This document shows, piece after piece, positions 1 through 64,000 of a stretch of 64,000 nucleotides of DNA. The notes under the pieces are model-generated. The model was not told where the DNA came from, made no database searches, and saw only the letters and a list, made by a program, of their open reading frames with translations. Numbering within the stretch: the first letter of the stretch is position 1; each line of letters begins with the position of its first letter. The position numbers and the translations under genes are program-made. This stretch comes from Candidatus Latescibacterota bacterium (GTDB taxonomy: Bacteria; Latescibacterota; UBA2968), in contig OZ241986.1 in the NCBI GenBank assembly GCA_965204375.1, forward strand, positions 896,001-960,000, written 5' to 3'.

Positions 1-17
1 TTCCGCTCCACGGCTAC

Positions 18-902
18 TCATCTCACGATCTGAGGTGACGCATAAAGATCGGGCCTGGCCTCGTTCGCTGTGAAGCAACCGGATGATCGCGCTTTCTCTA
101 TTAAATCTCTCGAGACCTCGGTCACGATCATGCCTTCCACTGGCGCGTGTTCGTCGATGAACTGGCCGTTCGGATCGATCGCGAAGGCAAGTCCCGGAAA
201 CCATGCGTTGCCGCTCTTTCCCGCCTGGTTGGCGTAGAAAATGTAGAGCGCATTGTCCACTGCCCTTGCTGGCAAGACCTGGGCGGCAAGCTGTCGATGT
301 TCGGCTGCCTGTTCGGTCTGATCGCCGTTAGGGGTGACGTTGTCAGCGCGGCCGCTTGCACCTACGGCGAGGAGGAAAAAGTCCGCGCCCTCCTGTGCGG
401 CGGTTCGGAAGATCTCCGGAAACCTCAGGTCGTAGCAGATCCCCACGCCGAAGGTCCAGCCTTGCGATGTCACGATAGGGAGTTGGCTCCCCGGTTCGAA
501 CCAGGCCCGCTCGGTTTCATTCGGGATGTGCAGTTTGGTGAAGGTCGCGAGGTAACCGCTGGGCCCTACGATGTAGGCGCTGTTGCGATAGCGTTCGCCC
601 GCTGGCTCGATGGTACCGACGACAAGGGTCATGTCGAGTTCGCTGCAGAGCGATTCGAGGAACGGAATTGATTTCTCGGCCGCAGCTTCTGCGATCCGCC
701 TGGACTCCTCGGGAGGAATGCCCGATTTGTTCATCGAGCCCGTGATGCACTCTTCGGGAAAGAGCGCAAACGTGGCACCTTGCCTGTGAGCCTCTCTCGA
801 CCACTTGGCAATTCGGTCGAGGTTGGTTGTGGGGGCGCCCATCGCGCTGTGCATGGCGACCGATGCGATACGTGTTTTTGTGTTGTTCATGGGATATGCC
901 AT
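18..902 (-). CDS. Carbon-nitrogen hydrolase (nitrilase superfamily)
   Basis: Glu-Lys-Cys triad motifs LFPEE, FTKLHIP and GICYDLRFPE; GGAGAGAGG RBS upstream of the ATG. Confidence 0.85.
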   Translation of the reverse strand: MAYPMNNTKTRIASVAMHSAMGAPTTNLDRIAKWSREAHRQGATFALFPEECITGSMNKSGIPPEESRRIAEAAAEKSIPFLESLCSELDMTLVVGTIEPAGERYRNSAYIVGPSGYLATFTKLHIPNETERAWFEPGSQLPIVTSQGWTFGVGICYDLRFPEIFRTAAQEGADFFLLAVGASGRADNVTPNGDQTEQAAEHRQLAAQVLPARAVDNALYIFYANQAGKSGNAWFPGLAFAIDPNGQFIDEHAPVEGMIVTEVSRDLIEKARSSGCFTANEARPDLYASPQIVR

Positions 903-940
903 TCGACCCTCTCTCCGATGCGTGGTTATTCATGTGTATC

Positions 941-1906
941 TCATACAGCCGAACGAATCGAATAAACCGCTTCGACAGAACCGACGTTCGGGCGGCGGTT
1001 CTCATCGTTCTGCAGGATGCTGCGGGCGAAGAAATCGTCGAACAGTTCCAACTCAAATTCTTTCACAATGTCTATGGCCGAGCGCTTATCCGAATTGCTG
1101 TGGATCAAGGCGGCTCCGAGATAGCTCGGCACGTCGATCGTGACCTCATCCTGGTATTTCTTCTCGATCAGAGGAAACTTGCCGGAGTTTCCGCTGCGTT
1201 TGACCAGCACACGGTCCAGATTGATCGTTGCACACATCGTGCGTGAATAGTTGGTGTTCAGTTTCACGGGCTGGCCGAGGGGATCGATCACCCCGCCTCC
1301 GTAGAACCGAAGCGCGGTCAGATAGTAGCACTGGCATTCGTACGCCCATTGCTGCTGAAGGAATCCGCCGTGATAGGCACTGGGAAATGTGAGGATGTCC
1401 GGTTTCAGGTCTCGGTATTCGAACCGAAGCTGTTCGAATTTCTGGTCAAAACAAATCACCCCTCCAAGGCGACCAATCGCGGTGTCGAAAACTTTGGGAC
1501 CATCACCCGAGCGCAACCCTTGTTTTCGTTCGTTATCCGTCAGGAACGTCTTGTGATAGGCACCGATCACTGAGCCGTCAGGGCCGATATACACAATCGA
1601 ATTGAACACATCGTCGCCTTCGCGGAGCTTGATGGATCCGGCCACGTGGCATGACTCGGCCCTGGCGAAATCCCGGTACATTGACAAAAACGGACCTGGC
1701 TGTTCCACGGTCTCGGCCGTTTCCAGGGTCTGGCCGTATCCTTCGACCAGCTCACAGGTCAACACCAGGTCCAGGTTGTATCCTTTCAATGAATTGAGAT
1801 CGTTCCGGGTCATACGCAGTACTTTTTCCATGCTCTCGGGTTCACCCCGCTGCAAATCGGAAAATGCACTGAACTGAATCGACCCAACTCTTACGAATCG
1901 TGCCAT
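941..1906 (-). CDS. Carbon-nitrogen hydrolase family protein
   Basis: LTCE, AYHKTFLT and GGVICFD motifs; AAGGAG RBS. Confidence 0.8.
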   Translation of the reverse strand: MARFVRVGSIQFSAFSDLQRGEPESMEKVLRMTRNDLNSLKGYNLDLVLTCELVEGYGQTLETAETVEQPGPFLSMYRDFARAESCHVAGSIKLREGDDVFNSIVYIGPDGSVIGAYHKTFLTDNERKQGLRSGDGPKVFDTAIGRLGGVICFDQKFEQLRFEYRDLKPDILTFPSAYHGGFLQQQWAYECQCYYLTALRFYGGGVIDPLGQPVKLNTNYSRTMCATINLDRVLVKRSGNSGKFPLIEKKYQDEVTIDVPSYLGAALIHSNSDKRSAIDIVKEFELELFDDFFARSILQNDENRRPNVGSVEAVYSIRSAV

Positions 1907-1947
1907 ATATCTCTCCTTTCACAATGCTAATCGTGCTGGACCGTCCA

Positions 1948-3237
1948 TTAGAGCGCGGCGTTGCCCGCCTCCGTCCGCAAGCTGTGTCGGCCCTCCATAT
2001 GCGCGTGCCAATCCATGCCGATCTCCGGTCGTGATCGGGTCGGTCTGGGCAGCGCATTCGCCTGCTCCGCCACGATCGCCGGCACGCCCACGTCGCTCAG
2101 CAACTGCGCTAGATACGCCATCCGCACCAGCGTCTCGCTCTGGTAAAGACTCATGCCATCGACCCCCGCCGCGTACTGTCGCGCCGCCAGTGCATAGGCC
2201 GGTTGCGGCGCGTAAAAACCCGTATTCTTCTCTACCTGGTTTTCGATCAGCCCTTTGGATCCCACACCGCCAATGCACAGTTTGCCGTGTCGGTGTGCCA
2301 CCGCTGCGTGATAGCCGACGTGCAGGTCCAGATCCTCGCGGGTCAGAGGAAAGGGACTCAACATCAATCCGTCGACCAGATCCTCCTCGCACCAGCGATC
2401 GCTGTCCAGTCCATAGGCCAGCATCAGCCATCGCGCGTTGTCGGGCACCCGGGCGATGATTGGGCAGCGCCGATCCAATTTGCCCTCCTGGATGCGCACT
2501 GCCCGCCGCAGTTCGGTCATAAATCCGGTCAGTACGTCGGCCCGGTACTGGAACCACGTCCGGTACTGCTCGAAGTCGTCTGAGTCGATTTCGTGCGGAT
2601 CCATCCCCGTCTCCGCTATAAACGGCTCGACTAGCGCTGGATGGTATAGCAGCATCGGCATCTGCCGGCAGAAGTCGAGCACCAGCCCGTTGACGCCGAT
2701 CCTCTGACACTCGAGCAAAATATCGATCCGCTCGCGCCGCACTTCCGCCAGCGCGTAGCACAGCCGGCTGGCGTCCTCGTTGCCCGGCTTGGTCACCTCC
2801 CTGAAGGCCGGATTGTCCAGCGCGAATTTGGACGTGACCCCTATCCAGTCTGCCCGGCCATAGTGGCGGTTCATCCCCAGGCGGCCCCATAGTTGCGCCC
2901 CACGGTCGCGGCACAGCGCCAGCGCGTGCCGCAGCGGACACACCTCATTCATCACCTTGCGAACAAAGCTCCAGGATATGCCTCCGACTTGGTCACCATT
3001 TTCGCACATCCGCGTGATATGGGGCAACTCGGACCAGTAGTCCACCACCGAACGCCCCAGATTCCAAACCAGATGGTCGCAGCCCGCTTGCAGGTGCAGG
3101 TCGACGCACTCGGCCAGTGCTTTAGGCCCCGGGCACGGCTTGTCGTAGTTGGCGTAGTAGCACATCCACTCCGAGATGCCAAACACCGGTTTTTCGTTGC
3201 CGCTTGCCTCGCGCAATTCGAGTTGCTCTTGCGCCAT
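1948..3237 (-). CDS. Putative glycoside hydrolase-like TIM barrel (GHL10/DUF187-like)
   Basis: LCYALAEVRRERIDIL...GVNGLVLDFCR and WCEEDLVDGL segments resemble GHL10-like proteins; AGGAGG RBS; GC-rich. Confidence 0.5.
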   Translation of the reverse strand: MAQEQLELREASGNEKPVFGISEWMCYYANYDKPCPGPKALAECVDLHLQAGCDHLVWNLGRSVVDYWSELPHITRMCENGDQVGGISWSFVRKVMNEVCPLRHALALCRDRGAQLWGRLGMNRHYGRADWIGVTSKFALDNPAFREVTKPGNEDASRLCYALAEVRRERIDILLECQRIGVNGLVLDFCRQMPMLLYHPALVEPFIAETGMDPHEIDSDDFEQYRTWFQYRADVLTGFMTELRRAVRIQEGKLDRRCPIIARVPDNARWLMLAYGLDSDRWCEEDLVDGLMLSPFPLTREDLDLHVGYHAAVAHRHGKLCIGGVGSKGLIENQVEKNTGFYAPQPAYALAARQYAAGVDGMSLYQSETLVRMAYLAQLLSDVGVPAIVAEQANALPRPTRSRPEIGMDWHAHMEGRHSLRTEAGNAAL

Positions 3238-3302
3238 CTAAGGTGACCTCCTGATCGGGTGTATTTATCGAAAGCCGCATGGGCCCATAAATCCAGGCGA
3301 CC

Positions 3303-3331
3303 TGTACGCCGAGCCTTTGGGTCGGCGTACA
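3303..3331 (-). terminator. GC-rich hairpin right after the beta-propeller gene stop
   Basis: TGTACGCCGA-N9-TCGGCGTACA perfect 10-bp inverted repeat; no clear U-tract. Confidence 0.35.
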
Positions 3332-4267
3332 TTAAGCGGGCCATCGCGCGGTGCCGATGGCGTAATACTTGTGTACAAAAGGTGGTTTGGTGCGCGAAGC
3401 GTACCACATGCGCAGGGAGCCGTCGGATAGGCGCAAGAGCGAATGGCTGGTGGTAAAGTGCGATTCCCAGAGCCGCGAAGGGTCGGGGCTGAAGACCGGA
3501 TTGTGAGGGCTTTTCGTCCAGTTGAGGCCGTCTTCGCTGATGGCAAATCCGATAGAGGTTTTCATGACTTCGGGCGGATAGCTGCTATAGCTGCCGTACC
3601 ACATCAGATAATAACCGTCTTCTTTGAGAACGGTTGGATAGACCAGGCGCTGGAACTCCCATTCCTGGTCCAATTCCAATACCGGTTGGGGATGGACTTG
3701 CCACTCAAAGCCGTCGTCGCTGTGGGCGGCGCGTATGGTCCAGGGGTCGGCAGTCACATCGGTGTACCACAGGCGGTAGCGATCGTCTTCCCAAAATAGG
3801 GTGGGGGCGTAGGCGTTCTCTAATAGGGGAGCGGAGGGCGTCTCCCAGCAAATCCCGTCGTCGCTGGTCATGGTGTGCAGGGTGTGGCGTGTGTCGCCAG
3901 AAGGGAAGTTGGTCGAGGAAAAAAACATACGCAGCTTGCCAGCCTCGCGCCGCAGGGAGCCGTCCGGGTGGCGCACCAGGGTGGGGGTGAGGATGGAATG
4001 GTCGGTCCCCAGAGTACAAACCGGGGAGGCGGGGTGTCGTGTAAAATGCAGGCCGTCGTCGCTGGTGGCCAGCCCCAGAGCAAAAACTCGCAGCTCCACT
4101 TCGCCGCGCGAGCCGCTGTACCACATGTAATAGCGCCCGTTTTCCAAAGCGACACAGGGAGCAAAGAGGTGGGTGTCGTCAAATTGACCGGCTGCGCCCA
4201 AGGACAGACAGGGTGCATCGATGTCTCGCTGCCAGGGTTGTGGATCCAGCCACTGGTTTTTGTCCAT
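3332..4267 (-). CDS. Five-bladed beta-propeller glycosidase-like protein (GH32/GH43/GH130-like fold)
   Basis: Repeated blades YYMWYSG, LGLATSDDG, AHSDDGFEW, GFAISEDGLNW and YLMWYG. Confidence 0.65.
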   Translation of the reverse strand: MDKNQWLDPQPWQRDIDAPCLSLGAAGQFDDTHLFAPCVALENGRYYMWYSGSRGEVELRVFALGLATSDDGLHFTRHPASPVCTLGTDHSILTPTLVRHPDGSLRREAGKLRMFFSSTNFPSGDTRHTLHTMTSDDGICWETPSAPLLENAYAPTLFWEDDRYRLWYTDVTADPWTIRAAHSDDGFEWQVHPQPVLELDQEWEFQRLVYPTVLKEDGYYLMWYGSYSSYPPEVMKTSIGFAISEDGLNWTKSPHNPVFSPDPSRLWESHFTTSHSLLRLSDGSLRMWYASRTKPPFVHKYYAIGTARWPA

Positions 4268-4284
4268 AATCTATTTTCCTCATT

Positions 4285-5703
4285 TCACCTCGCTGTATAA
4301 TCCCCCTCCAAAATACAGGGGAGACCATCGCGGGCCATCAGTGCAATTCGCGCCAATCCATGCTGTAAAAAACTCGGTCCCATCTGCGATTCGTACCAAT
4401 CAATTCCCGACGCACCTCTCGGCAGATCGCCGTCCATATAAATGGCGATAAGCGTCTCGGCAAGGGCCATGCCCCCGTCCAGCCATCTGTCCTCTCCCGT
4501 CAGATCATATAAATCTGCCAACAACTCCAACCCCAATCCGGCATCCATCGATGGTACGGCAATGTCATCCGGGAAATCGGTTTCCAAATAGCTCTTTCCA
4601 ACCGCGACGGTCCACGCAAAAAGCCCTTGATGGGGCCGAATGCGATGGCCACACAGGGCAAAAAGAGCGGCATAACAAGCGGGCCAGTTTCCATATACGC
4701 TGCCCCAAACCGGCATCGTTCCTTTCGCCTCGTTGGAACTCCGGTAAGAGGAATTCACATAAATACCCCGTTCCAGATCGTGGGGAGCTTTTAAAAAGCC
4801 GTCGATATAAACGGCTGCCCGTTCTCTCATGCGAGTGGCCAGATCTGGTAACGCACCTGCAATCAACTCGGCGGATTCAAGCAGGCTCACCCCCAGGGAG
4901 AGCGTCTGCCCGGGCGCGTTGATTTGATAAAAATCCTCATCGTCTTCCGGCGACCGGCTCTCCGTCTGCAGCAGGCCCAGGTCGTCCCGCTTCTCCCACC
5001 AGTAGTCCAGCATGGTTTCGATCTGTTGTACAAAATCCGTCCGACCCGTCTTCAAGTAGGCAAACGCCCAATCGAAAATGTAAAATCCCCCATGCCTCGG
5101 AAAATCGCAGGACCGCGCCCCCCGGGCATAGGGTCGTTTCTCATCGATATAAGCATGCCGGATGTATTCCAGCGGCTCCCCTTCGGTCCAATGTCCATCG
5201 ATCCCCTCGGCAAAGCGCTCGACGCATGGCGGATTGAAGGCATACAGTTTTTCCCACAGCCAGAGCGGTGCTTGTCGCAGGTGATCGTGTGTCGTCATAC
5301 TGGGTCTTGCCCCTTCCCGCAACTGATAGCTATCTGCCACCCGATCTTCCAATAGGTGCCAGTACGCGTGTTCTCCCCAGGGGAAAATACCCGTTATCGT
5401 ATCCGTACAGTGGGTTGCAAATCGCTGCAAATACCGGTCTGCCGCCTGTGCATAATCCGGACGGTCCAACGCTTCGGCAAGCGCGTACATCGTCTTCAGC
5501 GCCGCCTGATCGTGAATCAGATTGCTGCCCAGGTGTGATCGGTCGCCATCCCGCTGTCCCGCAATCGCCGGTGGCATTTTCGTCATCATCCGATGGGTCG
5601 ATCGATCGATAATCGAAGGGAACAACCCCTCATAGGTCGCTCCCAATGCGATCAAAATATCCAGCGAACGACACACCTTCTCAAGCATGGTTTCGGGGTT
5701 CAT
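4285..5703 (-). CDS. Alpha/alpha-toroid protein, distantly pectate lyase PL2-like; paralog of 48685..50229
   Basis: Start placed at MNPETML (GGAGG RBS). RDGDRS..GSN, AQAAD..L..F...C....TG.F.WGEH and FPRHGG are shared with 48685..50229. Confidence 0.45.
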   Translation of the reverse strand: MNPETMLEKVCRSLDILIALGATYEGLFPSIIDRSTHRMMTKMPPAIAGQRDGDRSHLGSNLIHDQAALKTMYALAEALDRPDYAQAADRYLQRFATHCTDTITGIFPWGEHAYWHLLEDRVADSYQLREGARPSMTTHDHLRQAPLWLWEKLYAFNPPCVERFAEGIDGHWTEGEPLEYIRHAYIDEKRPYARGARSCDFPRHGGFYIFDWAFAYLKTGRTDFVQQIETMLDYWWEKRDDLGLLQTESRSPEDDEDFYQINAPGQTLSLGVSLLESAELIAGALPDLATRMRERAAVYIDGFLKAPHDLERGIYVNSSYRSSNEAKGTMPVWGSVYGNWPACYAALFALCGHRIRPHQGLFAWTVAVGKSYLETDFPDDIAVPSMDAGLGLELLADLYDLTGEDRWLDGGMALAETLIAIYMDGDLPRGASGIDWYESQMGPSFLQHGLARIALMARDGLPCILEGDYTAR

Positions 5704-5755
5704 CAGTGGCCTCCGGTCTAAAGAATGTCTTATGGCCGGTACTTCCGAATGGATA

Positions 5756-5786
5756 ATTATATAGGGTCTTTCAGGGGTTGGGTCAA
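5756..5786 (-). promoter_or_regulatory. Putative sigma70 promoter
   Basis: TTGACC-N17-TATATAAT upstream of the gene starting at 5703. Confidence 0.35.
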
Positions 5787-5855
5787 GCGGTGCAGAGGGT
5801 GCGCCCATCGGGGCGCGGAAGGTGGCATTGAGCGATACGTCTTCAATCTGTTTTT

Positions 5856-8800
5856 TTAAAATCCGTCCGTCGAACGGCTCAAACTGTACCGGGCATTTGT
5901 GAACAGAGAGACGACATCCTCCAGAATCATATACAGACAGGGCACTAACAAAAGAATTATAGACGTCGCGAAAACAATACCAAATCCGAGAGAGATTGCC
6001 ATAGGAATGAGATAATAAGCCTGGCGGGATGTCTCCAAAATAATTGGTGTCAAACCACCAAATGTTGTCAACGTCGTCAAAATAATGGGTTTGAAGCGCC
6101 GAAGCCCAGCAGTATGAATCGCCTCAAAAGCCGAACAATGGGCACGCCTTTTATTTGCATAATCGATCATAATCAGTGAGTCATTTACCACAACACCCGA
6201 CAAGGCGATTACGCCCATCAAACTGATAAGCGACAAGTCATAACCCAGCAAAATATGACCGATCACAGCGCCCACAATCCCAAACGGAATCGCCACCATC
6301 ACAATCAAGGGCTGGACATAGCTGCCAAATGCTATGGCGAGTAACATATACACAATGGCCATCGCCATGACAAACCCGCCCCATAGTGCCTGTGTTGACT
6401 CGCGCATCTCAGCCTGCGTCCCCTGAAACGTCCAGGTTAATCCCGGATACTCAGCGCGAATTTGTGGCAACACATCGGTATTAATCGCTTCCATAACGCG
6501 CGTCATCGCTCGCTTGGGCTCCACATCCATACTCACCGTCACTACGCGCCGACCATCTCGCCGATTAATACTTGTAAACGCTTCGCCACGCTCAATATCT
6601 ACCACATCCATCAAAGGCACTTCTGTCCCCTCAGGTGTACGCACGACAAATTCTTCGAGATGGCGAATATCCTTTCGCTCTGCCATCGGCAATTTCACGC
6701 GCATTTCAATTTCATTTGTACCGCGCAACTGACGCATCGCCAGTGCGCCGTAAAACGCATCGCGCAACTGACGCCCTACCTCAACCGCCGTCAATCCCAA
6801 ATTTCGGCCTTCCGGACGCAACACAAAATCAAACTGCGCTTTACCTTTATTGTAATTGTCACTCACATCGTGCGTCTCTTCAAACCCTTCGGCGCGCTCT
6901 AAAAATGCCCGACTGGCTTTGGCCAAAACGTCAATATCCGAATGGCTCAAATCGACGCTGATATCCTGTTGCCAACCGCCCGGCCCACTCTCGGCCTCAA
7001 ACGTAATCTGACTGACACCATCAATATCCCCGATGTTATCGCGCCATAGTGAGATGATCTCTCCTGTCGTCATATCGTGTTCATCGGGCGGTTTCATCAC
7101 AATTTCTACATCGATAAAACTCCCCCCGCGCACATTGGTTTTAATCCCTTCGGCCACGCGATAAAGGTTGTGCGTTTCAAACATGCGATGGGTCGATTCG
7201 GTCACATCATGTGCAACCCGCGCTGCTTGATCCTGCGTAGTCCCCACGGGCAATCGGATACCCGCCTCAATTTCATCGGCAGAAACTTCGGGCATCATAA
7301 TCATACCCATATGATCGCTGTATCCATAACCGCCCACCACCATCAGCAAAGCAACAGCAGATGCAATCGTAACGTACCGATGCCGAATGCATACATCCAG
7401 AAACCTGCGATAGTGTTGGTCGATAAACCGATTGAAATGGTTGGCAATAGATTGTTGCCAGCGATGTGCAGTGCCACTTACCGGCGAAACAGCGCGTTTT
7501 GAAAGGTGCCCGAGATGCGCAGGCAAAATAAATAGCGCCTCCAAAAGAGACACGGCCAGCACAGTGATGACAACCGCAGGCAATGGCCACCAGAATTTTC
7601 CCGTGGTGCCGGGCATAAACAAAAGCGGCAGAAAAGCCACAATCGTAGTCAAAATGCTGAACGTAACCGGCCTGGCAATATCATGTGTACCCGCAATGGC
7701 CGCCTGCATCGGGCTCATACCTCGTTCCCGATATTCATGTACATTTTCACCTACAACAATTGCATCATCTACTACAATGCCGAGTACCACCAAAAATGCA
7801 AACATAGAAACCATATTGATGCTCACATCAATAGCAGGCAGAAACACCAGTCCGCCAATGAAAGAAATGGCCATCCCCATCATCACCCAAAATGCAAGCC
7901 GAAACTCGAGGAACATCGCCAGAATAAGCAAAACAATCACGACAGCCAGCATCCCGTTTTCGATCAGCAAAAACAACCGATCTTTGTAATCCTCTGCACT
8001 GTTGCTGTCGATCCGATACTTCACACCAGGCAGCAGGGTGGTCTCAAAATCTGCCATGATATTTTTAACAGCCTCGGCAATCTCAAGTGGCGATTGATTC
8101 CCAATCCGATAGATATCCACACCAACTGTAAGCTGCCGATTAAACCGTTCGTGAAATCCGCCTTCTTCAAAGCCATCCGTGATCTTTGCCAGGTCCGCCA
8201 GTGTAACCCCACCACCTCCTTCTGAGGGGATAATCACAATACGACTATATTCATCGGCCCACTGCTTGCGCTCTTTCATGCGCAACAAAATTTCACCCGT
8301 ACCCGTATCTACAGAACCCGCAGGAATGTCTTCACTCGACGAAACAATCACGCGTGCCACATCGCGTAGTGTAAGACCGTATTCACGCAACCTGTGCTGA
8401 GGAATTTCAATATGCGTCCTGTATTCTGGCACATTGCCAAGCTCGACCTGTGTAATGGTCGGATCGCTCAGCAAGCGATCCCTTAGCTGTTCGGCCAGAC
8501 TTCTCAGCGTACCGATATCCACATCGCCATATAGCCCAATATCCATCACATTGCGCTGTTGTGCCCTCAGGCTGACTTCGGGTTGTTCTATATCATCGGG
8601 AAATGTCCGAATCCGATTGACTGCCTGATCAATATCCTGAAAGGCTTTCCCCCGGTTGGTGCCTGCCACAAGTTCAATGGTCACACTCCCACGCCCTTCG
8701 CGGGCCTGAGACGACATCTCCTTGATCCCCTGCACACCGCGCACAGCTTCTTCTATCGGCTGTAAAATCCCCTGTTCCACTTCCGCAGGTGCCGCACCCG

Positions 8801-8990
8801 GATAGCCCACACTGACCGAGACGATATCCAGTTCATACTGCGGATAGACCTCCTTCTGGATATGAAAAGCCGTCCAGATCCCGCCTCCAACGAGGATGAC
8901 CATAAACAGATTGGCCGCAATAGCATTGCGCGCCATCCAGGCAATCGGACCTCGTGCTTCTTCAAATGTATCCTGTGTCTCATTCATCAC
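5856..8990 (-). CDS. RND efflux permease (AcrB/AcrD/AcrF family)
   Basis: 1044 aa; [21 protein letters not shown] and [12 protein letters not shown] motifs; typical transmembrane segment pattern. Confidence 0.95.
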
Positions 8991-10186
8991 CGGGTGTCTC
9001 CCAGGGTTTTAGGATCTTCCTCTCCAACGCTTTTCACACGCAATTCTGCACCATCAGCGACTCGAGATAAATTGGTCGTAACCACCCGATCCTTATCCTG
9101 CAACCCATCCGATATATAAGCATAGTCGGCATCTTGAAAAACGATCTCAACAGACCTAATCCGCAACAGACCGTCTTTCATCACCCAGACCGTATTGCCA
9201 GCTCGGATATGATCGCGTGCCAGACGCACCACATTGGGAATTTCGTTGGCCTCAATATACGTCTCGACAAATGCGCCAATCATCAACGGAGACAGATGAT
9301 CAGATCCATCCTGATGAGCAAGCGGATCAGAAACAGAAACCAGTACCCGCGCCATGCGCGTTTTTTCTGCCAAAGCACCAATGAGTCTGTGAAGAGAGCC
9401 TGTGCGATAAGCACCTTTCTTTTTGGTCACACGATTGCGAATCTGTACCAACGATCCCTTTTCTGCCTCGCTGTTGGGAAAAGAAAGCCACGGGATTTTG
9501 GAAAGCGGAATGGTCGTCACCACCCAGTATGTATCCAGACCAACCAGACGCCCCAGATTATCGCGTGGAGAAACCAGAGACCCCACATTGGCATTGCGAC
9601 TTAAAATGTGCGCGTCAAAAGGCGCTTTAATGGTTGTTCTCTGCAATTCCAGTTCAGCCTGATTCACTGCCGCCTGCGCCGCTTCTACCCGTGCCCGAGC
9701 AGCATTGAGCTGAGGTTGGCGCAGCACAAGTGCCTCGAGCTCACCCGACAGCGTTTCATCTAAAATTTGATAATCTTTTTGCGCCACATTCTGCCGTCCC
9801 ATCTCAATATTCAAATCAGCAGTGGCACGACGCAGATCGCTCTTTTTTTGCAAAAGTACATTCTGATAATCTGCCGGATCAATCTGCAACAGTACCTGAC
9901 CTTTTTTGACAAACCCACCCGGCGTAAAAGTCGATGACAGCGAAAGTACACGTCCACCGACTTGTGGACTCAAGATGATATCCTGTTCTGCTTCAACCGT
10001 CCCCGTCGCCACAATCACAGGGCGATACGTACCGCGTTGCACCTCCACCACATCAACGAGCATCGCGGTTTTCTTAGTCGCCGCAACGCGCGTCGCCGTA
10101 GGCTCCGTCATAAAAATCAGCGCAGTAACACCTGCACCCACAATCAAAATACAAAAACAAATAATCAGAGCTTTTTTGCTATTCAC
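8987..10186 (-). CDS. RND periplasmic adaptor (membrane fusion protein)
   Basis: N-terminal TM segment; [14 protein letters not shown] and TTIKAPFDA lipoyl halves around a coiled hairpin; overlaps the permease start. Confidence 0.92.
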
Positions 10187-10212
10187 GTTATGCCTATCCG
10201 TTTAATGATTTA

Positions 10213-11574
10213 TCAACGCCTGTTAAACGTACGAGCAATTTCAAAACCACCTGCGAGTGCCCGATAAAGCGCAATGCGGTATTCCAGCAAATCGAGTTTC
10301 GCAGAGATCAACGCTCGCCGGAGCCTCTGTTCGTTTGTCAGCGCGGTAAGTACGTCGAGATAATCGCTGATGCCATTTAAATACTCCAGCCTCAACTGAT
10401 CATACGTCTGCCTCACCAGATCGACCTGCGTTTCGAGACTCGCGATGCGTTCAACCTGTTTTTGTTCTTGAACCAATGCATTTTCCACTTCGGCAAATGC
10501 CGTCAAAACCGTCTGCCCATAAGCCGAAAGTTGTGCGCTTTTGTTGGCTTTATTGCGCTTGATTTCTGCCCCCCGTTCACCACCATCGATAACAGGCAGC
10601 AAAAGATTGCCTATCAGATTGCCCACCCAATCTTTAAACAGACCACCGCGATCATCACCCGATGCCAATGCCGTCAGGCTCAAACGCGGATACCGATTGC
10701 TGATAGCGACCGCCACATCGCGATCCGCCGCCAGCAGCAGGTTATAAGCCCTTTTGACATCTGGACGTCGCTGAATCAACTCAACGGGCAAACCCGTATC
10801 TGGCAGCGGTGGCAGATCTGGCAAAGCGCGATGCGTATAGGCAATGCCATTCTGAGGGGCATAACCCAACAAAATAGCGAGTTGGTGTTCCAACACTTCG
10901 ATTCTGGATTCTGTCGCGATTTTTTGTTCGCGTGTGGATTCGAGCAATTGCATTTGTCGCAAGATATCCACACTGCGAATCTGCCCACTGCCAAAACGCG
11001 CTCGAATCAGACTCAGCACTTGCTGATTGGTCTCGATCTGATGCTCAAAAAGTTCGTGCTGACTTTGCGCTTCCATCAATTGAAGATAAGTACGCACGAC
11101 CTCTGCAGAAAGCGACAATGCCACAGTCTGATAATCCGCCTCAGTCGCCCGTGCGCGATAACGCGCGGCATCCACACCCGAGCGAATCTGCCCCCACAGA
11201 TCTATTTCGTATTCAGACGTGATGCCCAAACGGATTTGCGCATTATTTTCAGAATCTGGACGCTGAACCTCACCGCGCCCGGATACGTCCAGCGTTGGAA
11301 ACCGACCAGCCCCTTCGCGATCCACAACAGCCTGTGCACTTCGCAACCGATGCCACGCCGTCTCCAAGCTGAAATTGGACTGCAATGCGCGATCGACAAG
11401 GCTGTCCATACGCGCATCTCCAAAAGCGGTCCACCACCGTTCAGAAAGCGCCTGTGAGGCATGAGTGGAAAAAGCTTTGGGAGGTTCAAAAGGAAGGGTG
11501 AGATTTGCAGACCTGGGCGAACACCCAAAAACAAATACGGACCAGATCAAAAGAAATGAGCGAACATATAGCAT
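10213..11574 (-). CDS. Efflux outer membrane lipoprotein (NodT/TolC family)
   Basis: Lipobox VFGC; WWTAFGD, YEIDLWG, ELIQRRPDV and YRALAGG motifs; start chosen at MLYVRS. Confidence 0.9.
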   Translation of the reverse strand: MLYVRSFLLIWSVFVFGCSPRSANLTLPFEPPKAFSTHASQALSERWWTAFGDARMDSLVDRALQSNFSLETAWHRLRSAQAVVDREGAGRFPTLDVSGRGEVQRPDSENNAQIRLGITSEYEIDLWGQIRSGVDAARYRARATEADYQTVALSLSAEVVRTYLQLMEAQSQHELFEHQIETNQQVLSLIRARFGSGQIRSVDILRQMQLLESTREQKIATESRIEVLEHQLAILLGYAPQNGIAYTHRALPDLPPLPDTGLPVELIQRRPDVKRAYNLLLAADRDVAVAISNRYPRLSLTALASGDDRGGLFKDWVGNLIGNLLLPVIDGGERGAEIKRNKANKSAQLSAYGQTVLTAFAEVENALVQEQKQVERIASLETQVDLVRQTYDQLRLEYLNGISDYLDVLTALTNEQRLRRALISAKLDLLEYRIALYRALAGGFEIARTFNRR

Positions 11575-11687
11575 GTGTGAGATAATTCCCAAATGATAGC
11601 CTGTAATGTAAACCCCACAATATAATAACCAAATAGAATTATGGAATCAAGTAACCACTTACTTATTTATCCGCACTTGGAGCGGTT

Positions 11688-12776
11688 TTACCTGGCCAGG
11701 CCTCGCTCGACCTTCTGCTCAAATTCGCGCATCTGATCCGCCCCATCTAACACGCCGATTTCCATGTTGAACTCACGCACTTCGCCCGGTTCAATGTACT
11801 GCAAGGTCCCGTGCTTGCGGTTCCAGGCGCGACCGAGTACCGAGCAGTTGCCCGGCTCAATACCGGTGACGTAGGTGCCTTTGTGAAAGTGCTGCCATTG
11901 GTTGACGATGGGGATCTCGCTGTGCTTGAACTGCCAATACAATCCCAGGCCGAGTTTTTCGTTGAGCAGGCCGATGTGGACGCGTCCCCGGCGGTCGGTG
12001 TGGGGCCGATGCACGTACACATCGTCGTGGGCGTGCGGTTGGGGCCCTTTGGCCACGGTGTAGTCCTCGGGGCCGACGGGGCGGTCCTCGGTCCACTCGG
12101 TGCTCTCGCGGCTGTGGAGAACGAGGCGCGTGCCTTCGTCGAGGAGGGGGAAGCCGGGGTTGCAGTGATACACAAACATGAGGGGCGAACGGTCAACGGC
12201 GAGGTTTTCGATGCGGTCGCGGATGTGGATGCTCCGCTCGCCGAGGACGGTCGAAATCTCGCGCGACAGTTCTAAATTCTCGGCAAAGACCTCGGCCTGG
12301 CGCATTTGACCGCGGATGCGCACGGCGTAATCCGATCCTTCCCAGCCCGCCTCAATGCCGACGTTCTTCGCCGGTATGTACGAGAGGCGACCGTGCAGTG
12401 GCATCTCGGTGTTTTCTTCTTCGGGATCGACTTCCGGGTGGCCGACAAAGTCGAGGCCGCAAGAGGTTACCAGCCCGCCGAACCAGCCGCGTCCCCATTT
12501 GAAGCCCTCTGGCTCGTAGAAGGCCGGCCCGACGTCTCCGGGTCCGGAACGAAAGCACAGCGACTGGCCCTTGTAGTGGGCTGAGGCAATGTCGAGGGCG
12601 CGGCCGGGCAAGACGGAAAACCCCAGGCCCGAAGCGTTGAATACGTCGATGAGGTCGGCACCGCGCTCGAATCCTTCGCTGTGCTCGGCGCGGCGGGCGT
12701 GCATGAGTTGGCTGATGTCGCCGACGCGGTTGAGGAGTTGGCGGCGAGTGAAGGTGCGGCCGAAGAGTCTGGGCAT
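11688..12776 (-). CDS. Aldose 1-epimerase-like protein (DUF4432)
   Basis: VLPGRALDI, GGLVTSCGL, PLHGR, YHCNPGFP and YVTGIEPGN motifs. Confidence 0.8.
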   Translation of the reverse strand: MPRLFGRTFTRRQLLNRVGDISQLMHARRAEHSEGFERGADLIDVFNASGLGFSVLPGRALDIASAHYKGQSLCFRSGPGDVGPAFYEPEGFKWGRGWFGGLVTSCGLDFVGHPEVDPEEENTEMPLHGRLSYIPAKNVGIEAGWEGSDYAVRIRGQMRQAEVFAENLELSREISTVLGERSIHIRDRIENLAVDRSPLMFVYHCNPGFPLLDEGTRLVLHSRESTEWTEDRPVGPEDYTVAKGPQPHAHDDVYVHRPHTDRRGRVHIGLLNEKLGLGLYWQFKHSEIPIVNQWQHFHKGTYVTGIEPGNCSVLGRAWNRKHGTLQYIEPGEVREFNMEIGVLDGADQMREFEQKVERGLAR

Positions 12777-12809
12777 GGGGAATCTCCTGTAACAAATGCT
12801 GATCGGTTG

Positions 12810-13631
12810 TTAATGATCAAGGATCTGAAATTCGACCTGAATCGGTTTGTGGTCGGATGGATAAACGCCGTCGATATTGTAGTCAACGACCTCATACGAG
12901 CGGACCTCAACGTCCCCTCTGAACAAAATCCAGTCGATGCCGTTGCCGCCTTCTATGCTGTCTGTCAGTACGCCAGGCTCTCCTTTATCCCCGACAAATG
13001 TTCTATAGACATCGCTCCCCGGTCTTGCGTTGAAATCTGCCAACAGAAATACAGGGCGGGGTCTGGTCCACTCACCAAACCGGTCGAGCGCACGGACCCG
13101 CTCGACAATTAGTCTTGCACTATTCAGCCTTGCCAGAGCCATTCCCTCGCCTGGGGCCAGATGCGTGTTGAAGACATACATCTCCTGAGTATTCTCCCAG
13201 TGCCCCCTGTAGTCCATTGGGTAGGGACTCGTTTCGTTAGCTGCCGGTCTGTTGATGATTGCGAGGCGGGCCCATGTGACCATACGAGGATTGCTATCAG
13301 GACCGCTACCGATGACTTCCGGCGTTTCCGATAGCTGAAAACTGCCCATTTCCCTGAGTCGAAATCTATCGCGCTTGAAGAAGATGGCCATATGCTCGTC
13401 ATCGTCTCCGCCTTTTCGACCTTCTCCGATGACCACGTATTCAGGCAAATGATCCATCAGATAGTCGATCTGTTCCTTTAAGCCTTCCTGGCTACCAATG
13501 ATGTCGGGACTGTGTTTGCGAATCAGTGCCACTTGCATATCGCGCCGCACTTCCCAGGGTGGCTCAAACTCGGGACTGGCATATTTCAGGTTGTAAGTCA
13601 TTAACTTGATTGTCTTTTCGATATTTGACAT
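12810..13631 (-). CDS. Endonuclease/exonuclease/phosphatase family protein
   Basis: MTYNL, DIIGSQEG, FNTHL, ADFNA, IDWI and PSDH motifs; start at MSNIEK with GGGAGG RBS. Confidence 0.8.
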   Translation of the reverse strand: MSNIEKTIKLMTYNLKYASPEFEPPWEVRRDMQVALIRKHSPDIIGSQEGLKEQIDYLMDHLPEYVVIGEGRKGGDDDEHMAIFFKRDRFRLREMGSFQLSETPEVIGSGPDSNPRMVTWARLAIINRPAANETSPYPMDYRGHWENTQEMYVFNTHLAPGEGMALARLNSARLIVERVRALDRFGEWTRPRPVFLLADFNARPGSDVYRTFVGDKGEPGVLTDSIEGGNGIDWILFRGDVEVRSYEVVDYNIDGVYPSDHKPIQVEFQILDH

Positions 13632-13639
13632 AGCGGCTT

Positions 13640-15748
13640 TTACCTCCCTTTGATCAGCACGGTGTCCATTGCCGGGACATCGATTGATCTGCCCGTCAGT
13701 TCCACGGACCTGGATACGGGTGTGAAGTTCGCAACGGCGATCACATCGCTGGTTCGGGACCGAAAGCGATAGGCTCTGACTCCGTCCTGGGCTGTTTGCA
13801 GTCTCTCCACGCCATGGCCTGTGCGGCGCGTTCCGGCACGACCCTGGCGTATGACACACGCGTAGTCACGGACGGTGCCACCGTTCACTCCGGGACGCAG
13901 GAATACGCGGTCCTGGAGTAGATTCCTCCACCGCTCAGGCGTATTTCTCTCCGAGGCATCTTCATACAGAAGTTGCTCGCCGGATGTCTCGATCCCCAGA
14001 CATCCCGCGATCTTGATCCAGGTTGATTCCGTTTCGATCACCCGTGCTCGTCCGCCGACGCCTCGTATGGTGCGCCGACTTCCTTCGAAGGAGACCGAGA
14101 CCCGGTTACCGTTCACAAAGTCGTTCATGATATAGACGCCAAATCCCTCGTTCAGGGAGAGCGCGACATCCGCGACGGTCCAGTCTATCACGAGCGAAGT
14201 TTCCCCGTCTTCGAGCGCGGCGACGGCGATAGATTGTCGAATTCGCCCGTCTGCGTATTCGATCATGCCCGTGGTCGTGAAGCCTTTCTCCGATGTGTGA
14301 TCGGTGTGGAAGAGCGGCGTGGGCTTCAGGCGCTCGCCGTTGATTTCGAAACGTCCAATGAAGGCGTCCTCGTCCGATCCCAGCGTGTCTTCTCCGCCGG
14401 CTGGCACGACCATTCCCATTACGCTGTGTGATAGGGATCGCCAGGCGAATGAGAACAGGCCCTGCTTGCTGCGGCGAACCTGTAGCCATACATAGGGATA
14501 GGCATCGGTTCCGATCTGCTCGCGTCTGAATTCCTCAACGGATATCGGCGAGATATCGGGTACGCCGGCAATCACGAGGGCGGCAAGGTGCCCCATGATG
14601 CCCGTTTCGAACTGGAAGTAGCGACCGCCAGCCGCGTGTGGCATTCGGGCGTTGAATCGGCCGTCTCCTGCGTCCCGCATTGACTCGTCCAGATATACGA
14701 GGTTCTGCCACAACATATGGCCTGCAAATCGGTCGCCGAATTCCTCGAACATGACGGCGTGTTGGTAGCTGATGTCGGGTTCGTGGTAGGTCCAGTCCTG
14801 TCCGGATGGGTAGGCCGTAAATCCGTTGTAGAGGAAGAAACGCCTGAGCACTTTCCAGGCATCGTGGACGCGGTGCAGGTAGTGGGGGGGAGGTGTCTTG
14901 CCCGTCAGTGTGAAGGCGAGGCGCCCCGTCATCAGGAGGACACCACAGCCGAGGTACCCCGGGTGGAAGGAGCCGTGGTTCTCCACGGTGAGGTCGGGGT
15001 GGGACGTTTGCGTGCAGATCCAGTCTTTCAGCGGGCGACCGTCGAAGAGCCGCGTATCGACCCGATCGAGGTCTGTGGTGAAGGTGTTGATGGCAAATAG
15101 CTTGCCTCGATACAGCCATTCGTCCGCGTGAGGGTGGTCGGGGAGGAGACAATGCGCCCAGGCGAGAAGATAGCTGTCCCACGCATTTTCCTCCTCCTTT
15201 GTGTCGTGCCAGCGGCCATCCGGGGGATCGACCCCGAGGAATCGGTCCGCTTCGAAGGCGAGTACGCGATGCACGGCTTCGAGTACGTCCGGTGCCAGTT
15301 CGTTCGCAACGTGGTTGGCTGCCATTGCGATGTCCGCGATCCAGAGGGACGATTCCCAATCGTCGCCCCATTGGCCATTCCATTCGAATGGCTCCGTTCT
15401 TCGCGGTCCGCTCAGGTGGTGTGCGCAGATCCAGCGGAGACACCGGTTTAATCGGTCGAGCAGGACGGGTTTTTCCATTCCGGCGAGTGTCGGATCGAAG
15501 AATGCACTTTGATGGAGGGCCGCGTAGCCTCGAAGTTCATCGCCCAGAGATCGGATGATCATTTCGTTGATCGGTCCGCCCGGGGGTTGAAACTCGTTCA
15601 CATCGAGGGTTCCGAAGTAGCCATGCGCGTCATCATCATCGACCCAGTACTGCTCGATGTAGGGAATGTGCCTGCACATCAGGTGAACGAGGTCGGCCTC
15701 GGATGGAAAAGTCGGTGCGTTCGTGTCGAGTGGGGGGTAGTCGATCAT
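13640..15748 (-). CDS. Hypothetical protein with helical N-part and beta-rich C-part (polysaccharide lyase-like architecture)
   Basis: Long ORF; DTKEEENAW, ENHGSFHPGY and YPSGQDW motifs; start overlaps the upstream stop (ATGA). Confidence 0.55.
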   Translation of the reverse strand: MIDYPPLDTNAPTFPSEADLVHLMCRHIPYIEQYWVDDDDAHGYFGTLDVNEFQPPGGPINEMIIRSLGDELRGYAALHQSAFFDPTLAGMEKPVLLDRLNRCLRWICAHHLSGPRRTEPFEWNGQWGDDWESSLWIADIAMAANHVANELAPDVLEAVHRVLAFEADRFLGVDPPDGRWHDTKEEENAWDSYLLAWAHCLLPDHPHADEWLYRGKLFAINTFTTDLDRVDTRLFDGRPLKDWICTQTSHPDLTVENHGSFHPGYLGCGVLLMTGRLAFTLTGKTPPPHYLHRVHDAWKVLRRFFLYNGFTAYPSGQDWTYHEPDISYQHAVMFEEFGDRFAGHMLWQNLVYLDESMRDAGDGRFNARMPHAAGGRYFQFETGIMGHLAALVIAGVPDISPISVEEFRREQIGTDAYPYVWLQVRRSKQGLFSFAWRSLSHSVMGMVVPAGGEDTLGSDEDAFIGRFEINGERLKPTPLFHTDHTSEKGFTTTGMIEYADGRIRQSIAVAALEDGETSLVIDWTVADVALSLNEGFGVYIMNDFVNGNRVSVSFEGSRRTIRGVGGRARVIETESTWIKIAGCLGIETSGEQLLYEDASERNTPERWRNLLQDRVFLRPGVNGGTVRDYACVIRQGRAGTRRTGHGVERLQTAQDGVRAYRFRSRTSDVIAVANFTPVSRSVELTGRSIDVPAMDTVLIKGR

Positions 15749-15984
15749 GCGGACGCTCCCGGCTCTACAGTTTCGTGTGGTTCGTCGCATCGGAAAACGA
15801 CGAGTTTGCCGCCGTCGATGCGGTTTTTCACGTCTCGCACGAATTCACGGGCGAGATTGGTATCGTAGAGTACCAGAGCGCCCGGTGACTGTGTGTGTGT
15901 GCGGAGTCGCTCTGATTTTTCGCTCCAGGTCGATTGAAGCGCGTCGGATGCATCTCCTTCTGCGATAAGTATGACGTATGCCAT
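15745..15984 (-). CDS. Small hypothetical protein (79 aa)
   Basis: GGGAGGG RBS before MAYVILIAEG; stop coupled to the next ATG. Confidence 0.45.
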   Translation of the reverse strand: MAYVILIAEGDASDALQSTWSEKSERLRTHTQSPGALVLYDTNLAREFVRDVKNRIDGGKLVVFRCDEPHETVEPGASA

Positions 15985-15999
15985 GAGGTCCCTCCCTTT

Positions 16000-16286
16000 T
16001 GTCGGCATGCTTCGAGTTGCGCAGGCTGATCGATGATCTCCTCGGCGATCGGATCGGGAAACCGATTCTCGGCTGTCGGTGTTCCCTCTTGCCATCGGCG
16101 TTCCGTTCTGACGAAGATATCGCTGCCCTGGTACCGGACCTCGTGGGGAACTGTCACGCGTTCGAAGATGCGGTCGGACCATGTCTTGAGCCTGTCCAGC
16201 AGATCCTTATCCATGACACCAGGTACGATGGTGTAGCTCGACTCGACCAACTCCCGCCGCTTTGTCAGCGACTGCTCTCTCGTCAT
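16000..16286 (-). pseudogene. 5' fragment of a PhyH-like dioxygenase
   Basis: RRELVESSYTIVPGVMDKDLLDRL resembles a PhyH N-terminus; the frame runs into the next gene's RBS before any HxD motif. Confidence 0.55.
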
Positions 16287-16466
16287 GTCTCAATCCTTTC
16301 GGTTATCAGGGATATTATACCTAATTATGCGAGCTTTTGTTCAAAAAATACGTCGGTTGCATGATGAATCAAAAACATGGCAGCAGGCTCGTTAAAAGTC
16401 AGTTGGTAGTCAACGCCATCGAGCGTATCTTCAATGAGCCGTCTTCGGCCATTGAGGAGGTCAACT

Positions 16467-18320
16467 ATGGTAGCGGATACAGAACTCCGCAAACAGCACC
16501 AGCGTGGTGCGATCCTTCGAGATCGTATGCGGAAGGCATTTGATATGGCGTACGACACGGACGCTGCGCTGATCGTCCGCAGGAACCCGTTCTTTCCCCG
16601 TTTCAACGGCCACACCGTCGCCCAGCAATCCCTGGACTACGCCATCCTCCTGCTTCTGTCCGATGACCGCACCTACGGGACGGACGATGCCGGTGAGGCC
16701 AACCGAATCATTCGCCGAATCCTAAATCACCAGGACCTGCGACCGAAGTCCGAGACCTTCGGCAATTTCTTCTGGATGACCCACTGGGACCGGGTCAAAG
16801 ACAAGAACGCCGTCTCCTTCCTCACGATCGGCCTGGTCTTCACGTACGTCAACTTCCAGGACAAGTTGGAGGATGACACGAAGGCTGCGCTCGAACGCGC
16901 CTTTCCAAACGTGTTGCTCGGCATCCGTGACCACAAAGTCCGATGGCAGTACACCAACATCTACTTTCTCAACCTCGGCGGCCTGGCCGGTCTTGCCCGT
17001 GTGCTGGACGATCCATCGATCCACGCCGAAGCGGTGGCCGACTTCAACACCTGGGTCGAAGGCACTTCGGAAGACGGCTTCCACGAATTCAACAGCCCGA
17101 CGTACACACCCGTCACGCTCTCAGGTATGGAAGCGGCGTGGGCGTACACGTCAGATGACGAGTTCAAAGACAGACTGCGGCGCACCATGGATTTAATCAC
17201 CTATCAGATGGCGCTCAATCTGATGCCCGGTGGATTTCTGGCGGGTGCTGCCGCAAGGGCTTACCAGGGAGATGTGCTGAATGGTTCAATCGGGGCTGCT
17301 TCGTATGCCCACATTAAATTCGGCACCCCTGCTCCGGCCGAGCCTGCGGTCCTGATGCCGAGCCTGTTCGACTACGTATCGCCGGAATCTGTTCGGTCTC
17401 TGGCGAACGAGATGGCGGATGGAGCCGAAATACTCGATCGGGGAATCTCGCTGGGTAGTCGACGAACCCACGTCATTACGCGGGCTTACGGGCTGGCATC
17501 TCAGAGTTTACAATCTGTGGGCGGCCACTCGCCTCCATCGTATATCCTGCTGGTCCGGAACAGCAAGGCCCCGAGACCCAGTGTCCCGTTCCTTCCGGAC
17601 GAATCCTTTACGCATCAGCCGTGTGCCACATTCCTGTCGCGTCAGAACGGCAGTCAGGTGATCGGCAGACTGTACTACGATCTGCAGGAGGAGCAACGAA
17701 GCAAGTTTCTGGACGATCCTACGTTCATTTGTGAACCTCGCGTCCTGTTCGGGCTGAGGGACCAGATCGAGTCCGTTCGCATCGGCAATGTGGATTGGGG
17801 CGGAAAACCCGTGAGCCTTTTGCCAGGGCAATCCGTGGCTGTTTCCTATGGAGACATCTACCTGGGTGTTGTCGTCCTGCTGATAGACTGCGACGGTCAA
17901 GCGATTCGTAGCCGTGCGATGCTGGCCTATGGCGAAGATGGTGAACTGCGCCTGCGAGTCAGACTCCATGGGGGAGAGGATGTGCAGCAGGAAGATAACC
18001 CACTCGTCGCTCTGCTCTACGTCGATGTTCAGGTTCCCGAGGAGAGACATCCGTTCGAGACATTTGCCAACCAGTTGTTGGGCTGGCAGCTTTCCGACCA
18101 GAGCGACGGAGAGACGGTCTCCTTCTTGGCCGAGCACGAAGATGGCGCAACCATCGCCTATCCCTACACAGAGGCGGATCCGGATCCGATGGGCGATGTT
18201 CTGCACCTATCGCCCGGGCTTGCGCTCCAGCCGGGAGACTTTGTCAAGCTGGTGAACGGGGAGAAGCCTTTGCTCTTCGACTCTGCACAGCAAAACCGGC
18301 TTCTTCGAGAAGGTGTATGA
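16467..18320 (+). CDS. Hypothetical protein (helical toroid-like N-terminus)
   Basis: GAGGAGG RBS before MVADTEL; GFHEFNSPTY motif; 3' end overlaps the convergent gene by 77 nt. Confidence 0.6.
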   Translation: MVADTELRKQHQRGAILRDRMRKAFDMAYDTDAALIVRRNPFFPRFNGHTVAQQSLDYAILLLLSDDRTYGTDDAGEANRIIRRILNHQDLRPKSETFGNFFWMTHWDRVKDKNAVSFLTIGLVFTYVNFQDKLEDDTKAALERAFPNVLLGIRDHKVRWQYTNIYFLNLGGLAGLARVLDDPSIHAEAVADFNTWVEGTSEDGFHEFNSPTYTPVTLSGMEAAWAYTSDDEFKDRLRRTMDLITYQMALNLMPGGFLAGAAARAYQGDVLNGSIGAASYAHIKFGTPAPAEPAVLMPSLFDYVSPESVRSLANEMADGAEILDRGISLGSRRTHVITRAYGLASQSLQSVGGHSPPSYILLVRNSKAPRPSVPFLPDESFTHQPCATFLSRQNGSQVIGRLYYDLQEEQRSKFLDDPTFICEPRVLFGLRDQIESVRIGNVDWGGKPVSLLPGQSVAVSYGDIYLGVVVLLIDCDGQAIRSRAMLAYGEDGELRLRVRLHGGEDVQQEDNPLVALLYVDVQVPEERHPFETFANQLLGWQLSDQSDGETVSFLAEHEDGATIAYPYTEADPDPMGDVLHLSPGLALQPGDFVKLVNGEKPLLFDSAQQNRLLREGV

Positions 18321-19131
18321 TTCGGTTAGTAGCTTTAATGTAGTTCTCTCGGCCGGAGACGTGGAATTTCTGAGAATGAAGCAAGTGTGGCTCTACGGTG
18401 ATACAGCCCGAGTAGTTCATTTGACAGAGGCGTTTGAAGATTTCAGGATATCCGCATTTTCCGTCGCCGGCAATGCAGTAGGTGCTGGTGTCGCCAGGTT
18501 CTCGAATGTCTTTGACGTGGACATTGGTGATGTAATCTTTCAGGTTTTCAAAAATGTCGATTCCAACTTCGCCGTGTGCACCAAAGTTGCCGGGGTCAAA
18601 GTTGAGTCGGAAATTCGGAGAATTAACAGCTTGAAGTGCTTTTAAACATTCGGAGGCGGTGCAGACAGCTGACGTTTTGTTGGGTGGATTTTCGAGTATA
18701 AGGGTTTTATTTCCCGCGGCAGCTATTTCGGTCATTGCGGTGTACATTTCAATGGCGATTGCAAACCAGTCGGTTCCTGCGTCGCCTTTTTTATAACCCA
18801 TCGTACGCAGTTGGGTTGTGCCAACGTAGTCGGCACGTTGAACGGCGCGGGTGATGTGCGATATGTCCTGTGCGCGATTGGCTTCGTCGGGTACTGTGCG
18901 GCCCACCTGACCGAGATAAGTGGTGACGGTAAAATCCCGTTCTTTGACACGGTCTGCGACACGGATGAACGTGTCGTCATTCATCTGATCGACCATTTCA
19001 CCATAGGCCGCACGCAGTTCAATAAATTTGATGCCAAGTTCATCAAGCACATCCAAACCTTCATCCAGATCCCACGATGGACTGGGTTCGTCGTTAACAC
19101 CGGCAATGCAGACGGTTGGCGTTGTATTCAT
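18244..19131 (-). CDS. Sugar phosphate isomerase/epimerase (xylose isomerase-like TIM barrel)
   Basis: LILEN, LNFDPGNF, NVHVKD and ITVEPH metal-binding motifs. Confidence 0.8.
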   Translation of the reverse strand: MNTTPTVCIAGVNDEPSPSWDLDEGLDVLDELGIKFIELRAAYGEMVDQMNDDTFIRVADRVKERDFTVTTYLGQVGRTVPDEANRAQDISHITRAVQRADYVGTTQLRTMGYKKGDAGTDWFAIAIEMYTAMTEIAAAGNKTLILENPPNKTSAVCTASECLKALQAVNSPNFRLNFDPGNFGAHGEVGIDIFENLKDYITNVHVKDIREPGDTSTYCIAGDGKCGYPEIFKRLCQMNYSGCITVEPHLLHSQKFHVSGRENYIKATNRIIHLLEEAGFAVQSRRAKASPRSPA

Positions 19132-19146
19132 AAAAACCTTCTTGGA

Positions 19147-19182
19147 TTAATTTTTGAGGTCAGCAGCGTCTTCAGCAATCCA
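19147..19182 (-). pseudogene. Orphan 3' tail of a homolog of the PhyH gene 27247..28089
   Basis: Translates WIAEDAADLKN-stop versus WIAEDAAALKE-stop of 27247..28089; begins immediately after the sulfatase TAG. Confidence 0.75.
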
Positions 19183-20754
19183 CTAATGCGCTCCGATTAC
19201 CACCAGGTCACGCGGTGGTAGTGGGAAATCCTGGAGCATGACGCGGTGCATCATTTCCTTCATCAGTTGGTAGCGCGTTTCCCGATAGGCCGGATCATGT
19301 ACGACGTTGATGAATTCGCCGGAGTCTTTGGTGAGATCGAAAAGTTCCTCTCCATCATCGCGCCCCGGTGTGACCGAGTAGCGGAACTCGCGGTTTCGCA
19401 GCGTTTGTTTCCAGGGGTATTTCATGGCCCCCTCTCGGAAGGGCGACTCGCACAGGCCGCCGAACGACTCGGAGAATACCGATTGCCGCCAGCCCGAAAC
19501 TTGCTCTCCCTTGCACAGAGGCATCAGTGAACGACCGGCACATAGCGGATGGTCATCGGCGACCCCACGCCTCGACAGGGGCCTCGGGTGCTGTTTTAGA
19601 AGTGTTTCGTGCATATCCAAAATGGTCGGACAGATGTCCTCGTGCTGCACGAAGAGATCGCAAGTGCTGCCCTGCTTCAGGCCTGGTCCGGCTACAATCA
19701 GCGGGATGCGGATGACGGCGTCGTAGTGTCTGGCGGATTTTCCGCCCAGATTGTGGTCCATGAGCATTTCGCCGTGGTCAGATACAAAGATGAAGTAGCT
19801 GTTCTCCATCCTGCCGACCTGTTCCAATCGCTCCAGAATGCGGCCGATCTGTTCGTCGAGGTGGATGAAGTCGGCAAAGTAGAGCTTGCGGTAGTAGCGC
19901 CAGTTGGGGATCCTGTCAGGCCCATTCCAGTGGTCCGTGCCGTAACCGACAGGGTCGGGGATGAGTTCCTCGTTCACTCTGTCTAAGAATCGCGCAGGTG
20001 GATGAAATGGGGGATGGGGCTGCACATAGCTAATGTGGGTGTATAGCGGTTGATCCACGGGCGTTTCATCAATGAAATTCAGGGCATGTTCCGTGATCCA
20101 GTTGGTCTGGGAAATCTCTTCAGGGAATGGTAGGGGGTAGTAGCCTTCGGTTCGGGTTTTGTTCCCTCCATCATCACCTTTAGCCCATGCCATCTCCTTC
20201 TTTGCCCGGCGCATTCTCTCGGTCAGGTTGGCCTTCTGCTCGCCATACGAATCGTAATATGGCAACTGAGAATTCCAGTTTGCCGGGGTTGCCATGATTG
20301 CATCATAGTGTTCGGGATGCTCTTTTTCGATCCAGTCGTGCCACTCACCGGTCCGGTTGTCTTCGGTGTTGTGGACAACGTCCCAGCCATATTCCCGGTA
20401 GTCTGGATAGGGATAGTATTCCGAGTCAAACGGATAGAAGTGGATCTTGCCAAACGCGCCGGTTCGCCATCCGGCCATCTGCAGCGTCTTCATGAAGGTG
20501 GGGATGTCGGGATTGAGCCGGTAGCCATTGGAGAGCAGGCCGTGGCCGCGGCTGGTCAGCCCCGTGGCAATGCCCGCCCGGGCGGGACAGCAGACCGGGT
20601 TGTTGGAAAACGCATTGGTAAAGGTCATGCCCATGCCCTGGAGGCGTCTCAGGTTCGGCAGGTCGCAGATGCCGTTCATGGCCGCTTCCAGCCACTTCGC
20701 CCCCATCTGATCGACCATGAAGAAGATGACGTTGGGTTTGTTCGTTGCGTTCAT
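19183..20754 (-). CDS. Sulfatase (Cys-type)
   Basis: PNVIFFMVDQ, CCPAR, FGKIH and SDHGE motifs; no signal peptide. Confidence 0.92.
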   Translation of the reverse strand: MNATNKPNVIFFMVDQMGAKWLEAAMNGICDLPNLRRLQGMGMTFTNAFSNNPVCCPARAGIATGLTSRGHGLLSNGYRLNPDIPTFMKTLQMAGWRTGAFGKIHFYPFDSEYYPYPDYREYGWDVVHNTEDNRTGEWHDWIEKEHPEHYDAIMATPANWNSQLPYYDSYGEQKANLTERMRRAKKEMAWAKGDDGGNKTRTEGYYPLPFPEEISQTNWITEHALNFIDETPVDQPLYTHISYVQPHPPFHPPARFLDRVNEELIPDPVGYGTDHWNGPDRIPNWRYYRKLYFADFIHLDEQIGRILERLEQVGRMENSYFIFVSDHGEMLMDHNLGGKSARHYDAVIRIPLIVAGPGLKQGSTCDLFVQHEDICPTILDMHETLLKQHPRPLSRRGVADDHPLCAGRSLMPLCKGEQVSGWRQSVFSESFGGLCESPFREGAMKYPWKQTLRNREFRYSVTPGRDDGEELFDLTKDSGEFINVVHDPAYRETRYQLMKEMMHRVMLQDFPLPPRDLVVIGAH

Positions 20755-20782
20755 AAATAAGGCTTTCTTTTGCAAATGATTT

Positions 20783-22417
20783 TTAGTGAATACCAAACCA
20801 GAACAGATCACGCGGAGACACGGGATAATCCTGGCGGATAATCTGTTCCATCAGGCGATCTTTCAATTCGAGGCGTAAAGCGGCATGCTCCGGTTCGTTG
20901 ACAAGATTTTTCTGCTCGTCCGGGTCCGCCTCAAGATCGAATAGTTGCTCGCCGTGTCCATCGGGGTAAAACGTGTATCGGTATCTGGATGTGCGTACGG
21001 TGCGCGCCCAGGCTCCCAGGGTCCCTGGTCCGAAACATGGAAAGGATTCAACATAGGCCTCCTCCCGCCAATCGTCCGGCACCTCTCCACGGCAAAGCTC
21101 GACCAATGACCTTCCTGAAATTGCTGGCGCACTGTCGTCCAGACGGCCACCAAAATGGCGAAAGCGCAGGTGAGGTAGGGGCACGCCGGTCAGGTTGAGA
21201 ATAGTGGGACAGATGTCTTCCATTTGCACGATTTCTTGGCGCCTGGCGTTCTTCTGCAGGCCGGGCCCCGCAATGATCAATGGCACCCGAATACCGCCAT
21301 CATAGTGGCGCTCCTGTTTTTGCCAGAAGCCATGGTCACCGAGAAATTCACCGTGATCAGACACAAAAATGATATATGTGTTGTCAAGACGCCCGGTGTC
21401 TTGCAAAGCCTTCCTGACCCGACCGAGTTGTTCGTCCAGATGGGTAATGTCGGCGAAGTAGCAATGACGCTCGTGGCTGAGGTCCGGTATCAGGGGAGGC
21501 TGTCCATCCGAACCGGATGTAACAGCCATATCTTTCATCCAGGATGGTCGGTCGTCGCTCTCGCCGTGCAACACCCGCGCCATTTTCTGAAAATATTCGG
21601 GCGCGTCAGCATCGTTGAGCCAATCCGCGGGGACAGGAGCAGGGATTTTTTTCGGGTTGACGCGGTCCATGAATTCGGCTGGGGGACAAAACGGGCCATG
21701 GGGTGCCACAAAGCTGATATGGGCAAAAAGAGGCTGATCCGAATCGGTGTCGCAGATGAAATCCACCGCCCTTGCAGTTATCCACGATGACTGCGACACC
21801 TCCTCGGGAAACGGCAGCGTATAGGCCTTGGGAGAGTTCCTGGGCCACGCCTCGGTGGGATGTGGATAACGCTCTTTAGCGGCGCGTATGGCCGGTCTCA
21901 GATCGACGCCGTCGGGACCGTATTTGGCGTAACCCGGAACAGCGGGCCAAGCCGTTGAAAGGGCCGCTTCATAATGTTCAGGATGCGCCTCTTTGACCCA
22001 GTCGAGCCACTCGCCAGCGCGGTCATCCTCAGTGCCGTGTACGACATCGAAACCATAGGGGTGGTAGTCGTGTACGAGGCTTTCGTGATGCGGCCTGAGG
22101 TGCAGCTTTCCGAAAGCGCCAGTCCGCCACCCTTCCTTTTGCAGCGCTTGCATAAAGGTCGGAATCTCAGGGTTGAGCGCGTATCCGTTCATGATTAGAC
22201 CATGTGCTCTCGAACAAAGCCCGGTGGCAATCGTTGCCCGGGTAGGTGAGCATACTGGATTGCTGGAGAATGTTCGGGTGAACGATGTGCCGTTTTCGCG
22301 CAACCAGTCCAGGTTCGACAGCACGCAGATTCCTTTGTCCCGAGCCACTTCGAGCCATCTGGCCGACAACTGGTCAACCATAAAAAGGATAACGTTGGGT
22401 TTGTTTTGTGACTGCAT
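20783..22417 (-). CDS. Sulfatase (Cys-type), tandem paralog of 19183..20754
   Basis: PNVILFMVDQ, CSPTR, FGKLH and SDHGE motifs; shares TED.R.GEW and LPFPEE.SQ with its neighbour. Confidence 0.92.
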   Translation of the reverse strand: MQSQNKPNVILFMVDQLSARWLEVARDKGICVLSNLDWLRENGTSFTRTFSSNPVCSPTRATIATGLCSRAHGLIMNGYALNPEIPTFMQALQKEGWRTGAFGKLHLRPHHESLVHDYHPYGFDVVHGTEDDRAGEWLDWVKEAHPEHYEAALSTAWPAVPGYAKYGPDGVDLRPAIRAAKERYPHPTEAWPRNSPKAYTLPFPEEVSQSSWITARAVDFICDTDSDQPLFAHISFVAPHGPFCPPAEFMDRVNPKKIPAPVPADWLNDADAPEYFQKMARVLHGESDDRPSWMKDMAVTSGSDGQPPLIPDLSHERHCYFADITHLDEQLGRVRKALQDTGRLDNTYIIFVSDHGEFLGDHGFWQKQERHYDGGIRVPLIIAGPGLQKNARRQEIVQMEDICPTILNLTGVPLPHLRFRHFGGRLDDSAPAISGRSLVELCRGEVPDDWREEAYVESFPCFGPGTLGAWARTVRTSRYRYTFYPDGHGEQLFDLEADPDEQKNLVNEPEHAALRLELKDRLMEQIIRQDYPVSPRDLFWFGIH

Positions 22418-22448
22418 AATGACTCTCCTGATGCGCTGTTTGAGCTTT

Positions 22449-23603
22449 TTAGTCAATAATCTTTGTTTCTACAGTCATTTTATTTATTGCATCCCAATTC
22501 CACTCTACGCCCATCCCGGGGCCATCTGGTACATCTACATTACCATCTGCATCCACCGCTTCAAGACCATCCTCATATCCTTCGAGAAAAATGTCAGAAG
22601 TCAGTTGCAAACATTCTATATCGGGATGGACCCAAACCATTTCATAATAATTCGAATTACCTATGGCAGACATCACATGTCTTTGCGCTGGACCAACTCC
22701 GTGAATTTCAATATCTGCGCCTACCGTTTCAGCCGCTGACGCCAGTTTCTTCGTTCCCGTGATTCCATCTCCATTTACATTGCCCCTGATAAAATCTGTC
22801 GATCCGGACAACAGCATATTCATCTTTCCAGAGATTCCCGTAACTTTTTCCCCTTGAAGAAGTGGTGTATCGAGAAACCCTTTTAGTCTCTGGTGTCCAT
22901 TCTCAGTCGTGCCGTCCCCAATAAAATAAGGATCCTCTATCCAATAAAAACCGGCTTCATCGCAGGCTCTTCCAACTTTTAAAGCATCCGCAAATGTTGA
23001 ATAATAGTTAAATGCATCCAGCATTAAATCCATCTTTCCCCCGACTCTATCGGCCACAGCGTGTATCAAGTTTATATGGTCTTGAATGTCAGGTCTGGGG
23101 AATGGATGGATCTTAAACCCTTTATAACCTATTTCTAAGCATTGTTCAGCAAAATCGGCGTACGATTCTGGCGTGGATAATCCCCCTTTTAATCCTTCTT
23201 CTCCTCCGTTCATCGTACTGGCATAAGCGGGCAATTTTTTTCTATATCCTCCCAATAATTCAGATACGGAGAGGTCCGTCATTTTTCCGAGGATATCCCA
23301 TAAGATGATGTCAACAGATCCGTGCATCCCACTCAGATGAAACTTATTGAAATCTTGCCATATTTCTTCTCTTGCGAGCGGATTCCGTCCCAATAAGTCG
23401 TGAGCGATGCGAGAAATATCATGGCTAATCGGATAGGTTCCGACGACGCCACAATCAGTATAAATACTGGTCATGTGTTTACCCATTGAAAGATTCACGC
23501 CTGGGTTATAGGTCATCCACGAAGAATATGTACCAGGTCCACAATCTTTGATTTGCCACTGAATCCTTTTTATTTCAATCTTTTTTATTTTAGGCGATTT
23601 CAT
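22449..23603 (-). CDS. Mandelate racemase/muconate lactonizing enzyme (enolase superfamily)
   Basis: WDILGK..LLGG, GYKGFKIH, LMLDA, WIEDP, GEK and PDGPGMGVE motifs; visibly AT-rich; AGGAG RBS. Confidence 0.85.
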   Translation of the reverse strand: MKSPKIKKIEIKRIQWQIKDCGPGTYSSWMTYNPGVNLSMGKHMTSIYTDCGVVGTYPISHDISRIAHDLLGRNPLAREEIWQDFNKFHLSGMHGSVDIILWDILGKMTDLSVSELLGGYRKKLPAYASTMNGGEEGLKGGLSTPESYADFAEQCLEIGYKGFKIHPFPRPDIQDHINLIHAVADRVGGKMDLMLDAFNYYSTFADALKVGRACDEAGFYWIEDPYFIGDGTTENGHQRLKGFLDTPLLQGEKVTGISGKMNMLLSGSTDFIRGNVNGDGITGTKKLASAAETVGADIEIHGVGPAQRHVMSAIGNSNYYEMVWVHPDIECLQLTSDIFLEGYEDGLEAVDADGNVDVPDGPGMGVEWNWDAINKMTVETKIID

Positions 23604-23742
23604 TTCTATCTCCTGGTCTGAAACCCTCGCAGGAAAGACGGTTAGCTTTAGCAGGTTTTTCAATCGACCTGCATGGGTAACGGTTAAACGTTGACAAATA
23701 ACCTTATACTGAGTAGGGACTTGACCCGTTTTGGTGAGTATC

Positions 23743-24681
23743 TTATGCTGATTTTCCGGGCGGGCAGATCGCATCTATTTTTTTCAGAGTAGCTTGATCG
23801 AGCTCGCCGTCGGCAGCGGCCGCGTTCTGTTTTGCCTGCTCGGGTGTCTTCATTCCGGGGATGGGACAGGTGACGGCAGGATTGGCGCGGGTGAACTTGA
23901 GCGCGAGATCAACCATGTTCCTGCCTTCGGGTACTAACTCGCGAATCGCTGCGACCTTGTCGAGTCTGACGAGAAAAGCGTCGCGTTGACTTTCTTCTGG
24001 ATTCCAGAGATCTCGAACCGAGTCTTCAAACCTTGTATCTGCCGTGAATTTATCCGCCAAAAGACCCTGAGCGATTGGGCCTCGCAATAACACCCCGATA
24101 TTGTTGTCCAGGCAGTAGGGTAGGATGTCCTTTTCAGGCCCCCGGTTAAGGAGCGAGTAGTTGATCTGACACGATGCACATGCGCCCTCTGAGTTGAGCG
24201 CTTTGAGCGAATCCAGGTCGTTGGTAGATATCGCGTAGTGACGGATCTTTCCCTCTTTCTTGAGCAACTCAAAGGCTTCGACAAAGATCTCGGGATGTTC
24301 CGGGGTTCCGATGTGACACTGATACAGGTCGATATAGTCTGTATCGAGCCGGTAAAGGCTTGCGTGACAGCAATTGATGATGCTGTATATCGTCTTGTAC
24401 CCGAGGGGATCTCCCTGGCGGCGTCCCCAGTTGCCAGCCTTTGTCGCGATATAGACCTCAGATCGCTTGCTTTTCAGGGCTTTGCCTGTGTAGATTTCAC
24501 TCTGACCACAACCGTAGCCATCCGCGGTATCAAACAAATTAACGCCTGCATCGAGAGCCGCGTTGATGGTGTCGAGGGCCTGCTTTTCTTCAACTGGACC
24601 CCACTGTCCGCCGATGCCCCAGCATCCCATGGAGACAGCGCTCACATTCCACCCCGTTTTCCCAAGCGTTCTATACTGCAT
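23743..24681 (-). CDS. Aldo/keto reductase
   Basis: FDTADGYG, IATKAG, DYIDLYQCH, QINYSLL and IPGMKT motifs. Confidence 0.92.
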   Translation of the reverse strand: MQYRTLGKTGWNVSAVSMGCWGIGGQWGPVEEKQALDTINAALDAGVNLFDTADGYGCGQSEIYTGKALKSKRSEVYIATKAGNWGRRQGDPLGYKTIYSIINCCHASLYRLDTDYIDLYQCHIGTPEHPEIFVEAFELLKKEGKIRHYAISTNDLDSLKALNSEGACASCQINYSLLNRGPEKDILPYCLDNNIGVLLRGPIAQGLLADKFTADTRFEDSVRDLWNPEESQRDAFLVRLDKVAAIRELVPEGRNMVDLALKFTRANPAVTCPIPGMKTPEQAKQNAAAADGELDQATLKKIDAICPPGKSA

Positions 24682-24694
24682 GATATTCCTCCGT

Positions 24695-25543
24695 TTATGA
24701 TTTTTCCCGACGAGGCGTCACGCGCCAGTCGGTTCGCAGTTCGGCAACGCGGTCGGCTGGCGGTTGCATGAAGCGCTTGACCCTTTCACTGGCTTTCGCT
24801 TGCAGCTCAGGCCCGGCCAGTTCCCAGGCATTGTAGAACAGCCGGTCGCCGTTTGGTACGATGCGGATGTTCAGGGTGCGCCGGGGCTTGTGAGTCTGAT
24901 TTACGCCTGCGCAATGCAGGCCTCCCGCGTTTACAATTAGTAAATCACCCGGATCGCCGGTCGCCTGGATCTTGTTGCTGTCTGAATCCGGCTCGGGATC
25001 CATCATTTCGGGTTCGTCGGCTTTGAAACAATGTGTGCGCGGAATCAACCGGGTACCGCCGTTTTCCGCTGAATAGCCGTCGAGCATAAAGAAGAACCAC
25101 AGGCCGTTGTGCTTGCCTTCGTCCGTGAGGCCGGGCCTGAAGTCGCGATGGAAGTGCCCCTGCCTCGCGTCCGGGTGATAGCGTACGGTGTTGGCAACGA
25201 GATCTAAAAAATGGTAAGTACCCAGAGCGCGTTCGCAGATCCCGTGAACGGTGTCGTGGTCGAGCAAATCCATGGCCGCTTTACCCCACATGAAACAGGC
25301 ACGGGCATTTGGATTGATTGTGAAGTTGCGTTTCCCTTTTCCGTCGAGAATGCGCACTTCAGGCAACTTCATTCCCCCTTGCCACTCGGCGATATAATCA
25401 TCCGCAGCACGCTGGGCGATATCCCGGAGAGGGGCGAGATACCCGGGTGCGATTTGCTCCCGCAGGATGACATAACCGTTTTCTTGCAGATCGGCTACGT
25501 GTGCGTCCAATTTCTCGTCGCTCATTGGATGGACTGGTTGCAT
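24695..25543 (-). CDS. Phytanoyl-CoA dioxygenase (PhyH)-like Fe/2OG oxygenase
   Basis: ENGYVIL, HRD, NGGTRLIPRTH, PGDLL and LHCAGVN..R motifs. Confidence 0.85.
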   Translation of the reverse strand: MQPVHPMSDEKLDAHVADLQENGYVILREQIAPGYLAPLRDIAQRAADDYIAEWQGGMKLPEVRILDGKGKRNFTINPNARACFMWGKAAMDLLDHDTVHGICERALGTYHFLDLVANTVRYHPDARQGHFHRDFRPGLTDEGKHNGLWFFFMLDGYSAENGGTRLIPRTHCFKADEPEMMDPEPDSDSNKIQATGDPGDLLIVNAGGLHCAGVNQTHKPRRTLNIRIVPNGDRLFYNAWELAGPELQAKASERVKRFMQPPADRVAELRTDWRVTPRREKS

Positions 25544-25571
25544 AGGTTGATCTCCTTTCGCGTTGCGGACG

Positions 25572-25594
25572 AATTGAAGTTACGTTCAAGATGT
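25572..25594. repeat. 23-bp direct repeat with 31712..31734
   Basis: AATTGAAGTTACGTTCAAGATGT is identical at both sites and contains the TTGAA-N6-TTCAA palindrome. Confidence 0.9.
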
Positions 25595-27066
25595 CAACGA
25601 GGGTCGCCAGCTTCAATTGTTCGTTCCAACAGCCTGCTGCGCATGGCTTCTTCCCGATCTCGATAATCCGGGTTTCCTGCCAGATTCACCAGTTCGCCCG
25701 GGTCGTTCTGCAAGTCGTAAAGTTCAGAACGATCGTTCACATAATGTGCGTATTTCCAATTCTGGTTTCGAACCATGCGACCCCGAGAAAGGAAGAACGT
25801 TCCCGACTCAACCAGCGGCAATTCAGGTACGGGTTCAGTCCGACTCGTGCCGGCTTTCAGCGCGTCCAGTTCTGCTTCTGGTCCTCCCTCTGGCAATGGC
25901 TGACGGCTGCCAACTTCCGCATAGGTACAGTCTCTTTCTGGAGCCATACCCGACATCATTTCGGTCACACTTCTACCCTGAACACCCGGCGGAATCGAGA
26001 TTCCGCTACTCTGGAGTAATGTAGGCATCAAGTCGATTTGCTCAATTTGTAGTGCGTTGGTTGCACCATCCCGTGCATGTTCCAAACCCCTTACGATCAA
26101 CGGGACCTGGACAATGCAGTCGTAGAATGCAGCTGTTTTCCGAATGAGTCCGTGTTCGCCCAGGTACTCACCGTGGTCACCTGTGGCAACAATGATGGTG
26201 TCGTCCCAACGACCAAGCGCTTTTAGTCCATCAAAGAATTTGCCCAAGCATTCATCCAGGTGCCTGAGCATGCCGTAGTAATACGCCATTGTCTGCCGCA
26301 GCTGCTCGTCATCCATGAGATGTAGCCATCCGCCGTGATAATAGACTTGCTGAACGAATGGTTTTGAGTCCAATTCACCCTCAGGTCTATGTGGGAGAGG
26401 CATGTCCTCTGGTCTGTACATCGTGGCAAAAGGTTCGGGAGCCCGATAGGGCGGATGAACATCGGAAAAGCTCAACCACACAAACGAAGGCTCGTCACCC
26501 TTCCGTTCAAGATAATCGAGGGCATGATTCACGTTGGCTCTTGCTGGAGATTCAGCAGGATCAAAAGGATAGGTTCCGCCATACCAGATTGGGTTTGGGT
26601 GATCTCCCCAACGGAAACGTCTTGTTTGTGATTCGAACACGGATGGGTCGATGGGTATTGCAGGCCCAGGAAATGGCTTCCCATAGGCTTCTCTCTGCTT
26701 TTGCCGAAGTGGTGACTCTTCAATACACACTTCAAATCCTGCAGTTTCGGCATCTGGAAAGCAGTGGTTTTTCCCAAATAGGCCACAGCCGACGCCAGCA
26801 TCTTTCAATAGCCCTGGAAGATGAAACCCTTCCTTTTCTTGCATCAACAGCGTGTTGTCTCTGGAACCTGTAACGCTGGGATAACGACCCGTGAAAAATG
26901 CGACCCGTGATGCGACGCAGAGTGGAGAAGGTACGGTGCAGTTTTCAAACCTGATGGCTTCGCTGGCAAAGCGATCTAGATGAGGTGTCGCTTTGACGGG
27001 ATTGCCATAGCATCCCAATGCGCGAGCGGCAAGATGCTCAATGGTGATTACGACAATGCTTTTCAT
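25594..27066 (-). CDS. Sulfatase (atypical CVASR motif)
   Basis: CVASR, FGKNH, DVHPPY, GDHGE and ELYDL motifs; flanked by GATGT at 25590-25594 and 27086-27090. Confidence 0.88.
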   Translation of the reverse strand: MKSIVVITIEHLAARALGCYGNPVKATPHLDRFASEAIRFENCTVPSPLCVASRVAFFTGRYPSVTGSRDNTLLMQEKEGFHLPGLLKDAGVGCGLFGKNHCFPDAETAGFEVCIEESPLRQKQREAYGKPFPGPAIPIDPSVFESQTRRFRWGDHPNPIWYGGTYPFDPAESPARANVNHALDYLERKGDEPSFVWLSFSDVHPPYRAPEPFATMYRPEDMPLPHRPEGELDSKPFVQQVYYHGGWLHLMDDEQLRQTMAYYYGMLRHLDECLGKFFDGLKALGRWDDTIIVATGDHGEYLGEHGLIRKTAAFYDCIVQVPLIVRGLEHARDGATNALQIEQIDLMPTLLQSSGISIPPGVQGRSVTEMMSGMAPERDCTYAEVGSRQPLPEGGPEAELDALKAGTSRTEPVPELPLVESGTFFLSRGRMVRNQNWKYAHYVNDRSELYDLQNDPGELVNLAGNPDYRDREEAMRSRLLERTIEAGDPR

Positions 27067-27085
27067 CTTTTATCCAGTCTCTGTG

Positions 27086-27245
27086 GATGTGTAAAAGGGC
27101 TGATCACGATATTCGGGTAGGAACCGCTGTTGTTATCACCCATCATCACGATCCTTTCGCCCGTTGAAACCAGTCAATGAGTTGGCTTTTAAGTCTGTAA
27201 CAATGATGAGAAAATTTGGTTTTGTGGCCATAATGATCTACCTGG
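27086..27245 (-). pseudogene. Head-plus-tail deletion scar of a homolog of sulfatase 31790..33097 with its downstream flank
   Basis: 27086-27193 matches 31730-31837 (1 mismatch) and 27194-27245 matches 33060-33111; about 1222 bp of the gene is missing. Confidence 0.92.
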
Positions 27246-27246
27246 A

Positions 27247-28089
27247 TCATTCCTTGAGCGCGGCAGCATCCTCAGCGATCCACTCTTCCCATCTCTCTTC
27301 GTCGGGTTGCATAAATCCACTGTTGGCTCGCCGAAATACATTTGCATCTTCGCCCAAGAGGCGCAGTAGTCGACGATTGCCAGTCGCTCGTGCTCGCGTT
27401 TTGACTGCTTGAGAAATTGGGCCTGAATAATTGGCTCTGTGTTTAAGCCAGGAATGATTCATCGTTAAAAAGAAAAGGTATCGGTATTCCTTTGAGTAAT
27501 TGGCTGTTCCCGAGTGTACGATAGCATTGTGAAATACGGCGATATCTCCAGATTTGGGATAAAGGATGACTTCGTCGGGGTGGGGTTGCTTTCTTTCTTC
27601 GGCCGTTAAAGACATGGCTTTCATGTGAGAACCTGGAATAATACGTAGGGGGCCAATTTCATCATCGAGATTCTGCAAATAGCTCAGGGCATTGAAGAGT
27701 AAGGGCCTTTGGTAGATGCCTTCTTGAGGAAATTCGGCAAACATGTCCCGGTGAAAACCCAGTACCGGGTTTGTGTTTGGGTCCTGTGGTGCCGTGCGCC
27801 GGTATGTGATGGATTCGAGTTGGACATGCGGGCCGACGATCATTTCACAAAAGTCCAATAGGCGATCATTTTGTAAGGCCGAAAGTACGAGATCGGGTTT
27901 GTGTTCGAGCACATCCACAAAAACCTGGGGACGACTGCCATCGGGATTAGGCAGGCGATCACCGATTTCTTCAAATGAATCCCGCATAGCTTTGACCCAG
28001 ACATCGTCCAGCATCTTTGGGAAAAGTGTAAATCCAACTGTTTTGAATTCTTCAAGGTGTTCCTGGAGAGATTTGGTACCTTCTCGCAT
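27247..28089 (-). CDS. PhyH-like Fe/2OG oxygenase
   Basis: GFHRD, GPLRIIPGSH, GDIAVFH and VHSGTAN..R motifs. Confidence 0.85.
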   Translation of the reverse strand: MREGTKSLQEHLEEFKTVGFTLFPKMLDDVWVKAMRDSFEEIGDRLPNPDGSRPQVFVDVLEHKPDLVLSALQNDRLLDFCEMIVGPHVQLESITYRRTAPQDPNTNPVLGFHRDMFAEFPQEGIYQRPLLFNALSYLQNLDDEIGPLRIIPGSHMKAMSLTAEERKQPHPDEVILYPKSGDIAVFHNAIVHSGTANYSKEYRYLFFLTMNHSWLKHRANYSGPISQAVKTRARATGNRRLLRLLGEDANVFRRANSGFMQPDEERWEEWIAEDAAALKE

Positions 28090-28120
28090 TTTCAGCCCCC
28101 TCGTGTTTCAGTAATAATTA

Positions 28121-29077
28121 CTACTTAGATTTGGGTCCCTTGTAAGGTTGGCCGATAGGGAATCCGTGCGGTTCAAGGTGCGGACGGAACGGTACCATAT
28201 CGGCGATTTCCTTAAGCCCGGAGAGTATCTCTGGAGGAAGAGGTCCTTTTTCAGCAGCTGCCACATTTTGTTCGACTTCCTCTATAGATTCTGTCCCCAT
28301 GAGAACGGTGGAGACGTTGGGATTGGAAATTACCCATCGCAGAGCGACTTCTGCAAGTGGTAATCCGATTTCATCCACAAAAGCGTAGAGTTTTTTGAAC
28401 TGCTCCAGACGTGGCGGACTCAGCCATCGTGCGCCATTTTCCAGTTCCGGGATGTCGCGACGGGCCAGAAGACCCTTGAAAAAGGCTGCACCTATGACAA
28501 TTCCCATATTCTGTTTCTTAGCTTCAGGCAATCCAGAAATAGCGAATTCCTGCCGGACCAGATTGTAATTACCCGCTGCCAGAACCACATCGTAGTTACC
28601 TGTGGCCATGATGTGTGGAAGTTCATAGGAACTGGTGCCAGCCAGCCCTGTGAATTTGATTATTTTTTCCTCTTTAAGTTTCTCCAGGACTTCACACACA
28701 GGTCCATGGAAATTGTCATAGTCAGTCCACCAATCGAATATTGAGGGATGGTCAGGTTCATGGATTTGCAGAATATCAATACTGTCGCGCTTAAGCAGTC
28801 GGAGGCTCTCATCAACTGACCGACGTAGCATATCTTTATCCTGTGCGTCAAATGGTTTGGGCCTTCCTCCGAGCTTAGTGGCTATGTAATGCGATTGACT
28901 CGCTCCCTCCAGGCCGATCCCTATATTTTTCTCACTATTTCCATAGCCGGGAGCCGTGTCTATATAGTTTACGCCCAGTCCCAGCGCGCGCCGCACAGTC
29001 TCTGGCTTTGCTCCAACTCCTCCCATACCGAGAACAGTGACTTCAAATCCCGTGCGTCCAAGAATTCGTTTCTCCAC
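28121..29077 (-). CDS. Aldo/keto reductase; paralog of 33858..34874
   Basis: YIDTAPGYG, IATKLG and DILQIHEPD motifs; C-terminal MVPFRP.EP shared with 33858..34874; GTG start with GAGGAGG RBS. Confidence 0.88.
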   Translation of the reverse strand: MEKRILGRTGFEVTVLGMGGVGAKPETVRRALGLGVNYIDTAPGYGNSEKNIGIGLEGASQSHYIATKLGGRPKPFDAQDKDMLRRSVDESLRLLKRDSIDILQIHEPDHPSIFDWWTDYDNFHGPVCEVLEKLKEEKIIKFTGLAGTSSYELPHIMATGNYDVVLAAGNYNLVRQEFAISGLPEAKKQNMGIVIGAAFFKGLLARRDIPELENGARWLSPPRLEQFKKLYAFVDEIGLPLAEVALRWVISNPNVSTVLMGTESIEEVEQNVAAAEKGPLPPEILSGLKEIADMVPFRPHLEPHGFPIGQPYKGPKSK

Positions 29078-29100
29078 ATAGCCCTCCTATTTGGCAGAAG

Positions 29101-30447
29101 TCAGGATTGGAAAATCGTCCCGGGCCACGGATAAGCGTTGGATCCAGCCTCATCATCGATGGGGCCTTCCGGCAGTGTGGCTTGCCAATCCATGACCTGC
29201 TCTGACATCTGCTTGACCAGGGTCTCTTCAAATTTGGCGTGATTGACGAGTTCCATCGGATCTGCGGGAATGTTGTACAACTCGACACGACTTCTGTCCG
29301 GGTTGAGAAGCAGCTTCCAGTCACCCTCGCGGATTGAAAGGATCGGGCTTTTGTGAAGGCAATGGCCGTGAACCCGAAATCGCCACTCCCACATCAACGG
29401 CGTCGTGCGATCTACCGAGTTACCTCGAAAGGCGGCTGTCATATCCTCGCCCTGCAGACCAATGTTGTCGGGAATGTCTATGCCAGCGATAGAACAAAAA
29501 GTAGGCAATAGGTCTATGGCACATAAGGGCGTCGTGTTGTCAACTTTGCCTTTTGGTCCGCCACTGCTTGGCCACCGAAGAATGAAAGGGGTTCGCACAC
29601 CGCCTTCGTAGAGGCTTCTTTTTCGACCTCGAAAGGGACCAGAAGAACCGACGCCACTGTGTGACGCATTTCGAACGTGGATATCCTCGGGGCCGTTGTC
29701 AGCAGAGAAGATGACAATCGTGTTGTCGGAAAGGCCCAGTTGATCCAGCCGATCCATGAGCCGTCCAATGTGGTAATCCGCGTTGGTAACGACAGAATAG
29801 TAGATGCGTAGTGCACCTTTGTGTTTGTCTTCCAGGCCTTGAGCGGTAAAATTCATATAGGGTTCCATCTGTTCCTCTGTAGGATCCAGAGTGGCGTGAG
29901 TGTCAAGCAACCACGCTTGCACAAAGAAAGGCTCATCCCGATGTCTTTCGATGAAGGATATGGTTTCATCTACAATTACCTCTGTAGATTGAGATCTGCC
30001 TTCGGGAATCTCAATGGCGGGTCCGACCGCATTGAATGTTTTGGATTCGTCAATCCCATAAGCCGTGGTATTGGGTGCTTCTTCGCCACTTCCCAGGTGC
30101 CACTTGCCAAAGTGGCCAACAGCATATCCACTTTGTTGCAGGAGACCTGTGATGGTCGTTGCATCGGGATCCAACCAGTCTGGCATGCCGCGTTGGGCGT
30201 TCTGCTCGTGACGGGCAAAATGGCCATGTATGCCCCAGTGGGCAGGAAATCGACCCGTCATGACCGCTGCCCGGCTGGGTGAGCACACACCCGAGCAAAC
30301 ATAGAATTGTGAGAAGAGAATGCCCTGCGAAGCGAGCCGATCCAGATTTGGCGTTTTTACAAACTGGTGGCCGTAGCAACTCAAGTCACCCCACCCCCAA
30401 TCGTCGGCGAAGACAAATACGATATTGGGTCTTTTCGATTCAGCCAT
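29101..30447 (-). CDS. Sulfatase (arylsulfatase A/GALNS-like)
   Basis: ADDWGWGDL, CSPSR, FGKWHLG, ADNGP and LYEGGVR motifs. Confidence 0.93.
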   Translation of the reverse strand: MAESKRPNIVFVFADDWGWGDLSCYGHQFVKTPNLDRLASQGILFSQFYVCSGVCSPSRAAVMTGRFPAHWGIHGHFARHEQNAQRGMPDWLDPDATTITGLLQQSGYAVGHFGKWHLGSGEEAPNTTAYGIDESKTFNAVGPAIEIPEGRSQSTEVIVDETISFIERHRDEPFFVQAWLLDTHATLDPTEEQMEPYMNFTAQGLEDKHKGALRIYYSVVTNADYHIGRLMDRLDQLGLSDNTIVIFSADNGPEDIHVRNASHSGVGSSGPFRGRKRSLYEGGVRTPFILRWPSSGGPKGKVDNTTPLCAIDLLPTFCSIAGIDIPDNIGLQGEDMTAAFRGNSVDRTTPLMWEWRFRVHGHCLHKSPILSIREGDWKLLLNPDRSRVELYNIPADPMELVNHAKFEETLVKQMSEQVMDWQATLPEGPIDDEAGSNAYPWPGTIFQS

Positions 30448-30515
30448 TGCGGTTCTCCTTCAGGTTGTAGGAACTGGGCAGAGTCTTAATGCAGAGTAAT
30501 ATCTTAAATATCGAT

Positions 30516-31664
30516 TCACGAATTCAGTGCATTGCAGATGACGGCAGGTGGCGCAACTGTCACCGTTTCGCTCAAGGCGAACGGTGCACCCACTGGTGCC
30601 GCCACCCAGGACTGATCCGGTTGGACATCGTCCAGTGCCGACCAGAAGCCGCGCTCGAGGCGGGGCGACGACGATGCTTTGATCTCCACCGCGACGAGCT
30701 TATTTCTCCGTCGGATCAGGAGGTCGATCTCAGCGCCGGCCGCGGTCCGATAGAAGCTCAGTTCGGCGTCGGGCACCGCCGCGGCGATTTGCTCGATGAC
30801 GTATCCTTCCCAGGAGTTGCCGCGAACCGGATGGCCATCCAGGTCGTCGAGAGAATCCAAACGCAGCAGCCGGTGAAGGATGCCGGTATCTCTGAGATAA
30901 ACACGGGGACTCTTCACCAGGCGCTTCTTGACGTTGGCCGCGCAGGGTGAAAGCCGCCTTACCATGTAGGCCTGCTCAAGGATGCGGAGATAGTGTCCAA
31001 CCGTCTTGCCCGTTACGCCCAGGGAAGAAGCCACTTTGGCGTGGTTCCACAGATCCCCATGCAGGTGAGCGCACATCTCCCAGAATTGCCGCAGCGTTAT
31101 CGCGGGTACGCGGATACCCAGTTGAGGAATGTCGCGTTCGAGAAACGTCTGGATGAAACTGTCCAGCCACGCCCGGCTCATTTCGTCTGATGGGGCCAGA
31201 TAGCTTCGCGGGAATCCGCCTCGCAGCCAGAGCCTTGACTGATTCTCCGCCCCGATCTCTTCTTCGACAAAGGGCGTCAGTTCGATGAAACCGATGCGAC
31301 CGGCGAGCGTCTCAGACGACTGTTGGAGCAGAGCTGGAGAAGCCGATCCCAGCACCACGAACTGCCCCGGAGAACCGGTCTCATCGCAAAGCCCGCGAAG
31401 CACGCGAAACAATTCGGGGACGCGCTGGATCTCGTCGAGGCAGACGATGTGATCCCGATGGCGGCGGAGGTAATCTTCTGGCTCGGCCAGACGTGCGGCG
31501 TCGGAAGGAAGCTCGAGGTCGAGATAGTGTGACGCTGGCTGTTCAGCAAGCCACGTCTTGGCCAGGGTGGTCTTTCCACACTGGCGAGGCCCCAGAATTG
31601 CCGTGACAGGGAAGTACCTCGCGTATTCAGAGACCTTTGTCTGAATTTTTCTGTTGATGTTCAT
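30516..31664 (-). CDS. AAA+ ATPase with DUF4143 domain
   Basis: GPRQCGKTT, CLDEIQ, SETLAGR, RGGFP, KSPRVYLRDTG and EIDL..EIK motifs; start placed at MNINRK. Confidence 0.9.
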   Translation of the reverse strand: MNINRKIQTKVSEYARYFPVTAILGPRQCGKTTLAKTWLAEQPASHYLDLELPSDAARLAEPEDYLRRHRDHIVCLDEIQRVPELFRVLRGLCDETGSPGQFVVLGSASPALLQQSSETLAGRIGFIELTPFVEEEIGAENQSRLWLRGGFPRSYLAPSDEMSRAWLDSFIQTFLERDIPQLGIRVPAITLRQFWEMCAHLHGDLWNHAKVASSLGVTGKTVGHYLRILEQAYMVRRLSPCAANVKKRLVKSPRVYLRDTGILHRLLRLDSLDDLDGHPVRGNSWEGYVIEQIAAAVPDAELSFYRTAAGAEIDLLIRRRNKLVAVEIKASSSPRLERGFWSALDDVQPDQSWVAAPVGAPFALSETVTVAPPAVICNALNS

Positions 31665-31666
31665 TC

Positions 31667-31699
31667 TTGTAATATGGGAGTCTATCTCCCAATTTGCAA
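31667..31699 (-). promoter_or_regulatory. Inverted repeat directly upstream of the DUF4143 ATPase start
   Basis: TTGTAATATGGGAG-TCTAT-CTCCCAATTTGCAA imperfect inverted repeat ending 2 nt before the ATG. Confidence 0.4.
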
Positions 31700-31789
31700 G
31701 GATAAAACACAAATTGAAGTTACGTTCAAGATGTGTAAAAGGGCTGATCGCGATATTCGGGTAGGAACCGCTGTTGTTATCACCCATCA

Positions 31790-33097
31790 TCACGATCCTT
31801 TCGCCCGTTGAAACCAGTCAATGAGTTGGCTTTTAAGATCGTTATAAATCTCGGGATATTGACTGGCTAAATCATTGGCTTCGCCAATATCCTGATCGAG
31901 CTTGTACAATTCAAATTGCAATTCTTCAATAGCCGGAATAGCCTCGGCAAATTGCCCGCGATGATTAGGGCCTGTACCAACCAGTTTCCAATCGTCTTTT
32001 ACCGCTCCCATTTTCCCAAACAAATCCCAAAACACATACCGCCCTGGCAAATCTTCTTGCCCATGTGATCTCAAATGCGCAAGCAAACTCACGCCATGAA
32101 CTGGATGCTGTCCATTCATTTTGGGAATCTCAATGCCAGCCGCACCCAGCACAGTGGCAAACAAATCAAAATGCACAGCACCTGCATCAGATACCATCCC
32201 TTTGGGAATAACACCCGGCCACTGCATCACCGCAGGCACGCGGATTCCACCTTCATATGTCATTCCTTTTTGCCCGCGTAAAGGGCCATTATTGCCCGGA
32301 AATTTATCAATCATTGCACCATTATCGCTCAAGTAGATGACAAGTGTGTTATCTACGATAGCCAACTCATGCAATGTCGCCATGATTTTACCCACACCAT
32401 CATCCATATGATCCAGCACCGCACAATAGTCGCGCTTGGGGAACTCAATACCGCGATCTTCATACTTTTTTAACCACTCGGCTTTGCCCGATGTTTTGGG
32501 TGCCTGTTCTCGCCACAAGGGACCATGCACAGCATTGTAAGGCACATAACAAAAAAACGGCTTATCACGATGTTTCCGAATAAAGTCAATCGCATAACCA
32601 GTAAACACATCCGTCAAATGATCTCCATGCACCATGGGCTGGTCATTGTGCAAAAGGCGACTACCATCAAAAGGCCAATAGGGGTGTGCACCACCCAAGA
32701 ATCCGACAAATTCTTCAAAACCGCGCTCATTGGGCACATTGGGTGCATCATATCCCAAATGCCACTTGCCAAACATGCCAGTTTTATATCCTGCTTCCTT
32801 CAAAAACTCGGGCAAAAGTTTTACATCATCATGAATGCGCCTTGGCAACGTATCTGTTTTCTGCCCCGGCAGTGATGGGCCACGCCACATGCCGCATTCC
32901 AAAGAATACTGTCCAGAAAAAAGAGATGCACGCGTTGGCGCACAAAGTGGATTGACCCTCAACTGTGTAAAACGCACCCCATTTTTTGCAATCGCATCCA
33001 TCGTTGGTGTATCGACCTCTGTATCCCAATAACAACCCGCATCTCCATACCCCTGATCGTCTGAAACAATGATGAGAAAATTTGGTTTTGTGCCCAT
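31790..33097 (-). CDS. Sulfatase (arylsulfatase-like)
   Basis: SDDQGYGD, CAPTR, FGKWHLG, SDNG and YEGGIRVP motifs. Confidence 0.93.
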   Translation of the reverse strand: MGTKPNFLIIVSDDQGYGDAGCYWDTEVDTPTMDAIAKNGVRFTQLRVNPLCAPTRASLFSGQYSLECGMWRGPSLPGQKTDTLPRRIHDDVKLLPEFLKEAGYKTGMFGKWHLGYDAPNVPNERGFEEFVGFLGGAHPYWPFDGSRLLHNDQPMVHGDHLTDVFTGYAIDFIRKHRDKPFFCYVPYNAVHGPLWREQAPKTSGKAEWLKKYEDRGIEFPKRDYCAVLDHMDDGVGKIMATLHELAIVDNTLVIYLSDNGAMIDKFPGNNGPLRGQKGMTYEGGIRVPAVMQWPGVIPKGMVSDAGAVHFDLFATVLGAAGIEIPKMNGQHPVHGVSLLAHLRSHGQEDLPGRYVFWDLFGKMGAVKDDWKLVGTGPNHRGQFAEAIPAIEELQFELYKLDQDIGEANDLASQYPEIYNDLKSQLIDWFQRAKGS

Positions 33098-33173
33098 AAT
33101 AATCTACCCGGTCTTCCAGATGTATTCCTCAGTTCAATTTCCGTGTCTTATCGTCCTGTCAATACCCAGTTTA

Positions 33174-33519
33174 TGGTTCGCTTCTATTTTCTTGATTAGA
33201 CCTCAGAGCCTGCAACAGTGCGAACGGCCTCGCTCCAGTCATCCCATCAGGCGTGCTTTGACGGTCTGCCTCCGGGAGACCGTTTAGCCAGGTTTGAGGG
33301 TCGTCTCGGCGCAAATGACTCGAGGTGTTTCCCGCCCACAGCCTGTCCCGCGCTGCAGCACAAAGTTTGGGGTCGAGAATATTTCGTTTAACGAGGAATC
33401 CGTTCGTAATAAATTGTTGGATCTCTTCTGTACTCAGTGCTGCCAATGCTGTATTCATGGAAATAAGCCTTCTTTCTTTAATACTGAACCATTATTGGTT
33501 CTCCTGCCTTCTAATTAAT
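33174..33519 (-). pseudogene. Head-plus-tail deletion scar of a homolog of 47248..48315 with both flanks
   Basis: 33174-33246 matches 47226-47298 and 33244-33519 matches 48101-48376; 805 bp lost at a CCA microhomology. Confidence 0.92.
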
Positions 33520-33656
33520 TTGTTCGATCAGATAATAAGCAAAATACAATCAAAAACAATCCCAATTACCACCGAATCACCAGAATACATCGACCTGACA
33601 TCGAATTCCATTGTAATCGTTCTCTCATATGCTGTGACGATGAATACAAATTCGTA

Positions 33657-33702
33657 TGGTGGGTGATACCGGATTCGAACCAGTAACTTCCTGCGTGTAA
33701 GG
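33657..33702 (-). tRNA. 3' half of tRNA-Val(TAC), att-like remnant, not an intact tRNA
   Basis: C-CTTACAC-GCAGG, T-arm ACTGG-TTCGAAT-CCGGT and acceptor end ATCACCCACCA; no 5' half upstream. Confidence 0.8.
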
Positions 33703-33704
33703 AA

Positions 33705-33751
33705 TCACTGAGTAATTGATTGCCTTATACTTCAAATTTTCTTTGAATATC
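33705..33751. repeat. Diverged direct repeat with 35271..35318 (operator-containing leader)
   Basis: TCACTGAGTAAT(T/C)GATTGCCTTATA...CTTTGAATATC at both sites. Confidence 0.7.
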
Positions 33752-33857
33752 TATTACAGGCACTATATTTAAATGATCGTTGATCGTATAAAATTACCTG
33801 GCCTGACCTCTGTCACGCAAAAACGAAATCTAAAAAAAATCGGCTTTTGATAGAAAG

Positions 33858-34874
33858 GTGGCTTCTTTGGAAAAACGAATATTGGGTCGTACTGGATTAG
33901 AAGTGGGTGCTCTGTCGCTTGGAGCAGCATTTGCAACGCGTGGAGAAGAGGGATTTGATGGCGCGAAGAACATCATTTTTGAGGCTTTGGAACTGGGGCT
34001 GAATCTGATCGATACATCCGCGGATTACGGTGACAGTGAAGCCGGGGTTGGTGAAGCAATGAAAGATATAAACCAGCCCTGCATCATATCTACGAAGCTG
34101 GGGCCAAGGTCGAAAGATTTTGACCCAAAGAATAAAGGGCAGCTGCGTGCGATAGTCGAAGAAAGCTTAAGGCTTCTTCATCGTGAAACGATAGATATAC
34201 TCATGATTCACGAACCGGATCGGCCGGGCCAGTTCGATTGGTGGGATGATCTTCGAACCTTTCAGGGCCCCGTAACCGAGTTGCTCCAGGAATTGAAGGA
34301 AGAAGGAATCATTCGGTTTACCGGTTTGGGTGGTACAACAGCCTATGAAGCTGTGCCCATCATTGCCACGGGGTTTTATGATGTTGTGTTGACAGCGTTC
34401 AATTCCAGCATGCTGTGGCGAGAAGCGCTGATTGAGTTGATACCGGAAGCCAGGCGACAGAATATGGGGATCCTAATGGCATCTCCCACGCAGCAAGGAT
34501 GGCTGGCAGAAAGGTACGATGAACAGATTGATCAGGCCAACTCCAGATGGTTGAATAAACCAAGGCGGGAGCAGTTAAAACTGCTCTACAAATTGGTTGA
34601 TGAAATCGGGATCCCTATTCCAGAACTGTCGTTACGTTGGGCGCTTGCCAATGCTGACGAATCGACGACTGTGCTGACGGGACCGCGGAACGTCGCACAA
34701 CTGCGGCAAAATGTCAACGCTGCCAGGGATGGTGCCCTTCCAAATGACATCATGGAACGTATCGACGAAATTGCGGCTATGGTTCCATTTCGTCCCTATG
34801 AAGAACCTTTTGGATGTCCCTTTCGACGGGATGATTTCGATCTTGTCAAGAGACCCGGACGTGCCAACCGTTGA
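33858..34874 (+). CDS. Aldo/keto reductase
   Basis: LIDTSADYG, ISTKLG and DILMIHEPD motifs; GTG start. Confidence 0.88.
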   Translation: MASLEKRILGRTGLEVGALSLGAAFATRGEEGFDGAKNIIFEALELGLNLIDTSADYGDSEAGVGEAMKDINQPCIISTKLGPRSKDFDPKNKGQLRAIVEESLRLLHRETIDILMIHEPDRPGQFDWWDDLRTFQGPVTELLQELKEEGIIRFTGLGGTTAYEAVPIIATGFYDVVLTAFNSSMLWREALIELIPEARRQNMGILMASPTQQGWLAERYDEQIDQANSRWLNKPRREQLKLLYKLVDEIGIPIPELSLRWALANADESTTVLTGPRNVAQLRQNVNAARDGALPNDIMERIDEIAAMVPFRPYEEPFGCPFRRDDFDLVKRPGRANR

Positions 34875-35331
34875 TCATAATAGCTGAGAGCGTTGATGGT
34901 AGAAAGAACGGATCACCATCCGCTATTTTAGGTGATCGGTCGCTGTTCTTATATCCAGTCAAAACACTGCAAAGCCAGCAAGACTATAGATCCCTGTTCA
35001 TTAGTATCTTTATCGGTTTGCCGATTTCGTTTAGGGCATCACCATGATTATGAATCAAGGCAGGTTCGTTTCTTTCGGGTTCAAGGTTTCTATCGACGGC
35101 ATGTCTGGCGTAATTGTTCCCTTTAGAACGGTACTGTCTTTGCCCGCTGCCAATAGGAGTCACATGCGGGGTGACCGCAAGGAACTGTATGACGGGTTCA
35201 TCACCTAGAACTTTCGGCAACATCCCTACCACCGATATGCCATTTATTCGTCCTATCCGCCTACAGAACCTCACTGAGTAATCGATTGCCTTATAATATG
35301 AAATATACTTTGAATATCATGTTATATATCG

Positions 35332-35369
35332 TATATTATCTTGAGTAAACGATTACTCAAGATAATATA
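35332..35369. promoter_or_regulatory. LacI/GalR-type operator palindrome (probably autoregulatory)
   Basis: TATATTATCTTGAGTAA-ACGA-TTACTCAAGATAATATA: 17-bp perfect arms, core GTAAACGATTAC, about 20 nt upstream of the LacI ATG. Confidence 0.75.
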
Positions 35370-35388
35370 TAATTCAAAGGAAAATTTG

Positions 35389-36402
35389 ATGAATTCTCGA
35401 CGACAGGCGACGCTTTCTGACATCGCCCAGGACGTTGGCGTGAGCACGGCAACGGTTTCGCGCGTGCTTGCAAACGCCCCAGGCCATCGCGCTGGCAAAG
35501 ACACGCGGCGCGCGATCCTGGAGGTTGCGGAGCGGCTGGATTACCAGCCCAACGTGGCAGCTCGCGCCCTTTCGACAGGCCAAGCGCCGCTGATCGGCAT
35601 TGTGATGCCTTCGCTGGCCGCTGAGCAGTTTCCGGCTATCATTGCGGGTGTTGAGGAGGAGGCCGTTGCATCGGGTTATCAGACAGTCGTCATTTCGGGT
35701 GGTCGCCCCAACAAGTCATCGCAAGTCGCAGCCATCCAGGCGATCCAGACGCATCATGTGAGCGGCGTGATTGTTTGTCCTATGGATGCCGAAGAAGACG
35801 AGGCCCTGCGCACAGAAGCTGAGGGTCTGCCCCCGATGGTTCTCGTCGAACGTCCCATTCCGCACCCATCTGCACCGACCGTCGCGGCTGACAACCGCAA
35901 TGGCGGCTGGCAGTGCGGGCAATGGCTGGGCACACAGGGATGCGATCGGGCGCTATTTGTGCATTCTTCGCAACAGAATTTCCCCTCGATTTGGACGCAG
36001 CGGTCTGCTGGCATGACCGAGGCGCTCACGGCAACCGCTTGTGAGCACCGCAATCTGTTTCTGGATGATGCAAGCAGTCTCTCTGAGTACTTCCGGTGGT
36101 TGTTCCAGGCGGAGCGACCAGGCATGTGTCTGGCCTCCTTCTTCTCGTTGCGCAGGTTACTGCGACAAGTCAGCGCCTGCGATCTTGATTTGCCAACCTC
36201 ACTGCGTCTTTGCGGTTTCGATCGCGCCGTGTTTAGTCTCGACGACGTGGCTGCGATGACCGCTCTTGGGCACCTTGATCAGCCGCCCCACTACGTACAT
36301 TACTCAGGCCAAGAAATCGGCCATCAGGCTGCCAGACTGTTGCTCCAGCGTCTGGAGAATGGGGCATGGTCGCAGCAGACAATCGTCGTGCCTGTAAGCT
36401 GA
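35389..36402 (+). CDS. LacI family transcriptional regulator
   Basis: TLSDIAQDVGVSTATVSRVL HTH, YQPNVAARAL hinge and a sugar-binding domain. Confidence 0.92.
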   Translation: MNSRRQATLSDIAQDVGVSTATVSRVLANAPGHRAGKDTRRAILEVAERLDYQPNVAARALSTGQAPLIGIVMPSLAAEQFPAIIAGVEEEAVASGYQTVVISGGRPNKSSQVAAIQAIQTHHVSGVIVCPMDAEEDEALRTEAEGLPPMVLVERPIPHPSAPTVAADNRNGGWQCGQWLGTQGCDRALFVHSSQQNFPSIWTQRSAGMTEALTATACEHRNLFLDDASSLSEYFRWLFQAERPGMCLASFFSLRRLLRQVSACDLDLPTSLRLCGFDRAVFSLDDVAAMTALGHLDQPPHYVHYSGQEIGHQAARLLLQRLENGAWSQQTIVVPVS

Positions 36403-36492
36403 CTGAACAACCATCACAATGGCCATTCAGGAATCTATTGTGACTGGGAATCGTGTTGCGGTGGACTGTTAGGTAAAGGGGAAATTGCTATC

Positions 36493-36825
36493 ATGAAACG
36501 ACTAGTGGAATTCGTCATTGCTGGTGTTCTGGCGCTGTGTGTAGCTCATGCAGCCGAAGACAAGCAGGCGCAGATTCAAGAGATCAAACCCACACGCACG
36601 TCACAACCCGAGGGACAAAATACCAACATCATCGGCAACAAGGGATATGTTCACGTTGAGAACATCGACGGCGTCTGGTTCATGATCGACGGAGAGGGAA
36701 CACGGTTCGTCCCAACGGGCATGAATCATGTGGGACCCATGTCGAGATTTGCCCCTTATAACAAGGACCATTGGATTCAACAATTCGGTGAAGGAATCTT
36801 CAGCCCACAGGGCCTGATCAACTGA
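36493..36825 (+). pseudogene. Truncated secreted agarase-like glycoside hydrolase (N-terminal fragment)
   Basis: Signal peptide, then DGVWFMIDGEG..F...GMNH, homologous to the N-termini of the next two genes; stops at 110 aa. Confidence 0.6.
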
Positions 36826-36832
36826 CAGGGAA

Positions 36833-37921
36833 ATGATGACCATGCAAGAATCTAAAACGACCCAATCTGAGGCCAAGGGGTTTTTTACACTTGATCAGCG
36901 GAAAGGGCACTGGTGGTTGATTACACCTGATGGGCGACCTTTCTTTTCTATGGGTGTCAACCATATCGATCCTGCGACCATGCGTTATCTCGAAAATATT
37001 GAACTCTGGCGCAATAAATATGACGGAAACACGATCAAATGGATTCAGAAATCTGTTGCGCCGAACCTGACACAGTGGGGGTTCAATTCCATTGGGTGGG
37101 TTCAGGAAGTGACGGTGCGAAAATGGCAGCATTCCCGTGCTTTTACACCTGAAGAATATCAGGCGCTCAATATGCCATACTGCCATCTTCTGCCATTTAC
37201 AGAATCGCACCAGTGGGAACAGCATACGCGTCACTACGACTTTAACAGCTCTGAGTGGGAAGAATGGTGCGACTACGTGGTGCGATCACATTGTGCTGAA
37301 CTGAGTGAAGATGCCAATCTGATCGGGTACTTTTACAGTGATTGCCCAACCTGGGTTCACGCTAACCCTGCAAATAAATGGCGTGGCCCTATCTTTGACC
37401 CTGATCTGCTCAAAACGGAAGCGGGGCGACAAGAACTTTCGGCATTGGCCAGCAAGTATTATAAAACGACGCATGATGCGATCCGTCGCTATGACAAACA
37501 CCACCTGATCTTGGGGGATCGCTATGAAGCCAATGCCCCAATAGCGATGGAAGTTGTGAAAGCGGCTTTGCCATATGTTGATGTGCTATCGTTTCAGGAT
37601 TTTCGTGACCCGGTTACCCATCTAGACGAATGGCACACGAAAACGGGAAAGCCGGTGTTGCTTGCCGATGCGGCGAGAATGAATTGGCATACCGAGCCAG
37701 GTGAATTTACGCGCAACGATGGTCAATGGTACGCGGAGACACTGGCAGAAATACACAAGAATCCAGGGTGCATTGGCTTTCATCTTTGCGGTGCTTACCA
37801 GCGCAACAGAGCACGGCGTTACGGCCTGATAGACGAAGAGGAACAACCCGATCATGAAAACGTAGATTTGATGAAAGCGGCCAACGAAAAAATCAACCAG
37901 TGGATGGATGAGCAATTCTGA
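36833..37921 (+). CDS. Agarase-like glycoside hydrolase (GH50/GH42-like TIM barrel)
   Basis: GHWWLITPDGRPFFSMGVNH, WGFNS, LIGYF, HHLILGDRY and TGKPVLLAD motifs. Confidence 0.6.
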   Translation: MMTMQESKTTQSEAKGFFTLDQRKGHWWLITPDGRPFFSMGVNHIDPATMRYLENIELWRNKYDGNTIKWIQKSVAPNLTQWGFNSIGWVQEVTVRKWQHSRAFTPEEYQALNMPYCHLLPFTESHQWEQHTRHYDFNSSEWEEWCDYVVRSHCAELSEDANLIGYFYSDCPTWVHANPANKWRGPIFDPDLLKTEAGRQELSALASKYYKTTHDAIRRYDKHHLILGDRYEANAPIAMEVVKAALPYVDVLSFQDFRDPVTHLDEWHTKTGKPVLLADAARMNWHTEPGEFTRNDGQWYAETLAEIHKNPGCIGFHLCGAYQRNRARRYGLIDEEEQPDHENVDLMKAANEKINQWMDEQF

Positions 37922-37969
37922 AATCGTGCTGGATTATGAACAGTAGAGACTTTTACCAGGAGGTTTTCC

Positions 37970-38174
37970 ATGCAGATGACCCAAACGCAGAAACGGCAGT
38001 TTTTTGAAGAAGGGTATTTGATTGTACGAGGCGCGATTCCCAAATTGATGGTAGAGCAAGCACGTAAGGCGATCAATCACCATATGGGGTCGCATGTCAA
38101 CGGATGCGATGGTTGATATCTGGCGCGAGTTTGAAGGGCTTAAGGATGTCAAAGAGGAAGCGATGGCCGTTTGA
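37970..38174 (+). pseudogene. Head-plus-tail scar of a PhyH-like gene
   Basis: AGGAGG RBS then MQMTQTQKRQFFEEGYLIVRGAIP (PhyH N-terminus), shifting frame into a C-terminal-like AMVDIWREFEGLKDVKEEAMAV-stop. Confidence 0.7.
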
Positions 38175-38248
38175 TTTTAAGGCGCATCGCTCAATGAACA
38201 GAACGACAGATCTTTGTTACTTCGCAGCTTGAAAGGAGTTTACGTCAC

Positions 38249-40489
38249 ATGGAACATCTAACCTATCACCAATTTGCTGCGGGCATCTGGACGCTCACTC
38301 TGATATTCGCTACGTCTTTTGCATCCGCAGCACAGGAACAATCCGCCATTGGGCTGGCCGAGATCGAAGGCCGCACCTGGCTGATCACCCCTGAGGGAAA
38401 ACCATTCTTCGCCCACGGGATTACCCATATGACCAACCGAAGCCTACGGACCGACTACAGCGCGGCCTCGAGGGCCTGCAAGAATCTCGGGTTCAATGCC
38501 TACGGGTATGGGTGCCCGAATGAACTGAAGAGCGATATGCCCTACGTGGAAGGTCGTAACTACGTCCCCATCTCGACGTATCGCGCCAATGGGGGGAGTT
38601 TCCGCTTCATCGACATCTTTGATCCTCAAGAGCAGCAGAAACTGACAGCGCAGGTCAAGCAGTCCTGTCTCCAGAACCGCGACAACCCAAACCTGATCGG
38701 CTACTACTGGACCGATCTCGGGGCCTGGCCGCTGAAGAATTCCGTCGGTAAGAACTGGGTGGACTTCATCCGGGAGCTGCCTGCCGATGCTCCCGGACAT
38801 AAGGCCTATGCTGAGTTTTTAAAGACCTGGCAGGGCGATGACGCGCAAGCACGGGATCTTGGCTTTCTTCGGACCATTGCACGCGAGTATTTTCGCGTCA
38901 TGGGCGAGGCGAACCGGAAACACGATCCGGATCATCTTATCTTTGGAGATCGCTTCGCCTTCAATACGCTCGTCCCCGAAGTGCTGGAGGAAATGGTGCC
39001 ATGGGTTGACGCCATTGCCATTCAGCCGCCTTTTCAGCCCGGGTTTCCCAAGGCGAAGTATGAAGAGATTCACGAGCTGACCGGAAAACCCATTTTGATC
39101 TGTGACTTCGCGATTCGATTTAAGGATGGTGACAAGTCGATCCGCGGCTGGAAGCTCCAGGACAACGCCCGGATAGCCGGAGAGCGTTACGCGGAATACA
39201 TCCGCGTCGCACTGGAGACGCCCTACATCATCGGGGCCTTCTGGTGCAATCCCGTCGACTCGACGCCCGCCTTCAATAGAGGGGGACTCAAGCAAGGGTT
39301 TTTCGGTGATGGGCTGACGCCGCGACCGGGCCTGAGCGAAGTGGTGATCGAGCTGAACCGTCACATTGCCCAAGTCACTCCTGATCGTGTGGATGCGCCC
39401 GAGGTGGCAGAAGCTCCCGAAGCGCGCTCGGACAGGCGGTTGCGTGACATCGTCGCAGAGAAATTCCCAAAAGGCAATGTGTATATCGGGGCAACCTCCA
39501 TGTCGCCCCGGGGGCCCCAGGGACAGATCCTGGCTCGGGAGTTCAGTTACATCACGCCTGCCAATGATTTCAAGCAGACCTACATCCACCCTGAACCTGG
39601 GCAGTGGCGATGGGAAAGACCGGATCGCTGGGTTGAATTTGCGGAACAACACAACCAGGTGATCAGGATGCACGGGCCTATTTCTCCGCAGTGCTCACCG
39701 TGGACCAAGGCCGACGACCGAACCGCTGAAGAACTGGAACAGAACCTGGAAGAGTTCATGACCGCCTTGTGCAAGCGTTATAATGGTCACGAAAACATCC
39801 TGTGGATGGACGTCGTGAACGAGACGGTGAACCCGGACGGCACATGGAAGAAAGCCGAACCCGGCGCAAATTGGGAGATGCCCTGGGAAAAGATTGGGTA
39901 TGAAAAGACCCCGGCAGAGTTCAAGCATCTGGATGGACAGATCCCCAAATATATCATCCAGGCCTTCCGCATCGCCACGGAATATGCCCCGGACATCAAG
40001 CTGGTCATCAACCAGCACATCGGCCTGGAAGAACCCGCGTGGAACAAAGTGAAAGATACGGTTCTCTACCTGCGTTCCATCGGCTGCCGGGTGGATGGTG
40101 TCGGTTGGCAGGCACACATCAAGTTGATCAGAGACGATCCCAGTCAGTGGGAAACCGGCGCCATCAATACCCAGGATCTGTCCGACCTGATCGCCTGGGC
40201 GCATGAGCACGACCTTGAGTTTCATGTCACCGAAAACAATCTTCACGTCAGGCCGGAAGATGAAGGGAATGTCGATGAGCATGCCGCAGTTTATGCAGGG
40301 ATATTCAAGGCGCTTCTGGAAAACCGGCACAGCGGCGTGGTGACGTGGAATTTGTGGGACATCAAAGACGTCCGGCATTATGCGAGGAGGAACGTCGTAA
40401 AGATCGGGCTCTGGGACCGGAACCTTCGACCCAAACAAGCCTATTATGAATTGCAGCAACTGCTCGAAAATCCGCCCCCGATGAAATAG
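38249..40489 (+). CDS. Secreted two-domain glycoside hydrolase: agarase-like domain plus GH10 domain
   Basis: Signal peptide; N-domain homologous to 36833..37921; linker [10 protein letters not shown]; GH10 motifs [22 protein letters not shown] and HVTE. Confidence 0.75.
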
Positions 40490-40506
40490 AGCGTACCTCG
40501 AAATAC

Positions 40507-40665
40507 AAGGAAAAGTTGATGAATTCTCGACGACAGGCTACGCTTTCTGACATCGCCCAGGACGTTGGTGTGAGTACCGCAACCGTATCGCGCGTGCTCG
40601 CAAATGCCCCTGGTCATCGAGTCGGTACGCAAAATGACAATCAAGGAGCAATCTATGTCCAGTAA
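40507..40665 (+). pseudogene. 5' fragment of a homolog of LacI 35389..36402
   Basis: RBS and the first ~36 codons align to 35377-35496 with almost only synonymous differences, then join the sulfatase leader. Confidence 0.88.
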
Positions 40666-42064
40666 TCGTCCCAACATCCTCGTCATCATGTCCGACACCC
40701 ATGCCACCTGGGCAACGGGCTGTTATGGTTCTGAAATTGCCCTTACACCAAACATTGACCGCCTGGCGGCTGAAGGCATTTGCTTTGACCGCGCCTATTC
40801 ACAAAATCCAATCTGTGTACCGTGTCGCCAATCGCTGGTCACCGGCCAATACTCATTCCAATGCGGCGTGCTGCAAAACGACACCCCAATGCCAGAACTC
40901 TATACCATGGCCCACCACCTTGGCAAAGCGGGGTATGACACGGCAGCATTGGGCAAAATGCACTTTATCCCCGACACAGAATCCTCATTGGGCAAGGAAC
41001 GCCATCATGGCTTTACCGACCGCATCGACTACGAAGAATTTTGGCATTACCTCCGCAACGAGCGTGGCTGTCCACCCGTAGAAGGTCACCCCGACGATCC
41101 CTGGCAGGTCATCCACCTCGAACTGATCCAACACGCACTCCAACGCCCACTCATCACGCCCTCGGAAACAGGCGTTCAGGGTAACTGGGGCACATTGCCG
41201 CACGAAGACCATCAAGAATATATGGTTCTAAACGCCTGGGAAGAATATCTCGCACAGGAGCGTGAAAATCCATTTTTTACATTTGTCAGTTTTCAAAGCC
41301 CCCACGGTCCCTCATTGCCAACACCCGAATGTTTAGAACCATTCCTCGGCGACATCCCCCTGCCTGACCCGCCTTTAGAATCCATGTTGCAGCACCCCGT
41401 CTGGCACAAAGCCATACGTAATCTCGACGAAGAGCGACGCCGAGAATGGACCCGATATTATTACGCCTTTGCAAACTACACCGATTGGTGTGTCGGCGAA
41501 GCCCTGCGTTTGCTCGACGAATCTGGTAAGCGTGACAACACACTTGTGATTTATCTTTCCGACCATGGCGATATGGGCTTTAACCACGGCCTTATGGGCA
41601 AAACGCAATTCTACGAAGAATCCGTACGCGTGCCCCTCGTGATGCACAAACCCGACACCATCTCAGCAGGACAACACCACACTGGGCTTGTCGAACTCAT
41701 CGACCTCTTCCCCACATTCTGCGACGTCGCAGGCACCGAACCGCCCGAGCTTTCTGGCCGTTCGCTCTGGTCTGATATCTGCAACCAGAATTACGTGGGC
41801 AAAGATGCGGTCTATTCCGAAAGCTATCCCATGACACGCAACGTCGAAGTCTTTGGCCCGCGCCCACATCGCATGGTGCTCACCGATGAATGGAAACTCA
41901 TTCAATACGGCGACATCTGCGTTGACCTCTTTGATGTACAAAAAGACCAGGACAACCATCACAATCTGGCCAATGACCCGGAGCACAACGCCACAGCAAC
42001 ACAATTGCTTCATCAACTCAACGATCGTTTGGGCCCACTCCCCACAGAGGATGTTTGGCGCTGA
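40655..42064 (+). CDS. Sulfatase (choline-sulfatase-like)
   Basis: PNILVIMSD, CVPCR, LGKMHF and SDHGD motifs; AAGGAG RBS. Confidence 0.92.
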   Translation: MSSNRPNILVIMSDTHATWATGCYGSEIALTPNIDRLAAEGICFDRAYSQNPICVPCRQSLVTGQYSFQCGVLQNDTPMPELYTMAHHLGKAGYDTAALGKMHFIPDTESSLGKERHHGFTDRIDYEEFWHYLRNERGCPPVEGHPDDPWQVIHLELIQHALQRPLITPSETGVQGNWGTLPHEDHQEYMVLNAWEEYLAQERENPFFTFVSFQSPHGPSLPTPECLEPFLGDIPLPDPPLESMLQHPVWHKAIRNLDEERRREWTRYYYAFANYTDWCVGEALRLLDESGKRDNTLVIYLSDHGDMGFNHGLMGKTQFYEESVRVPLVMHKPDTISAGQHHTGLVELIDLFPTFCDVAGTEPPELSGRSLWSDICNQNYVGKDAVYSESYPMTRNVEVFGPRPHRMVLTDEWKLIQYGDICVDLFDVQKDQDNHHNLANDPEHNATATQLLHQLNDRLGPLPTEDVWR

Positions 42065-42121
42065 TGCAGTTTCAAACAGCACATGGCAATGCACACCACA
42101 CAACGTAGAAGGACCTAAGAA

Positions 42122-43126
42122 ATGAAAATCAATAAAGTCGTATTTCCTGGTGCCAACCAGGTCGAATTTCAAGAACACGAAATGGATACTCAAGCGAGTA
42201 AACCGAACGACATATTTTTAAAAACCGAATACAGCGTTGTCAGTGCCGGCACTGAGTGTGCTCTTTTTAGAGGCTCCGAGACCTGGGCAAAGCACCCCAT
42301 CAGCCCCGGTTACGGAGCAGTAGGTAAGGTCGTTTCGGTCGGCGGAGGATTTGAAGACATTAAAGAAGGAGATATGGTATTTACTTACGGCAACCACGGC
42401 AGCTATATCCAGGGAAACAGAATGATAGTTAAAGTACCCGATGGCATCGACCCAAAGTTGGCTGTGGTTGCCAGAATGGCCCAGGTTTCATTCACACCGC
42501 TTCGAGCTTCCGAGGCGATTCTTGGAGATTTCGTAGCAGTCATCGGACAGGGACTGGTGGGTAATATTGCTGCTCAACTTTTTGTTAATAGCGGCTGCAA
42601 GGTCATTGGTATTGACGTGATGGACAGTCGTTTGAAACTGGCTAACGAGTGCGGAATTGATTTCACTATCAATGCTCTGAATGAAAATGTAACGGACAGA
42701 ATTAAGGAAATCACCGGTGGTGCCATGTGTTCCACTGTGGTTGAAGCCAGTGGAATTCCCGACCAATCCTCCGTTGCTGCAGATTGCGCAGGGAAAAAAG
42801 GAGAGGTTATTTTAGTAGGAACTCCAAGAGGAGAGTTCAAAGGAGACACTGTAGAATTTCTTCGAAAAATTCACCTCTGGGAACAAGGCTGCGTTACTTT
42901 CAAAGGGGCTCACGAATGGAAATATCCCGATAAAATTTCTCCGAAGAATGACTATAAAATATCCATTGAAAAAAACATCATGGATTACTTTGACCTGGTC
43001 AAAAAAGGAAAATTAAAAATCGAACCTTTGATCAGCCATGTTGCCGATCCCAAGGACTGCAAAGAAATTTACGAGCAGCTTAACAAGGGAAACCCGGACT
43101 ACTCGGGCGTTGTATTTAAGTGGTAA
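42122..43126 (+). CDS. MDR-family (zinc-binding alcohol dehydrogenase-like) oxidoreductase
   Basis: SAGTE, PGYGAVG, GQGLVG Rossmann motif and VEASG; visibly AT-rich. Confidence 0.85.
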   Translation: MKINKVVFPGANQVEFQEHEMDTQASKPNDIFLKTEYSVVSAGTECALFRGSETWAKHPISPGYGAVGKVVSVGGGFEDIKEGDMVFTYGNHGSYIQGNRMIVKVPDGIDPKLAVVARMAQVSFTPLRASEAILGDFVAVIGQGLVGNIAAQLFVNSGCKVIGIDVMDSRLKLANECGIDFTINALNENVTDRIKEITGGAMCSTVVEASGIPDQSSVAADCAGKKGEVILVGTPRGEFKGDTVEFLRKIHLWEQGCVTFKGAHEWKYPDKISPKNDYKISIEKNIMDYFDLVKKGKLKIEPLISHVADPKDCKEIYEQLNKGNPDYSGVVFKW

Positions 43127-43178
43127 ACGAAGGATTAACCATTTGATGCATCAGAAGGTCTGACCGACAGGAGTTTGA

Positions 43179-44591
43179 ATGAGTTTACCCAACATCATTT
43201 TCATCATCACGGATCAGCAGCGTTACGACACCATCGCGGGTCTCGGCGCTTCGTTCATGCAAACTCCGCACCTGGATCGGCTTGTCAGTGAGGGTGTCAG
43301 TTTTGACCAGTGTCACTGTACTGGTGCTGTTTGCGTGCCCTCACGAGCCAGTCTCTTCAGTATGGAATACCCACACACTGTCCGCAGCTACACAAATAGC
43401 TCACCCTGGCAGCAGTGCTGGGTAGAGGATTTTCAGAAGGTCGGGTACCACACCATCAACGTCGGCAAAATGCACACGAACCCAATCGACGGGGCTTTTG
43501 GCTTCGACCAGCGATACATCGTCGAGAACAAGGATCGAGCACTACCCTACGGCCATCCTCACGGAGGCTTCCTGGACGAATGGGATAAATTCATGCTCAA
43601 CTGCGGCGTCCGGAAGCCATCCCGAGAAACTTACCGTCTAGAGGATCCGAATTGGTCAACTGGGTTAGGTGCATTCGAATGGCCGTTGGAAGAAAAATTC
43701 CATCCGGATACATTTGTAGGCACAATGGCACAATGGGCTGTTGAAACACGCGAAGCGGACACGCCTCTCTTCCTGCAGATCGGATTTCCTGGCCCGCACC
43801 CACCTTACGACCCTCCCAGACGTTTCCTGGACCTTTACGAAAACACTGACATCCCGGTTTCTCTCGTCACCGACGAAGAGCTTGCCGCTCAACCGCCTTA
43901 CCATAAAGCGTATCGCAGCGCTATGATGAAGGGACATCCCGACGCCGTGAAGTGGCATGAAAGACCGTCGGAAGCACAGCTGCTCAGACTCTGGAAGCAT
44001 TATGCTGCCAACGTCACCCTCATCGACGAGCAGGTCGGCCAAATCCTTTCCTCTCTTGAGAATAATGGATATCTCGAAGACGCCATTGTCGTATTCATGT
44101 CCGATCATGGTGATTGCTTAGGCGATCACGGTCATACCCAGAAGTGGACGATGTACGATGCCGTCACCCGAGTCCCGGCAATCGTGTGGGCACCCGGCAA
44201 GCTACCCGAGGGAAAGCGTACAAACGCTCTCATTCAGCACATGGATCTGGTTCCCTTGCTATTTGAGCTTGCAGGGGTTGATCAACCCGACCATTCAGGC
44301 GCCCAATCGGCTCTGCCCGTTGCTCTGGGCGAATCTGACGGACGTGATGCCGTATTCGCGGAGCTGGCCGGTCGGGGAAGCAATGCGTATCTCAACATGG
44401 TTCGCACCCAAGACTGGAAGTTGGTGCATTATCTCGACCATTCTGATTTCGGAGAGCTTTACAACCTGAATGCGGATCCGTCCGAAATTCACAATCTCTG
44501 GACACAGCCGGAATACGACCCCACCAAAACAGAGCTGCTGAAAATCCTACGTGAGTGGCATCTCCGTCAATCGGCAATTTATAGGGGGTAA
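43179..44591 (+). CDS. Sulfatase
   Basis: ITDQQR, CVPSR, VGKMH, GPHPPY and SDHGD motifs. Confidence 0.93.
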   Translation: MSLPNIIFIITDQQRYDTIAGLGASFMQTPHLDRLVSEGVSFDQCHCTGAVCVPSRASLFSMEYPHTVRSYTNSSPWQQCWVEDFQKVGYHTINVGKMHTNPIDGAFGFDQRYIVENKDRALPYGHPHGGFLDEWDKFMLNCGVRKPSRETYRLEDPNWSTGLGAFEWPLEEKFHPDTFVGTMAQWAVETREADTPLFLQIGFPGPHPPYDPPRRFLDLYENTDIPVSLVTDEELAAQPPYHKAYRSAMMKGHPDAVKWHERPSEAQLLRLWKHYAANVTLIDEQVGQILSSLENNGYLEDAIVVFMSDHGDCLGDHGHTQKWTMYDAVTRVPAIVWAPGKLPEGKRTNALIQHMDLVPLLFELAGVDQPDHSGAQSALPVALGESDGRDAVFAELAGRGSNAYLNMVRTQDWKLVHYLDHSDFGELYNLNADPSEIHNLWTQPEYDPTKTELLKILREWHLRQSAIYRG

Positions 44592-44716
44592 AATCAGAGA
44601 AACTGCGGGAAAGCATGATTTTGAAAGCCACGCGTGCATTTCTCGATCCAAACCGGTTTTCCGTTCCAATTCATGACGAAAAATTAGTTTAAACAAGGTA
44701 AAGGAGTTTGCATAAC

Positions 44717-44872
44717 ATGAAACAACGCCAATTTGTCCAACCTGCCGTGGCAAGTGGTGCCAGTCTATCCGGAGAGAACAGTGCTTTAGGAGCCGCGCCC
44801 CCGGTCAGCTCGATGATTGCTGAAGAAATCGATCTGGGAAAACCCATCCTTACGCCGTTTCCACTACGTTAG
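44717..44872 (+). pseudogene. Chimeric remnant: orphan start with a degenerate Tat-like signal
   Basis: AAGGAG RBS then MKQRQFVQPAVASGASL, running into the 39-bp repeat and the antisense of the convergent gene. Confidence 0.4.
44813..44851 (-). repeat. 39-bp internal fragment of a homolog of 50277..51746
   Basis: 38/39 match to 50340-50378, the mismatch being synonymous (GGG/GGC); abuts the PhyH stop codon. Confidence 0.88.
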
Positions 44873-45596
44873 GACGGCGGGCGGATGGGGGCGTGAGAAC
44901 GCGCTTTTGTTGCTCGGTCAGGTCTTCGTAGTCGTCGTGATTGTAGTATATTGACGCGTAGGAAACGTGGCCGGGGGTGAATTTGTAGAGTAGGGTTCTG
45001 CGTTCGTTTTCAGCAGTCCAGGGCAAGGTGCCGTGCATCGTCGCTTCTGTGAAGATGAGGGCGTCGCCTGTTTCTGCACTTGGATTGGCGAGGTAGTGAG
45101 GAATGCACTTAAAGGAGCGAACCTCTTCGGGGACGTTGAGGGCAAAATTGGATTTGTGTGAACCGGGTACGCAGCAGAATCCGCCAGAACCTGGGGGGGC
45201 GGGTGCAAGGAAGTAAACGACTACGGTCAAGCCATTGCGCATGACGCCGTCGCGATATTTGTAATAGTGCGTGCCTGCACGATGGTCCCCACCATGGAGG
45301 CCACCTTTGCGCCCGCCTTGACGCATAAAGATGCCGTAGTCGTGGTCGGCACGAAATTGGGGACCGAGGAGTTCGCTGAGGTAAGGAATCATGTTGGGGT
45401 GGTCAAACAGATTTTGGAAGGGTTTGCCCCAGAGCGAGACTCTGCGGGGAATCTTGAGTCCGTTACTCATTTCCTCCTGGTCAGCCATTTTTTGATCGGC
45501 AATTGCATTGAGTTCATCTACTTCGGCTTGAGAGAGTACATTTTTGACAACGATGTATCCTTGCAGGTCAAATATGAATTTTTCTTCGGGTGTCAT
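44850..45596 (-). CDS. PhyH-like Fe/2OG oxygenase
   Basis: DLQGYIVVKNVL, GLHGG, GGFCCVPGSHK, GDALIFTEATMHGT and RR motifs. Confidence 0.85.
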   Translation of the reverse strand: MTPEEKFIFDLQGYIVVKNVLSQAEVDELNAIADQKMADQEEMSNGLKIPRRVSLWGKPFQNLFDHPNMIPYLSELLGPQFRADHDYGIFMRQGGRKGGLHGGDHRAGTHYYKYRDGVMRNGLTVVVYFLAPAPPGSGGFCCVPGSHKSNFALNVPEEVRSFKCIPHYLANPSAETGDALIFTEATMHGTLPWTAENERRTLLYKFTPGHVSYASIYYNHDDYEDLTEQQKRVLTPPSARRPNVVETA

Positions 45597-45702
45597 GGAG
45601 AATCTCCCTTTGTTTGACAACAAACAGCATAAACGATGGCGTCACATTCGGTGCCCCATTTTTTGTAAACAAACTCCGATGTAATGTCCCAATTCAAAAC
45701 CA

Positions 45703-47187
45703 TCATACCCTGTCAGCCCCGCCGAGAAGCTGCTCTCTGGTCATTACCTTGACAGGTGGCAGGTTATCGACCATTCCCGCGTCCGTGCGTCGAAGCTCAT
45801 CAATGGTCCCTTGCCGAAGTTGGGCGAGCAACTCGTGGTAATCGGATTCCAAAGCGAGGTTTTCCAGTTCCTCAGGATCATTCTCGAGATCGTACATCTC
45901 TTCGATCTCCCCGGGGACGAGCCAGCGGATATATTTGTACTTTCCCGTGCACAGAGATACCCACCAGGGGATAGGAGGATTGCCTATTGGCTCACCACAG
46001 CCGACATCGGTGTCTTCCCCAAAATAATGACCTGTACACTCCATCAGCAGCGGGCGATCCCATTCGGCGTTGGGGTCGGAGAGCAATGGTGTCAGGTCCT
46101 CCCCGTGCATCTTCCAGGGTTGTTCCATGCCGATCAACGAGAGAAAGGTCGGTGGGATATCCTGGCCGCCGATTGGCACATCGCATACTGTGCCTGCAGG
46201 AATCCGTCCCGGCATCCGCATGATCATCGGCGCTTTGATATTGGCATCATAGGGCGCCACCTTGAGTCGAAAGCCGTGCTGTCCCCAGGCAAATCCCTGG
46301 TCCGACGTAAAGACGACCAGGGTATCATCCAATTGCCCCATCTCCTCTATGGCGCCGATCACCCTACCAACCCCTTCATCCAGGGCGCGCACGCCCCGGT
46401 TGTATTGTTGTTCCCAATCGGTGAGGGTCCGTCCATCCCGAATGCCTACCGGTTGGCCCTGATCGCCCTCGCGCCAAACACCATAGTCCCGCATATGTGT
46501 CGCCTTGGTCGGGCGCGGCGGATAGATGTCTTCTGGCGTGGGGACCTGGGGAACATCTGGATAATCCTGGAGATGGCGGTCAGCCACTTCCCAGGGTCCG
46601 TGTACTGCGTCATAGCACAGCCAGAGGTGCCAGGGCTTATCCGGTTCCTCTGCCCGTCCACGGAGAAATTCAAGTGCATACTCCGTGTAGTTATCGGTAG
46701 AATAGCCGCCAACCGGTTCCGGCGGCCCCCCGTTGATGCTCATGTTCTGATTGACATAATAGGGCCCGTATTTCTCGGGTTGGCTGTGGTCCCAGATGGC
46801 AGAAAAATCCCAGTACCGACCGTGACCATGATCGGGACCTGTGTGCCATTTGCCGACGATGCCTGTGTACCAACCGTTCTCACGGAGATTCTCGAGCCAG
46901 TACGGACACTGGTCTGGATCACGGACATAGTTTGGGTAGCTCGAGGGCAGGTGCATGCTCATCACGCCATGCGGCAATTTTCCGGTCAGGTACGTGGCGC
47001 GTGAAGGCGCACACCAGGCACTGGTATAGCAGTTGGAAAAACGCATCCCCTCATGGGCGAGGCGATCGATGTTTGGCGTACTGATCCACGAATGCGCCTC
47101 GGGATAGCAACTCACAGACCGAAAGCTCTGATCGTCGGTGAAGATGTATAAAATGTTGCGCGGACAGTTCGATTGATCATCGTTCAT
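45703..47187 (-). CDS. Sulfatase
   Basis: FTDDQ, CAPSR, VGKWH, SDQG and MYDLENDP motifs. Confidence 0.92.
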   Translation of the reverse strand: MNDDQSNCPRNILYIFTDDQSFRSVSCYPEAHSWISTPNIDRLAHEGMRFSNCYTSAWCAPSRATYLTGKLPHGVMSMHLPSSYPNYVRDPDQCPYWLENLRENGWYTGIVGKWHTGPDHGHGRYWDFSAIWDHSQPEKYGPYYVNQNMSINGGPPEPVGGYSTDNYTEYALEFLRGRAEEPDKPWHLWLCYDAVHGPWEVADRHLQDYPDVPQVPTPEDIYPPRPTKATHMRDYGVWREGDQGQPVGIRDGRTLTDWEQQYNRGVRALDEGVGRVIGAIEEMGQLDDTLVVFTSDQGFAWGQHGFRLKVAPYDANIKAPMIMRMPGRIPAGTVCDVPIGGQDIPPTFLSLIGMEQPWKMHGEDLTPLLSDPNAEWDRPLLMECTGHYFGEDTDVGCGEPIGNPPIPWWVSLCTGKYKYIRWLVPGEIEEMYDLENDPEELENLALESDYHELLAQLRQGTIDELRRTDAGMVDNLPPVKVMTREQLLGGADRV

Positions 47188-47247
47188 TTTGATTCTCCGT
47201 AATCTATGGTCAGGTAACCAGACCGTGGTTCGCTTCTATTTTCTCGA

Positions 47248-48315
47248 TTAGACCTCAGAGCCTGCAACAGTGCGAACGGCCTCGCTCCAGTCATCCCAAA
47301 GCCCCGGACCCTCTGAGCGAGGCTCTGGTGGTGGGACTTCTTGCCCGAGTTCAAGTCCATGGAGTTTCCTCACATTAGGCGGTGGCGATGGTCGTGGCCC
47401 TTTGACATAACGGCCGTTGTATGCTCTGTCATATACAGACTTTTTGTACGCATCATAAAGAATCATCTGTCGAATCTGCGGAGGGTTGCTGTAGTTCCGC
47501 GTTGCCGAGTGGAACATGCGTCCGTGCCACAAGACCACATCTCCCTCGTCACCAAAGAACTCAAAGGGTTCAATGTTGGCGAGAGCGTCCTTGAGACCTG
47601 GAGGCTGTGGCAGCACGAATGCCGCAGCGCCACTTTCTGGATGGGGTGCGTGCAGGATCGAATAGCGGGCGAGATCTACGGAATCTGGCTCTGCTTCGTA
47701 GAGCAAGCGGTGACTGCCGGGAAAAAGGGCGATGCCACCTCCACCCTGGGGAACCTGGTCAACGTATGCGCTTGCCACCAGATGCACCGGCTCGGGATCA
47801 ATGTGTGCACCGGCACGGATGGCATCCGCCAGAGCAGGTGAGTCGCTCGGACGCTCTCTCGGCAGCACGCAATACATACCGCGCAATTCCTTGCCACCCC
47901 AGACCGGCCAACCACGCAACCGACTTCCACGCGGATCTGGATCGGCCGCGGAGGAAGTTACCTCTGGTGTCACAACTTCACCTTCGCCGAGAAGTTGCTC
48001 AAACCAGGGGAATACGCGGCGTGGAAGCAAGTTGATCAGGTCCTCGTCGCCGGAGAGTTCACGCAGTCGCCAGCCGTGGTCACCAGTGCGATCATTCATG
48101 CCATCAGGCGTGCTTTGACGATCTGCCTCCGGGAGACCGTTTAGCCAGGTTTGAGGATCGTCTCGGCGCAAATGACTTGAGGTGTTTCCTGCCCACAGCC
48201 TGTCCCGCGCTGCAGCACAAAGTTTGGGGTCGAGAATATTTCGTTTAACGAGGAATCCGTTCGTAATAAATTGTTGGATATCTTCCGTGCTCAGTGGTGT
48301 CAATGCTGTGTTCAT
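47248..48315 (-). CDS. PhyH-like Fe/2OG oxygenase
   Basis: FITNGFLV, HID, GGIALFPGSH and GDVVLWHGRMFHSA motifs. Confidence 0.8.
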   Translation of the reverse strand: MNTALTPLSTEDIQQFITNGFLVKRNILDPKLCAAARDRLWAGNTSSHLRRDDPQTWLNGLPEADRQSTPDGMNDRTGDHGWRLRELSGDEDLINLLPRRVFPWFEQLLGEGEVVTPEVTSSAADPDPRGSRLRGWPVWGGKELRGMYCVLPRERPSDSPALADAIRAGAHIDPEPVHLVASAYVDQVPQGGGGIALFPGSHRLLYEAEPDSVDLARYSILHAPHPESGAAAFVLPQPPGLKDALANIEPFEFFGDEGDVVLWHGRMFHSATRNYSNPPQIRQMILYDAYKKSVYDRAYNGRYVKGPRPSPPPNVRKLHGLELGQEVPPPEPRSEGPGLWDDWSEAVRTVAGSEV

Positions 48316-48458
48316 GGAAATAAGCCTTCTTTCTTCAATACTGAACCATTGTTTGTTCTCCTGACTTCTAATTAATACGAAAAAAAGAGTTGGATTTCAA
48401 CAATTCTTAAAAGACAGGTACTTACGGAAGGCGATATATGTTATTTGGGGCTGGGGTA

Positions 48459-48480
48459 TCAAATCCCTCCGCTCCGACCA
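48459..48480 (+). tRNA. 3' fragment of a tRNA (Pro-like), att-like remnant
   Basis: TCAAATCCCTCCGCTCCGACCA is a T-loop-to-CCA end typical of tRNA-Pro; no 5' part. Confidence 0.6.
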
Positions 48481-48482
48481 AT

Positions 48483-48523
48483 ACAAAAGGGGTTACGAGT
48501 TTGAATCTTGTAGCCCCTTTTGT
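48483..48523. terminator. Bidirectional terminator-like hairpin after the tRNA fragment
   Basis: ACAAAAGGGGTTACGAG...CTTGTAGCCCCTTTTGT. Confidence 0.65.
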
Positions 48524-48684
48524 TATGTGTAGGACTGTGGTAGAAATTGGGACTTTGCTCGGAAATCACCCTGAACAAATTCGCTTGCTTCATGTCCGTC
48601 CCTTTGTGTAGTATGCATCCGGATCGTGCCCTTGGACACCAGCAGTAGTTTTGGTGATTTCAAATACATTGAGGAGGAAGAAAA

Positions 48685-50229
48685 ATGAAAGCAAGACCAT
48701 TCAAAGGTGCGAAGATAGGCAAGGCTCTGACCATTGCGTTGCTATTGGCTTTGACCGCGGGCAACGTCGCTGCCCAAAGCCCCACCGAGCTGCCGGCCAA
48801 AGATTTGAGCGCGATTGATTTGTCAAAATCGGAAGGTGCTAAATACTTTCTCATAGTAAAGGCTTATGCCGATTATATGATTACCCACGGGCGCGACCGT
48901 TACGGAACAGAACATTCGCCTCTTTTTGCCACAACGCTTAACCGGGAAACCGGAAATGTATATCGCGAAAATCCTCCCGATGCACCCAAAGGTATCCGCA
49001 ATGGCGATCGCACTTGGCGTGGTTCAAATACGTCAAAAGATAATGGTTTATACAGCATACTTTATCATTTGACAGAAATCACCGGAGATGACAAGTATGC
49101 ACAGGAAGCGGATAAAGCAATCAAATGGTTTTTTGCCAACTGCCAAAGTCCTGAAACAGGATTTATGGCCTGGGGAGAACACATCGGTTGGGATTTTTTT
49201 ACAGAGGCGCCTATTAAAATGGGTACTCGATCTTTGATACACGAGTACAAAATTTTCAATTATTGGGACAAGGTGTGGGAATTTAATCCGGAAGCTGCTG
49301 AAAAGTTTGCACTGGGATTATGGGAACACCAGATTTATGCGCACGAAGGACCAGAAGCGGGTGAGTTTAGCCGACATGCCAGTTATGACACACATAGTCC
49401 TGGAAAAGGAAGAGCTTTTCCCGCACATGGCGGCAATTATATCTATGTTTGGACAAAAGCATATCGGGAAACTGGCAAAGAAGTTTTTTTAACCGCCATT
49501 GAAACCGTATTGAATTATTATGAGCGAAATACAACAGATAAAGGTGCGATCTTATATGCATCAGATTTTCCTGAGCAATATTCTTTGAAACAAAGTATGA
49601 ATCTGGCATCCAATCTTTATCGCGCAAAGGATTTTATGCCCGCAGACCTTGCAAATAGGATGAAGAAATTGTCGGAAGGAACAGATTCTTTGTATTTAAG
49701 TTTTGATCACGATCCATCAAAAGACGGAAAAGGATTTCTTGAATCTGCCAATCTTATGACCCTTGTACCGGGGAATTTTCGGAGGTCAAGTACTGGAACG
49801 GATGCCTGGACTGAAATGTGGTCGGCTGGTTATGGGGTGGGATCGGGAAGTGCCGGGCAGGCAAACAAATGTTATACGCGGTATAAACTAACAGGTATTG
49901 AAGGCTATAGAATCCTTTTTATGAAATCGGTGAATGCCTATTACAACGAAGATCCTCCGCCGTCAGCAGTACTTTATCCCAGCAATTATTCCAGCATATT
50001 TAATACGATGATGAATGCGTATGAATTAACAGGGGCAGAACGTTTTTTAAGCAAAGCAAAAACGTATATGGACTTATCGGTAGAAACTTTTTTGAGTGAT
50101 CAATCACCTCTACCAAAAGCATCAAACCAAAGTGAACATTATGAAGCCATAACAGGTGGCCCAGAATTAATGGAAAATATGCTGCGTTTATGGATGGTAA
50201 TGAACCCTCAGGATCGTACTGGCGAATAG
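48685..50229 (+). CDS. Secreted alpha/alpha-toroid protein, distantly pectate lyase PL2-like
   Basis: Signal peptide; GRDRYG..HSPLF, TGFMAWGEH and FPAHGG motifs; GAGGAGG RBS; visibly AT-rich. Confidence 0.5.
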   Translation: MKARPFKGAKIGKALTIALLLALTAGNVAAQSPTELPAKDLSAIDLSKSEGAKYFLIVKAYADYMITHGRDRYGTEHSPLFATTLNRETGNVYRENPPDAPKGIRNGDRTWRGSNTSKDNGLYSILYHLTEITGDDKYAQEADKAIKWFFANCQSPETGFMAWGEHIGWDFFTEAPIKMGTRSLIHEYKIFNYWDKVWEFNPEAAEKFALGLWEHQIYAHEGPEAGEFSRHASYDTHSPGKGRAFPAHGGNYIYVWTKAYRETGKEVFLTAIETVLNYYERNTTDKGAILYASDFPEQYSLKQSMNLASNLYRAKDFMPADLANRMKKLSEGTDSLYLSFDHDPSKDGKGFLESANLMTLVPGNFRRSSTGTDAWTEMWSAGYGVGSGSAGQANKCYTRYKLTGIEGYRILFMKSVNAYYNEDPPPSAVLYPSNYSSIFNTMMNAYELTGAERFLSKAKTYMDLSVETFLSDQSPLPKASNQSEHYEAITGGPELMENMLRLWMVMNPQDRTGE

Positions 50230-50276
50230 AGCTATTATGAAAATCCTATGCCAAATTGGGTCGCAAATCCATCAGC

Positions 50277-51746
50277 TCAGCGTTTCACCTGGGTATAGGG
50301 GCTTGAAATATACTGCTTGTAGCCGTTAACCTCTCGTCCATGATTGCTGAAGAAATCGATCTGGGAAAAGCCATCCTTTAACGGTATGGTTGCAGTCCAG
50401 GCACCAGTCTTTGCATCACGTTCCATATCCATCCATTGGTCTGCGGGGATTTGCTCGTGCAAGAATGGGGCGGAACCTGCCGGAGCGCGATCATAGATCC
50501 ACCATATGCGTCCGTCTATCGGCTGAGGTCCTACATTAAAACTCACGCTGACACTTAGTTTGTCCCTAGAGATTTTATAATTTGACTTCGGAGGCTGTAG
50601 CAAGGGCTCGCCACCAAAGAAGTGATGCCAGAGGAAGGCGTCTTTATTCTGTTCGTCCTTTGCCGTAGCGACATGCGGCGTTTGTGAGTGCCCGCCACTG
50701 GGTTCGTAATAGACTGGCAACTGAGGATGATTTTGCGCGCCCCAAAGAATGTCAAATGCAACGTAGTCATGTGTTCCCGGCTGAAAAAGCATATCGACGC
50801 CGCGCTCCGTTAGCCGATCCCAATTCTCCGTAACGCACGCGCTAGACCATAAACGATCCGCAAAGGATTGCATTTCGTCCATGGATTTTCCCGCTTTCAG
50901 CGCCATTTGACCCATGCCGCCCTCAGATCCCACCATAACGCGCTGATAAACTCTCCCGCGTTGTTGATCCAGATCGATATCGCCAGCCTTGACGGCTTCA
51001 AAGAATGCTTTGTTTGCCTCTTCAGCTTTGGCGACTTCTTCCCTGTCGGCTCTTCGAGTCGGCGAAAAGTAAGCAGGCGCATGGTTGGAGCAAGTCGCGG
51101 TAAAACGCTCGTCATTTATTAAGGCGACCGCGGGCGACATGCCGTTCTTGGAGCTGCCCGAGCCGGCAACCTTGCCTTTTTCGAAATGGTCGCTCTCCGC
51201 ATACGCCGCGGTGGTTGCCCGCATTAAGGTCATCGACCAGATCCAGAGAGTCGTGTAGCGGGGATTCAGATCTTTCATAAACATGCGCCCCATTTTTTGA
51301 TCCAAGCCCCGTTTGCCCGGAATCTGCCTGAACGCCTTGACGTGCGTCTTGACGATACCAACGCCACCTGCCAGCAGTTTCGCCTGAAAGTCAGTTGGAC
51401 GCGAGTCTTCCATCAGCCCTTCATAGGGATTGGCTCCGGTAATGCTAAAGCCCTTCGCCTTGCCTTCGAGCGGAACAATCATACGCACCGGGATCCGATA
51501 ATCTTGTCCAGGCCACCATTCGGCGACATTGATTTCGATTAGCTTCTGTCGCGTCGTGCCTGTCACCTCGTCCACGTGCCAGTCCTTCAACGTCTTTATA
51601 TCCAGCGTGCTTTCGTCAAGAATCTCTTCGATATTGAACATGTCGCAGTTCATACCAGAATCCTTCTCAGAATCGGCAGCAAACGCTACGGAAATCGTAA
51701 AAGTCGCGAGAATAACCAGCGATGCCATTATTCTAATTCTATCCAT
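50277..51746 (-). CDS. Secreted alpha/beta hydrolase-like protein (PqaA-like)
   Basis: Signal peptide ending AFAA; nucleophile-elbow-like GSGSSKNG, GTHD and GGH; AAGGAG RBS. Confidence 0.5.
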   Translation of the reverse strand: MDRIRIMASLVILATFTISVAFAADSEKDSGMNCDMFNIEEILDESTLDIKTLKDWHVDEVTGTTRQKLIEINVAEWWPGQDYRIPVRMIVPLEGKAKGFSITGANPYEGLMEDSRPTDFQAKLLAGGVGIVKTHVKAFRQIPGKRGLDQKMGRMFMKDLNPRYTTLWIWSMTLMRATTAAYAESDHFEKGKVAGSGSSKNGMSPAVALINDERFTATCSNHAPAYFSPTRRADREEVAKAEEANKAFFEAVKAGDIDLDQQRGRVYQRVMVGSEGGMGQMALKAGKSMDEMQSFADRLWSSACVTENWDRLTERGVDMLFQPGTHDYVAFDILWGAQNHPQLPVYYEPSGGHSQTPHVATAKDEQNKDAFLWHHFFGGEPLLQPPKSNYKISRDKLSVSVSFNVGPQPIDGRIWWIYDRAPAGSAPFLHEQIPADQWMDMERDAKTGAWTATIPLKDGFSQIDFFSNHGREVNGYKQYISSPYTQVKR

Positions 51747-51795
51747 TGCCTTCTCCTTTGCAGATTTAGTGTGTCTCGCACGTTGGCACTGCGGG

Positions 51796-53406
51796 TCATT
51801 CCCCCGTAACATTCGGGATGAGTGCCGACAGGCCCAGATTTGTTAGCCGCTCGATTTCTTCCCGGAGTTCGTCGCCCGCCAGCGGACCCGCGTAGGGGGC
51901 CTGCTCGAAGCGACATGGAGACTCCACCAGGCGGGGATCGTCGTTCTCCCGCAGGAGACCCATGAGTTCGTTCGCCAGGTCTTTGCGGGCCTGATCGTAG
52001 TCCGGGTCTGTGGCGACATTGTTCATGTAGTGGGGATCGACCCGAAGGTCGTAGAGTTCCTCTCGAGGACGCTTACCGAAGCCGATCTCAAAGAGGGGCT
52101 GTACCTCTTCGTCGGCGCGATGGTGAATCATCCAGGCCTTGGTTGGACCCCCATCCATGTCGGAATACGCCGGGCGCGAGCTGGCCATGAGACTGTCCCA
52201 GGACGGCGCCTCCGCATTGGGGTCGTCAAGCCCTCGCGGGTCTCCCACGGGCCAACGATCAGGCTCGAAGTTGTGGATGTAGAGAAAGTCCCTGGTGCGG
52301 ATCGCACGCATCGGATAGGGCATGCCATCTCTTGCCATGACATTGTGGCGCTCTCGGCCCGTCACGACGGCCGTGCGCTCTGCTTCTACCTGTCCACTCC
52401 TATCGCTTTCGAGCACAGGTAGAAGGCTGCGAGCCGTCATGCTGTCTGGGATGTCAACGCCGGCGGCGTCGAGGAAAGTGGGTGCCAGATCCATCAGGTT
52501 GACGAAGTCATCGACGACGCGGGCGGAAGGGATGCGTTCTGGCCACCGGGCGGCCAGCGCCACTTCGCAGCCAATGTTGTAAAGGTTGCACTTGGCGCGC
52601 GGGAAGCCCGGAATGCCGTGGTCGCCGCTGACGACGATGAGTGTATTGTCCAGCTCGCCGCTGGCCTCGAGGCGCTCGATCAGGACGCCCAGACCAGCAT
52701 CTACCGCCAGACACTCACCCAGGTAATCGTTCACGTCTTCACGGATGTCGTGGACGTCGGGGAGGAAGGCCGGAAGGCGACCTTTCAGGTCGTCGGATTC
52801 CAGCCCCCATAGCGCCTTGCCAGAGCCGCGCTCCCAGGTTCGGTGAGTGTTGGTTGGACCCCACCAGTAGCAGAAAGGCTTTCCCGCGGGCCTCGCCTCC
52901 AGGAAGGCGTCGAAGTTCTGCCGCGTCTCTTCGATGAGCATTTCTTTGGCTCCGTCGATCCCGAGTTCAGAAGCCCGTTTGGTCGCGACGTGGGAGAAGC
53001 GGTTGTACAGCCTGCCAGCAGATTCGTACCGCGTACGCTCTGCGCCGTAGGGGGCGTTCATGGTCCTTCCAGGAGACCACACTTTGTACGTGTACCCGAT
53101 GTGGTAGCCATTTTCCTCGAGAATGAGGGGATAGGTCGGAATGGTCTCGTCCCACACAGCGCCCTGCAGGATGGCGCCGAGGCCCGTCTGCCAGAAGTAC
53201 TGCCCCGAGAGGATGGAACTCCGGCAGGGCGTGCAACTGGGCGCCGGGACAAAGGCGTTTCGGAAGAGCACACCTTCCTCGGCAATCCGGTCGAAATTTG
53301 GGGTGTCAATGAGTGCGTTAATCGCGTTTTCGCCCTCGAACGGACGGTATGCGCTGGCATAACGCCCCCAGTCGTCCGCAAAGGCAAAGAGTATGTTGGG
53401 GGGCAT
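51796..53406 (-). CDS. Sulfatase (N-sulfoglucosamine sulfohydrolase-like)
   Basis: FADDWG, CTPCR, GDHGIPGFPRAKCNLY, GRERH and EELYDL motifs. Confidence 0.92.
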   Translation of the reverse strand: MPPNILFAFADDWGRYASAYRPFEGENAINALIDTPNFDRIAEEGVLFRNAFVPAPSCTPCRSSILSGQYFWQTGLGAILQGAVWDETIPTYPLILEENGYHIGYTYKVWSPGRTMNAPYGAERTRYESAGRLYNRFSHVATKRASELGIDGAKEMLIEETRQNFDAFLEARPAGKPFCYWWGPTNTHRTWERGSGKALWGLESDDLKGRLPAFLPDVHDIREDVNDYLGECLAVDAGLGVLIERLEASGELDNTLIVVSGDHGIPGFPRAKCNLYNIGCEVALAARWPERIPSARVVDDFVNLMDLAPTFLDAAGVDIPDSMTARSLLPVLESDRSGQVEAERTAVVTGRERHNVMARDGMPYPMRAIRTRDFLYIHNFEPDRWPVGDPRGLDDPNAEAPSWDSLMASSRPAYSDMDGGPTKAWMIHHRADEEVQPLFEIGFGKRPREELYDLRVDPHYMNNVATDPDYDQARKDLANELMGLLRENDDPRLVESPCRFEQAPYAGPLAGDELREEIERLTNLGLSALIPNVTGE

Positions 53407-53448
53407 CGCATTCTCCATTCAACAATTTTTGAAATCTATACTTCGCGT

Positions 53449-54798
53449 TTACACTTGTTTTCTGCGAAATGCGTGGGGATTGACGATTTCATATCCCCAT
53501 CGATCCAACAATTCCTGCCCAGTCTCAAACGCGTCGTTCTGTTCCTTCAACAGATCTGAAAGCAAACCTTCCAGATGCGTTTGAACAGATTCTACCTCAG
53601 GCCGACCACAAAGGTTCTCCAACTGATAAGGATCTGCCTCATTGTCATACAACAACCAGGGCCCCTCCAGGTCACGCACATAAGTATAACGGCTCGTGCG
53701 AACGCCTCGATATTCTCTGCCACCATGTTCATAAGAATAATTGGCAAACGGCACGTAGCATCCAAAAAGTGAAGCTTCAAAAGGCGCATCGGCTTCACCG
53801 AGCATGTGTTTGGCAAAACTCACCCCTTCGACACCGTCCGGCACAGGTGCGCCTACCAGATCCAGCATGGTTGGCATCATATCCGGTATCCCAAAAGGTG
53901 TGTCGATTTGGCGACCCGTGCCATCTGGCAAACGCAACAGAAAGGGCACAAGAATGGATTCATCCCAGGGCCGTATTTTCCGATCATGGCCTTGTGACCC
54001 ATTCATTTCACCGTGATCAGACGTAAACACAAGAATCGTATCCTCTGTCATCCCGAGGCGTTCAAGTGCTTCTTCAACACGCCCAACACAGTGATCAAGT
54101 GCCGTAATATGCGCATAATAACCCCACATGTCATTCCGGGCAGTCGCTTCACTCTCAGCAGGCACATTGTCTCTCAATACGATTTCATCTTCATTGTAGA
54201 GCGCTCTGTATTCTTCCGGCACTTTGTGGAAAGGGTTATGAGGCGGGCCATATGAAACAAAAAGGAAAAAGGGATCGTCTTCATCCTGCCTGCCCTCCAG
54301 ATACTCAATCGCACAATCTGTCTGTGCAAACGCATCGTATCCTTCCCACTTTTTCATAATGCCCGAATCATCATAATAGGGCGAATCGTAATAATTGTGC
54401 GAGCATTCGTGCGCGCGCCAAAAGTCAAAGCCCAACCGTCGCTCTGGTGGGATGAAATTTTGCTCGTGGGTATCTCCGTCCAAATGCCACTTGCCAATGT
54501 ATGCGGTGTCATAACCGTGTGACTTTAGAACCTCAGCGAATGTGGTCGTATCGGGCTCAAGCCGAATCTGGTTTAAAAAGATCCCATGCGTCAGTGGATA
54601 TTGCCCGGTCAAAAGACAGGCACGAGCCGGACAACAAACCGGGCACGTTGACACAGTCGTATCCAACCGAACACTCTTTTGAGCCAGGGCATCGAGATTG
54701 GGTGTCTTAACATTTGGATCTCCCGTATACCCCGTCGCCTGTGCGCGCCACTGATCGGTCAAAATGAATACAATATTGGGCTTCTCTTTGTTGGCCAC
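53449..54798 (-). CDS. Sulfatase
   Basis: TDQWR, CCPAR, IGKWHLDG, PPHNP and SDHGE motifs; GTG start. Confidence 0.93.
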   Translation of the reverse strand: MANKEKPNIVFILTDQWRAQATGYTGDPNVKTPNLDALAQKSVRLDTTVSTCPVCCPARACLLTGQYPLTHGIFLNQIRLEPDTTTFAEVLKSHGYDTAYIGKWHLDGDTHEQNFIPPERRLGFDFWRAHECSHNYYDSPYYDDSGIMKKWEGYDAFAQTDCAIEYLEGRQDEDDPFFLFVSYGPPHNPFHKVPEEYRALYNEDEIVLRDNVPAESEATARNDMWGYYAHITALDHCVGRVEEALERLGMTEDTILVFTSDHGEMNGSQGHDRKIRPWDESILVPFLLRLPDGTGRQIDTPFGIPDMMPTMLDLVGAPVPDGVEGVSFAKHMLGEADAPFEASLFGCYVPFANYSYEHGGREYRGVRTSRYTYVRDLEGPWLLYDNEADPYQLENLCGRPEVESVQTHLEGLLSDLLKEQNDAFETGQELLDRWGYEIVNPHAFRRKQV

Positions 54799-54866
54799 AA
54801 AAAACTCCTCAGATTACTTCACGCTAATAAACGAATCACAGAAATATCAAAAAGATTTGATTCCTT

Positions 54867-55721
54867 CTAAACAACCGGTCTGATCTCTGGGGCACCGTTC
54901 TCTTCGCACCACGGCGTAAGTGGGCTATCTCCACCACCAGCTTTGTACCCCTCTATCTTTGGATATCTTTCACCTACCAAATACCGACCCAATTCATCCA
55001 GTTTATCCATAAAGGCAGGCTCCTGGCTTCGATAGTCCAGCGGCATAACCCAACGATAGCCATAACCAATCATGATCGCCTTTCGGATGTTACCCGATGT
55101 GTTTATCCCCGCCGCATGACCGGTTCGATTTTCAAAGAATAGGCAATCACCCGCCTTTAAAGAAGCTTCAACATAACCTTTTGGTCCAAGCTCTCCTTCA
55201 GGGACTTCAATGGGGTTGCTGTGGCGATTGGAGCCAGGCGCAATGAGTGTCATTCCCGAGTTTGGTTCGGTCAGATCATTGAGATAAAACGCGCACTTTA
55301 ACAAAACACGGGGCACATGATTTCCCAATACTTTTGTCGCTGCACCATAATCGCGATGCCATCCGACCCGCCGAATTTTCTTCGAGAGATCAGAAGAGTT
55401 TCTGTAAGCAAGTTGTGAGACCATCAGTTGGATGTGTGCACCCAAAAGCTGTACTGCAACCGACAGCGATTTGGCGTGGGTTAGCAGTGGAATAAAAGCA
55501 TCATCTTTCACAATACAATTCTTAAAGCCCAGTCGTCCCGTGCGCATGTGTTGGTCGTCACTCGCAATCAACCGATCAGCAGCCTCAACGACCCGGTCAA
55601 TCATGTCCTGATCGAGCACGTCGCGCACGATGAGATAGCCTTGCTCATCAAACTGCCTGATTTCTTGTTCTGAAAGCGCATGCCAGTCCAGATCAATCGA
55701 CGATTCTGTCATCTGAGCCAT
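54867..55721 (-). CDS. PhyH-like Fe/2OG oxygenase
   Basis: FDEQGYLIVRDVL, GWHRD, SGMTLIAPGS and GDCLFFENRTGHAAGIN motifs. Confidence 0.87.
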   Translation of the reverse strand: MAQMTESSIDLDWHALSEQEIRQFDEQGYLIVRDVLDQDMIDRVVEAADRLIASDDQHMRTGRLGFKNCIVKDDAFIPLLTHAKSLSVAVQLLGAHIQLMVSQLAYRNSSDLSKKIRRVGWHRDYGAATKVLGNHVPRVLLKCAFYLNDLTEPNSGMTLIAPGSNRHSNPIEVPEGELGPKGYVEASLKAGDCLFFENRTGHAAGINTSGNIRKAIMIGYGYRWVMPLDYRSQEPAFMDKLDELGRYLVGERYPKIEGYKAGGGDSPLTPWCEENGAPEIRPVV

Positions 55722-55757
55722 TGTTTGCTCTCCTTTCGTTTGAGCCATCGGGGGATT

Positions 55758-57185
55758 CTAAACACTCGGCAAAGGCACAGTATCTCCTGTTTCATGTTGC
55801 CACAATCGAATCTTCGCCGCCATATCGCGAATGCGATCGCGATGTTCAGGAACATCAAACAGATTGTTTTCTTCATAAGGATCTGTATTAAGGTCGAACA
55901 ACTCACACTGATCACCTGCACACAAATTCAACTTCCAGAGATCACCCGTCACCACAGACCGCCAGGGCAATGTCGCCATCAAGTTAATGCTTGGATTCCC
56001 TAAATTGCGATCGCCAATCCCATTCCACTCCATAAATGCAACGTGATCCTTCAAATCGCGCTCACCGGTGAGTGCACCAGCCAAACTTTCCCCTTCACAC
56101 TGATCTGAAACTTCAACGCCCGCCAGATCCAAAAGTGTCGGCACCAAATCCGCATGCCCAAACACACCATCGATTCGTTTCTGTTCCTCATTCAACCACG
56201 GCACACTGAGCAAAAACGGCACTCGCGCAGACTCTTCGTAAAACGTCCGTTTTTCCAGCATCGCATGATCGCCCACCATTTCCCCATGATCACTCGTGTA
56301 AGCAATAATCGTATTCTCCAGTTGCCTTGTATCTTCCAATGCCTGAATGATCCGCCCCACAGCATCATCCACAATCTTCATATTTCCGAAGTATTGCGAT
56401 CTCACTTTCCGCCATCCCAATTCCGTACTTAAATCTTCACCTGCCTCTATCTTTGTTGCATAATGCTCTGCTCGCACCCGATTAAATCGCGAATGCCCTT
56501 CAGGCTGTTTCAAAAACGTCGGGCCAACTGGCAATTCCTCAGGATCATACAATCCGTCATACGGCCCTGTATATGGAGGGTGCGGTTCAAACGTACTGCA
56601 CACCAGCAACCAGGGCTGATCGACATTTTCTCGAATAAACCGATCCGCTTCCTGCGCGACAAACGCCCCGACCTGTTGTTCCGCTGGCAAACGTGCGCGA
56701 TCTCCTGCAGAAAATTGTTTCAAGTCCGGTGCCAAATGCGAGGGTGGTTCAACGCCCTGTGCCACCAACCACTCATAGTGGGAACTCATCGGCGCATCTT
56801 GAATCGTATTCAAATGCCGCAAATTATCCTGAATACTGATCCACTCATCAAACCCATGTTGGCGAACGGTATCGTTGCCCAAATGCCATTTGCCCATATA
56901 TGCTTTGCGATATGTATCTGGCATCATTTCCGCAATCGACTTTGTATCTTCCCGTAGATGAATCCCATTCACCACACATCCGTGCGAATGAGGGTACAGT
57001 CCAGACATCAACGTACCCCGCGACGGCGTACACACAGCCTGACCAACATACGTATTCTCAAAAACAAAAGACCGCTCCGAAAGCGCATTCAAATGCGGCG
57101 ATTGAATCCAATCATTGCCGTAACACGACATGGTATCTGTGCGTTGCTGATCTGTGAACACAAAAAGGATATTCGGTTGATTCAT
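55758..57185 (-). CDS. Sulfatase
   Basis: TDQQR, CTPSR, MGKWHLG, EPHPPY and SDHGE motifs. Confidence 0.93.
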   Translation of the reverse strand: MNQPNILFVFTDQQRTDTMSCYGNDWIQSPHLNALSERSFVFENTYVGQAVCTPSRGTLMSGLYPHSHGCVVNGIHLREDTKSIAEMMPDTYRKAYMGKWHLGNDTVRQHGFDEWISIQDNLRHLNTIQDAPMSSHYEWLVAQGVEPPSHLAPDLKQFSAGDRARLPAEQQVGAFVAQEADRFIRENVDQPWLLVCSTFEPHPPYTGPYDGLYDPEELPVGPTFLKQPEGHSRFNRVRAEHYATKIEAGEDLSTELGWRKVRSQYFGNMKIVDDAVGRIIQALEDTRQLENTIIAYTSDHGEMVGDHAMLEKRTFYEESARVPFLLSVPWLNEEQKRIDGVFGHADLVPTLLDLAGVEVSDQCEGESLAGALTGERDLKDHVAFMEWNGIGDRNLGNPSINLMATLPWRSVVTGDLWKLNLCAGDQCELFDLNTDPYEENNLFDVPEHRDRIRDMAAKIRLWQHETGDTVPLPSV

Positions 57186-57187
57186 AT

Positions 57188-59185
57188 CTATTCCTCAAAC
57201 CCAGAGGACAGTTCAATTCTCTTCATCACCCGCTCCAATACCCACACCCTGACGATGCCATCTCGCTGCCCACCAAGCCCGCTTGTGTAATTGTTCTTTT
57301 TGAGCTGCGTATTGTGTTCTGGCCCGCACATCTCCTGTTTGTTTATGGCCTGCTCCAGGGCGGAAATAAGCGATGCCATAGGCTGCAATTCTTCGCGGCT
57401 ACGGTATGACAGATAAGCGCCGGCCCGTAGCCGCGCCCAGAGGATATCGCTCGCCAGCGCCCGTTCAAAAGCAGGCAGAGCCAGGGCGCCTTCGCCTGCC
57501 CGCACCAGATAGTCTCCGGCGGCCAGGCTGACGCTGATTGAGGGATCGTCAAGGAGGGGGGAGAGCCGCTCGGTCATCGCGCGTTCCACACCAAGCGAGC
57601 AAAGGCCGGTAACAGCCCAGAAACGCACGGCGCTGTCGGGATCACCAAGTCGTTTTACGAGTTCTTCCTTTGCTTCTTCGCCCATGCGCGCCAGGTCCGC
57701 TGTTTCCAGGATCCGCTCATAATTATCACAGTGAGTACCGACTGCGTGGCTGATGCCGTTGTACTGCTCGGCTCGCGCGGCAATCTCCGGTTCATCGATC
57801 AGCCCCAGATCGCGGGTCTCGATCATCCAGCCAAACAGCTTCTGTCGCAGTTCCTTTTTGACGTCGCTGAAAGCGGGATCTTCTGCCAGGTTATGCACCT
57901 GTTCAGGATCCTTTTCGATGTCGTATAACTCTTCGGCCGGTTTGTGATCCTGCCAGATATGAAACTGCTGGTAATGCTCAGGTAGCCCGTCCTGTTTGAT
58001 CATGACCGGTGGACCGAGCATCAGAAACACGCCGTCGGGGTCGTGGACCTTCTGTTTGCCCGGCAGGCAAGAGGTCTCCCAGAAGGCTCGCTCCGGCGTT
58101 CCCTCTTCTGGGACGGGCGCGAAGAACCCGCCGTCTGGATAGAACGAAGCATAAGGCTGGTGGGGGAGGAAGTTACGCATGTAACGGTATTTTTTGGTGC
58201 GGATCGTGCGGATCACCTCCGGGTTGTTGTCCAGCCGATCTCTGGCACTGCAGACGAACTCTCTCGGTTCATCTCTGTTGGGACCGCACAGGTTTCGACT
58301 CTGTATATGATCGGCGAGCGGAATGCCTGCCAGCTGCAGGGTCGTCGCACACAGGTCCATGTGCAAGACGGGTTCATCAATCGCGGTGCCGGGGTCTGCC
58401 GGGGATAGGTGCCGGTACTTCTCCGGGAATCGCATAATCAGCGGAATACTCAATCCGTCGTCGTATGCATGGATCTTGCCCCGGGGATAACCCGTGCCGT
58501 GGTCTCCCCAATAGACCACAATAGTGTCTTCACTGTGCCCCTGCTCTTCAAGCTGGTTCAGGATCTCCCCGACCTGCTTATCGACATTTGTAAGGGCATC
58601 GTAGAAAAGTGCCATCCGTTCCCTGAACAGGGGCGTGTCGGGAACAAAGCTCGGAACCGGCACATCATTCGGATCGTGCAACTCGTCGTCGCTCAAGAGC
58701 GCGGAACGCGCTTTCCGTGCATCCTCGGGCGTCAGTTTGAATACGCTGGCGTGGGAACTGCCCAGTCTGTAATACATGAAAAACGGCTTGTCTTCAGGGC
58801 GATTCTCCCAAAAATCTTCAGAATTGTAATACTGTTCACGCTCATCTTTGGAGACGTATAGATTGATGTCATTGTCCGGCTGCGTGCAGGCATAACCGGC
58901 GTTTGTCAGCATTGTGTTTAACAGTTCAACCCCTGCGGGGCGGATGACCGCGCTACGGTGATGATGCGTGCCCAGCGTGGTCGGATGCATGCCGGTATAG
59001 ATGCCCGTGCGCGATGGTGAGCAGATTGGGCCAGCGGTGAACGCGTTGGTGTAGCGCACACCTTCTGCCGATAGGCGGTCAATATTCGGGGTATGCGCGT
59101 ATTGATCGCCGTAGCAGCCGTAGTTCCAGGCGCTGGAGTCGTGGTTGCTGATCCAGAGGAAATTGGGTCTGTCTTGTTTTTCCAT
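57188..59185 (-). CDS. Sulfatase with C-terminal HEAT-like repeats
   Basis: CSPSR, GDHG..YPRGK and ARDR motifs; C-terminal DPDSAVRFWAV and DDPSISVSLAA repeats. Confidence 0.88.
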   Translation of the reverse strand: MEKQDRPNFLWISNHDSSAWNYGCYGDQYAHTPNIDRLSAEGVRYTNAFTAGPICSPSRTGIYTGMHPTTLGTHHHRSAVIRPAGVELLNTMLTNAGYACTQPDNDINLYVSKDEREQYYNSEDFWENRPEDKPFFMYYRLGSSHASVFKLTPEDARKARSALLSDDELHDPNDVPVPSFVPDTPLFRERMALFYDALTNVDKQVGEILNQLEEQGHSEDTIVVYWGDHGTGYPRGKIHAYDDGLSIPLIMRFPEKYRHLSPADPGTAIDEPVLHMDLCATTLQLAGIPLADHIQSRNLCGPNRDEPREFVCSARDRLDNNPEVIRTIRTKKYRYMRNFLPHQPYASFYPDGGFFAPVPEEGTPERAFWETSCLPGKQKVHDPDGVFLMLGPPVMIKQDGLPEHYQQFHIWQDHKPAEELYDIEKDPEQVHNLAEDPAFSDVKKELRQKLFGWMIETRDLGLIDEPEIAARAEQYNGISHAVGTHCDNYERILETADLARMGEEAKEELVKRLGDPDSAVRFWAVTGLCSLGVERAMTERLSPLLDDPSISVSLAAGDYLVRAGEGALALPAFERALASDILWARLRAGAYLSYRSREELQPMASLISALEQAINKQEMCGPEHNTQLKKNNYTSGLGGQRDGIVRVWVLERVMKRIELSSGFEE

Positions 59186-59240
59186 AAGTGGCTCCTATTT
59201 TTGATTCCCGGCGCGGCCTGGATTAGTCAATTTCTAAAAA

Positions 59241-59269
59241 ATAATAATATGTACGAAATCTTCAGTCAA
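59241..59269 (-). promoter_or_regulatory. Putative sigma70 promoter reading into the sulfatase array
   Basis: TTGACT-N17-TATTAT. Confidence 0.45.
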
Positions 59270-59330
59270 GAAAGTAACAGCACGTCCTCCATCTTACGAA
59301 GAAGTTGGAGGATGAGATATATTTCAATGC

Positions 59331-60227
59331 TCAGATGACTTCGTCGCCTGCCTGAGTAAGCCGGATCATGGGAAGGTCTTCATGGCGGTTTTTTTCTGGC
59401 GGATGGATGAGTTCTTCGAGGCGTTTTTTGGTGGCCAGAAATTGGGGTGTGAGGAATTGGTCTGGATTGCGGGGGCGGGGCACGGAAACTTCGATAATTT
59501 CCTGGATGTGACCGGGGTGGGTACCTAAAACTACGATGCGGTCAGCCAGATAGACGGCTTCATCCAGGTCGTGGGTGATAAAGAGGATGGTGATATCTAC
59601 GTTGCGCCAGATTTGGAGCAAGTAGGTCTGCATCTGGCTTCTGGTTTGGGCATCAAGGGCACCAAAGGGTTCGTCCATGAGCAGGATACGGGGGCGGTTG
59701 GCCAGGGCGCGTGCGATGGCCACGCGTTGTTTCATGCCACCTGAAAGTTCGTGTGGATAAGCGTTGGCAAAATTGCTCAGGCCCACAAGGTCGATCCACT
59801 GGAGTGCCTGTTCTTCGGCATAATTGTTGCCGTGGTTAGTCATTTTGAGGCCGAACATGATATTCTTTTTTATGGTCAGCCAGGGAAAGAGCGTGTAACC
59901 TTGAAAGACCATGCCGCGATCAGGGGACGGACCTTTCACTTCTTGATTGTCCAAGAGGACCTGGCCGGAGGTGGGATAGTCCAGGCCAGCCAGGATGCGG
60001 ATGAGGGTGGATTTACCACAGCCGGAGGCGCCGATGACACAGATAAATTCACGCCGGTGTATGTTGAACAGGATGTCGTGGAGGGCGACGATGTCGCCGT
60101 CGGCCCCCGGAAAGATTTTGCCGAGGTGCTGGACTTTCAGGACAACGGGGCGCTGGCGAATTTTTTCAAATCGGGCTTTAACGTCCGGTTCCTGTTCCAG
60201 GTAGCTCGGTAAATTCAGGTTGTTCAT
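59331..60227 (-). CDS. NitT/TauT-family ABC transporter ATP-binding protein
   Basis: [33 protein letters not shown] and FITHD motifs. Confidence 0.95.
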
Positions 60228-60297
60228 GGTTGGGTTTTTCTGTCTGAGAGGTTGATTTTTTGAAGACTTTGAAAGTTCGGTTCAGCCGCAGGCGTCC

Positions 60298-61257
60298 TCA
60301 GTTGCGGCGTTCCCAGGGGAAGAGGTAGTGACCGATGAAGCGCAGGATCTGATCGGTGGTAAGGCCGATAATGCCGATCATGACAATGGCCGCAAAGACG
60401 TTATCGTAATTGCGGTATTTGGCCTGCTGATTGATAAACCACGAAATGCCCGAAGACGCGCCGATGAGTTCGGCAACAATGAGGTAGGTCCAGGCCCAGC
60501 CCAGGAGAATGCGCATGTCGCGGTAGAGGTTGGGCAAGATGCCGGGTACAATGACGTGGAAGATCAGTTTTTTTGAGGTCGCGCCCAGAGTCTGGGCGGC
60601 TTCAAGTAGGGATTTGTCCAGCAACCGCGTGGTGTTGCCGACCACGAGCACCATCTGAAAGAAGGTGCCGATAAAGATAATGGCCACTTTGGGCGCATCG
60701 GCGATGCCTAAAAAGGCGACCATGAGGGCACCAAAAGCCGGGGCGGGCATGTAGCGGATGAAGTCGATAAAGGGCTCGATAATGCGTGTGAAAAAGGCAA
60801 AGGTGCCACATAGAATACCGAGGGGCACGCCGAGGATGGCGGACAGGGTGAATCCGTAGAAGATGACGGTGATGCTGTGCAGAATGCTTTGGTGTAGCCA
60901 GGGATCATTGCGCCGGATGGGGGCGGTTTGAAAGGCTGTGATAAAAGCCTGGACGACCTGATGCGGGGCTGGCAAGTAAATGGGGTTAGCCAGCTCGCCC
61001 CGCGCTTCTGATTCGCCTTCTTCGCGCATGAACGCATTTTCTTTGTTGAATATCTCCCGGTCAACCAGCATGTCTTTTTGAAAGTAGGCCACCCCTCCCG
61101 GATCGCTGATGAGCACCATCGGATGCCAGATCCAGGGCGTGTAACTCACCAGGCTCCAGATACCTAGCGGCAACAAAAAGGAGCACAGACCCAAAAGCCA
61201 ACTCCTCTGACCAGACAGATCTTTGCGAATCGCAAACCAGTGTTTTCTCACATTCAT
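60298..61257 (-). CDS. NitT/TauT-family ABC transporter permease
   Basis: YLPAP, FIRYMPAPAF, EAAQTLGA and WTYLIVAEL motifs. Confidence 0.92.
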   Translation of the reverse strand: MNVRKHWFAIRKDLSGQRSWLLGLCSFLLPLGIWSLVSYTPWIWHPMVLISDPGGVAYFQKDMLVDREIFNKENAFMREEGESEARGELANPIYLPAPHQVVQAFITAFQTAPIRRNDPWLHQSILHSITVIFYGFTLSAILGVPLGILCGTFAFFTRIIEPFIDFIRYMPAPAFGALMVAFLGIADAPKVAIIFIGTFFQMVLVVGNTTRLLDKSLLEAAQTLGATSKKLIFHVIVPGILPNLYRDMRILLGWAWTYLIVAELIGASSGISWFINQQAKYRNYDNVFAAIVMIGIIGLTTDQILRFIGHYLFPWERRN

Positions 61258-61333
61258 AAAAAGCTCTGATTAAATAAACGACAACGGAGACAAATATTTC
61301 TCTCGTCATGGGAGAAGGGTGTTTAAGGGCCTC

Positions 61334-63190
61334 CTAAGCAAATTTCATTTTTAAAGCGTCGTCGATCTCGTTTTCACAAGCCATGGCCGGAAGCCCCAGT
61401 TCGCGTTCGACCACATCAAAGAAGGCACTTTTTCGAACATTCTGACCCTGAAGGCGGCTGGCCAGTACATCGGCCCCGGGCAGGCCGTGGCTGAGGGTGA
61501 TCAGGCCGGGATTGGGGATCAGGTCATAGTGCCCCCAGCGGCTTCGGTAAAGGCCCTGACGGTTCCAGCGGATGGCTACGTTAAGGGCTTCAACCAGGCC
61601 GAAGGGATTGAAGAGGGTGCTGTAAATTTTGGCCATTTCACAACACACACGGGCAAAATAGGTGATATTAGGACCGTGCCAGGCTGCTCTTAAAGGGGCG
61701 GGTATGAGGCCGAAGCAATTGGAGATGGACAGGCGTGTGTGACCTTTGAACCGGGCGAAGGAGATGAAATCATTACTGGCGTAGTCGAGTAAGAGTTTTG
61801 GTATAAATCGGCAGAGTTCGGGGTGATAGGATTTGTGTCCGGCCTCTTCGAGGTGCCCAGCTATGTCGGAGGGATTGGCACATTGGCCGTCCCAATAGGC
61901 CTCGGTGACGTTGAGATAGTGGGCATTGTGGTGGTCAATAACGTCCTGGAGGCCAGTGCGTTTGAGGTATTCTTGATCTTGATCGCGAATCCAGGTGCGA
62001 TGGGCTTTGCTTTCCGTTTTCCAGTCCCAGGAGGTTCCGCCCAGATTTCGTCCTACAGTATGGCCTTCTAAGATTACGGCCCGACCGGGCAGAGCCGACA
62101 GAAGTTTGTCGAGGGCAATGGGGTCGGTGTAGGTACCGGTGGCATATCCATGCCAGGTGACTTTGACGAAGGCGGGGTCTGAGGTGATGCCAAAACTTTG
62201 AAAGAGGCGGGATAAAGCGTCAGTGTCGTGGATTTCGGCGATGGTGGCACCCTGATAGGTGTGCGTGTGGGGCACGGGGCCTTCGATATCTCGGATTGGC
62301 AAAGTGCCGTCGGGACCGTGGATACAACTTACAGGTTGGGCGTTTTTGTTGTGCTTGGGCGAAGGGGTGCGTTTTGCAGTTTTTTCGCGGTGGGCGTTCC
62401 ATAGAGCGGACAAACGCTGTTGCATCCATGCTGAGAGGTGTGCTGTGAGGCCCAGTGAATTGCAGAGAATCCAGGTGTCGGCGAGGGGATGCTTTTTGCA
62501 GAAATCTTTGTAGATAATCCGGGTATATTCTGCATGGTCGTCTTCAAATAGGAGATAGGGGGCCAGGATCCAGCGATACGGTGTTTGCGCCGCACAGGCA
62601 AGTTGCTCGGGCAGGGGTGTTTTTTCGTGGCGTAAGAATGCCACGTCCGCTTGTGCCAGACTCAAGTGTTCCCAGAGCAAGCGCATCAATTGATAGGATT
62701 TTGCACGGCCTACCGGATCGCCGTGTCCACTGGCGACGAGCATCAGGGCGGTGTTTTGAGGCAATGTGTTGGTGTGGTGCAGGCGGGTGCAGATGTGATC
62801 GACAAAGGCCTGGATCAACAAGGGATGGCAGGGGTCTGGATCGTCGTAGAAGATATTCATATCCGGATGGTCCCTGCGGGTCTGATTGATGGTTTCTATA
62901 AAGATGGTTTTCTGATCGATGCTGAAGTCCAGCAAGAGGGGCAGTATAAAGACAGCACTGGCACCGTCTTGATGGCAGGCCTGGAGATGTTCGGGCAGAT
63001 CGCCTCCGGTCCATTGCCCGGCGGGAGGTAGAGACGCACAGGTAATAGAAGGGGTAAATCCCAGGATTGGAGCGCATGTTTCGCTCAGAGCCTGGCAGAG
63101 GGCTTGGGGCTCGTTCAGACGGTTCGAGCAGGTGTCGGTCAGGAGGACAAACACAGGAGGCCCCCTATGTGTGTGGTTACTGGATGCCAC
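61334..63190 (-). CDS. CbiX/SirB chelatase-like tandem domains fused to a DUF362-like domain
   Basis: VFILPLLL, HPLL, LMLVASG, VAFL and LAPYLLF (CbiX-like); FVKV..TDP..LEG..FISFARFK..LSISNCFGLIP..HG (DUF362-like). Confidence 0.6.
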   Translation of the reverse strand: MASSNHTHRGPPVFVLLTDTCSNRLNEPQALCQALSETCAPILGFTPSITCASLPPAGQWTGGDLPEHLQACHQDGASAVFILPLLLDFSIDQKTIFIETINQTRRDHPDMNIFYDDPDPCHPLLIQAFVDHICTRLHHTNTLPQNTALMLVASGHGDPVGRAKSYQLMRLLWEHLSLAQADVAFLRHEKTPLPEQLACAAQTPYRWILAPYLLFEDDHAEYTRIIYKDFCKKHPLADTWILCNSLGLTAHLSAWMQQRLSALWNAHREKTAKRTPSPKHNKNAQPVSCIHGPDGTLPIRDIEGPVPHTHTYQGATIAEIHDTDALSRLFQSFGITSDPAFVKVTWHGYATGTYTDPIALDKLLSALPGRAVILEGHTVGRNLGGTSWDWKTESKAHRTWIRDQDQEYLKRTGLQDVIDHHNAHYLNVTEAYWDGQCANPSDIAGHLEEAGHKSYHPELCRFIPKLLLDYASNDFISFARFKGHTRLSISNCFGLIPAPLRAAWHGPNITYFARVCCEMAKIYSTLFNPFGLVEALNVAIRWNRQGLYRSRWGHYDLIPNPGLITLSHGLPGADVLASRLQGQNVRKSAFFDVVERELGLPAMACENEIDDALKMKFA

Positions 63191-63196
63191 GGGGCT

Positions 63197-64000
63197 TTAT
63201 TCCGATTCGAGTTTGCCGCCAATCCGGTCGTATTTTACCAGGGTGGCCAGGGTGTCCATCATGGCGCGAACGCCCAACAGGGCCGTAATGTCGGAGATGT
63301 CGTAGGGCGGAGCGACTTCGACAACTTCCATGGCGGCGATGCCTTCTTTGGCAATACCACGGAGCAGGGATAGGGCTTCTCTGGGTAGATATCCGCCGGG
63401 CTCTGGCCAGCCTGTGCCGGGTACAAAACCGGCATCTACGGAGTCGATGTCGAAGGAGAGATATACAGCACTGGCACCTTTCCAGGCCACTTCGAGGGCG
63501 ATTTCGAGGGTTTTGTCAATACCGAGGGTTTCGACATCGTCGATGGTGAGCACGGTTGAGCGCATGGTGCGGCCGTGGCGCACCCCCGTTCTGGGTACCT
63601 GCCAGCCACCAATGCCCAATTGGACCAGATTGGTGGGGGGGCAGTTGGGGATATTGGTGGCATGGAACCAGGGACAGGTGTGCATGATTTCGTCCATGTC
63701 TTTTTCCTGGGTGTCCACATGGCGGTCCAGATGGATGATGCCGACTTTGCCTTCGACGCATTCGGCCACGCCGCGCACACAGGGATAACCGATGGAGTGG
63801 TCGCCCCCCATGATCATGGGCAAAGCCCCGCTGGAAAGGATATGGGCAACGCCTTTGGTAATTTGGTCGTGCCCTTTGGTGATATTGGCGGGACAGAAAA
63901 TATCTCCGATGTCACACATTTTGAGAGATTCGCGCAGGTCAATGCCGAGTTCAAAATTATAGGGGGTGTACAGGGAAGATATCCGGCGCATGCCCTGTGG
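63197..64000 (-). CDS. gdmH: Ureohydrolase, guanidine hydrolase (GdmH)-like; 5' end lies outside the window
   Basis: GGDHSIG, DRHVDTQE, MHTCPWFHATN, GIGGWQVPR and SFDIDS..GTGWPEPGG closely match my recollection of cyanobacterial GdmH (Sll1077). Confidence 0.75.
   Translation of the reverse strand, partial: PQGMRRISSLYTPYNFELGIDLRESLKMCDIGDIFCPANITKGHDQITKGVAHILSSGALPMIMGGDHSIGYPCVRGVAECVEGKVGIIHLDRHVDTQEKDMDEIMHTCPWFHATNIPNCPPTNLVQLGIGGWQVPRTGVRHGRTMRSTVLTIDDVETLGIDKTLEIALEVAWKGASAVYLSFDIDSVDAGFVPGTGWPEPGGYLPREALSLLRGIAKEGIAAMEVVEVAPPYDISDITALLGVRAMMDTLATLVKYDRIGGKLESE

Follow-up and report, generated by a model that had tools for sequence, protein, structure and literature searches.

A plastic array of catabolic genes in a Latescibacterota genome, most likely reordered by ordinary recombination and deletion

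Background

Tandem duplication followed by random loss is used to account for gene order in animal mitochondria, and our literature search for its application to bacteria returned mitochondrial work only. The locus described here resembles that process in that orientation is kept as order changes, remnants of lost copies lie in spacers and duplicated intermediates occur; it differs in being part of a bacterial chromosome, in that its units are dispensable paralogous catabolic genes, and in that its duplicates are often diverged alleles, probably brought in by recombination between lineages.

The additive flexible genomic islands of Alteromonas, as portrayed in extracts of PMC4898812, usually occupy tRNA, tmRNA or integron sites and consist of multi-gene cassettes. 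We rate the array with flexible genomic islands: as in those extracts, the same locus is occupied genus-wide, content and order of cassettes do not track phylogeny, species resemble each other more in their cassettes than in their core genomes, and illegitimate recombination is invoked. Unlike the islands portrayed there, the array has no integrase and no tRNA within 124 kb, is built of single genes lying mostly on one strand, and is dense in gene stumps. In the lpl cluster of Staphylococcus aureus, according to the portion of Tsuru and Kobayashi (2008, PMC2568036) used here, crossovers fall in the conserved centre of the ORF, and the unit is a 3' end, a spacer and a 5' end. That cluster is likewise a tandem array reshuffled between strains by general recombination with no mobile element, whereas in the present array the unit is the whole ORF, borders lie in spacers and several unrelated families take part. 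Homology-facilitated illegitimate recombination (HFIR), which combines one homologous anchor with one microhomology join, typically involves 3-10 nt of microhomology in the summary given in PMC6382021, and would leave one conserved side, one novel junction with short microhomology, and alleles imported from relatives.

Results and discussion

Extent and content of the array

The window (the whole stretch of 64,000 nucleotides that was analysed) comes from an uncultured marine bacterium and forms the core of an array of catabolic, sugar-degrading genes that function independently of each other. Positions 1..59185 (minus strand) are the window part of this plastic array, and 35 of the 44 called genes are on the minus strand. 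The array is at least 100 kb long, mostly on one strand, and continues in the source genome (G000, complete in a single 6.34-Mb contig) to about C1:876k-1006k. It encodes 14 sulfatases in the window (Pfam), six PhyH-type dioxygenases and three aldo-keto reductases, together with polysaccharide-lyase-fold proteins (the two largest unknown proteins have such folds), one GH10 and one RND pump; three proteins (1948..3237, 36833..37921, 50277..51812) gave no family match. Adjacent genes differ in GC content by 0.053, compared with 0.033 genome-wide (98.8th percentile), in agreement with the visible contrast between neighbours reported in an earlier note made from the sequence alone. The following intact genes are central to the argument:

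25594..27066, minus strand: sulfatase module, present in 9 of 10 genomes with six different downstream neighbours
30516..31666, minus strand: AAA_14/DUF4143 ATPase (Pfam), the sole non-catabolic gene of its stretch
31790..33097, minus strand: intact sulfatase, counterpart of the scar at 27086-27245
47248..48315, minus strand: intact PhyH-like gene, 5.4-5.6% diverged from the allele in the scar at 33174-33519
55758..57185, minus strand: sulfatase module of shallow genus-wide divergence (0.7-2.6%) with seven different downstream neighbours

Gene order in related genomes

Gene order was compared among ten same-genus genomes, that is G000 and nine relatives. It was identical in none of the 45 pairs (2-21 breakpoints), so that the array is indeed shuffled between relatives, as the earlier note had supposed; no inverted match was found among 208. 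Any single relative conserves 8-16 of the 44 adjacencies of G000. Because the nine relatives are kin, junctions that they have in common are not independent events. In G004 the window segments 12790-15983, 5853-11668 and 11681-12872 follow each other in this order, and then come stumps of 13967-14028 and 15924-16002. A six-gene tandem duplication with three deletions would reproduce the G000 order from 24695 to 33097 exactly, and these three deletions predict the scars that are observed.

The genomes are assembled from metagenomes and other strains are present in sample X17 (a fraction of 0.28 of its contigs diverges from the G000 path), which might point to a chimera of co-occurring strains produced in assembly or binning. 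However, G000 is one contig, and its positions 25000-44999 in the window are reproduced at 100% identity by independent contigs from samples X15 and X17 with an even depth of 17-24; no alternative path or variant joint was seen in X15, the source-like sample, and other assemblies share 36 of the 44 adjacencies and 8 of the 10 scars. We consider a chimera extremely improbable.

Scars and their parents

The spacers contain the following remnants:

5810..5846, minus strand: scar, nt 68-104 of the 2682-nt gene x30 (100% over 37 nt)
15791..16433, minus strand: composite spacer, the 5' 232 nt of the 843-nt gene x31 fused to other remnants
19147..19182, minus strand: scar, last 36 nt of a PhyH gene (860-nt deletion)
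25569..25594, minus strand: partial copy of the spacer that precedes the AAA_14 gene (31709-31734)
27086..27245, minus strand: scar left by another copy of sulfatase 31790..33097 (1221-nt deletion, 1-nt overlap)
33174..33519, minus strand: scar of a PhyH-like gene allele (802-nt deletion, 3-nt CCA)
36406..36472, plus strand: scar, the 3'-terminal 67 nt of a gene of 1017 nt (x84 of G002), 3 nt past a LacI stop codon
37970..38174, plus strand: scar, nt 1-130 and 673-747 of the 747-nt gene x49 (542-nt deletion, no microhomology)
40507..40619, plus strand: scar of a LacI-family gene, of which nt 37-149 remain (90% to 35341..36402)
44810..44851, minus strand: fragment, nt 1437-1476 of gene 50277..51812, joined at the stop codon of PhyH gene 44850..45623
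44717..44849, plus strand: orphan start of a 44-aa ORF, for which no parent was found

Self-blastn of the window paired spacer remnants with intact genes, all in the same orientation: 27086-27193 with 31730-31837 (99.1%, 108 nt, E 2e-48), 27193-27245 with 33059-33111 (92.5%, 53 nt), 33174-33246 with 47226-47298 (98.6%, 73 nt), 33236-33519 with 48093-48376 (94.4%, 284 nt, E 6e-124), 40507-40619 with 35377-35489 (90.3%, 113 nt), 44810-44851 with 50337-50378 (95.2%, 42 nt), 25569-25594 with 31709-31734 (96%, 26 nt) and, weakly, 19116-19184 with 27216-27284 (71%, E 0.08). Four of the five remnants that had been matched to genes in the earlier note are thus 90-99% identical to intact genes of the window; the fifth finds its counterpart in a relative: with 97.2% identity, 19147-19182 matches the 3' end of a PhyH gene that G016 carries intact, flanked there by the same two neighbours. 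For the remnants at 27086/27193, 33174/33236, 40507 and 44810, the window genes are the only matches in the whole 6.34-Mb genome; the threshold of this search excluded the weak 19116 pair and also 25569-25594, a piece of 26 nt. Parents were also found for the orphan fragments reported around 16000 and 37970, but for neither 44717 nor the ORF 36493..36825.

Several parents are intact elsewhere in the genus. G002 and G015 have an intact gene x30 between the neighbours that flank scar 5810..5846 (a flanked probe for this scar had no match in other genomes), and x31 is intact in G010, G015 and G016. In the composite spacer, 16377-16432 is an internal piece of the 1893-nt gene x38; a probe for this piece matched in G004, G016, G018 and G010, and the ORF 15828..16286 is assembled from scars. 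The 860-nt deletion behind scar 19147..19182 runs precisely up to the stop codon of sulfatase 19183..20811, with a 2-nt CT overlap; G004, G008 and G015 share this junction. Scar 27086..27245, also found in G002, retains 64 nt of the spacer downstream, 48 nt from the 3' end and 39 nt from the 5' end of the gene, and 14 nt upstream; its 87-nt repeated piece has double depth in independent contigs. Scar 33174..33519, which is unique to G000, retains 22 nt downstream, the last 51 and first 223 nt of the gene and 61 nt upstream, and the ORF 33325..33666 (plus strand) opposite to it is probably spurious. The scar behind LacI gene 35341..36402 is 100% identical in G002, flanks included; scar 40507..40619 accompanies sulfatase 40604..42064 in G002, G004 and G015; with their flanks, 44810..44851 was found in G015 and 25569..25594, which adjoins the stop codon of sulfatase 25594..27066, in G002.

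Divergence of scars and genes

Differences between scars and genes are not random with respect to codon position, in line with the earlier note: in the two longest scars they number 2, 1 and 9 and 0, 0 and 8 at the three positions, that is 17 of 20 at the third (p = 3e-6). The 32 scar pieces in ten genomes have a median identity of 94.3% to the intact copy of their own genome, yet 11 of them are closer to the allele of another genome. Scar 33174-33519 is 98-99% identical to the gene intact at the same place in G002, G004 and G015, and 94% identical to the G000 copy. Together with the third-position bias, these alleles favour in part the claim that scars stem from working alleles of related lineages. 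The accompanying exclusion of local duplication has to be dropped, as G002 holds one gene in two copies of 99.1% identity 18 kb apart, and also an intact x49 adjoining its own 99% scar, which is the scar at 37970..38174 of G000 (204/205 nt identical).

Median dS in the island is 0.07-0.16, compared with 0.18-0.33 at two control loci of 25-28 genes each, in five genomes (Mann-Whitney p 1e-9 to 0.057, the highest value being that of G016). Against G004, dS is 0.004-0.08 for most genes from 28121 to 44850. Mismatch change points fall inside genes as well as at gene borders. Judged from the sequences, the lower island dS would fit exchange between lineages, and transfer between species may have contributed. 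Sulfatase 31790..33097 is 99.0-99.2% identical in five other species.

Search for cassette machinery

GTTRRRY is the core motif of integron attC sites; it occurs once in the window, in which no attC-like site, border motif or hairpin excess was found. Neither the tyrosine-recombinase, rve and DDE_Tnp_1 families nor reverse transcriptase had a match in the window, and no tRNA lies in it or within 124 kb. The array therefore looks as described earlier, without integrase, transposase or attC array. The only two tyrosine recombinases of G000 are 2.4 and 3.3 Mb away. Like integrons and integrase-less attC arrays, the locus has co-directional single-gene cassettes, short spacers, and turnover and reordering between relatives. 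Unlike integrons, it lacks an integron integrase, its borders vary by context, and 22 of 38 co-directional spacers are shorter than 55 nt, so that an attC site at every junction is impossible.

Mechanism of reordering

Reordering of the array most likely depends on ordinary recombination and deletion, with no special cassette machine involved, and we hold it rather probable that it evolves by a cycle of duplication and loss without a dedicated recombinase. General homologous recombination would occur between copies of one module at different positions, either on the same chromosome or with DNA of a related lineage having a different gene order, and would generate segmental duplications, deletions and imported diverged alleles. 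Since all modules point one way, the products would be duplications and deletions, never inversions. Redundant or unneeded copies might then be trimmed by illegitimate deletions, for which microhomology is 0-2 nt in most cases and 3-16 nt in some; only deletions sparing the stop codon and ribosome-binding region of the neighbours would survive; the stumps in the spacers would be their leftovers, and repeated rounds would permute the order gene by gene.

The joins are in part as this cycle would have them. Window scar joins have microhomologies of 0, 1, 2, 3 and 5 nt, where the earlier note had seen a few nt. Among 43 distinct clean indels, 32 have 0-2 nt; at least 3 nt occur in 11 (2.2 expected), and no fixed target-duplication length was seen among the indels examined. 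Other observations count against a cycle of duplication and loss. The joins at 19183, 25594 and 44850 adjoin stop codons, as had been noticed before, and exact stop-codon joins, these three and 36403-36406, are rarely expected from one random deletion. Where the neighbours differ between genomes, homology extends past the stop codon by a median of 6 nt. At the border between 55758..57185 and 57188..59185 (4.1-12.2% diverged), divergence jumps 0-75 nt from the gene border in six of six genomes, which is tighter than homologous recombination tracts would predict. For the stop-codon joins, duplication and loss can only appeal to repeated trimming and selection.

The earlier note had proposed that single genes are imported from relatives by HFIR and overwrite residents. 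Some scars do derive from alleles intact at the same place in other species, their third-position bias fits working alleles, and sulfatase 55758..57185 has one upstream neighbour in nine genomes and seven downstream, the pattern expected of a one-sided anchor; 9 of the 43 clean indels lie in the 3-10 nt range, and there is a ComEC homologue, although its occurrence in 10 of 14 control genomes means that this says little. But as stated the proposal is not supported: the range of 3-10 nt, typical of HFIR in the summary of PMC6382021, covers no more than those 9 indels, and the 0-2 nt of most indels, in-locus duplicates at 99% and a block duplication that accounts for the G000 order without import all speak against it. 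No junction could be shown to mark the end of an import and not that of a deletion, and we regard HFIR overwriting as unlikely. Quite improbable in our view is a purely vertical history of tandem duplication and random loss in each lineage, with low divergence due to constraint and no exchange. It would explain why orientation is always kept, why stumps lie where duplication and loss predict them, why G002 holds an intermediate, and why the identity of each gene varies little from genome to genome, a pattern expected from gene-specific rates. Yet in the gene run compared with G004, dS, and not dN alone, is 4-80 times below the control medians, adjacent genes have poorly correlated distance matrices (rho 0.24, 55758 versus 57188), most scars are 86-97% and not about 100% identical to their own copy, and scars can be closest to the allele of another species.

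An unrecognised dedicated system, integron-like with other parts, could move ORF-sized cassettes with borders at stop codons and ribosome-binding sites. Borders a few nt from stop codons, divergence jumps at gene borders, three window proteins without family, and alternative joints with the same borders in unrelated metagenome runs (28112/29090, 25602/27083, 38099/38100) would suit it. We give it very little credence, given that the borders of one module differ by context (7, 21-22, 91 and 185 nt past the stop codon of sulfatase 25594..27066), that many break points lie inside genes, as the scars attest, and that X15 has no variant joints; the window moreover has no recombinase families, and neither a motif, hairpin excess, fixed duplication length nor, beyond its single occurrence, a GTTRRRY core.

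The AAA_14 gene probably starts at 31666 and not at 31793, judging from an alignment of upstream regions. The pieces 27086-27149 and 25569-25594, also considered as a gene 5' end, are most likely copies of the spacer upstream of this gene. AAA_14/DUF4143-type genes number ten and are dispersed over G000. In the same genome, the sulfatase module 25594..27066 carries a 5-nt direct repeat on both flanks.

Gene content of the island

The source genome is a single contig (C1) of 6.34 Mb, and the window carries a catabolic island in which Pfam recognizes 14 sulfatases, six PhyH-type dioxygenases and three aldo-keto reductases, together with an enolase-superfamily enzyme, a GH10 protein, a LacI regulator, an RND efflux pump and one AAA_14/DUF4143 ATPase. 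The minus strand carries 35 of the 44 called genes. Features to which the text returns are the following (window positions; strand where it matters here):

13640-15790, minus strand, large protein without family, predicted polysaccharide-lyase fold
16434-18320, plus strand, large protein without family, predicted polysaccharide-lyase fold
19147, start of a remnant resembling a PhyH tail
25594-27066, sulfatase
27086-27245, internally deleted stump of the sulfatase at 31790-33097
30516-31793, minus strand, longest AAA_14/DUF4143 ORF
31790-33097, sulfatase
33174-33519, internally deleted stump of a PhyH-like gene
47248-48315, intact PhyH-like gene, counterpart of the preceding stump
55758-57185, sulfatase
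57188-59185, sulfatase

In all window sulfatases except 57188-59185 the Pfam domain starts at residues 4-26, which leaves little space for a signal peptide (e.g. 25594-27066, 29101-30447, 31790-33097, 53449-54798); these enzymes may act in the cytoplasm. Terminator-like sites are as frequent in the window as expected (20 observed, 20.4 expected), a scan found none in the minus-strand spacers of 17000-36000, and promoter and terminator scans of the window remained at chance level.

The two largest proteins without a family (13640-15790 and 16434-18320) have no sequence counterpart in Pfam, NCBIfam, PHROGs or the PDB, and their homologues in MAGs of Latescibacteria, Chloroflexi, Armatimonadota and Gemmatimonadota are annotated as hypothetical proteins. 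Both are predicted with confidence (pLDDT 85-87) as an alpha-toroid plus a beta-sandwich, and Foldseek matched the predicted folds to polysaccharide lyases (E 9e-11 and 2e-9) of the xanthan, hyaluronate, chondroitin, heparin and alginate types. These two proteins are thus enzymes rather than hidden recombinases. Among ten unknown window proteins NCBIfam matched the AAA_14 ORF only, far below threshold (18.9 bits where the cut-off is 168; E 0.0014), and none of the other nine; PHROGs gave zero matches for nine unknown proteins, and PDB sequence and profile searches of the unknown window proteins yielded nothing significant. The proteins at 1948-3237, 36833-37921 and 50277-51812 also lack a family.

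Gene order among relatives

An earlier note on this DNA had proposed a gene-shuffling array that works without a recombinase. Parts of 24600-35400 occur at high identity in all 20 same-genus genomes, split into pieces at gene borders, and the locus is present in nine of nine complete relatives with differing content and order. A comparison of 80 kb around the locus in these nine relatives and the source genome gave ten orders, as a shuffling array would have it: none of the 45 pairs is identical, and pairs differ by 2-21 breakpoints. The 45 families found in at least five genomes have a median of three different downstream neighbours (maximum seven), and we refer to such single genes with changing neighbours as modules. 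Orientation is conserved: none of 208 matches is reversed, and across the 45 pairs the shared families differ in strand only once.

The plastic zone extends over approximately C1:876k-1006k. Of five 20-kb control loci picked arbitrarily from the source genome, three (L047, L048 and L082, the only ones meant by collinear controls) are collinear at about 89-94% identity; L083 contains an inversion, and the genes of L084 (C1:200001-220000), an island of type I restriction-modification, Schlafen/AlbA_2 and STAND NTPase genes, are reordered as well in the relatives G008 and G010. Plasticity is thus confined to certain loci, of which the array is not the only one.

Reality of the junctions

The stretch 25000-44999 is also found, 100% identical and at even depth, in independent contigs from two metagenome samples, X15 (probably the source sample) and X17. 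An 87-nt repeated piece shows double depth in these contigs, and no alternative path was seen in the X15 contigs. These are de Bruijn contigs that leave two 108-nt repeat copies unphased and are no substitute for long reads, because they break at repeats. In other assemblies, 36 of 44 adjacencies of the source genome recur at least once, as do eight of ten scars (probed with 40-nt flanks). Two metagenome runs of other studies, with the labels sponge and coral, contain relatives at 95-99% in which modules are joined differently at the same borders.

Scars and their parents

The spacers contain gene remnants, and the earlier note had matched five of them to intact genes in the window. Self-blastn bears this out for four (90-99% identity, E 1e-11 to 6e-124); the fifth, at 19147, is weak within the window (71%, E 0.08) and matches at 97% the tail of a PhyH gene in the relative G016, which is intact there between the same two neighbours. 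Four further fragments had been listed as orphans; three have parents in relatives, and the one at 44717 remained without a parent. All listed fragments have the orientation of the intact gene. Differences between scars and genes lie mostly at third codon positions (17 of 20, in the two longest scars), in line with the earlier note, and both copies have therefore diverged as working genes. The short microhomology at the joins (0-5 nt) and the unusual variation in GC content from gene to gene (98.8th percentile) were likewise found as described. The observation of the earlier note is thus confirmed, and its interpretation as a whole is partly borne out.

Scar pieces have a median identity of 94.3% to their own intact copy (n = 32); six are at least 99% identical to it, and 11 are nearer to the allele of another species. 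The scar at 33174-33519, for instance, descends from an allele that G002, G004 and G015 carry intact at the same position. Judged from these identities, many duplicates were probably not identical at birth and the sources of the scars are mixed. Each genome holds 20-41 spacer gene fragments, part of which are ORF-start artefacts. A count of 25 out of 114 scar fragments within 3 nt of the upstream stop codon is inflated by clipping at called ORF edges, and we dropped this distance as a statistic because clipped fragments score zero by construction.

For the AAA_14 gene, homology to relatives begins only at the ATG at 31666, so the gene probably starts there and the longest ORF would be 127 nt too long. 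The pieces at 27086-27149 and 25569-25594 would therefore be copies of the spacer upstream of the gene, which is also found beside other genes and contains a short hairpin-like inverted repeat. That the sulfatase 25594-27066 had inserted into AAA_14 coding sequence and thereby duplicated a 5-nt target was considered and dropped, because its flanks are upstream spacer and the repeat also fits a microhomology deletion. In annotating such arrays, scars should be kept in mind as a possible origin of short ORFs and of long N-terminal extensions.

Signs of exchange between lineages

Median dS in the island is 0.07-0.16 versus 0.18-0.33 in two control loci (five genomes; borderline for G016, p = 0.057). 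Against G004, most genes from 28121 to 44850 have a dS of 0.004-0.08, with a control median of 0.33, and change points in mismatch density lie both inside genes and at gene borders. Such patterns are indicative of exchange between lineages. Of the shared segments seen, the most recent is 34169-38099, 98.9-100% identical in G002, while control loci of the same pair are 89-96% identical. GC3 and dS are weakly related in the island (rho 0.18-0.37; p = 0.04 in G004 only), and module divergence shows no relation to the number of neighbours (rho 0.006).

How the array may work

The most likely way in which the array works, as read from the compared genomes, is duplication followed by differential loss. 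G004 has a block order in which stumps of the lost copies lie where they would be expected, and G002 represents an intermediate, with two copies at 99.1% identity and another gene intact beside its own scar. The order of the source genome at 24695-33097 can be derived by one six-gene duplication and three deletions, whose footprints would be exactly the observed scars. Duplicates would arise by homologous recombination of arrays that differ in gene order, both inside a lineage and from one lineage to another, a source suggested by the diverged duplicates together with the signs of exchange; surplus copies would be removed by illegitimate deletions, during which selection would spare the neighbouring genes. 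Only duplications and deletions would arise, because every module points the same way. The earlier note had suggested homology-facilitated illegitimate recombination, for which microhomology of 3-10 bp is typical; 3-10 nt were found in nine of 43 distinct clean indels and 0-2 nt in 32. Such recombination would also involve RecA-dependent integration of DNA taken up by the cell, and a ComEC homologue is present in the genome.

The absence of recombination machinery claimed by the earlier note holds for the families searched. The genome has two tyrosine recombinases (PF00589 matches at C1:3366173 and C1:4257832), both megabases from the array and none of them in C1:896001-960000. Of transposases, rve and DDE_Tnp_1 were the two families searched; neither is matched in the window, and the nearest matches are at C1:1001471, 41 kb to the right of the window, and at C1:785781, so that IS elements or transposons of these two families were rejected. 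Repeats flanking indels measure 0-16 nt without a fixed-length target duplication, and the borders of a single module differ between contexts. The array behaves like that of an integron, whose single-gene cassettes are co-directional and mostly lack promoters. However, there is no IntI-type tyrosine recombinase near the array, and attC sites did not turn up after each gene: an attC site is an imperfect inverted repeat at least about 55 nt long with a GTTRRRY core, whereas 22 of 38 co-directional spacers are shorter than 55 nt, GTTRRRY occurs once, and spacers show no excess of hairpins (z below -2 in one of 21 spacers of at least 40 nt). The integron reading was therefore rejected. Retroelements were set aside as well, both reverse transcriptases of the genome being far from the array, as was Ku-type end joining, with no Ku match in this 96% complete genome. 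Neither a tRNA nor a tmRNA was found in the 124 kb of C1:876001-1000000, and Rfam gave no match.

The sharpness of the borders leaves room for a different, improbable explanation. Several joins lie exactly on stop codons, including the three singled out by the earlier note, and homology between genomes with different neighbours ends at a median of 6 nt past the stop codon (over pairs that are not independent). The clearest candidate for a swept cassette is the sulfatase 55758-57185, which diverges by 0.7-2.6% in ten species (at most 2.6% genus-wide), and the adjacent 57188-59185 by 4.1-12.2% (about 9%); in six of six genomes the jump lies 0-75 nt from the border, where the spacer is 2 nt. The stop-codon joins and the jump in divergence keep alive the slim chance that an unrecognized mechanism cuts at gene borders (stop codon, ribosome-binding site) and moves ORF-sized cassettes genus-wide. 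The array would then be functionally analogous to a super-integron, one devoted to polysaccharide catabolism and either recombinase-less or with a new recombinase. Repeated trimming and old illegitimate junctions may account for these features under duplication and differential loss.

If duplication, exchange and deletion are indeed at work, a long one-strand, operon-like row of independent catabolic genes can act as a cassette array by general recombination and deletion alone, its content and order turning over gene by gene, its alleles passing from species to species at a pace above that of core-genome divergence, and its spacers recording this history as datable stumps. With many complete genomes, it would be a natural system for estimating how fast genes are duplicated, imported and deleted in uncultured bacteria of the symbiont type, and for testing to what extent selection by itself narrows recombination borders to gene ends.

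Comparison with known systems

Mitochondrial duplication-random loss is resembled in the conserved orientation and the same-strand remnants in spacers. Tandem duplication-random loss predicts duplicates that are identical at birth and young scars with nearly 100% identity to their own copy. A limited literature search found mitochondrial uses of this model only, none in bacteria, and no description of shuffled sulfatase arrays in this bacterial group. Among three features of additive flexible genomic islands in the available part of their description (PMC4898812), the array shares two, namely the same locus in relatives, where neither content nor order tracks phylogeny, and cassettes that are closer between species than the core, represented here by two control loci. 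In contrast to these islands as described there, it has no tRNA, tmRNA or integrase hotspot, its granularity is that of single genes, and scars are dense. In the Staphylococcus aureus lpl cluster the shuffling unit spans the spacer, as far as the available part of the source goes (PMC2568036), and on that account our array is its mirror image: homology ends near stop codons rather than inside ORFs at a shared conserved segment, and neighbouring modules come from unrelated families.

Repeats elsewhere in the genome

An element of about 150 nt with 7-nt tandem repeats at both ends was noticed in L047 (1303-1454; C1:3001303-3001454). It has about 140 copies in the genome, concentrated at about 4.4-4.6 Mb, and many in relatives; it was considered for the array and rejected, being absent from C1:860k-1010k. 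CRISPR-array-like exact repeats of 35-42 nt with regular spacing (e.g. 146 nt) occur at C1:6329561-6333871 and C1:5214169-5216447, and C1:2336173-2351325 holds large repeats in tandem, each unit about 1 kb long (86-92% identity), which probably belong to a giant repeat protein. Finally, at C1:5209840-5252991 and C1:4307646-4316067, short fragments that match each other on the same strand at distances of up to tens of kb (66-225 nt, 87-94%) may mark other scarred arrays.

Follow-up and report, generated by a model that had tools for sequence, protein, structure and literature searches.

A class II chelatase–DUF362 fusion protein encoded next to a Ni-dependent guanidine hydrolase, a candidate maturation factor unrelated to HypA/HypB

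The window, i.e. the whole 64 000 nt stretch of a Candidatus Latescibacterota contig (accession number OZ241986.1) analysed here, ends within an operon with the gene order binding protein, gdmH, fusion, permease and ATPase. The gdmH gene, an orthologue of the Ni-dependent guanidine hydrolase gene, lies on the minus strand (63197..64000) and runs off the window end, with only its 3′ two-thirds inside; it continues to window-equivalent position 64354 and encodes 385 aa counted from an ATG, the start being picked by the N-terminus common to its relatives (full ORF at 4197-5414 of locus L003). After a gap of 6 nt (63191-63196) it is followed on the same strand by a 618-aa ORF with a GTG start (61334..63190), whose N-terminal domain (residues 1-282, 62345..63190) adopts the two-lobed fold of class II chelatases (SirB/CbiX-like) but lacks their canonical pair of histidines, and whose C-terminal domain (residues 283-618 plus stop codon, 61334..62344) is a divergent DUF362-family domain. 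Genes for an ABC permease of the NitT/TauT type (319 aa, 60298..61257) and an ABC transporter ATPase (298 aa, 59331..60227), both also on the minus strand, come thereafter. Within the window, this layout had been proposed by an earlier, sequence-only reading of the DNA and is borne out by the ORFs and by Pfam.

The permease matches Pfam BPD_transp_1 (E 4.1e-25), its best NCBIfam matches being TauC, SaoP and SsuC, every one under its cut-off, and the ATPase matches ABC_tran (E 2.5e-33) as well as the NCBIfam subfamily ntrCD (E 6.9e-76, under its cut-off). The same reading had proposed an upstream check for a binding protein, a guanidine riboswitch and hypAB. In the flanking sequence, a binding-protein gene (326 aa) was indeed found just past the window at window-equivalent 64425-65405, its product being TIGR03427/SsuA-like but under the equivalog cut-off of NCBIfam; the binding protein, permease and ATPase of a putative guanidine ABC importer (GimABC-like, NitT/TauT) are thus all encoded beside gdmH. 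The binding protein shares 54 % identity with another that is encoded directly behind a guanidine-I riboswitch. No such riboswitch lies near the locus itself, where an Rfam scan (L003 1-9000) gave two sub-threshold chance matches only, and the genes further upstream of the binding-protein gene are unrelated and include no hypA or hypB. Urease is encoded elsewhere in this genome. The locus is best explained as a guanidine uptake and hydrolysis operon, with guanidine transport and hydrolysis as predicted functions, in which the fusion is probably translationally coupled to gdmH. RNA-library contigs from two studies span the gdmH–fusion junction, a weak indication given possible DNA carry-over. 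In X16, the region L003 6319-6552, upstream of the binding-protein gene, is without coverage by RNA-library contigs.

The ureohydrolase had been called GdmH-like because of the motifs HTCPWFH and GTGWPEPGG. Both are found in its translation and the assignment stands: the protein has an Arginase-family fold (Pfam Arginase PF00491, E 1.3e-62) and matches solved GdmH chains at E 1.8e-146 (7esr/7oi1) and E 2.8e-147 (9fek), compared with E 9.1e-51 for guanidinobutyrase, the next-closest family. The metal-site motifs GGDHS, DRHVD and SFDIDSVD are likewise present and invariant among relatives. The original GdmH paper is reportedly that of Funck et al. from 2022. Plain guanidine as the putative substrate is pointed to by the riboswitch-linked relative of the binding protein. 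Across loci, however, a guanidine riboswitch was found in 0 of 21 fusion loci versus guanidine-I in 7 of 11 non-fusion GdmH loci, and therefore the substrate of the fusion-linked GdmH clade could differ.

In the N-terminal domain of the fusion, Pfam CbiX (PF01903) covers residues 157-256, i.e. the second lobe (E 1.1e-9, 38.9 bits versus a cut-off of 22), a match common to 32 of 34 family members. The two-lobed fold of SirB, CbiX and CfbA is matched by Foldseek (SirB 5zt9, E 7.4e-11, TMt 0.74), with SirB structures solved with Ni2+, Co2+ or Fe3+ among the top matches, while sequence similarity to SirB reaches E 0.054 only. Among the class II chelatases, CfbA inserts nickel. The fusion differs from these chelatases by a 336-aa extra domain and by the lack of matching histidines at the positions that we take to be catalytic in SirB. 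The absence of the canonical N-terminal HGS, already remarked upon, holds for this copy, whose first strand is followed by LLTD, and for the family, with T/S and D/E at positions 18/19; the SirB segment LLLLTAAHAKH aligns with LLLDFSIDQK of this copy, with W/L/F in family column 92. The conserved metal- and tetrapyrrole-site histidines of class II chelatases are missing from the fusion family, H156 and H219 being histidine in no more than 64 and 85, respectively, of its 127 aligned sequences. Conserved in this domain are D116, H122, E174, R187 and H188, each in 113-126 of the 127 sequences. Some weak N-domain matches, obtained with an HMM built from over-extended ORFs, proved to be off-frame translations of the gdmH 3′ end and were discarded.

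The C-terminal domain is the best-conserved part of the protein and its predicted structure has a pLDDT of 92.4. Against PF04015 this copy scores 14.4 bits, below the cut-off of 24 (E 0.039), and only 5 of 34 family members match the profile at E <= 1. Its description as DUF362-like is nevertheless confirmed by three further approaches. First, a C-domain profile reaches stand-alone proteins of ~300 aa (E 1e-59 to 1e-26), and 17 of the 21 such relatives tested pass the PF04015 cut-off. Second, all matches of an Atlas search (30/30) were DUF362 clusters. Third, VIA-align superimposes the domain on LarA-family chains (Z 9.6-11.1, rmsd 3.6-3.9 Å over 194-212 residues; next match 5.5), DUF362 and the LarA N-domain (DUF2088) being members of the same Pfam clan, CL0471 (PMC11770544). 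This LarA fold was seen by VIA-align only, as Foldseek returned nothing from the PDB at E <= 0.001. The fusion is not itself a LarA: the aligned range is restricted to the LarA N-domain, there is no LarA C-terminal domain, Lar_N (PF09861) is matched by three other genes in this genome but not by the fusion, and when the C-domain profile was compared by hhalign with one of this genome's LarA homologues, the probability was 0.3 %.

Invariant in the C-domain are K343, H347, E375, H377, E430, K482, H505, C516, C517, E534 and D574. Besides the fold, the fusion has eight residues in common with stand-alone DUF362 proteins, i.e. K343, E375, E430, K482, N491, H505, E534 and D574, whereas H347, C516 and C517 are missing from the stand-alone relatives tested and H377 is held by only some of them. 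No function for DUF362 was found in the literature searched. A further protein with a CbiX-like fold and extra domains of unassigned role is DR2241 of Deinococcus radiodurans (PDB 2jh3; Foldseek rank 9, E 1.3e-8), but its overall superposition with the fusion is poor (rmsd 23.7, TMt 0.38) and 2jh3 is not among the top 50 VIA-align matches of the C-domain.

The fusion belongs to a small, unnamed family with near-perfect linkage to a single GdmH clade. The family occurs in soil, peat and marine lineages, including one cultured carrier, Singulisphaera acidiphila DSM 18658 (locus L048). A collection of 185,579 species, each represented by one genome, contained 126 relatives, and the C-domain profile found 235 representative clusters; identity across phyla is 42-60 % over 600 residues. 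Some databases label members ‘sirohydrochlorin ferrochelatase’, while NCBIfam holds no family for the fusion, neither Pfam nor NCBIfam matches it to HypA or HypB, and the literature searched contained no description of a chelatase–DUF362 fusion. The protein had been described as His/Cys-rich, which is true of this copy (5.5 % His, 2.8 % Cys) and not of the family (medians 3.1 % and 1.6 %). Neither a poly-His tract nor a P-loop domain was detected in it.

Of 80 genome loci with the fusion, 76 have gdmH directly upstream of it in the same orientation. By record titles they span eight phyla, i.e. Latescibacterota, Poribacteria, Myxococcota, Tectimicrobiota/Entotheonella, Acidobacteriota, Binatia, Verrucomicrobiae and Planctomycetota; the gap measures -4 to +30 nt in 50 of the 76, based on rough start calls. 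In each of the four unlinked exceptions, a GdmH (75-80 % identical) is encoded elsewhere in the genome; one of these genes stops 92 nt short of a contig end, and another adjoins a second fusion copy. Two genomes retain both genes though separated, and no fusion-bearing genome among the 80 loci was without GdmH. These adjacency counts come from BLAST/phmmer matches to all ORFs, since gene calling lost genes to antisense ORFs in GC-rich loci. Metagenomes gave the same picture: among 80 GdmH-centred loci, of which 69 with at least 400 nt downstream were assessable, the fusion follows gdmH in 33/33 assessable loci of the same GdmH clade. The question whether the fusion is conserved beside gdmH, raised by the sequence-only reading, can hence be answered in the affirmative. 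In a phylum-wide Planctomycetota sample, a GdmH locus was present in only 2 of 251 genomes.

The two genes are inherited together, as judged from their trees and distances: the six loci that form a GdmH clade of their own group as one clade in the fusion tree too (support 1.0), and pairwise distances of GdmH and fusion correlate with r = 0.59 over 2556 pairs. Because the linkage falls into two GdmH clades, it reflects few independent events. The neighbours of the pair vary, with ABC genes on either side, urease operons, HupE, or none of these. A ureG homologue is present in 20 of the 80 fusion loci, ureD is among the neighbour families, and HupE/UreJ nickel permease genes occur in four loci; that the fusion is kept despite urease accessory genes in the same locus argues that it is specific to GdmH.

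What usually occupies this position in other GdmH operons bears on the role of the fusion. GdmH, MefH and DmgH are reported to need co-encoded HypA/HypB (PMC12704784, PMC11399263). The present operon, as had been noted, has no hypA or hypB between its genes, and no HypA zinc-ribbon or HypB GTPase is encoded in or beside it. HypA (PF01155) has no match in the whole genome (one 6.34-Mb contig, 96 % complete) and is missing from 9 of 16 fusion-bearing genomes, this one included; an HMM built from five HypA sequences gave no match among all ORFs of the 80 fusion loci. This genome has four cobW-family matches, one of them ~2 kb from the urease alpha gene; read by position only, this one would be ureG, and the other three may include a HypB.

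In contrast, the GdmH clade that is sister to the fusion-linked one has hypA/hypB at the very position of the fusion, and the fusion-free locus G006 has both genes after gdmH (Pfam HypA, E 1.2e-30; TIGR00073 hypB, 248 bits), as have the fusion-free loci L097 and L104. The proposed mutual exclusion of fusion and hypAB holds in that hypA/hypB appear in these three loci, where the fusion is absent, but not as a strict alternation: 34 of the 69 assessable GdmH loci have neither, and in 16 loci gdmH is followed by an ORF of 150-200 aa with an N-terminal poly-His tract, to which NCBIfam and Pfam assign no family. Other occupants are an ECF CbiM/PDGLE/CbiQO transporter (L098) and a creatininase after a GdmH-like gene (L103 and L107). 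Comammox guanidinase is reported to occur without chaperones (PMC11410670), and the same paper calls it unclear how nickel is loaded in organisms that have no HypA/HypB. Together with the 34 loci, this report indicates that a partner is not universally needed.

The sequence-only reading had left the choice between a metal-delivery or maturation factor and an extra enzyme; the evidence leans circumstantially towards the former, although no single result separates the two. On comparative data, our favoured reading, put at even odds, is that the fusion is a dedicated nickel-insertion or maturation factor for GdmH outside the HypAB system. It would then stand in for GhaA/GhaB, the HypA/HypB-like proteins of cyanobacteria, by capturing Ni2+ and placing it in the dinuclear site of apo-GdmH, or would mature the enzyme in some other way. 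Such a role is supported by the linkage and co-inheritance with gdmH, by the lack of HypA nearby and by analogy, as both folds belong to metal-handling superfamilies (SirB with bound metal, and the nickel-pincer enzymes of LarA) and nickel factors fill the same position in other GdmH clades. Like the fusion, GhaA/GhaB and the HypA/HypB that serve metformin and dimethylguanidine hydrolases are encoded beside and co-inherited with the Ni-ureohydrolase gene, often together with a NitT/TauT ABC transporter and sometimes with HupE (PMC12704784, PMC11399263). Unlike HypA/HypB, which are two small proteins, the fusion is one 618-aa polypeptide with no sequence or fold relation to them, having neither a zinc-ribbon HypA nor a P-loop GTPase.

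Slightly less assured is a more specific version, in which the fusion is an undescribed NTP-independent, single-polypeptide nickel insertase that loads the dinickel centre of GdmH, having lost the porphyrin site and gained a His/Cys-Cys site in DUF362. The degenerate chelatase domain would no longer handle a tetrapyrrole and may serve as a metal-binding or docking module via D116, D119, H122, E174 and H188, whereas the DUF362 domain, with H347, C516, C517 and H377, would form a second metal or substrate site. Since no P-loop domain was detected, delivery would not depend on NTP hydrolysis, unlike that by HypB or UreG. That the fusion binds nickel, contacts GdmH and passes metal on to it is what we infer here; a complex prediction of GdmH residues 25-385 with the whole fusion scored 0.00 without controls and speaks neither for nor against binding. 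The lack of conserved SirB/CbiX histidines and of a poly-His tract counts against a nickel factor, as does the restriction of the His/Cys excess to this copy.

Several features speak for the fusion being an enzyme of the same pathway, with DUF362 as its active site and the chelatase-like domain as a binding or regulatory module. Such an enzyme might turn a substituted guanidine or some precursor into what GdmH hydrolyses, or act on a product. The C-domain is dense in invariant polar residues (K343, T345, E375, R381, N427, E430, K482, R486, N491, H505, E534, R549, R551 and D574), many common to stand-alone DUF362 proteins, and this wealth of K, R, T, N, E and D resembles the site of an enzyme or ligand-binding protein more than the surface of a chaperone; among solved folds, LarA-family enzymes come closest, and the identity across phyla is high for a metallochaperone. 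The missing guanidine-I riboswitch and the creatininases of L103 and L107, which indicate that pathway enzymes can fill the slot, point the same way. We nonetheless consider an enzyme unlikely, though the most serious competitor, because this GdmH keeps its motifs and roughly equals other clades in its closeness to characterised guanidine hydrolases, the binding protein suggests plain guanidine, and guanidine hydrolysis requires no second enzyme, urease being available elsewhere in the genome. Moreover, nickel factors occupy this slot in other clades, and no substrate can be proposed for an enzyme whose DUF362 relatives have no activity in the literature searched.

The tight 1:1 adjacency, short spacing and co-inheritance would also suit a stable non-catalytic subunit, scaffold or sensor that stabilises or regulates GdmH without delivering metal, and heteromeric Ni-ureohydrolases with one assembly-only subunit (MefH/DmgH) are documented (PMC11399263). 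This is improbable, since the partner in MefH/DmgH, unlike the fusion, is related to the enzyme as a ureohydrolase paralogue, the PDB entries of solved GdmH homologues each comprise a single protein, and contact between GdmH and the fusion is hypothetical. Least probable is that the adjacency is a hitch-hiking legacy of one transferred ancestral operon, with the fusion active in an unrelated process such as tetrapyrrole or cofactor metabolism, because, even though the linkage is confined to two GdmH clades and some members carry a ferrochelatase name, it outlasts changing neighbours across eight phyla, both genes are retained where separated, GdmH accompanies every fusion among the 80 loci and the chelatase histidines are gone.

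Ni-dependent ureohydrolases, which act on guanidine, dimethylguanidine or metformin, are a recent discovery, and their activation has been tied to HypA/HypB homologues. Should the fusion be a nickel maturation factor, it would provide the first function for DUF362-type domains and an example of the tetrapyrrole chelatase fold re-used for protein metallation. As a maturase, it would allow active recombinant guanidinases to be made with a single helper gene, for use in bioremediation or in studies of the nitrogen cycle. Ni-ureohydrolases would then have recruited at least three unrelated maturation systems, i.e. HypA/HypB, the poly-His small protein and the fusion.

The operon consists of the genes for a binding protein, the guanidine hydrolase GdmH, a 618-aa fusion protein, a permease and an ABC ATPase. 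The sequence-only reading had placed a 618-aa CbiX-like ORF 6 nt behind a GdmH-like gene and ahead of permease and ATPase genes, and ORF calls and Pfam agree with it: the ureohydrolase gene gdmH (63197..64000, minus strand; Pfam Arginase, E 1.3e-62) runs off the window end and is followed after 6 nt by the fusion (61334..63190, minus; Pfam CbiX, E 1.1e-9, residues 157-256), a 319-aa permease (60298..61257, minus; BPD_transp_1) and a 298-aa ATPase (59331..60227, minus; ABC_tran). The source genome is a single contig of 6.34 Mb (96 % complete), assigned to a Latescibacterota bacterium by 97 % protein identity to named records. Read past the window, the full gdmH encodes 385 aa, counted from the ATG matching the N-terminus of its relatives, and the binding protein for which an upstream search had been suggested is present, i.e. 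a 326-aa lipoprotein-like protein of the NMT1/SsuA type encoded about 70 nt upstream of gdmH. Farther upstream lie a 475-aa ORF without family and then large ORFs, all unrelated. As the same reading had noted, no hypA or hypB lies between gdmH and the transporter genes, and none was found in the upstream sequence either. Downstream of the ATPase gene, four sulfatase-family genes stand in a row (51796-59185, minus; 540, 449, 475 and 665 aa), interrupted by a 293-aa ORF at 54867-55748; the 665-aa sulfatase, which was Pfam-scanned, has C-terminal HEAT repeats, and the other three were called from sequence reading. In a Latescibacterota MAG (L007:4708-6372), the frames for the binding protein and GdmH seem to be fused or split: a 398-aa ORF matches both and is followed by a 141-aa GdmH fragment, probably due to an assembly frameshift.

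Judged by its sequence, the ureohydrolase is accepted as a GdmH orthologue: it retains the family's invariant motifs and matches the solved guanidine hydrolases (7esr/7oi1, E 1.8e-146; 9fek, E 2.8e-147) with E-values a hundred orders of magnitude below those for guanidinobutyrase or agmatinases. The binding protein shares 54 % identity with a metagenome protein whose gene comes right after a guanidine-I riboswitch. The riboswitch that had also been considered for the upstream region was found neither at the window's operon (Rfam scan, E <= 1) nor in any of 21 fusion-type loci (among L008-L083), whereas 7 of the 11 non-fusion GdmH operons, serving as positive control, have a Guanidine-I riboswitch upstream (L098, L099, L122, L138, L157, L163 and L174). 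Some other mode of regulation must apply to the fusion-linked GdmH clade. Metagenome runs from sponge, coral and marine sources contain the operon stretch. Two studies each contributed an RNA library with contigs that span the junction of gdmH and the fusion; one of these libraries also has contigs across the fusion-permease and binding-protein-gdmH junctions. Such contigs do not prove that the genes share one transcript, nor that the libraries were free of DNA.

The fusion gene is conserved beside gdmH, as far as the two samples reach. Among 80 loci of 126 relatives in the genome collection, 76 have a same-strand gene for a GdmH homologue (58-99 % identical) as the immediate upstream neighbour; rough start calls put the intergenic distance between -4 and +30 nt for 50 of these 76. 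The carriers belong to eight phyla (by record title). The four exception genomes all have a gdmH at another site, its product 75-80 % identical; in two the fusion lies at a contig start, one gdmH stops 92 nt short of a contig end and one adjoins a second fusion copy, and gdmH is truly apart from the fusion in two MAGs, one of Verrucomicrobiae and one of Poribacteria. With a hypAB-linked GdmH as seed, a metagenome scan gave 80 loci, 69 of them with at least 400 nt downstream, and here the fusion came next in all 33 loci whose GdmH is of the same clade (>650 bits against the window's GdmH). On the question whether fusion and hypAB exclude each other, hypA came next in two of the 69 loci (with hypB in one) and 34 have neither, which is more than a two-way exclusion.

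In a midpoint-rooted FastTree phylogeny of 158 GdmH sequences (those <330 aa left out), the main fusion clade comprises 104 fusion-linked and five unassessable sequences (support 0.90), and its sister is hypA-linked (the Planctomycetota genome G006 and the locus L097). A second, distant clade holds six fusion-linked sequences from Entotheonella, Binatia and relatives (support 0.997), and the same six also form a single clade in the tree of the fusion proteins (support 1.0). Together with the correlation of GdmH and fusion pairwise distances (r = 0.59; 2556 pairs, 72 loci), these matching clades indicate that the pair travels as a unit, and the independent associations are few.

Other genes occupy the position after gdmH elsewhere. 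A sample of 251 Planctomycetota genomes yielded GdmH in two. In Singulisphaera the fusion comes next after gdmH, and G006 (L095, G006:C1:1507000-1526999; minus strand 9426-17211) encodes an NMT1 binding protein, permease, ATPase, TetR, a tandem pair of GdmH paralogues (66 and 62 % identical to the window's), HypA and HypB, an arrangement similar to the heteromeric dimethylguanidine/metformin hydrolase operons. PMC12704784 and PMC11399263 describe HypA/HypB-type partners, with HupE nearby, for GdmH and the metformin and dimethylguanidine hydrolases (MefH, DmgH), and PMC11410670 reports no known chaperone for the comammox guanidinase. In 16 metagenome loci (L122, L138, L150, L151, L155, L157, L159, L161-L164, L166, L169, L170, L173 and L174; e.g. 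L163:7174-7662, plus strand), gdmH is directly followed by an ORF of 150-200 aa that starts with a poly-His/Asp tract, ends in about 100 conserved residues and matches no Pfam or NCBIfam family. It is tied to a separate GdmH clade of 16 plus 2, and its features make it a candidate for a third nickel chaperone of guanidine hydrolase, not described before. Further neighbours of gdmH are an ECF-type CbiM/PDGLE/CbiQ-CbiO nickel/cobalt transporter directly behind it (L098:7120-9717, plus) and ureD (L143, L152). A creatininase-family gene directly behind a divergent-clade GdmH-like gene (L103:4399-5223 and L107:3826-4653, both plus) may point to a pathway for creatinine or guanidino compounds instead of simple guanidine use.

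An HMM built from five HypA sequences, which recovers L097 and L104, had no match among the ORFs (70 aa or longer) of the 80 fusion loci, and the sole cobW-family genes there (20 loci) score far better as ureG. PF01155 was missing from 9 of the 16 fusion-bearing genomes searched, including the window's, a count subject to MAG incompleteness; where present, the match lay outside the fusion locus. The window's genome encodes a urease and has four cobW-family matches, one of which, about 2 kb from the urease alpha gene, is read as ureG by position only; the others are open frames of 448, 480 and 321 aa.

Of 8000 candidates scored, 644 match the fusion at E <= 0.001; the 120 matches listed are mostly about 550-670 aa long, with a query coverage of 86-100 %. 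Database names are 'hypothetical', 'CbiX/SirB N-terminal domain-containing' or 'sirohydrochlorin ferrochelatase', the last of which we think is wrong. The AlphaFold model (pLDDT 86.8) has two domains, the N-terminal one (residues 1 to about 280) with a complete two-lobed class II chelatase fold and Bacillus SirB as best structural match (E 7.4e-11, TMt 0.74). The canonical HGS is indeed missing, as first read from the sequence: T/S-D/E follows the first strand, and where LLLLTAAHAKH of SirB aligns with LLLDFSIDQK, the corresponding column is W/L/F across 127 distinct family members. The pseudo-symmetric second-lobe positions hold His in only 64 (H156) and 85 (H219) of the 127, and D116, D119, H122, E174, R187 and H188 are conserved. 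Since the SirB/CbiX histidines are not kept, tetrapyrrole metallation is unlikely.

The C-terminal domain is a divergent DUF362. Although Pfam DUF362 scores only E 0.039 in the window's copy, DUF362 clusters made up 30 of 30 matches in a protein-language-model atlas (top score 0.95), and the domain modelled alone (residues 283-618; pLDDT 92.4, pTM 0.92) gave no match in Foldseek but LarA-family chains as the top five in VIA-align (Z 11.1, 10.9, 10.7, 10.5 and 9.6; rmsd 3.6-3.9 Å over 194-212 residues; next match Z 5.5). PMC11770544 puts the LarA N-domain (DUF2088) and DUF362 in one Pfam clan, CL0471. The domain profile found only 235 proteins among 1.84 billion representatives (E <= 0.001); its non-fusion matches are stand-alone proteins of about 300 aa (E 1e-59 to 1e-26), and 17 of the 21 tested exceed the PF04015 cut-off. 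Fusions and stand-alone relatives share an aligned core of K343, E375, E430, K482, N491, H505, E534 and D574, whereas H347 (127/127), C516 (127/127) and C517 (125/127) are missing from the stand-alone proteins aligned; H377 occurs in 124 of the 127 fusions and only some stand-alone relatives.

The near-obligate adjacency with coupling-like spacing, the co-inheritance, a slot equivalent to that of two other kinds of nickel factor in other GdmH loci, and the lack of a HypA match in most carriers searched together suggest that the fusion may well be a dedicated GdmH accessory factor for nickel delivery, which would fit the origin of both folds in metal-handling superfamilies. An enzyme of the same pathway is a less probable but serious rival, since the best-conserved domain, whose family has no known function, resembles a catalytic or ligand-binding site; the missing riboswitch points the same way. 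That the fusion is a structural subunit of the hydrolase is improbable, and mere hitch-hiking beside gdmH hardly credible.

In many Bryobacterales, the fusion is retained in loci that also hold urease genes (L022, L026, L029, L033, L035, L039, L057, L060, L061, L063-L066, L070, L074 and L080-L083), mostly just downstream, with ureC homologues in about 21 loci, ureG in 20, and ureD and small urease subunits among the neighbour families; HupE/UreJ genes occur in four fusion loci. Together, gdmH, fusion and urease genes would encode a guanidine-to-ammonia route. We found no description of the fusion or its link to GdmH in the literature searched, i.e. outside the original GdmH paper and all supplements. 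The operon as such adds a member to an already known kind, and the accessory protein, if confirmed, would solve a known task in a new way.
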